In this document: positions 1 through 15,849 of the stretch, one piece after another | How positions within the stretch are numbered: position 1 is the first letter of the stretch | Layout of the letters: the number at the start of each line of letters is the position of its first letter | The notes under the pieces: model-generated | The model's input: only the letters and a program-made list of their open reading frames with translations | Databases searched by the model: none | What the model was told of the DNA's origin: nothing | IMG/VR virus record: IMGVR_UViG_3300027819_000007 | Location: 147,787-163,635 of that record | Reading direction: 5' to 3' (one strand) | Source: a virus | Taxonomy: Duplodnaviria > Heunggongvirae > Uroviricota > Caudoviricetes | DNA length: 15,849 bases | Position numbers and translations under genes: made by a program

Positions 1-2
1 AG

Positions 3-608
3 CAAGGCTTTCCCCACCAAGAACCAGATCCCTACCTTGGAGTGAAACGAACTTACTTAGCTAAACGACCTGCCAATAAGTATCAATGTCTAGGATGTTT
101 TACGTTCCGAAGGACTAGAGTTACCATACCGTTTTTGAGTGGTGGATTCAAGGATGGTAGGAGTCCATTGGATTACTCGTGGTGGATTAGTGAAAGTGAA
201 GTAAGAGCGGTAACGGATAAGTGTCACAAACACCTTTATGAGAAGTTACTCCAACCCCCTTTGAAGTTCGTCCTCTCTTTACTTAATGACCCCAAGTCCA
301 AAAACCATCTTCAACTTGCCATTGTGAATGAACTTAGTGAAATCAAAGCTGACACACCCCTTTGTTTTAATCTCAACAACACAACGATGAAGTACACCAT
401 TTATGAACTTGAGGAAGCATTGCGTCATGGTAGTGTAGGGAAGGAACCAGGAGTACAAGCCTTAACGAAACTTCTTGGTCCCCACAATTTGCCCCCTAAA
501 CCGGAAGACATTAGGAAGCCAGGACGACCTTTTGAACGTGATGATAGAAACCAATCGATTCGTCCTGTGGTGAGTAGCAGTGTTCTACCTCCTAAAAAGG
601 GAAGATGA
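3..608 (+). CDS. Hypothetical protein, 5'-partial; the only plus-strand gene candidate
   Basis: The frame is open from the window edge (QGFPHQEPDPYLG precedes the GTG at 42) to TGA 606-608. Its stop lies 3 nt from the stop of the convergent minus-strand gene, and the minus strand here has no long ORF. No family recognised. Confidence 0.55.
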   Translation, partial: QGFPHQEPDPYLGVKRTYLAKRPANKYQCLGCFTFRRTRVTIPFLSGGFKDGRSPLDYSWWISESEVRAVTDKCHKHLYEKLLQPPLKFVLSLLNDPKSKNHLQLAIVNELSEIKADTPLCFNLNNTTMKYTIYELEEALRHGSVGKEPGVQALTKLLGPHNLPPKPEDIRKPGRPFERDDRNQSIRPVVSSSVLPPKKGR

Positions 609-611
609 TAA

Positions 612-1673
612 CTACACTCCAAACCAGTTACGCAACTTCTCCATAATGGTATCCCTCTCCCAATCTTCAGCGAGTTGCTTACCTTCTTCTAAGGATAAAC
701 GTCCTTTTTTGAATCTCCCATTTATGAAAAAATCCCACGTCTTCCCACCAATAGAACGGTTCACTAAGGAGTAGTTCCACCTAGCCCCCTTTGCAAAATA
801 ACTAGCATAAGCAAACTCTGTATCACTAATTCCTTCAATTACCTCCTCCCACTCCAACACAGGTCCATTCGCTACTGCCCTTACTTCTTCATGATGAGGG
901 TACATCTCCTCTCCCCTAGCAACATCAATATCCTCCACAGCATCAGCAATAATCTCCCACGGAGTATCGTTGTCTTCCGTGTTCCGAATCAAAGCCGCAA
1001 CTCGTTGTTCGTAAGTCATGTACTGAGCATCATTGGGTTCAAACAATGCCTTCTTACGATACTTTCTTCGATCTATTTTCCTCAATGCTTCAAGGATGGC
1101 AGCAGTGTAATGAGGAGCCCAATTAGATTCTCTGACTCCTCTATGTATTTCTTCCGAAATAAATCGTTGTGTTGGCTGGCTATCTATTCTCACAGCAGCC
1201 AAAATAGAAGCAAGAGCACCTGTATAAGTGTGCTCCTCATGCACTCCATAATCCTCTGGGTCTACCCTTTCCTTTATCCAATCTTCCAAAGCATCGACCG
1301 CTGCTGGATTGTTATTCACGATAGCATCATAAACCATCGACTGAATAGTAGTCTTACCCTGCTTGGAAAGAGCTTTGGCACGATACTTCAGACGGAGGGA
1401 TTTAGTATCTTTTGAGAATAGATGCCTGAGCATTTCTCCTTCCCATTGGTCTTTGAATACCTTCTCAAGAGCAAAACAAGTTTCTTTCAACTCTTCCCAC
1501 TGATTGTCCTCTTCATGAAATAATGGGACATCTTTCCCCGTAGCGATCTTGTAGAAGTTGGAAGCCCATACCGTTCCTGGGTAGTTCTCTTCAATGTAAT
1601 CCAACACAATATCCACTATTGAATCATCGGTGGAAAGGTCTTCCAGCATCGCCAGGAATGTCGTATCTGCCAT
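612..1673 (-). CDS. Multi-module protein (353 aa) with TIGR02996-like modules and an internal KSLRLKY motif
   Basis: N-terminal FLAMLEDLSTDDSIVDIVLDYIEENYP, then KSLRLKY at aa 91-97, then AIVNNNPAAVDALEDWIKER and later IRNTEDNDTPWEIIADAVED. Starts 3 nt after the upstream stop. Confidence 0.85.
   Translation of the reverse strand: MADTTFLAMLEDLSTDDSIVDIVLDYIEENYPGTVWASNFYKIATGKDVPLFHEEDNQWEELKETCFALEKVFKDQWEGEMLRHLFSKDTKSLRLKYRAKALSKQGKTTIQSMVYDAIVNNNPAAVDALEDWIKERVDPEDYGVHEEHTYTGALASILAAVRIDSQPTQRFISEEIHRGVRESNWAPHYTAAILEALRKIDRRKYRKKALFEPNDAQYMTYEQRVAALIRNTEDNDTPWEIIADAVEDIDVARGEEMYPHHEEVRAVANGPVLEWEEVIEGISDTEFAYASYFAKGARWNYSLVNRSIGGKTWDFFINGRFKKGRLSLEEGKQLAEDWERDTIMEKLRNWFGV
1383..1403 (-). 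repeat. KSLRLKY motif copy 1 (internal)
   Basis: Coding-strand AAATCCCTCCGTCTGAAGTAT; context KDTKSLRLKYRAKAL. Confidence 0.9.
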
Positions 1674-1676
1674 TAC

Positions 1677-1865
1677 TCACTCATCCAGGTAAGGCCAGCC
1701 TTCTTCGATACTACGCCAAGCTTCCCGTTTAAGTCTTTCCTTCTCTACTTCATCGTCTGTGAGTTGACAAGTATCCTGTTGACATACTTTACACAAGCCA
1801 CTTCTGCTACGAGTCAATTCCCCACATCCCTCACAGGGATATGTAGGACGATATTTCCTGGACAT
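1677..1865 (-). CDS. Small Zn-finger-like protein (62 aa)
   Basis: CEGC...CKVC. The ATG at 1865 has AGGTG upstream and is preferred over the ORF-track start at 1874. Confidence 0.75.
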   Translation of the reverse strand: MSRKYRPTYPCEGCGELTRSRSGLCKVCQQDTCQLTDDEVEKERLKREAWRSIEEGWPYLDE

Positions 1866-1880
1866 AACCCACACCTAGCA

Positions 1881-2510
1881 TTAGTTAGGAGGTGGTGGTG
1901 GCATGGGTGCAGGAACAGGAGGAGGAACCACCTCTGGGTCATTGACCTTTCCATCCATTCGTGCTTGCCACTTCTTGTCGTTGTCCCGCATGTGCTTCAA
2001 GGTTCCCTCAATCCACCAACGAGGAACTCCAAGAATGATCCAATCCCTTACCATCCATCTAGTTGCTACACGATAGTTGTCCCACGGTTCATTACAACAT
2101 CCATAAGCCAGGTCGAAGTATTTCGAGTAAGTTCGATTCAAAAACCCCTGATAAGAATCTTCCCTAGATGGAGCATAACTAATATTCCCCTCTGTAGCAT
2201 CAACCATCCACAAACTATCAATCCAGGGATACTTCCCATCCTTATCCACGTAAGTATGCAGTTCTTTACCAACGGCTTCATCCCACAGTCTCTCACACCT
2301 TCTCTTCGTTTCCAGGTCGTTACTTTGCATCCCAAGGTAAAGAGCTTCCCTGGCTCCCATGCCATAGAGGAACAAGGTATCGTGAGCCTTTTGCCTTACG
2401 GGATAGTCATCGTGGCTTAGTTGTTTAACAAGGGCAAGTTGGTTCGGAGTAGGGGGAGCAAAGGATAGAGAGGTGAAAAGACAAAGGAAGGTAGTTAGTT
2501 CATTCATCAT
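1881..2510 (-). CDS. Secreted protein with a HEAT-like repeat and Pro-rich C-terminal tail
   Basis: GGAGG RBS and hydrophobic N-terminus (TTFLCLFTSLSFA). LVKQLSHDDYPVRQKAHDTL...AREAL...SNDLETKRRCERL resembles the HEAT-like pairs common in planctomycete proteins. Tail is PPPVPAPMPPPPPN. Confidence 0.75.
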   Translation of the reverse strand: MMNELTTFLCLFTSLSFAPPTPNQLALVKQLSHDDYPVRQKAHDTLFLYGMGAREALYLGMQSNDLETKRRCERLWDEAVGKELHTYVDKDGKYPWIDSLWMVDATEGNISYAPSREDSYQGFLNRTYSKYFDLAYGCCNEPWDNYRVATRWMVRDWIILGVPRWWIEGTLKHMRDNDKKWQARMDGKVNDPEVVPPPVPAPMPPPPPN

Positions 2511-2538
2511 CGGTTCCTCCGGAAGGTTCTAACATGTC

Positions 2539-3462
2539 CTATTGGATCACCCGCACTCGATAAGGATCATTTTGCGAACCAAACACTAACTCAATTCTAG
2601 CTCCTCCTACTCCTTGTGGTGCAAATCCTATGTCCGCAGCCCAGCTAGCTATACGTCCATGCTCCTCATAACTCTCCTGAGTCTGACCGTCATACGTGCG
2701 AAAATAAGCACCTGACATTATTTGACGAACGTCCTTCACTACTGGATCATAACCTTGCAATGGACAAGCATACGTTTGAATGGCACTGGCTAGGCGATTG
2801 TGCTTATGACCCATCCAAATTACATCTGCTTGTACCCAGCCCTTACGAGCAAAGTCAATCATCCCTTTAGTGATAGGAGCTGAACCACCACTGCCATGAT
2901 GATAGTAAATCACAAACCGTTTTCCGTTACCATGACCCACACCCTCCTTGTCATTCATTCTAAACCTATAATCGACGAATCCTGTGTATCCACCGAAGTG
3001 AATTGTGTGGTTCTTATCCTTCCGTAACTTCCGTAGTTCGTGTACCAAGATTTTGAGGACGTCAATATTGTGGTACTTCTCAATACTGGTCTCATGGTTG
3101 CCACAACCTACCATATCAATCAAGTCAGCATAGGGACCGAGGATCTCTACTCCCCATTCAATTGCTGCATTGATAATGTCTACTTTACCGACCAGACGAG
3201 GGTGGAGAACATCGGCTCGAAACCGTTTACGATCCGCAATGAGGATCATATCAAAGATGTCACCATTGAGGAGAATTCTATCGTTACTCTTCTTGGCATT
3301 TTCCAGCTCTTCCATGATTATGGAATAGTCTACGTTACGAGCACCGATATGAAGGTCCGAAAGAAGTGAGAAGCCTTGGATGAATCCGTTGTGGTAAATC
3401 ACAGGAGCAGGCCGACAGATAAAAAGACCGCCTTTGGGAACAGCCGTGCTCTTCGTGGTCAT
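2539..3462 (-). CDS. Calcineurin-like metallophosphoesterase (307 aa)
   Basis: All five motifs are present: SDLHIG, GDIFD, GNHE, HHG, GHKH. The ATG at 3462 overlaps the upstream TAA (TAATG), so the ORF-track start at 3561 is too long. Confidence 0.9.
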   Translation of the reverse strand: MTTKSTAVPKGGLFICRPAPVIYHNGFIQGFSLLSDLHIGARNVDYSIIMEELENAKKSNDRILLNGDIFDMILIADRKRFRADVLHPRLVGKVDIINAAIEWGVEILGPYADLIDMVGCGNHETSIEKYHNIDVLKILVHELRKLRKDKNHTIHFGGYTGFVDYRFRMNDKEGVGHGNGKRFVIYYHHGSGGSAPITKGMIDFARKGWVQADVIWMGHKHNRLASAIQTYACPLQGYDPVVKDVRQIMSGAYFRTYDGQTQESYEEHGRIASWAADIGFAPQGVGGARIELVFGSQNDPYRVRVIQ

Positions 3463-3731
3463 TAAGACCTCACTTTTCCTTGGTAAAATGGATTCCCTTC
3501 CTGGTTGGATTTTTCTTTGAATGCTTGTTTTGCTGCCCACGCAAGGGCATCGATATGACATCGTTCACACATCTTGGGACCAATGATCACGATGGGAAAA
3601 TCATCGTCTTGGTTACAAATAGGACAAGGTTCACGAAAGAAAGTAGGCATCATTCGCATGGGTAGTTCTCCTAGTTCTTGTTGAAACTGGTTAAGGATTT
3701 CTTCAACTGTAGTATTAGGACCAAGTATCAT
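3462..3731 (-). CDS. Small Zn-finger-like protein (89 aa)
   Basis: CPIC...CERC; tightly coupled to both neighbours. Confidence 0.75.
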   Translation of the reverse strand: MILGPNTTVEEILNQFQQELGELPMRMMPTFFREPCPICNQDDDFPIVIIGPKMCERCHIDALAWAAKQAFKEKSNQEGNPFYQGKVRS

Positions 3732-3732
3732 A

Positions 3733-4140
3733 TTACATTTCTCCCCTCAACCGCTGCATAAACTGCTCAACCAACAATATTACTTTCTCTATACGCTTCA
3801 CAGATTGTCTCAACTCTTCTGCATTTCTCCAATTCTGATCCCCTACTCCATCAGATCGGTTTTCAAAAGAAACAACAGAACGCTCCACATCATGCACCGC
3901 ACCCCTCAGACCTGTGAGCCACAAATTTGCTGACTGTTCAATTGTGATATTCCTACCATAAGATGTCCATTTCAATAATGCCCTAACCACTTCATCAAGT
4001 GGATCACCCTGCTCCTCCAACCAATCTCCCAGGATCATCAAGGTATCATAATCGGTAGGGTTCTCCCGTAGCTGAGCGAAGAGGTCGTCGCCATTACTCT
4101 TCTTTCGATACTTGAGACGGAGGGATTTGATGTCTTTCAT
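3733..4140 (-). CDS. KSLRLKY-tagged protein with a TIGR02996-like module (135 aa)
   Basis: MKDIKSLRLKYRKKS followed by LFAQLRENPTDYDTLMILGDWLEEQGDP, a close match to the remembered TIGR02996 pattern (xAIxxxPdDxxxRLxyADWLeExG). ATGA overlap with the upstream gene. Confidence 0.85.
   Translation of the reverse strand: MKDIKSLRLKYRKKSNGDDLFAQLRENPTDYDTLMILGDWLEEQGDPLDEVVRALLKWTSYGRNITIEQSANLWLTGLRGAVHDVERSVVSFENRSDGVGDQNWRNAEELRQSVKRIEKVILLVEQFMQRLRGEM
4108..4128 (-). repeat. KSLRLKY motif copy 2 (N-terminal)
   Basis: Coding-strand AAATCCCTCCGTCTCAAGTAT; context MKDIKSLRLKYRKKS. Confidence 0.9.
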
Positions 4141-4559
4141 TCTTCACCTGCTAGTGCTTCTTGTAATCCAGCGTCGTCAACCGGAACTCCCATACTGTTT
4201 CCCGCTTCGATAATCCTATCTAGAAGTTCTCTTAAAGCAGTAGCTATCTCAGAAGGAACGGACCAATTGATAGGGAAATATGACATTACTTGTACCTCAT
4301 CAATCCGTATCGATACTTTAATCCTCGGATGTTCCTGCCACTGATGCTCAATCCACTCTCCCCTATCCCAATCCCCTGTTGTCAAAGTTACCGGAGACTC
4401 GTGTCGAAAAGAGTAATCAAACCCTCCATAATTCTGCTCCTCCATTTTATCATGAAGCTCTTCCCACCTACCGGCATCGGCCATGCGGATAAAATCCCCA
4501 CGAACGAAGGTGTTGGACTTCTTACTGTATTTCATCCTCAGAGATTTGATCTTATTCAT
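4137..4559 (-). CDS. KSLRMKY-tagged protein (140 aa)
   Basis: The ATG at 4559 overlaps the upstream TGA (ATGA), with GGAG 9 nt upstream, giving MNKIKSLRMKYSKKS. A degenerate module follows (WEELHDKMEEQ). Confidence 0.8.
   Translation of the reverse strand: MNKIKSLRMKYSKKSNTFVRGDFIRMADAGRWEELHDKMEEQNYGGFDYSFRHESPVTLTTGDWDRGEWIEHQWQEHPRIKVSIRIDEVQVMSYFPINWSVPSEIATALRELLDRIIEAGNSMGVPVDDAGLQEALAGEE
4527..4547 (-). repeat. KSLRMKY motif copy 3 (N-terminal)
   Basis: Coding-strand AAATCTCTGAGGATGAAATAC. Confidence 0.85.
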
Positions 4560-4876
4560 CCTCCCACTCTCCAATCTCGATTCTCAATGGGTGGGGTCAG
4601 CAGCCCCTTCTCGAAACAAGATAAGTTGTAGACGGTAAAGTTAAAGCAGCCCCACGGGATCATGTCGATATTGTCATACACATCCAACTTGATTTCCTTG
4701 AGGAGAAGGGAGAGTTCATTACCATCTACACTGGTCGTACAAACATACCAGCCCCCAAACATATCGCATAGGCAAGACTTCAACCAACTCCTGGAAGCAA
4801 GAAGATTGACGATGTGATGGAACTCTTGTCTTCCATCACCCGCCAGGGTCCAACTTCTTGTTTCGAGAAAACTCAC
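4556..4876 (-). CDS. Hypothetical protein (106 aa)
   Basis: GTG start overlaps the upstream TGA (GTGA) and its stop overlaps the downstream ATG; no family recognised. Confidence 0.7.
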   Translation of the reverse strand: MSFLETRSWTLAGDGRQEFHHIVNLLASRSWLKSCLCDMFGGWYVCTTSVDGNELSLLLKEIKLDVYDNIDMIPWGCFNFTVYNLSCFEKGLLTPPIENRDWRVGG

Positions 4877-5001
4877 ATTCTACTCCCTAAAGCCCAATCT
4901 TCCACTTCCACATCTTCTCCAAAGGGAGGCTTATCTTCCGTCAAATCTCTAATAAGAGCATAGAGCCAGTAAATGCCCAGACAGCAAAGGATATATCTCA
5001 T
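4873..5001 (-). CDS. Small membrane protein (42 aa), not in ORF track
   Basis: Translated by hand: MRYILCCLGIYWLYALIRDLTEDKPPFGEDVEVEDWALGSRM. It fills the gap exactly, with ATGA and GTGA overlaps. Confidence 0.7.
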   Translation of the reverse strand: MRYILCCLGIYWLYALIRDLTEDKPPFGEDVEVEDWALGSRM

Positions 5002-5195
5002 GGAGGACTTCCTTCTTCTAAAGTAAAAGTTACCTTAACAATGTGATACTTTTGACTCTCCCAATAAGTCCAGTTGTTATTACCCCACTTCATCCACTCC
5101 GCATAGTGAAAGAAATTATCTTTCACCAACTTCTCTTTAGTAGAAAATGAAGGATCAATTATTTCCGTAGAGCCATCCTCTTTATCGTGAATCAC
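4998..5195 (-). CDS. Hypothetical protein; start uncertain
   Basis: The frame is open 4998-5318. The GTG at 5195 overlaps the upstream TAG/TGA and avoids a 124-nt overlap, but its RBS is weak. Confidence 0.55.
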   Translation of the reverse strand: MIHDKEDGSTEIIDPSFSTKEKLVKDNFFHYAEWMKWGNNNWTYWESQKYHIVKVTFTLEEGSPP

Positions 5196-5446
5196 TATCC
5201 AGCCACTAAGTTGCTTTTTCGTAGATGGGTTGATTTCTTTTTCACCATCCAACTCATGAACAAAACCATTCCGTCCAACCCCGCTTCGCAGGTGGTGGTT
5301 TGTGGATCGAGCCGCCATCCTCTCGTCTCCAGGTTCTTGAGGCGAGAAAGATGCTGTTCCCTGATCTCACTCACCTTCTCTAAAACTGCCTCCAGGGTAG
5401 GACAAGAAGATGTATTTCCTTCAGTGAACAAATTGAATCGATCCAT
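5195..5446 (-). CDS. Hypothetical protein (83 aa)
   Basis: ATG at 5446 with AGGAG 8 nt upstream (MDRFNLFTEG...); ends TAG-TGA. Confidence 0.65.
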   Translation of the reverse strand: MDRFNLFTEGNTSSCPTLEAVLEKVSEIREQHLSRLKNLETRGWRLDPQTTTCEAGLDGMVLFMSWMVKKKSTHLRKSNLVAG

Positions 5447-5483
5447 GATGATTACTCCTAATAAAGTTCTTTCTCTAACCTTA

Positions 5484-5729
5484 CTAAATTTGTGGGGTAA
5501 ATTCATGTATCACTTGAATAAATTGATCACTCACGGTAATCTGCTGACCACATTCACACTCCACTAAAGAATTGTGAGAGTAGTCAGAAGGACATCACTT
5601 TGGAATATGTTGAATGATCCTCTTGATGTGGTGTCCCTCATGCTTCTTGGGGAAGCAGGCTCCATCGACAACACAATGTCGTCCTGGATTGAAATCAATC
5701 GTAGCATTAATATTTTCACACGGCTGCAT
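5484..5729 (-). pseudogene. Cys/His-rich small gene interrupted by one in-frame TGA (pseudogene, sequence error or recoded)
   Basis: GAGGTG RBS then MQPCENINATIDFNPGRHCVVDGACFPKKHEGHHIKRIIQHIPK*CPSDYSHNSLVECECGQQITVSDQFIQVIHEFTPQI, ending TAG-TAA. The TGA is codon 45 (5595-5597). It fills an otherwise empty 240-nt gap. Confidence 0.55.
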
Positions 5730-5733
5730 GGAA

Positions 5734-6078
5734 TCACCTCATTCTATGTAAAATAACATTTGCTGTAAGTTTCGCTCCAAGAAGTATTTGATATTCCTCC
5801 AACATCTTTTCTATCTCTCCTTCCCCCTCCTCAGCACCATCCCTTACTTGTTCAATAGAGATACTATTTTCATATAATCTTGTTAAAAGATCATTATCTA
5901 TTCCAACCAAATTACAAATTTTCCTTGCTAGAGATACATGAAGAAATTCATTATTTGGAATACCTATTTTGTCCCACAGTTCAGGATGATTCTCACTAAG
6001 ATAATCACAAGCAATCATAGCGACATTTCTATCCTCAGTGGAAGTATCATAGAGCATACTTCTTAGAATTGTATCCAT
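5734..6078 (-). CDS. Protein with an N-terminal TIGR02996-like module and no KSLR tag (114 aa)
   Basis: MDTILRSMLYDTSTEDRNVAMIACDYLSENHP resembles the N-termini of 612-1673 and 11714-12403. Confidence 0.75.
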   Translation of the reverse strand: MDTILRSMLYDTSTEDRNVAMIACDYLSENHPELWDKIGIPNNEFLHVSLARKICNLVGIDNDLLTRLYENSISIEQVRDGAEEGEGEIEKMLEEYQILLGAKLTANVILHRMR

Positions 6079-6081
6079 CTT

Positions 6082-6543
6082 TTACTTTTTCAAACCTTTA
6101 ATAAAAGTCAAAGTTTCCTTGTACTTGTTCCCATCTCCCGGCAGAGTGGTCCAGGTACCTTCCAGCTTCTTCTCCTTGATCTCGTAGATGGCTACTCCAC
6201 GAACATTGTCCCCGGCAAAGCCTACGATGAGCCTTCCTTCATCCAGGATACCTACTCCGGACTGTGGGGTAGCTCCGTTGATCCAGATCACTGCATAGAC
6301 TTGACCTTGCTTGGCTATAACAACAAGAGAAGTGTATTCCTTATCTTTTACCATTCCATTCGCTTCGTAGTATCCGTCAAGGATTGGAGAGACAGGAGGT
6401 GGGGCAGGAGGAGCCTTATCTACTTGAGCAGGAGGAGGGATGGCATGTCCATAATGGACAGCCAAAGGATAAACAATACCAATCATCAAAAGATTGCCAA
6501 GAACCAGTGATCCACCACAAAATGCTTTCACACCTTCTGACAT
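6082..6543 (-). CDS. Membrane-anchored or exported beta-rich protein (153 aa)
   Basis: N-terminal hydrophobic helix, Pro-rich linker (PPPAQVDKAPPAPPPVSP), then alternating beta-strand pattern (GYYEANG, VYAVIW, GVGI, LEGTW) suggesting a small beta-barrel. Family not securely named. Confidence 0.75.
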   Translation of the reverse strand: MSEGVKAFCGGSLVLGNLLMIGIVYPLAVHYGHAIPPPAQVDKAPPAPPPVSPILDGYYEANGMVKDKEYTSLVVIAKQGQVYAVIWINGATPQSGVGILDEGRLIVGFAGDNVRGVAIYEIKEKKLEGTWTTLPGDGNKYKETLTFIKGLKK

Positions 6544-6546
6544 GAA

Positions 6547-7623
6547 TTACTCCCGGTAAAAAGGATTTTTCTTGACTTCCACATCCAGAAGAGGATCAGG
6601 ATTGGAAGGAGACATATCAGCCATCACACACTCAGGTTTGACTGAAGAATCCTTCATGGACTTTTCCATCGCTGCCAGATGAACCTGCTCCACGATCTTC
6701 TGGAAGACTTTCTTCTCCTTATGGACTCGCTGAGCAGTCTCAAACAAGGCTTCCTCTCGACAGCAAGCACACAGCCACTTCTGAATAGTATGAAGATAAT
6801 TCCCATTCCTGAAGAATCCAAAACGATCTAATTCCAACTCCACCCCACACACTCCACAGGAAATAGATTCCTTGTCTTTCCCATCTATAGGACAGGAATC
6901 CAACTTTTTGATTTCCGTATCCTTGTCAGGGATGTTAAACTTTCCAGGCATCGGTGTGGGCTGTGAATCTCTTGCAATCATATCCTGAAGATATTCTTTG
7001 CATTGAAGATTTACGGAATCAACTCTCTGAGCAGGAAGGAGAGCGTGGATAGAGTCAAGGATAAGTTTCTTCGTCTCCAGAATTTCCTCGTTGGTGATTT
7101 TCTTATCTCCTACCTTGGGAGTTACATTTACCGTCACGATAATTTGCATAGGTAGTCTCCTATCCTTATTGAATTTTCTCAACTTGCCAATTTGATTAGC
7201 AGGATCCAACATAGACTCTCGAATCTTCTCTACCGAAACCAAATACTCTCTTAACACCTCACTAACAGGCCCATCTTTCTCTTGCATCAATCCAATAAGA
7301 AGATGACTAGAATGAACATAGCCATCATCCCAATATCCCGCTTCTCTAATAGAAGCCTCAATCACCCTTCTTACCCGTGGGGTTTGCGGGAATATATCTG
7401 GCATAATCCTACTTTGACAAGGAGGAATCATGCTCGTTATTCGATTCAGAAGATGGTTTGTATCCACTCCCATATTCCACAAAACAGTAAAGCCTGCACC
7501 CTCCTCCCTAATAAGACCTATAAGGAGATGTTCAACATCAATCCACCCATGATTTAGTTTCTGGGATTCCAGATTGGATAACCTCATCACTTCCCTAAAA
7601 CCTGCTGTAGATTTTTGAATCAT
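6547..7623 (-). CDS. Clp N-terminal (Clp repeat) domain protein without an AAA+ module; Cys-rich C-terminal part
   Basis: aa ~9-140 carry two Clp-N repeats: LNHGWIDVEHLLIGLIRE and PQTPRVRRVIEAS...YVHSSHLLIGLMQE. No Walker A/B motif. Later CGVC...CACC. Confidence 0.85.
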   Translation of the reverse strand: MIQKSTAGFREVMRLSNLESQKLNHGWIDVEHLLIGLIREEGAGFTVLWNMGVDTNHLLNRITSMIPPCQSRIMPDIFPQTPRVRRVIEASIREAGYWDDGYVHSSHLLIGLMQEKDGPVSEVLREYLVSVEKIRESMLDPANQIGKLRKFNKDRRLPMQIIVTVNVTPKVGDKKITNEEILETKKLILDSIHALLPAQRVDSVNLQCKEYLQDMIARDSQPTPMPGKFNIPDKDTEIKKLDSCPIDGKDKESISCGVCGVELELDRFGFFRNGNYLHTIQKWLCACCREEALFETAQRVHKEKKVFQKIVEQVHLAAMEKSMKDSSVKPECVMADMSPSNPDPLLDVEVKKNPFYRE

Positions 7624-7636
7624 AATTTATATCTCT

Positions 7637-8677
7637 TTAGTGAACACGAATAGTAAGAGAAGAAACATCTCCCAGCACCCCTCGCAACTTTCTCAGCCCC
7701 GCTTCACTGAAGTCAGAAGGAATAAAATCCACACTTCCTGGAGGAGGCTGATAGGCCAACAGCTTCTCAGGGGAGATAAGTCCAAACCCATAACTACTAT
7801 CCCATCCAGTAGGACCAAGATCCAACGAAGTTTTGTGAAGGTGCTCAATCACTTGCTGGGGAGTACCTACAGGGGAAGCACCCCCGATAGAACGATGCTT
7901 GGCCAGCATCAAGGCAATCACACCCGCAGCGTAAGGACAGGCAAAGGAAGTTCCACTCATTACCGCTTGGTTGTTGGGAGGAATGTCAACCAGGATGTTT
8001 ACTCCCGGAGCCACAATGTCAACTCGTTTACCACGGGAAGAGAACCTTGCAATTGCCTTGGTCTGGTCAATGGCCCCTACACTAACCACCCCCTCTACCT
8101 GTGCGGGATACCCTACCGTGGAGAGATCTGGACCCTCATTCCCTGCGGCACATACACAGATAATGCCAGCAGCCAGGGCTTCCTCTACGGCTTGATTAAT
8201 AGACGCATCAGGGGAAGGAGAACCAAACGACATGGAGATAATGTCAGCCTTCTTCTCCACCAACCAACGAATCCCCGAAGTGATACTACGAGAGCCTCCT
8301 GCTCCCTGTGAGTTCAACACCTTTCCAACAAGAAGACCTCCCTCATTAGCTACCCCCACGATCCCTACCTCGTTATCCCTCGCCGCGATGATAGAGCCAC
8401 AAGCTGTACCATGCCCATTATCGTCCGCAGGTCCGGTAGGGGAACCTGTAAAATCCTTGGCATCAAGAATAGCCCCCTGCAAGTCTCCATGAACCAGGGA
8501 AATACCTGTATCGAGAACTCCAATCTTAATTCCTTTTCCTCTTGTTTCTTTCCACAAAGGAGGGATGTTAAGTAATTTGATTCCCCAATCAATCGACTGT
8601 GACCGTGCTGTAAACACCTGTTCTACAGTAAAGGGGGGAAGTCTAAACACAGGTTCCGTCAATACTTCATCAGCCAT
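7637..8677 (-). CDS. Subtilisin-family (S8) serine protease, intracellular type (346 aa)
   Basis: Catalytic D56 (VLDTG), H89 (DDNGHGT), oxyanion N180 (AAGN) and S244 (SGTSFACP). There is no signal peptide or long prodomain; the short N-extension contains FRLPPF, like the LIPY/F motif of intracellular subtilisins. Confidence 0.95.
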   Translation of the reverse strand: MADEVLTEPVFRLPPFTVEQVFTARSQSIDWGIKLLNIPPLWKETRGKGIKIGVLDTGISLVHGDLQGAILDAKDFTGSPTGPADDNGHGTACGSIIAARDNEVGIVGVANEGGLLVGKVLNSQGAGGSRSITSGIRWLVEKKADIISMSFGSPSPDASINQAVEEALAAGIICVCAAGNEGPDLSTVGYPAQVEGVVSVGAIDQTKAIARFSSRGKRVDIVAPGVNILVDIPPNNQAVMSGTSFACPYAAGVIALMLAKHRSIGGASPVGTPQQVIEHLHKTSLDLGPTGWDSSYGFGLISPEKLLAYQPPPGSVDFIPSDFSEAGLRKLRGVLGDVSSLTIRVH

Positions 8678-8901
8678 TACACTTTCTCCTTCAGAGCTTC
8701 CTTGTAGGTACAGAGTTTACCATCACTCACCCTTCTCCATAAAGCGGGATGTCCTGTCTTCCTGCTGTTGATCTGCCAGCCTCTCTTACGAAGAAGTGTA
8801 TCATTAGGGAAAGGATCAGCCTGACAGCGAAGACACACTCCTCCCCCATAATCTCCCAGAGGAGAGTCACACAGTTTACAGATTTCTTTACTTGATGCCA
8901 T
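8677..8901 (-). CDS. Small Zn-finger-like protein (74 aa)
   Basis: CKLC...CLRC; GAGG RBS; TAATG coupling to the subtilase. Confidence 0.75.
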   Translation of the reverse strand: MASSKEICKLCDSPLGDYGGGVCLRCQADPFPNDTLLRKRGWQINSRKTGHPALWRRVSDGKLCTYKEALKEKV

Positions 8902-8917
8902 ACGAAAATATCCTCAC

Positions 8918-9067
8918 TTATCTTTCGGAGACTTTACATTCCTCTTGATACTCATCAAGAATCCTGACCCATTCCAGGAGGAGGTTACCCCATTCTGCTT
9001 CACACAAGGAACACTCAGGCTGTCCCGTGAAGGTGTGACCACACTCGTAGAAGTCATCACCGTCCAT
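8918..9067 (-). CDS. Small Cys/His protein (49 aa), not in ORF track
   Basis: GGAGG 8 nt upstream; MDGDDFYECGHTFTGQPECSLCEAEWGNLLLEWVRILDEYQEECKVSER. Confidence 0.7.
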   Translation of the reverse strand: MDGDDFYECGHTFTGQPECSLCEAEWGNLLLEWVRILDEYQEECKVSER

Positions 9068-9275
9068 TCAAAATGCCTCCAAAGGAAGGGGATTCATCAG
9101 CAGGAAGCAGTACCGAAGAGACATGAGTATTGGTAGTTTCACGCAACCTTTCTTCCAATCGCTTCAATTCCTGAAGATAGAAGTCTTCCTGATTATCGTG
9201 GTAACAATCCATCGCTTTCTTCCATCCCTGACCCAGAATCTTCAGCCACCCAATCATAATGACCCTTCGCTTCAT
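9057..9275 (-). CDS. Hypothetical protein (72 aa)
   Basis: AGGAG RBS; short coiled-coil-like stretch LQELKRLEERLRE. Confidence 0.65.
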   Translation of the reverse strand: MKRRVIMIGWLKILGQGWKKAMDCYHDNQEDFYLQELKRLEERLRETTNTHVSSVLLPADESPSFGGILNGR

Positions 9276-9308
9276 CTTTCACTCCTCTCAGGAAAGAAGG
9301 AAAAGAAA

Positions 9309-9572
9309 TCACAACCCTCTACGCAATGCTTGAATCTGAGCGTCGGTTTCCATCGACTTCATCTTGAGTTCAGTCCTGCTGCCGATGTACTTCCATACTG
9401 CAAGTCCAGCAGAGAAGAGGCTAGTAACCGCTACCACTGCCCCCAGGATCGCTTGCACCAGATTATCAGCCTCAGCCTTGGGAACCCCGAAAAGAGTCAC
9501 CAGAACCGAAGCTATCAGGGTTAGAATGGTCGCTAAAAATTCTGTCGATTGCCATCCAGGTCGAATTTCCAT
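9309..9572 (-). CDS. Small two-TM membrane protein, holin-like (87 aa)
   Basis: The ATG at 9572 overlaps the upstream TAA, giving MEIRPGWQSTEFLATILTLIASVLVTLFG...AILGAVVAVTSLFSAGLAVWKY with a charged C-tail. The holin call rests on topology and the PGWxSTEF start only. Confidence 0.65.
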   Translation of the reverse strand: MEIRPGWQSTEFLATILTLIASVLVTLFGVPKAEADNLVQAILGAVVAVTSLFSAGLAVWKYIGSRTELKMKSMETDAQIQALRRGL

Positions 9573-9745
9573 TAGAGACACCAACTTTCGTAAAGGAGTT
9601 GTGCAAAGAAAACAAAAATATGCCCCAAAGCAATTCCGAACATGACACCAATTACAATAGCGAGAGCCGCGTAGAAGAGAAAATCCCACTGATTAGGATT
9701 TCGAGAAGGTGTAGAATCTTGAGGTGAAAGATTAAGAAAAAGCAT
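9572..9745 (-). CDS. Small single-TM membrane protein (57 aa), not in ORF track
   Basis: MLFLNLSPQDSTPSRNPNQWDFLFYAALAIVIGVMFGIALGHIFVFFAQLLYESWCL; AAGGA upstream; TAATG coupling downstream. Confidence 0.7.
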   Translation of the reverse strand: MLFLNLSPQDSTPSRNPNQWDFLFYAALAIVIGVMFGIALGHIFVFFAQLLYESWCL

Positions 9746-9757
9746 TACACCGTCCTT

Positions 9758-10609
9758 TTAACTTACATAAAGTTTCTCCAAAGCACGCTTCAATGCCTTC
9801 TTTCCATATTTATCTGCCGACATCTGAGCATAATAACGAAACATTGTCCTTATACGTCCATTGATTCTATCCATCAATTTTTCTCTTATCAAAAACCTCA
9901 CCGAAGGAGGATACCGGGATAGCCTGTCCATTACCTTATCGACAGAACTGACTATATCCTCCTTGCTAGCCATTTCAACTTTACCATCTTCGTTCAAAGA
10001 AATTAGGGGGCTTTCCAAAAAGGACGTGAAAGTATCCATAGCAAATCTAAGCTCATGATCCGCATGAGCTTCTATGGAAGAATCATCAGAATATGATCGA
10101 ATATTACCTACAAGATTGTGTAACGCATTAAATTTACCTTCGTGTCGAGCAGGAGAATTGATGATTTCTTCTACTCTATCAGCAAACCAATCTAAATCTT
10201 CGTCTTTAACTCCCAATTTCGTAAGAAATGGCAACACCTCTTCTGGAGTGTTAGTTATGATATCCGCAAGTTCGGAAGTCATCCCAAGAGGAGAGGTGTC
10301 CTGCTTGGGTTCTACTAAACTTCTAACATAAGACGTAACTTTCTCCCACGATTCACCATCCAGTATCCTTGCAATGATCTCATTGGCCTCTGTAGGATCA
10401 ATTTTATGACCAGACTTCTCTACAAAATATCTTTCTAATTGCTGTAGTCCACCCTCTTCTCTTGCAACGGATGTCACCATCTCATAAGCAGTATTTTCAT
10501 CAATCCCCAAAGTCGCAAGAGAGAAAGCCTTCTTCTCATATTTATAACGAAGAGATTTCACCTTCCGGAAGTTCTTGAAGTGAACTAAATTTCTTATTAA
10601 CTCTGGCAT
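9758..10609 (-). CDS. KSLRYKY-tagged helical protein (283 aa; alternative GTG start at 10624)
   Basis: MPELIRNLVHFKNFRKVKSLRYKYEKKAF..., with degenerate modules LERYFVEKSG and WFADRVEE; GGTGAG 7 nt upstream of the ATG. Confidence 0.8.
   Translation of the reverse strand: MPELIRNLVHFKNFRKVKSLRYKYEKKAFSLATLGIDENTAYEMVTSVAREEGGLQQLERYFVEKSGHKIDPTEANEIIARILDGESWEKVTSYVRSLVEPKQDTSPLGMTSELADIITNTPEEVLPFLTKLGVKDEDLDWFADRVEEIINSPARHEGKFNALHNLVGNIRSYSDDSSIEAHADHELRFAMDTFTSFLESPLISLNEDGKVEMASKEDIVSSVDKVMDRLSRYPPSVRFLIREKLMDRINGRIRTMFRYYAQMSADKYGKKALKRALEKLYVS
10538..10558 (-). repeat. KSLRYKY motif copy 4 (near N-terminus)
   Basis: Coding-strand AAATCTCTTCGTTATAAATAT. Confidence 0.85.
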
Positions 10610-10637
10610 TTCATTTCTCACCACGAAAGGGAAGCCT

Positions 10638-10674
10638 GGTGGGGAAGGGAGTGACAGGGGTTGGGTTCCCCACC
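10638..10674. other. Intergenic inverted repeat overlapping a G-quadruplex-type motif
   Basis: Perfect 9-bp arms GGTGGGGAA (10638-10646) and TTCCCCACC (10666-10674) with a 19-nt loop. The plus strand reads GGGG-AA-GGG-AGTGACA-GGGG-TT-GGG (10641-10665). Confidence 0.6.
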
Positions 10675-10687
10675 GGGTCAGGAAAGA

Positions 10688-10909
10688 TCAGTCAATCATA
10701 CAGGAGTCACCAGAAATGAGAGAATCCACCATCCTGCGAAGAAGACGAATCTCATGACGCTCAGCCTTGGTCATCATCAGATCAGTAATCTCTACCGCCA
10801 GGGTGAGCAATTCCTTCTTCCTTCGATAAGGAATAGGAGGAACCTTCTTTTCCCTTTCGTAGTGGGGTCTTGAATCTGTACCCATCGTGCTTTCACATTC
10901 ATCGTGCAT
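10688..10909 (-). CDS. Hypothetical protein (73 aa)
   Basis: Starts 2 nt after the upstream stop; no family recognised. Confidence 0.6.
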   Translation of the reverse strand: MHDECESTMGTDSRPHYEREKKVPPIPYRRKKELLTLAVEITDLMMTKAERHEIRLLRRMVDSLISGDSCMID

Positions 10910-10911
10910 AC

Positions 10912-11292
10912 TTACTTTCCTTTCTTTCTTGCTTTCTTGGAGTGTTTGGTTCGACCACGTTCCTCAAGCCAGTCAGCATAAACTTGCCAGGTATCCTTAT
11001 TGTCCTCCTCTGTTCCCAGAGCAGTACAGAACTCCCTTTCCACATCACTCAGTCCCAGGATGAAGAGAAGTCTTTCAAACTGTTCCTTGGTAACAGCAGA
11101 TGAAAGAAGTCCACTACCATCTAAATTAATTCCTCCCAAATTAACAGGAGGAATCTGAACAGGTGCGGGGGCCGGGACAGGAGTAGGAAGATAGGGAATG
11201 ACACAATCCTCTGGTCGGTAAGTCCAATCCGGAGTCACCTTGTAGGGTTCATTCCAAGGATGGTTCCACGTATTGTCATACCATTCAGCCAC
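10912..11292 (-). CDS. W/P-rich protein with a C-terminal TIGR02996-like module (126 aa)
   Basis: EREFCTALGTEEDNKDTWQVYADWLEERGR is the closest match in the window to the TIGR02996 pattern. N-terminus is WYDNTWNHPWNEPY...PTPVPAPAPV. Confidence 0.8.
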   Translation of the reverse strand: MAEWYDNTWNHPWNEPYKVTPDWTYRPEDCVIPYLPTPVPAPAPVQIPPVNLGGINLDGSGLLSSAVTKEQFERLLFILGLSDVEREFCTALGTEEDNKDTWQVYADWLEERGRTKHSKKARKKGK

Positions 11293-11320
11293 GATGTACC
11301 CCCTTTGTAGAAAAGACTAA

Positions 11321-11593
11321 TCAACGAAACAGTCCGCGACGAATCACCGTCTTCTGCTTGATAACCACAGGACGTTCCCGTACCACTTCCTTGATTACCA
11401 CATTCTGCTGTCGGATGACAACATCATTACTGAAGAAAACTCTATTGTTGGGAACAAACGCAACAGTAGAAGAAAATCCATTATCTACCCTTACTGCATT
11501 GAAAGAAAAAACATTCACTACAAATCCACTCGCCTGGCAAGGTGCCGAAGAGAGCAAGAACACAGCCACTACTACCAGTATTAGTTTCTTCAT
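11321..11593 (-). CDS. Small secreted Val-rich protein (90 aa)
   Basis: AGGAG RBS at the ATG 11593; signal peptide MKKLILVVVAVFLLSSAPCQA; repeated VVIR/VVIK; ends RRGLFR. Confidence 0.8.
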   Translation of the reverse strand: MKKLILVVVAVFLLSSAPCQASGFVVNVFSFNAVRVDNGFSSTVAFVPNNRVFFSNDVVIRQQNVVIKEVVRERPVVIKQKTVIRRGLFR

Positions 11594-11607
11594 GACAAAA
11601 ATCTCCT

Positions 11608-11712
11608 CTAAGGAAAAAATGTATTCAAAACCCATCCCACGATAAGGGAGATAGTCATTCCAAGAAAGAAGTAGCCGACACAAGATTCCATAAAATAAGC
11701 ATCATCATTCAT
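11608..11712 (-). CDS. Micro membrane protein (34 aa), not in ORF track
   Basis: MNDDAYFMESCVGYFFLGMTISLIVGWVLNTFFP; starts 1 nt after the upstream TAA. Confidence 0.55.
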   Translation of the reverse strand: MNDDAYFMESCVGYFFLGMTISLIVGWVLNTFFP

Positions 11713-11713
11713 T

Positions 11714-12403
11714 TTAGTCATCTTCTCTTACATCCATTCTCGATCTATGCCGTCTCCGTCTTCTCCTATCAGATTCCTGACCCCTAGTCTCCTCCATCTG
11801 TGAGGATGACCAAAACCGTTGCCTCCTCCCACTATCATCAGATGGAATTCTACAACTCGCACAGGTTTGGAATCCTTCCCTCTCATCCTGTTCCGTGAGT
11901 TCACCTTCTTTACAACGCAGACAAAGAGCTTTCTCATACTGCACAAATTTCTTGGAGTATTTAAGCCTCAGAGACTTTACCTTCCACAACCATTGAGCCT
12001 TTCCCCCACCCCCACCACCCCAACGTCTATCCTCTTCCTCATCCCATTGTCTCTGTCTTTCCTTCCTCTGTCTATCTATCTCCTCTTCAGAAGGTTGTTC
12101 TGCTCTTAACCTCTCTTCTTCTGCCACCTTACGTATATTTTCAAGTTTTAACTCATCAGATGTTTTGTCGGGGGTTCTAACGGGATGCTTTTCTTTGTAA
12201 GCATTACTGACATTAATTGCTGCTTGATAAAGTTTTGAATTAGAAGTATCAAAACCAGCATCCCTTAGTAGTTGTTTGGGATCATTACCAGCAAAATCAT
12301 TATCCTCGATATACTACAATGCTTCCTCAATAGCCACTTCCCTTTCCTCAACATCAGGATTGGAACAATTTTGCAACAACGATCTTAGTATAGCGTCAAC
12401 CAT
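11714..12403 (-). pseudogene. 229-codon multi-module gene with one in-frame TAG (pseudogene, error or readthrough)
   Basis: AGGAA RBS then MVDAILRSLLQNCSNPDVEEREVAIEEAL*YIEDND..., continuing in frame into the ORF-track segment 11714-12127: E/R-rich helix, Gly6, KSLRLKY, CLRC/CASC, Arg-rich tail. The TAG is codon 30 (12314-12316). Confidence 0.7.
11957..11977 (-). repeat. KSLRLKY motif copy 5 (internal)
   Basis: Coding-strand AAGTCTCTGAGGCTTAAATAC; context WKVKSLRLKYSKKF. Confidence 0.9.
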
Positions 12404-12416
12404 TATTATTTCCTAT

Positions 12417-12632
12417 TCAAAATACAGGGTAAAGTTCCTGATCATCTTCCGCTTCTATCTTCGCAATAGTACGAGTGAGGTCTTCCAAAAGTTTCTTGGC
12501 CATATGAAGTTTGATATGTCCGGTCACTCCAGTCCCCAGCATCAGCTTGACGGAATTACCATAGGAACGCTCCGCTTTCACAAAATCATCGCAGTCGGTT
12601 CCGTCCAGAAGAATAGAAAGAGAAGTCTTCAT
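12417..12632 (-). CDS. Hypothetical protein (71 aa)
   Basis: ATG at 12632 with AAGGA upstream (MKTSLSILLD...). Confidence 0.65.
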   Translation of the reverse strand: MKTSLSILLDGTDCDDFVKAERSYGNSVKLMLGTGVTGHIKLHMAKKLLEDLTRTIAKIEAEDDQELYPVF

Positions 12633-12643
12633 AGAAAATTTCC

Positions 12644-12991
12644 TTAAATAGTCCTTAACCAACTATTAATCCACTGTACATAAGCAGCGGGAAAAGTCGA
12701 TCTTCTTCTCTCCAACTCATCTTTCATACCAGATTTCAAAAGCATTCCATTTGTTTGAACAGCGTATTCCAAATCTTTCAAAACACAGTCAAGATCAGAT
12801 TTACCATTATGATATACTACATCCTTTCTAGTTTCGTCTACTCTCTCTTTCAACCAATCCCCTAAAATCGGAATATAATCCGTGTCATTCTTATCAAGAA
12901 TGTGTTGCACCATCAACAACAATTCTTCATTGTCCTCTTCCGACAATGTTTTAACACGATACTTCAAGCGGAGGGATTTGATATCTCTCAC
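12644..12991 (-). CDS. KSLRLKY-tagged protein with a TIGR02996-like module (115 aa)
   Basis: MRDIKSLRLKYRVKT...QHILDKNDTDYIPILGDWLKER; GTGA overlap with the upstream gene. Confidence 0.85.
   Translation of the reverse strand: MRDIKSLRLKYRVKTLSEEDNEELLLMVQHILDKNDTDYIPILGDWLKERVDETRKDVVYHNGKSDLDCVLKDLEYAVQTNGMLLKSGMKDELERRRSTFPAAYVQWINSWLRTI
12959..12979 (-). repeat. KSLRLKY motif copy 6 (N-terminal)
   Basis: Coding-strand AAATCCCTCCGCTTGAAGTAT; identical to copy 7. Confidence 0.9.
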
Positions 12992-14034
12992 TTGAACATC
13001 TCCACATGCTGTTTGGAAAGAGGTGGGGACGCCGTTCCATCAGCATTACGAGGCATCCTCAACTTAACATCCTGGGTAGAAAGTCTCTCTCTCACCTTCT
13101 TCTTCTCTTCCTCTTTCATCTGTGGGAAGGAAAAAACATCGAAATTTCCTTTGGGTTTACTCCCTGCATGACAGGAAGAACACTGCAAAGCCGCCACTTG
13201 ATAGAAGTTGACACTAACATCTGGGTTTCCCTGTACTCTAACCGGCTGGTCGGGGAGTGGTTTAACCTCCACCTTACCATCCGGAGTTTGTTCGATCTGG
13301 AAGCGGAATTCTCTCGTTGTGATCTGAGCTTGATTCTCTGCTTTGGACGCTTGCAATACCTTTGCCGCAGCTTCACCCTTGGCGAGTATCTCCGCAACCC
13401 TGGCACTATTGTTTCCCTCCTGCTGGACCAAACCAGCAAAATCGGTAGTAGCCTGACCTGCTAACTGCTGTGCATTCTGAGTGTGTCGAGACGCTTGCTG
13501 AAAAAGAATATTCCTGTCGAAATTTCCATAGGCATCTATAAAAGTAGAAAGAGAATATCCTGTGATTGTTTTACCTTGATACCCTGCAGGAGAGATGGAA
13601 AGTGAATTGTAGCCATAAGGATCGGCTCCGTAGTTCTGGAATCTAAATTGGCCCGCCAACCCTAAAGCCTCCACAGCTTCAAGAAAATACTTTTGTTCAG
13701 AAGCATTAAGCCTCAACTTCCCCTCAATCTTATCTCGGTTCTGGGCAATTTTTAGAAGTTGTGATCTCCAATCAGGATCGGTGTAAGTGACCTGCTTGTT
13801 AATGGGGTAGTAAGAATAGTAATAAGCGTAATAAGCCTTTCCATAAGCATAGTAAGTATAATACTGCTGCTTACGATAGTAGGGACCATAGGTAGTCCCA
13901 CCCTCATCGTAGTAGTAATACCCATCATTTCCTGTATAATAACCATCCCCATTCACACTACTCGCTTGAGCGGGAGACAGTGACATTACCAAGGCCAAGA
14001 TCAATACCATTGTAAGAAACAGAAAACGTCCCAT
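12988..14034 (-). CDS. Secreted protein with a Tyr-rich tract and a C-terminal monoheme c-type cytochrome domain (planctomycete cytochrome C-like)
   Basis: Signal peptide ending PAQA; 21 Tyr in 45 residues (13807-13941); CSSCH at 13168-13182, followed by KGNFDV...RMP...PPL, with the Met of RMP a candidate distal ligand. Confidence 0.85.
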   Translation of the reverse strand: MGRFLFLTMVLILALVMSLSPAQASSVNGDGYYTGNDGYYYYDEGGTTYGPYYRKQQYYTYYAYGKAYYAYYYSYYPINKQVTYTDPDWRSQLLKIAQNRDKIEGKLRLNASEQKYFLEAVEALGLAGQFRFQNYGADPYGYNSLSISPAGYQGKTITGYSLSTFIDAYGNFDRNILFQQASRHTQNAQQLAGQATTDFAGLVQQEGNNSARVAEILAKGEAAAKVLQASKAENQAQITTREFRFQIEQTPDGKVEVKPLPDQPVRVQGNPDVSVNFYQVAALQCSSCHAGSKPKGNFDVFSFPQMKEEEKKKVRERLSTQDVKLRMPRNADGTASPPLSKQHVEMFK

Positions 14035-14176
14035 TGAGAAGCACCCCTATAAGTTCTGATTTTGAAATATTCTTCAAGTAAGTCTGTACTGCTTCGCTGT
14101 TCCACCATTGTCGGTACTCCAGGTTGAATTGATATTCTAGTTCAGATTCACGTCGATGAGTGATTTTATAAGTCAT
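13958..14176 (-). CDS. Hypothetical protein (72 aa)
   Basis: TAA-ATG abutment with the upstream gene; its 3' end overlaps the cytochrome gene by 77 nt. Confidence 0.55.
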   Translation of the reverse strand: MTYKITHRRESELEYQFNLEYRQWWNSEAVQTYLKNISKSELIGVLLNGTFSVSYNGIDLGLGNVTVSRSSE

Positions 14177-14404
14177 TTACAGTAATCCTGAAAAGTCTTC
14201 TTCATACCAGGAAGAAGGAGGCTTTCTCTTCTCCAACACTTCATCCGGAGGAAGTTTAATACTATCAATCTCCTGCTGAATCAAAGCCTCTTCCTTGGCT
14301 CGCTTGATATTCTCCACGATCTCCAAAGTGATATTCTTCTGAAACTCCTCCACGAACTTCTCACAGGCTTGTTTCAACTTGAGTTTGTATTCTTCCTCAG
14401 TCAC
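14177..14404 (-). CDS. Small charged coiled-coil-like protein (75 aa)
   Basis: GTG start 1 nt after the upstream TAA; E/K-rich. Confidence 0.7.
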   Translation of the reverse strand: MTEEEYKLKLKQACEKFVEEFQKNITLEIVENIKRAKEEALIQQEIDSIKLPPDEVLEKRKPPSSWYEEDFSGLL

Positions 14405-14405
14405 G

Positions 14406-14561
14406 TTAGATTCCCCACTTCCAGATATTCCACACCATCACCCCTACTGCCAGCATAAACCCCAGGACACTCAAAAGGAAGACCAAAGCAACCCCTCCCA
14501 GCGTCTCCATCGGAGGCTCCGGGTGGAAAGATTCTTCTGCGTATTTGTCAGACTGGTTCAT
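14406..14561 (-). CDS. Small single-TM membrane protein (51 aa), not in ORF track
   Basis: MNQSDKYAEESFHPEPPMETLGGVALVFLLSVLGFMLAVGVMVWNIWKWGI; ATGA overlap upstream. Confidence 0.7.
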   Translation of the reverse strand: MNQSDKYAEESFHPEPPMETLGGVALVFLLSVLGFMLAVGVMVWNIWKWGI

Positions 14562-14995
14562 ACAGACAATCCTAATTTAGAACACACAGCATCTCTTATT
14601 TTGTTGATTACAGAAGGACAAAACATATTCCGATATGATGACAGATAACTATCCTCCAAATGATCCATGACAAAATTCAAAGAGTGTCTGCTTGTATCCA
14701 TCAAATCCCTACCAACGATAAAATCTATTACACGACCAACTGACTTCTCATCAGGAAACAAACCATTGATTAACTCATACCCAAAACTGTCACCAAAACG
14801 GAGACACTTTCTTACTGCCCACTCCGCATCTTCGTGGGAGATGTCCCGACCACTCTCGGCCAACAAATCTTTTATCATCGCCACTTTTACATCAAGAGGC
14901 TCATCACTACGAGCGATTCTATCCAACATACCAGCAGCGATGCTCTTCTTCTGATACTTCAAGCGGAGGGATTTAATTCCAGATTTCGTCGCCAT
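14558..14995 (-). CDS. KSLRLKY-tagged protein (145 aa)
   Basis: GGAGGG RBS; MATKSGIKSLRLKYQKKS; degenerate module RIARSDEPLDVKVAMIKDLLAESGR. Confidence 0.8.
   Translation of the reverse strand: MATKSGIKSLRLKYQKKSIAAGMLDRIARSDEPLDVKVAMIKDLLAESGRDISHEDAEWAVRKCLRFGDSFGYELINGLFPDEKSVGRVIDFIVGRDLMDTSRHSLNFVMDHLEDSYLSSYRNMFCPSVINKIRDAVCSKLGLSV
14954..14974 (-). repeat. KSLRLKY motif copy 7 (N-terminal)
   Basis: Coding-strand AAATCCCTCCGCTTGAAGTAT; identical to copy 6. Confidence 0.9.
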
Positions 14996-15173
14996 GAGAC
15001 TTCACCCTCCACAATTCATTACCACGCTCCAGATTCCTGGATTGACGCTTCCAGAATTCTACTTCCTGCTTTAGCTTTTCATTACGACAGATCATGACAA
15101 TGAGAGCGATCTCCAATCCTACCCCAATTCCAATCAGGAGCCAGTGCAAAAAATCCATAATATTATTCCTCAC
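14973..15173 (-). CDS. Small single-TM protein with a cytoplasmic coiled coil (61-66 aa)
   Basis: FLHWLLIGIGVGLEIALIVMIC then EKLKQEVEFWKRQ. Start is GTG 15173 (GTGA overlap) or ATG 15158 (GAGGA RBS). Confidence 0.7.
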   Translation of the reverse strand: MRNNIMDFLHWLLIGIGVGLEIALIVMICRNEKLKQEVEFWKRQSRNLERGNELWRVKSHGDEIWN

Positions 15174-15616
15174 AAAGAATCTCGCAACTTTTCCAATTGG
15201 CTAACATTCCTCAGTAACTCTTCTCTCTTTTGTGTATATATATTAATCAAATTCTCTCTCGCCTTTTCAACTCCAATCATTTCAGCAAGACGACCAAACC
15301 GAATAGGAAATTGAGGTGGATCAAGATCAACATCTGTCATAGCCTGCTCAAGACCCACAATCTTATCATCTACTTGATGAATTCTTGTGGTAATGATTCG
15401 ATCAAGATTGGGTTCCCCCTTCAACCTCCGCATCCGGTCCAACAAGAAATTCATATCCTCCTTCCCCAACTCAAGTCCATTCTCCTCCAAATAATCCATC
15501 AACAACCCCGCCCGATCCCTCCTCTTGATAGTATCATCCTGACTCAAACCACGAAAGATGTTAGGGTCAAGAACCTTTCTATACTTCAATCGCAAGAATT
15601 TCAGTTTAGAATTCAT
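15170..15616 (-). CDS. KFLRLKY-tagged protein with a TIGR02996-like module (148 aa)
   Basis: MNSKLKFLRLKYRKV...RGLSQDDTIKRRDRAGLLMDYLEENG. Confidence 0.8.
   Translation of the reverse strand: MNSKLKFLRLKYRKVLDPNIFRGLSQDDTIKRRDRAGLLMDYLEENGLELGKEDMNFLLDRMRRLKGEPNLDRIITTRIHQVDDKIVGLEQAMTDVDLDPPQFPIRFGRLAEMIGVEKARENLINIYTQKREELLRNVSQLEKLRDSL
15581..15601 (-). repeat. KFLRLKY motif copy 8 (N-terminal, S to F variant)
   Basis: Coding-strand AAATTCTTGCGATTGAAGTAT. Confidence 0.8.
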
Positions 15617-15618
15617 CT

Positions 15619-15837
15619 TCAGTTCCTACTGATATAGTCCCTATTTTGAAGAGCGGTCAAATGCTCATATTGTTTTTCATATTCAGCACAAACCACAGAG
15701 AAGAGTTCCATGTACTTGAAGGCACAGGTCCGCCAGCGTATCTTTTCCTTGTCCTCCCTTCGAGCAATCCAGTAAAGGAAGGTGGACCCAACCACAATCC
15801 AGAAGAGAGAAGTCAAAAATATAGCTAACCAGATCAT
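15619..15837 (-). CDS. Small single-TM protein (72 aa)
   Basis: MIWLAIFLTSLFWIVVGSTFLYWIARR...; start abuts the TAA of a gene running off the right edge. Confidence 0.7.
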   Translation of the reverse strand: MIWLAIFLTSLFWIVVGSTFLYWIARREDKEKIRWRTCAFKYMELFSVVCAEYEKQYEHLTALQNRDYISRN

Positions 15838-15849
15838 TTATTACTCCGC

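Follow-up and report, generated by a model that had tools for sequence, protein, structure and literature searches.

The window analysed here, a 15,849-nt stretch of an IMG/VR phage record, raises the question of why eight of its proteins share one short peptide. The earlier note, which had singled out the heptapeptide K[SF]LR[LMY]KY as a candidate capsid-targeting or processing signal, located its eight copies correctly: each is encoded on the minus strand, is read in frame within a long ORF and has exactly the sequence context listed there, and neither the other frames nor the other strand of the window contains a match to the heptapeptide. The element common to the eight proteins is a basic peptide of ~11 residues with the consensus [I/V]-K-[S/A]-L-R-x-K-Y-x-x-K, hereafter the tag. 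The source phage is uncultured, was found in groundwater and has a genome of ~163.5 kb.

Judged from the ORF starts, six copies lie within the first ~25 residues, as had been claimed, and with SD-like starts five of these six begin at residue 5–8. A 135-aa protein (3733–4140) carries the tag at residues 5–11 (4108–4128), behind which come a TIGR02996-like helical module and a coiled-coil hairpin; in its orthologs P0002 and P0003 the tag is retained at residues 4–5. The AF2 model of this carrier has a pLDDT of 61 for residues 1–10 and of ~90 for the remaining fold, draws the tag as a short helix and gave no significant match in a Foldseek search against AFDB clusters. The 140-aa protein (4137–4559, ATG start; tag at 4527–4547, residues 5–11) has the tag alone in common with other carriers (BLASTP), and its relatives, the external P0024, P0025 and P0038 and P0029 of the same phage, bear the tag at residue 5. 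In the 115-aa protein (12644–12991), the tag (12959–12979, residues 5–11) precedes a DWLKE module. The 145-aa protein (14558–14995; tag at 14954–14974, residues 8–14) is a full-length paralog (E 1.5e-13, 143 aa) of a ninth carrier, whose KALRMKY copy is located just beyond the window in the same IMG/VR record. The 148-aa protein (15170–15616), with an external relative in P0026, contains the variant KFLRLKY (15581–15601, residues 6–12) ahead of a DYLEENG module. The 283-aa protein (9758–10609) has its tag at residue 18 (10538–10558) after a conserved 17-residue leader, as does its ortholog P0020 at the same residue; read as a longer 288-aa ORF, the tag begins at residue 23, and there is no SD-like start near the tag.

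Two window carriers differ in placement. The zinc-ribbon-like protein (137-aa ORF, 11714–12127), which is devoid of a TIGR02996-like module, has the tag at residue 50 (11957–11977); this becomes residue 5 if the TTG at 11989, 4 codons upstream of the tag and preceded by GGGGGAAAGG, is the start. Copy 1 (TKSLRLKYRAKA, 1383–1403) is internal, at residue 91 of a 353-aa protein (612–1673), where an N-terminal ‘DYIEENY’ module gives way to a tagged TIGR02996-like module; 10 codons upstream of the copy there is an in-frame ATG with GGAAGGAG. Residues 88–200 of this protein are homologous to the entire 115-aa tagged protein (E 4e-11), which is in turn homologous to the 135-aa protein, and the external P0011 is a stand-alone, N-terminally tagged version of the same module.

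A motif scan over the 120 kb read of the ~163.5-kb genome yielded 17 copies against 0.09–0.13 expected by chance, all of them on the coding strand and in frame. With a motif HMM, these copies score 18–32 bits and everything else at most 5.6 bits. The proposal that differing synonymous codons reveal selection on the peptide turned out to be stronger than first stated: the 17 copies draw on every one of the six codons for Arg, on four for Leu and on five, AGT among them, for Ser, and selection therefore acts at the peptide level. A nucleic-acid-level element, for instance one of the translation-initiation region after start codons with the peptide as its by-product, might be suspected from the fact that most copies begin 4–7 codons past a start codon and from AAATCCCTCCG, which is common to four window copies and contains an anti-Shine-Dalgarno-like CCUCC. 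The codon table, with its varied codons behind an invariant peptide, largely refutes such an element; copies at C-termini and deep within a 941-aa ORF also speak against it, and we give it almost no credence.

The bodies behind the tag are acidic (pI 4.3–5.4) and only 17–30% identical, whereas the tag is invariant and strongly basic, with di- and tri-basic runs. The description of the carriers as otherwise divergent holds only in part: three window proteins share the tag alone in BLASTP, and at least six of the nine carriers of the record are paralogs well beyond it. Since most carriers are paralogs, part of the recurrence of the tag reflects common descent rather than independent acquisition. 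In nearly all carriers, a D[WY]LEExG TIGR02996-like module follows 25–30 residues after the tag. Pfam, NCBIfam and PHROGs searches with the carriers gave sub-threshold matches only (18.5 bits for the 135-aa protein against the NCBIfam repeat-companion domain TIGR02996, cutoff 29.05 bits), and an untagged neighbour (10912–11292) reached 27.1 bits, likewise under this cutoff. Text searches of the literature retrieved no paper describing the motif or TIGR02996.

It is conceivable that the heptapeptide has no separate function and is, by descent, simply the best-conserved N-terminal segment of one TIGR02996-like paralog family. The homology of six of the nine carriers beyond the tag, the fixed distance between tag and D[WY]LEExG module, and the short helix seen by AF2 would all agree with this. 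We nevertheless judge it improbable, because conservation is far stronger in the tag than in the bodies, and because the tag also occurs at C-termini, on the zinc-ribbon protein and, ahead of unrelated folds, in protease linkers. Genuine cellular TIGR02996 proteins, three of which were recognized among six large profile matches scanned against NCBIfam, align exclusively to profile positions after the tag. In addition, the strict DNA pattern of the tag occurs 0 times in Gemmata sp. IIL30 and 0 times in 81 genomes of the Gemmata family. The tag, to which AF2 assigns low confidence ahead of a confidently modelled fold, is a portable, phage-specific element and neither a regular part of the TIGR02996 domain nor simply its first helix.

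Its placement bears out this portability. By called genes, 10 of the 17 copies are N-terminal, a number that rises to ~13 when in-frame, SD-preceded starts 4–10 codons upstream are counted; two form the exact C-terminus, the stop codon following KYRRK or KYHKK without a gap, and those at neither end lie at domain boundaries. A profile search, exhaustive over 1.84 billion representatives, returned 39 matches: 22 small proteins, four large proteins with internal tags and 13 other large proteins. All 22 small matches contain the tag. Among the eight from the same phage it sits at residues 5–8 in seven and at residue 133 in the 246-aa P0037, and among the 14 external ones at residues 4–6 in all but P0020, where it is found at residue 18 as described above. 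The four large proteins hold 2–6 internal copies each, while the 13 others align to post-tag positions only. At the DNA level, a first pattern of the tag gave 0 matches in IMG/VR and a second gave 20 stretches, mostly outside real ORFs; one match in a long, unrelated HTH-bearing ORF was set aside as chance. Two tagged genes of the phage lie ~25–27 kb upstream of the terminase amid nucleotide-metabolism genes; their position outside the structural region is a counterpoint to a role of the tag in the head.

The four multi-tag proteins begin with a Peptidase_S78 region, which lends independent support to the suggested link with head maturation. In this clade, HK97-type (S78-like) prohead proteases, that of the phage itself included, carry the tag 1 to 6 times in a C-terminal extension. 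In the contigs that were read, P0014 and P0027 are followed immediately by a scaffold-like gene and a capsid gene of the HK97 type (PF05065). The phage has the same arrangement (941-aa protease, 570-aa acidic scaffold-like protein, 483-aa PF05065 capsid protein), as do L014 and L015, and L021, L022, L027, L029 and L035 have protease and scaffold core joined in one fusion. Over the protease domain, the 941-aa protein is 53–57% identical to the four polyprotein proteases, and it carries KSLRQKYRVN together with a degenerate KSLSLKYHKK. PF04586 (S78) is matched by 11 of 17 clade members (best E 8e-6), with P0027 at 24 bits and a gathering score of 21; the phage's own domain stays below that score (17.9 bits, E 0.0035), which is a further counterpoint to a head role.

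Other searches gave no match: a single-sequence search of IMG/VR found no protease relatives, the first 85 kb of the phage genome contained nothing similar to the four polyproteins by tblastn, and the ten genes downstream of the portal had no protease, scaffold or capsid match in PHROGs or Pfam. The head genes lie ~50 kb beyond those ten genes. A tag-first scan of IMG/VR recovered another protease polyprotein of the clade, a 1956-aa open frame on an 89-kb, 85%-complete record, with both tags of the record inside this frame and within ~2.5 kb of the protease domain.

Structural modelling points to the assemblin-like fold of capsid-assembly proteases. The modelled protease domain of P0034 was closest in structure to T4 gp21 (5jbl, Z 7.5, rmsd 3.5 Å over 129 residues), with herpesvirus proteases next (Z 5.3), in a wide VIA search with middling Z values; Foldseek found no match at E ≤0.001 for the polyprotein model in the PDB. 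The His in LFDHGK and the Ser in GSIGY are invariant and are putative catalytic residues. Within the extension, K-x-[LIV]-R-x-K-Y recurs among the relatives at two conserved sites, after WKPGVGA and before a conserved ferredoxin-like domain. All three tag copies of the AF2 polyprotein model fall in linkers (pLDDT <50) just before folded domains. Minimal proteases that have no inserted domains, L021 (598 aa) and L025 (270 aa), also have no tag.

In a further explanation, the tag serves to dock, or to be recognized by, a partner outside the head, be it the phage's own intracellular S8 subtilase, its Clp_N-domain protein, a host factor or nucleic acid. The subtilase or the Clp_N protein would then act in regulated processing or degradation, and the copies in the protease extension would only reflect module fusion. 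Genes for both (S8: PF00082, E 7.5e-55; Clp_N: E 2.6e-15) sit in the middle of the tagged cluster, a strongly basic tag with di- and tri-basic runs in disordered segments resembles many short linear motifs, and no capsid protein has the full tag. However, relatives conserve the tag in their protease polyproteins, where it comes with the accessory domains that are inserted after the protease and before the scaffold; in the relatives' loci read, the ±10-kb flanks contain neither an S8 nor a Clp_N gene; and both tags of the 85%-complete relative map to the protease gene. We regard a partner outside the head as unlikely, though worth keeping in mind.

Because it also occupies the linkers of the clade's capsid-maturation protease, the tag is probably a signal for loading into the head or for cutting within it. 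On balance, we favor a head-assembly tag, used for docking, cleavage or both, that is native to the protease polyprotein and was copied onto small acidic accessory proteins. Its native home would be the C-terminal extension of a prohead serine protease in a clade of large uncultured phages, in which it occupies flexible linkers directly before small accessory domains. In the phage studied here and its closest relatives, many small acidic accessory proteins also bear it at their very N-terminus, most of them with a TIGR02996-like helical module presumably borrowed from planctomycete-type hosts, and a few copies are found at a C-terminus or an internal domain boundary. The head-assembly machinery would read it: the tag may dock its carrier inside the prohead, to the protease, the acidic scaffold or the inner face of the capsid, and, alternatively or in addition, may be the site at which the prohead protease trims and releases the carrier. 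As the downstream domains of the polyprotein are already tethered to the protease, processing would be the more economical ancestral role there. Packaging into virions, cleavage and the identity of the partner are all inferred, and the carriers would be head-internal proteins that may be ejected. Acidic cargo beside DNA is not what one would first expect of such proteins.

If the tag loads or processes prohead proteins, sequence alone would suffice to define which proteins of an uncultured ~163-kb phage are internal or ejected, and the tag would illustrate how new genes can acquire a signal linked to a protease. It would also offer a compact 11-residue handle for placing foreign proteins in HK97-type capsids, and would tie the host-type TIGR02996 domain, of unknown function, to phage-delivered proteins, thereby opening a route to studying it. 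A bolder version, which we put forward only tentatively, takes the tag as a transferable cargo-loading signal for an HK97-type capsid that is read by the protease/scaffold core and loads more than 12 host-derived TIGR02996-like proteins for injection into a planctomycete-type host. This would amount to programmable, sequence-defined loading comparable to encapsulin targeting peptides, and no such system is known from this protease family.

Encapsulin cargo-loading peptides have a Gly/Ser/Leu-rich consensus. Like the tag, they are short, disordered and terminal, and the tag would similarly load diverse cargo into an HK97-fold shell; their consensus differs and encapsulins lack a protease or scaffold, so that the analogy is functional only. 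In HK97, encapsidation of the protease depends on a short segment of it that lies outside the catalytic domain and directs the process, and this protease, gp4, cuts the capsid protein at K|S-L. A C-terminal targeting tail of gp4 was reportedly described by Duda, Oh and Hendrix (2013, J Mol Biol). The clade protease probably belongs to the same family; unlike gp4, a small protein with one tail, it has a long polyprotein extension with several tags, and the tag has spread to other genes.

T4 cleavage sites end in L/I-x-E. The T4 capsid targeting sequence (CTS) of the internal proteins IPI–III and Alt attaches to the core of the prohead, after which gp21 removes it (PMC7411985). As with the CTS, a short terminal peptide is common to several small accessory proteins of one phage and is tied to its prohead protease system. 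The two show no sequence likeness, the tag being basic and without a Glu-ending site; gp21 is an S77 protease and the one here is HK97/S78-like, in a clade that matches PF04586; and the tag is, unlike the CTS, also C-terminal and repeated within the protease's own polyprotein extension. We therefore treat it as a putative analog of the T4 CTS and not as a member, with packaging and removal equally putative. The giant phages phiKZ and SPN3US have many head-internal proteins, some paralogous, that are processed at a common motif by the prohead protease (gp175/gp245), and the C-terminal propeptide of the protease itself has been proposed to target it into the prohead (PMC7411985). Their N-terminal propeptides measure ~110–130 residues in the examples quoted, and what they share is a short cleavage consensus reminiscent of that of T4 (PMC7411985), whereas the shared element here is a nearly invariant 11-residue peptide on small acidic TIGR02996-like proteins.

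The suggested K|S scissile bond draws little support, as K1 and S2 are less conserved across relatives than the core [LIV]-R-x-K-Y. The end of the protease domain has an invariant LVKSL, which was considered as a K|S autocleavage site and dropped, since AF2 models it as a confident helix of the protease fold. A complex prediction combining the protease domain (alignment A4) with a tagged N-module (A2), run without controls, scored 0.01 and carries no weight for or against an interaction. As for maturation sites in the capsid, where the motif had been proposed as worth looking for, the full tag is missing from the capsid protein; the capsid proteins of three relatives conserve no more than [TS]-K-[ST]-[ILV], near residue 24–32.

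The eight K[SF]LR[LMY]KY heptapeptides that the earlier note had reported in the window (1383-1403, 4108-4128, 4527-4547, 10538-10558, 11957-11977, 12959-12979, 14954-14974 and 15581-15601) were all confirmed, each in frame with a long open reading frame. No match was present in the remaining frames and strands of the window, in which a single strand bears all real genes, and a ninth copy, KALRMKY, lies just beyond it in the same record. The window is taken from the minus strand of an IMG/VR virus record of 37.9 kb (23% complete). The same phage, which like its relatives comes from groundwater sites (PRJEB22302; the ‘Hain-H14/H41’ assemblies), is found on two groundwater-metagenome contigs, each ~163.5 kb, with differing break points; its genome is therefore taken to be circular or circularly permuted, with a length of ~163.5 kb. 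Our tag counts cover 119,985 bp of this total, joined from contig stretches. Across these 120 kb, K-x-[LIV]-R-x-K-Y occurs 17 times, compared with 0.09-0.13 expected copies, and a small HMM derived from them scored the tags at 18-32 bits, with the next best stretch reaching 5.6 bits. Positions K1, L3, R4, K6 and Y7 are invariant in 17 of 17 copies, which use all six arginine, four leucine and five serine codons. Since an invariant peptide is encoded by such diverse synonymous codons, selection acts on the peptide, as the earlier note had argued from codon choice, and a DNA or RNA element, the explanation to which we give a very low probability, is effectively excluded.

The complete tag comprises ~11 residues, [I/V]-K-[S/A]-L-R-x-K-Y-x-x-K. 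Nothing further downstream is needed, because two proteins stop exactly after KYRRK and KYHKK. These two ‘DY[VL]xENY’ module proteins are encoded side by side downstream of the window on L010, a stretch of the same phage (108 aa, 14681-15007, ending IKSLRIKYRRK; 124 aa, 15012-15386, ending IKSLRLKYHKK), and carry the sole C-terminal copies. About 13 of the 17 copies are preceded, at a distance of 4-10 codons, by an in-frame start codon with a Shine-Dalgarno-like sequence, including the internal copies of the 353-aa and 276-aa proteins and the copy in the zinc-ribbon protein (11714-12127, minus strand). The 353-aa protein (612-1673, minus strand) is a fusion whose residues 1-80 resemble an untagged 114-aa protein (5734-6078); an ATG lies in frame 10 codons ahead of its tag and has a good Shine-Dalgarno sequence, which makes an internal start possible. 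Its tagged middle module equals a stand-alone external gene, P0011, retrieved in the profile search described below. Based on P0011 and the Shine-Dalgarno-preceded starts, the canonical unit appears to consist of M-x-x-[I/V]-K-S-L-R-x-K-Y and a body behind it, and gene fusion or an internal start may account for some of the “internal” copies.

The carriers had been regarded as otherwise divergent. All-against-all BLASTP upheld this for the 140-aa, 283-aa and zinc-ribbon proteins, whose bodies share only the tag, but identified several others as full-length paralogs. For example, the 137-aa and 145-aa proteins match over their whole length (E 1.5e-13), and the 115-aa protein as a whole matches the 353-aa protein at residues 88-200 (E 4e-11). 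Nearly all carriers have a D[WY]LEExG helix 25-30 residues behind the tag, and this module matches NCBIfam TIGR02996, which is known from Gemmata-type Planctomycetes, at sub-threshold scores. Many further genes of the record bear a TIGR02996-like module without the tag. Tagged and untagged modules together form a large expansion across window positions 930-15555 and the rest of the record (for example, 2334-3008, 5406-5834, 9251-9712, 11101-11472 and 19402-19782 of G000, the stretch of this phage that includes the window), which speaks for a planctomycete-type host. An untagged protease-scaffold fusion (L050; 35% identical) is encoded on a scaffold of Gemmata sp. IIL30.

An exhaustive search of 1.84 billion representative proteins with a profile of the tagged N-module returned 39 matches. 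All 22 small matches contain the tag: among the eight from this phage, it lies at residues 5-8 in seven and at residue 133 in the 246-aa P0037, and among the 14 external ones at residues 4-6 in thirteen and at residue 18 in P0020. Thirteen large untagged proteins were matched solely at profile positions behind the tag; three of the six scanned are genuine TIGR02996 proteins. This result, like the bodies of three carriers that by BLASTP share nothing but the tag, argues against the possibility that the motif is merely the first helix of one homologous domain. Further evidence against it comes from the tag's placement, C-terminal in the two proteins encoded past the portal gene and internal at domain boundaries elsewhere. 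In addition, AlphaFold2 modelled the 135-aa carrier with a mean pLDDT of 86.5, but with an average of 61 for residues 1-10 against about 90 or more for the helical fold that starts at residue 17. The tag is thus not simply the first helix of the TIGR02996-like domain, and plain family conservation without a separate function is, in our estimate, quite unlikely. In line with this, a strict back-translated tag pattern matched neither the 9.3-Mb genome of Gemmata sp. IIL30 nor any of 81 genomes of its family, which are G+C-rich and only a sample.

The remaining four matches are large external proteins (751-1776 aa), each with 2-6 internal tag copies and, at the N-terminus, a region of Peptidase_S78, the HK97 gp4-type prohead protease. 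On the contigs read, the genes for P0014 and P0027 are directly followed by a scaffold-like gene and a PF05065 HK97-type major capsid gene. Fusion of protease and scaffold core is frequent among relatives, and K-x-[LIV]-R-x-K-Y recurs at two conserved sites, behind WKPGVGA and ahead of a conserved ferredoxin-like domain. Minimal proteases without inserted domains (relatives' loci L021, 598 aa, and L025, 270 aa) are untagged; therefore, the tag accompanies the accessory domains that lie as insertions between protease and scaffold. AlphaFold2 modelling of one polyprotein placed its three copies, without exception, in linkers with pLDDT <50 that immediately precede folded domains. A tag-first scan of IMG/VR brought up one more protease polyprotein of the clade, an open frame of 1956 aa on an 89-kb record (85% complete). 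Both tags of this record lie inside the span of that frame, within ~2.5 kb of the protease domain, and none of its small genes is tagged. On this basis, we take the protease polyprotein to be the native home of the tag, and the spread of the tag to small genes to be specific to this phage's lineage.

The phage's own head module, found by synteny, encodes, in this order, a 941-aa protein, a 570-aa very acidic scaffold-like protein and a 483-aa capsid protein (PF05065, E 9.7e-33). Over its first ~270 residues, the 941-aa protein shares 53-57% identity with the other proteases, and its extension contains the tag KSLRQKYRVN and a degenerate KSLSLKYHKK. Clade proteases share an invariant His in LFDHGK and an invariant Ser in GSIGY; Pfam S78 is matched by 11 of 17 members; the phage's own domain alone scores 17.9 bits, below the cutoff of 21. 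For the modelled protease domain of a relative, the best structural match was T4 gp21 (Z 7.5, rmsd 3.5 Å, 129 residues), ahead of herpesvirus proteases. The scaffold-like protein (21520-23232 of L020, also from this phage) has an extra basic N-terminal region of ~100 residues that is missing in two relatives. Where this region meets the conserved core, it closes with a degenerate tag-like IKNLRMRRK. The large terminase and portal genes (G000 245-2323 to 31098-33842, with the window within) are ~29 kb apart, with small accessory genes between them; the protease, scaffold and capsid genes follow ~50 kb past the portal, beyond a block of sugar-biosynthesis, glycosyltransferase and methyltransferase genes.

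We consider it reasonably probable that the tag is a signal used by the head-assembly machinery. In the polyprotein, tagged domains are already tethered to the protease, and a processing site is the economical reading. On stand-alone carriers, a processing site would be sensible only if these enter the prohead, and either the tag would then double as a docking element, like the capsid-targeting sequence of T4 (PMC7411985), or the carriers would bind as protease substrates. Carrier bodies are acidic (pI 4.3-5.4) and the tag is strongly basic, which, together with the very acidic scaffold, is compatible with docking on the scaffold, although this is speculation. The earlier note had also proposed cleavage between K and S. 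A [TS]-K-[ST]-[ILV] motif common to three capsid proteins near residue 24-32 fits this proposal, but AlphaFold2 puts the protease's invariant LVKSL into a helix that belongs to the fold, and K1 and S2 are more variable among relatives than L-R-x-K-Y; K|S is thus a weak candidate cut site. That a non-capsid partner reads the tag instead appears unlikely to us, with two candidate readers encoded amid the tagged genes: an intracellular-type S8 subtilase (7637-8677, minus strand; PF00082, E 7.5e-55), in which no obvious signal peptide was seen, and the adjoining 358-aa protein (6547-7623, minus strand), which has a Clp_N repeat at its N-terminus and is Cys-rich towards its C-terminus. The two lie midway in the tagged gene cluster and may be alternative readers of the tag or cargo themselves.

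Capsid-targeting and processing peptides as such are already known from T4 and phiKZ/SPN3US-type phages. To our knowledge, no 11-residue basic tag common to an HK97-type protease polyprotein and dispersed small proteins has been described, and a text search of the literature found no description of one. Within the window, a 348-aa protein (12988-14034, minus strand) with no Pfam match at E 0.01 combines an N-terminal signal-peptide-like segment and a Tyr/Gly-rich region with a C-terminal CSSCH (CxxCH, heme-c-like) motif.

Follow-up and report, generated by a model that had tools for sequence, protein, structure and literature searches.

Diverged TIGR02996-family modules, repeat-less and expanded in a groundwater phage

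Why do so many small genes of one phage region share a short acidic-aromatic motif, several of them next to the same basic peptide, and what could such a family do? The window, that is, the whole stretch of 15,849 nucleotides analysed here, comes from an uncultivated groundwater phage and corresponds to G000:C1:14845-30693, reversed, of a 37.9 kb contig. It belongs to the terminase-to-portal region of a tailed-phage genome, where ~28 kb of small genes are flanked on the contig by TerL and portal. All family genes are on the minus strand of the window, among many small membrane and Zn-ribbon genes, and the block also codes for a Clp_N-domain protein and an S8 protease. Such a mix of small membrane and Zn-ribbon genes is typical of an accessory region.

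Module copies and their relation to TIGR02996

About 15 small phage genes are built on a short helical module related to TIGR02996. The first-pass annotation had proposed to build a custom HMM and count the copies, and on the contig this gave 14 profile-supported modules in 13 ORFs, besides degenerate and decayed copies. Seven of them, in 6 ORFs, lie in the window:

612-1673, minus strand: 353 aa; module 1 at 1539-1673 (DYIEE, 1587-1601), tag at 1383-1403, module 2 at 1230-1367 (DWIKE, 1269-1283); degenerate second tag RRKYRKK at 1050-1070; possible module 3, IIADAVED, at 930-953
3733-4140, minus strand: 135 aa; tag KSLRLKY at 4108-4128, module at 3970-4107 (DWLEE, 4012-4026), two-helix tail
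5734-6078, minus strand: 114 aa; module at the extreme N-terminus, 5944-6078 (DYLSE, 5992-6006), without tag
10912-11292, minus strand: 126 aa; Pro/Trp-rich N-terminus, C-terminal module at 10915-11055 (DWLEE, 10960-10974), without tag
12644-12991, minus strand: 115 aa; tag at 12959-12979, then module at 12806-12943 (DWLKE, 12845-12859)
15170-15616, minus strand: 148 aa; tag KFLRLKY at 15581-15601, then module at 15443-15580 (DYLEE, 15482-15496)

All nine motifs named in the first-pass annotation were found where it had placed them, on the minus strand. The three coding-strand frames of the contig contained D[WY][LI]xE 12 times and the three opposite frames never; shuffling the proteins 1000 times gave 0.44 occurrences on average and never more than 4. 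In only 2 of 15 copies did the upstream flank alone score above every one of 500 shuffles. It is the motif rather than the flank that is conserved, as would be expected of a retained binding face; D-W-L-E-E-x-G of the module, charged and aromatic, is near-invariant.

The proposed relation to TIGR02996 was borne out by NCBIfam matches, hhalign and a reciprocal profile search. When the proteins were searched one by one with the TIGR02996 profile, 10912-11292 (27.1 bits, E 2.6e-6; 28.6 bits in the genome search) and 3733-4140 (18.5 bits, E 1.3e-3) were matched, both under the NCBIfam cut-off of 29.05 bits, which no window copy reached, and eight other proteins gave no match. Outside the window, contig 2358-2471 exceeded the cut-off with 43.8 bits, and four more contig copies stayed below it. 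With the outside profile A6, 3733-4140 scored 49.8 bits and 10912-11292 scored 30.5 bits. The hhalign comparison of 15 phage with 48 canonical modules gave a probability of 97.9 and E 5e-13 over 37 columns, a score partly obtained by construction, since the canonical set A6 was fetched by a pattern taken from the motif itself. Outside profiles matched 7 contig proteins at E <= 4e-5, with 0.06 as the best opposite-strand control. A profile of phage tag plus module retrieved proteins with 3-5 TIGR02996 copies at 90-186 bits, and 3733-4140 as a single phmmer query matched each repeat of P0004. Taken together, the window copies form an expansion of the TIGR02996 domain family that is diverged and free of repeats.

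Of the 7 window copies, outside profiles recognised just two, 3733-4140 and 10912-11292, and the other five are linked to the family through transitive paralogy inside the phage, which was still found after tag removal; the E-values concerned, 1e-3 to 1e-5, refer to tag-less sequences in a database of 19, and custom-HMM scores of seed copies are circular. For 12644-12991, the TIGR02996 search of NCBIfam gave no match and A6 gave E 0.028, within noise; without its tag it matched 3733-4140 (2.9e-4) and the middle of 612-1673 (5.2e-4), and its orthologues are P0015 and P0039. Both 15170-15616 and 5734-6078 are members of the custom HMM and were not recognised by the outside profiles (NCBIfam, A6). 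The former matched contig 7714-7842 (1.9e-4) and contig 12285-12698 (1.1e-3) without its tag and has a positional orthologue by synteny, P0021, in another groundwater phage, while the latter matched the N-terminus of 612-1673 at 5.9e-5.

AF2 models 3733-4140 with six helices (pLDDT 75.6), and its motif closes helix 31-43, the second of a helix-turn-helix; in all three units of 612-1673 the motif has the same position. A helix-turn-helix is thus predicted for the unit, with the near-invariant D[WY]LEExG at the close of its second helix. We found no solved structure of a TIGR02996 relative and, in the literature collection searched, no mention of TIGR02996. As the first-pass annotation had noted, the phage copies lack repeats: no repeat family was matched in any window protein even at E <= 10, nor were repeats found in 10 module proteins of other viral contigs.

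The 48 canonical modules were also compared with Pfam. TPR_15, TPR_19, TPR_17, TPR_20, TPR_16 and TPR_14 were matched by 2-7 of the 48 (best E 0.0018-0.03), none over threshold. No F-box family was found among the matches at E <= 10, so an F-box-like adaptor identity has no support in sequence. Host LRRs weakly match an F-box-associated LRR family, which is uninformative on the N-terminal module.

Basic tag, fusion protein and decayed copies

The basic peptide KSLRLKYxKK is present in roughly half of the window copies. The claim that the module usually comes right after this tag was an overstatement, true of 4/7 window copies and 4/14 contig copies, the other 10 modules on the contig being without it. 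Synonymous codons vary in the tag, so it is kept as protein and not as DNA. In a related phage, P0026, a protein of 1776 aa whose N-terminus resembles the front part of the head protein phrog_617 (PHROG match), contains about seven copies of K[TA]LR[TLI]KYRK, and its gene lies two genes upstream of a major head protein gene. The tag peptide is thus shared with a head-assembly protein, and since it recurs in this head-protein polyprotein, the tagged copies would most likely be packaged into the capsid, cut there, or both.

The fusion protein 612-1673 gave two significant module matches with the custom HMM. Its residues 89-212 correspond to a stand-alone 129-aa gene of a related phage, P0007 (E 1e-55), which follows the same upstream Zn-ribbon gene there. 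AF2 was confident only for residues 101-210; the tag, located at the fusion junction, falls in a low-confidence linker. This position and the presence of the tag in a head polyprotein both fit a processing or loading signal. The possible third module, IIADAVED, had no significance (E 5.7 and 1.7 with profiles, 0.024 against one paralogue).

Five further minus-strand features were considered:

4137-4574, minus strand: tag at 4527-4547; HDKMEEQ at 4434-4454, at the module position
9758-10624, minus strand: 288 aa; tag at 10538-10558
11714-12127, minus strand: internal tag at 11957-11977, then a Cys4 ribbon-like segment; no module after the tag
12314-12403, minus strand: 29-codon ORF (AL*YIED) ended by an in-frame TAG, 12314-12316, at the invariant Asp position
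14558-14995, minus strand: 145 aa; tag at 14954-14974, degenerate module KDLLAESG at 14849-14872

The module HMM did not match 14558-14995. Its alignment with contig 12285-12698 spans the tag, the module and sequence past it (3e-8 when the tag is left out), and contig 12285-12698 itself aligned with 15170-15616; because of this chain, with the tag removed, 14558-14995 is a supported degenerate copy, as first suggested. The frame of 12314-12403 continues into 11714-12127. Its best paralogue is 5734-6078, a weak match with E 0.08, and its TAG was identical in three assemblies from the same study. TAG is a normal stop elsewhere, where it ends 5 genes, and a search for tRNA genes found none. Probably, 12314-12403 is a decayed module. 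Neither 4137-4574 nor 9758-10624 was matched by the module HMM; by statistics, the former is similar to 3733-4140 over the tag only and the latter likewise shares only the tag. A DKMEE-like segment in 4137-4559 and a RYFVEKSG-like segment in 9758-10609 lie at the usual 32-42 residues after the tag, and this spacing argument leaves the degenerate modules proposed there unproven. Of the claimed spread over about ten genes, the 7 copies in 6 ORFs and degenerate 14558-14995 are supported, 12314-12403 looks decayed, and 4137-4559, 9758-10609 and IIADAVED are unproven.

Module copies in other phages and hosts, and their proposed role

Each phage paralogue has its own orthologue in related phages, so that the expansion is old and arose by old duplications. 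P0002 and P0003, orthologues of 3733-4140, share 75% identity over residues 1-56 (E 3e-30), and their tails cannot be aligned with that of 3733-4140. The family also evolves by in-frame fusion, as in 612-1673, by decay, as in the TAG copy, and by tail replacement behind a conserved head. The tails had been called unrelated, which holds between subfamilies, whereas subfamilies share tails.

Repeat-less module copies were found on at least 22 other IMG/VR contigs, in two related ones of which a module gene lies directly before the portal homologue. Giant phage proteins carry 3-8 copies each, including a portal fusion (P0011, Portal_Mu with 4 canonical modules) and a Zeta-toxin protein (P0004, Zeta_toxin with 5 modules), and P0013 and P0012 combine canonical modules with 2H-phosphoesterase/Acb1-like stretches, the latter below threshold. 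With the repeat-less module so widespread in other viral contigs and in virion-type giants, the idea that this element captured it from its host is unsupported.

The nearest cellular loci belonged to Planctomycetota in 26 of 34 cases. In hosts the module was joined to LRR_6 in 8/10 and to FGE-sulfatase in 2/10 architectures, and Planctomycetota genomes held 5-132 copies each. The phage has a G+C content of 44%, far from that of Gemmata, so its host is not Gemmata itself; it is probably another planctomycete.

The presence of the head-protein tag on several genes suggests delivery into the host to act on the partner of the module. The reading we tentatively prefer is that tagged copies are virion-delivered and engage the partner of the host modules, with tails that block or retarget it. 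Tagged copies would be loaded into the capsid and/or cut there and would enter the cell together with the DNA. In a host that is probably a planctomycete, whose LRR and FGE-sulfatase proteins start with the same module, the conserved acidic-aromatic helix would bind whatever the host modules bind, and the variable tails would either block the host partner or bring new targets to it.

It is unlikely, though worth weighing, that the module is a virion-internal docking unit with no host target, for example in small proteins stacking on module-like segments in the C-terminal extension of the portal. In this phage the extension has three such segments, regularly spaced (ILADAVEESG, IYCDKLEEN and MWLEEHG), as well as three LNGVH[TS]K motifs, P0011 joins its four canonical modules to a Mu-type portal, module genes adjoin portal genes in related contigs, and the weak recurrent likeness is to TPR units, which stack on each other. 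However, the portal segments are individually insignificant (i-E 5-13), the domain is abundant in cellular LRR and FGE-sulfatase proteins unconnected with virions, and a conserved head followed by hypervariable tails is better explained by a conflict interface than by a structural component.

Improbable, in our judgement, is a role as unpackaged cytoplasmic accessory proteins of early or mid-infection that still compete with host TIGR02996 proteins, with the tag serving another purpose, for instance as a degradation, localisation or nucleic-acid-binding peptide. The absence of the tag from most contig modules, the accessory-type small membrane and Zn-ribbon neighbours, and the Clp_N-domain protein and S8 protease of the block would agree with this, but the tag recurs within the head-protein polyprotein of a related phage and sits at the low-confidence junction of 612-1673. 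We give as little credence to the module being a stable TPR-like helical cap or folding nucleus without a common partner, the paralogues having unrelated functions. TPR families were the only recurrent weak Pfam matches of the canonical modules, host modules precede solenoid repeats, where capping is plausible, and the module of 10912-11292 is C-terminal; yet a cap would not need the near-invariant D-W-L-E-E-x-G, and the module also precedes the globular FGE-sulfatase domain and stands alone in many short phage proteins. Chance occurrence of a short acidic motif in an acidic proteome has a negligible probability: the family proteins are mostly acidic and the upstream flanks alone carry little signal, but motif enrichment over shuffles and opposite strand, hhalign, the outside-profile matches and the orthologues in other phages refute a compositional artefact.

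Comparison with known systems

TIGR02996 ('rpt_mate_G_obs', a repeat-companion domain) of Gemmatales and other Planctomycetota is the same ~40-residue unit as in the phage, with a helix, a P-x-D loop and a second helix ending in ADWLEExGD in both. Cellular members score 45-87 bits and phage copies 13-44. In cells the unit is N-terminal on LRR_6 or FGE-sulfatase proteins, whereas in the phage it is repeat-less, sometimes comes after a basic tag and can be C-terminal or internal. The phage copies reach a density of at least 14 per 38 kb, compared with ~10 per Mb for the richest of the host genomes examined.

The internal proteins of phage T4 (IPI-III, Alt) carry a capsid targeting sequence. As there, a short conserved N-terminal peptide precedes divergent small proteins in a variable region and is common to head-assembly proteins (here P0026). 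Unlike there, the phage peptide, which has no sequence relation to that of T4, has a strongly basic character and need not be N-terminal (it is internal in 612-1673 and 11714-12127), its cargo shares a host-like module, and its role in loading and cleavage is putative. Polyvalent and portal- or MuF-fused giant proteins occur in phages and conjugative elements. Giants of this type (P0004, P0011, P0013, P0012) hold 3-8 canonical TIGR02996 modules per protein, whereas the modules of this phage are split over many small genes, with 612-1673 as an intermediate form.

Poxvirus ankyrin/PRANC proteins and viral CARD-, PYD- or DED-only decoys are viral families of adaptor-only or adaptor plus variable-domain proteins. 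By analogy, many viral paralogues retain a small docking domain of host type and differ in the remainder; these families have no homology to the phage module, and an F-box relation was not found. In bacteria, effector-associated adaptor domains (EADs, bacterial Death-like domains) of counter-invader systems are small alpha-helical N-terminal domains ahead of interchangeable LRR or FGE-sulfatase (FGS) sensor-type domains, and bacteria that have complex life styles encode them in many copies per genome (PMC8195603). The host architecture and copy number of TIGR02996 match that description, and the portion of it considered here does not mention TIGR02996 (PMC8195603). Unlike in EAD systems, no NTPase or effector partner of the module was found in this analysis. 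We regard it as a speculative and quite improbable extension that TIGR02996 might be a homotypic adaptor, similar to EADs and Death-like domains, coupling planctomycete LRR/FGE-sulfatase invader sensors to effectors, and that the phage might preload its capsid, via a head-protease tag, with adaptor-only or adaptor plus new-tail proteins that would be injected together with the DNA and would jam or redirect this immune wiring before phage gene expression. If true, this would be a bacterial counterpart of the viral CARD-, PYD- or DED-only decoys.

A diverged, repeat-less TIGR02996 family

All motifs named in the first-pass annotation were found, on the minus strand and inside the ranges it had given. 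On the 37.9-kb phage contig, the pattern D[WY][LI]xE occurred 12 times in the three coding-strand frames and 0 times in the three opposite-strand frames, while residue-shuffled predicted proteins gave a mean of 0.44 and a maximum of 4. A profile seeded from the sites (its scores for its own seeds are circular) converged on 14 module copies in 13 contig ORFs and recruited two new members, contig 11101-11472 (ADALEE) and contig 4712-5101 (DHLEE). The window held seven of these copies in six minus-strand ORFs, namely 15170-15616, 12644-12991, 10912-11292, 5734-6078, 3733-4140 and 612-1673 (two copies). What the copies share is mainly the motif, and the flank upstream of it carries little family-wide signal: in a leave-one-out comparison, only 2 of 15 copies had 26 upstream residues that outscored every one of the 500 shuffles.

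Membership of the phage copies in TIGR02996 is graded. With the NCBIfam model, 10912-11292 reached 27.1 bits (E 2.6e-6) and 3733-4140 reached 18.5 bits (E 1.3e-3), both below the 29.05-bit cut-off, and no match to this model was found in the other eight candidate window proteins. Across the whole contig there were six matches, one over the cut-off (contig 2358-2471, 43.8 bits). An outside profile, built solely from canonical modules (48 in all) of planctomycete loci and of viral loci other than this phage's, recognised seven contig proteins at E <= 4e-5, including 3733-4140 (49.8 bits) and 10912-11292 (30.5 bits) in the window. It placed 12644-12991 and 15170-15616 in the noise zone (best opposite-strand control 0.06) and missed 5734-6078 and both copies of 612-1673. 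The five unrecognised window copies were tied to recognised ones by pairwise similarity after removal of the tags, the E-values within the contig coming from tiny databases: 2.9e-4 for 12644-12991 with 3733-4140, 5.2e-4 for 12644-12991 with the middle of 612-1673, 5.9e-5 for 5734-6078 with the front of 612-1673, and 2e-4 and 1e-3 for 15170-15616 with two contig copies. In hhalign, 15 phage modules aligned with the canonical ones (probability 97.9, E 5e-13); the 37 aligned columns cover both the P-x-D loop and the first helix. In the reverse direction, a phage tag-plus-module profile searched against 1.84 billion representatives retrieved 42 proteins, among them giants with TIGR02996 in three to five copies (90-186 bits). 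Taken together, the NCBIfam, outside-profile, pairwise, hhalign and reciprocal-profile results show, at the level of sequence, that the phage family truly belongs to the TIGR02996 superfamily, as a branch that has diverged strongly, and the relation proposed at first reading holds in this graded form. The first reading would have been refuted had even 10912-11292 and 3733-4140 lacked a TIGR02996 match, and both have one.

The single-sequence model of 3733-4140 (pLDDT 75.6) was all-helical; its first helix, formed by the tag, was poorly defined, and the motif closed its third. In the model of 612-1673, a helix-turn-helix with the motif ending its second helix occurred three times; AlphaFold was confident for the middle unit alone and placed the tag in a low-confidence linker. 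Foldseek with the 3733-4140 model against AFDB clusters and the PDB gave generic helical matches only (E >= 0.09), and the ESM Atlas returned only unnamed viral and planctomycete clusters. A PDB sequence search with the canonical profile found chance-level matches only, such as protein A repeats, and no solved TIGR02996 structure. An F-box relation, considered for a 45-residue N-terminal helical domain standing before LRRs, was not found, and the idea was rejected.

Old duplication, fusion and decay behind a conserved motif and variable tails

The family proteins have 114-353 residues and are mostly acidic. None of them showed repeats or a Pfam family, which bears out the description of the module as free of repeats, and the three members scanned against PHROGs (3733-4140, 10912-11292 and contig 2334-3008) gave no match. 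The tag peptide K[SFA]LR[LMY]KY occurred nine times on the contig, eight of these in the window. Since synonymous sites in its codons vary freely, it is conserved at the peptide level rather than as a signal in the DNA. It precedes four of the seven window modules, with the motif Asp 34-40 residues past the first Lys of the tag, and is absent from the remaining ten contig modules, so that a module standing "usually right after the tag" is true of part of the window only.

The tails, first described as unrelated, differ across subfamilies but are common within a subfamily: 14558-14995 can be aligned end to end with contig 12285-12698, and a C-terminal W-x-x-Y helix is common to 12644-12991, the middle of 612-1673 and the metagenomic proteins P0007, P0015 and P0039. 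In the 3733-4140 group, residues 1-56 are 75% identical (E 3e-30) and the tails are unalignable, which makes a sharp head-tail break. For every paralogue there is a separate orthologue in other metagenomic phages, and the expansion is therefore old and maintained. The orthologues named were as follows.

3733-4140, minus strand: P0002 and P0003
15170-15616, minus strand: P0021, in the same gene order
12644-12991, minus strand: P0015 and P0039
Middle of 612-1673, minus strand: P0007

612-1673 itself is a fusion protein. Its residues 89-212 form a separate 129-residue gene (P0007) in a related phage, with the tag at the start and the same Zn-ribbon gene directly upstream. P0007 ends just past the position of a second, degenerate tag, so that a tag-like peptide flanks both ends of the middle unit.

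1050-1070 (residues 202-208 of 612-1673), minus strand: degenerate second tag, IDRRKYRKKAL

The segment IIADAVED of the same protein, which had been listed as a module, was not significant; it stands at the same distance behind the degenerate tag RRKYRKK. Among the three proteins proposed to hold degenerate forms, 14558-14995 is accepted as a degenerate copy because it aligns with contig 12285-12698 across the tag, the module position (KDLLAESG) and beyond, and contig 12285-12698 aligns in turn with 15170-15616. By every statistic, 4137-4559 and 9758-10609 have the tag alone in common with the family, and the module HMM matched none of the tag-only proteins; in these two, DKMEE-like and RYFVEKSG-like segments, respectively, lie at the usual tag distance. 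The 29-codon ORF 12314-12403 has a TAG stop exactly at the position of the invariant Asp. It is weakly similar (E 0.08) to the N-termini of 5734-6078 and 612-1673, and its frame past the TAG continues into the tag-bearing 11714-12127. Recoding of TAG is unlikely, because TAG is a normal stop in this phage and ends five genes; no tRNA gene, including a suppressor for TAG, was found in the 38 kb. The simplest reading is that a former module-linker-tag fusion has decayed here.

Genomic setting, virion-type proteins and giants

The window corresponds to bases 14845-30693, read on the reverse strand, of the 37.9-kb IMG/VR phage contig (CheckV completeness 23%). The sequence is also present, base for base identical, on a 163.5-kb groundwater metagenome contig, and the three assemblies that carry it are not mutually independent. 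Landmark genes and the recognisable families inside the window, which are the S8 subtilase, the Clp_N protein and the exonuclease only, are listed below with two further ORFs.

Contig 245-2323: large terminase, at the contig start
Contig 31098-33842: portal gene
Window 7637-8677, minus strand: S8 subtilase (family match)
Window 6547-7623, minus strand: Clp_N-domain protein with two Clp_N repeats and then a Cys-rich C-terminus, directly after the S8 subtilase
Window 2539-3561, minus strand: metallophosphoesterase-type exonuclease (family match)
Window 12988-14034, minus strand: 348-aa protein that looks secreted, Tyr-rich in its N-terminal part and with CSSCH as a C-terminal motif
Window 3-608, plus strand: 201-aa ORF, open at the window start, the sole sizeable opposite-strand ORF in the window

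Terminase and portal, a usually adjacent pair, are separated by about 28 kb (contig 2324-31097) with about 55 mostly small genes, nearly all on one strand. Many of these encode small membrane or Cys4 Zn-ribbon proteins, e.g., window 1677-1874, 3462-3731 and 8677-8901. The CSSCH motif of 12988-14034 is reminiscent of planctomycete cytochrome-type domains; this protein had no match in Pfam or PHROGs, and 3-608 had no family match.

The portal of this phage has a 340-residue C-terminal extension (residues 575-914; locus L008, 2821-3843; contig 32820-33842). It contains the module-like segments ILADAVEESG (616), IYCDKLEEN (733) and MWLEEHG (828), each insignificant alone (i-E 5-13), and three copies of LNGVH[TS]K at 575, 696 and 889. 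The last of these stands in a KSL...SKSKKK context, reminiscent of the KSLRLKYRKK tag. At the peptide level, the tag is common to a head polyprotein of a related phage, P0026 (1776 residues), where it occurs about seven times; at its N-terminus P0026 is similar to the front part of a head-protein PHROG, and its gene lies two genes upstream of one for a major head protein.

In a narrow pattern search, of a kind that favours DWLEE-type copies, canonical modules turned up on 22 further IMG/VR contigs, at up to five per 20 kb. Their module proteins have 79-800 residues and none is tagged, and ten of them searched against Pfam gave no domain. In two of the 22 contigs the module gene is followed directly by a homologue of this phage's portal, and one has a Clp_N homologue nearby. 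The viral contig L017 has a module gene with a Clp_N homologue (E 8e-20) in its vicinity. The module also occurs in portal-fused and toxin-bearing giants.

P0011: giant with a Mu-type portal and four modules
P0004: giant with five modules and a Zeta-toxin domain

Other giants have 2H-phosphoesterase/Acb1-like stretches below threshold. P0004, P0009, P0010, P0013 and P0014 (1062-3504 aa) carry 5-8 matched module stretches each, joined to a Zeta toxin domain, HTH/sigma-70 region 4 domains or 2H-phosphoesterase/Acb1-like segments; in their architecture they resemble the polyvalent proteins that phages or conjugative elements encode.

Host modules and possible roles of the phage copies

Planctomycetota accounted for 26 of the 34 nearest cellular loci, with Gemmatales, Gemmataceae, Planctomycetaceae and Pirellulaceae as the main groups. 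In the host proteins the module is N-terminal and is followed by LRR_6-type repeats in eight of ten and by an FGE-sulfatase domain in two of ten. Four host genomes had 5, 28, 44 and 132 TIGR02996 matches at 45-87 bits, which places the domain among the most expanded in Planctomycetota, with up to at least 132 copies per genome. The phage density, at least 14 per 38 kb, is over an order of magnitude above that of the richest of these four genomes. Gemmata has a high G+C content, and the ~44% G+C of the phage argues against Gemmata itself as the host. No usable conserved neighbour of the host module genes emerged from a search of their surroundings, which was confounded by spurious long ORFs in high-GC DNA. 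In two Planctomycetota MAG loci (L037:285-4725 and L055:2800-5037), short module genes form tandem arrays that are four to six genes long. L037 may be a prophage, because its 'TTEDDF...TRLVFADWL' subtype is otherwise seen in viral contigs and P0004.

TIGR02996 is catalogued and uncharacterised. The searchable literature had no mention of TIGR02996, IPR014338 or 'repeat-companion domain', and nothing was found there on a phage-borne, repeat-less, partly tagged branch. The phages keep the bare module, multiply it, vary its tails and put it in virion-type proteins, which gives a first handle on its function, since the phage copies offer small, soluble-looking baits with which to find a partner. 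The module is also a host-prediction marker for uncultivated phages, and should its partner prove to act in defence or signalling, phage-host conflict would be opened up in a little-known phylum.

From the family, its tag, its tails, its duplications and the giant proteins, we tentatively favour a joint model of delivery and partner binding. Tagged copies would be loaded into the capsid, processed there, or both, and would then enter the cell alongside the DNA; the D[WY]LEExG helix would engage the partner of the host TIGR02996-LRR and FGE-sulfatase proteins, and the tails would block or redirect that partner. For 3733-4140 paired with the first 110 residues of the Gemmatales TIGR02996-LRR protein L036, the complex prediction scored 0.00 and weighs neither way. 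Docking purely inside the virion is unlikely: the module's presence in portal-type proteins speaks for it, its presence at the N-terminus of host LRR proteins against. That the copies are unpackaged cytoplasmic accessory proteins, the tag having another function, is improbable; the untagged modules speak for it, the tagged head polyprotein against. The canonical modules showed TPR as their sole recurrent family signal, a weak one, and a generic TPR-like cap without a common partner is just as improbable.

Injected decoys that consist of the adaptor only are a still fainter prospect, suggested by the likeness of the host architecture to the 'EAD principle' in bacterial counter-invader systems (PMC8195603). 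The relevant passages of that paper do not mention TIGR02996. As in the EAD systems they describe, the host proteins are numerous and place a small helical N-terminal domain ahead of interchangeable domains of sensor type (LRR or FGS).
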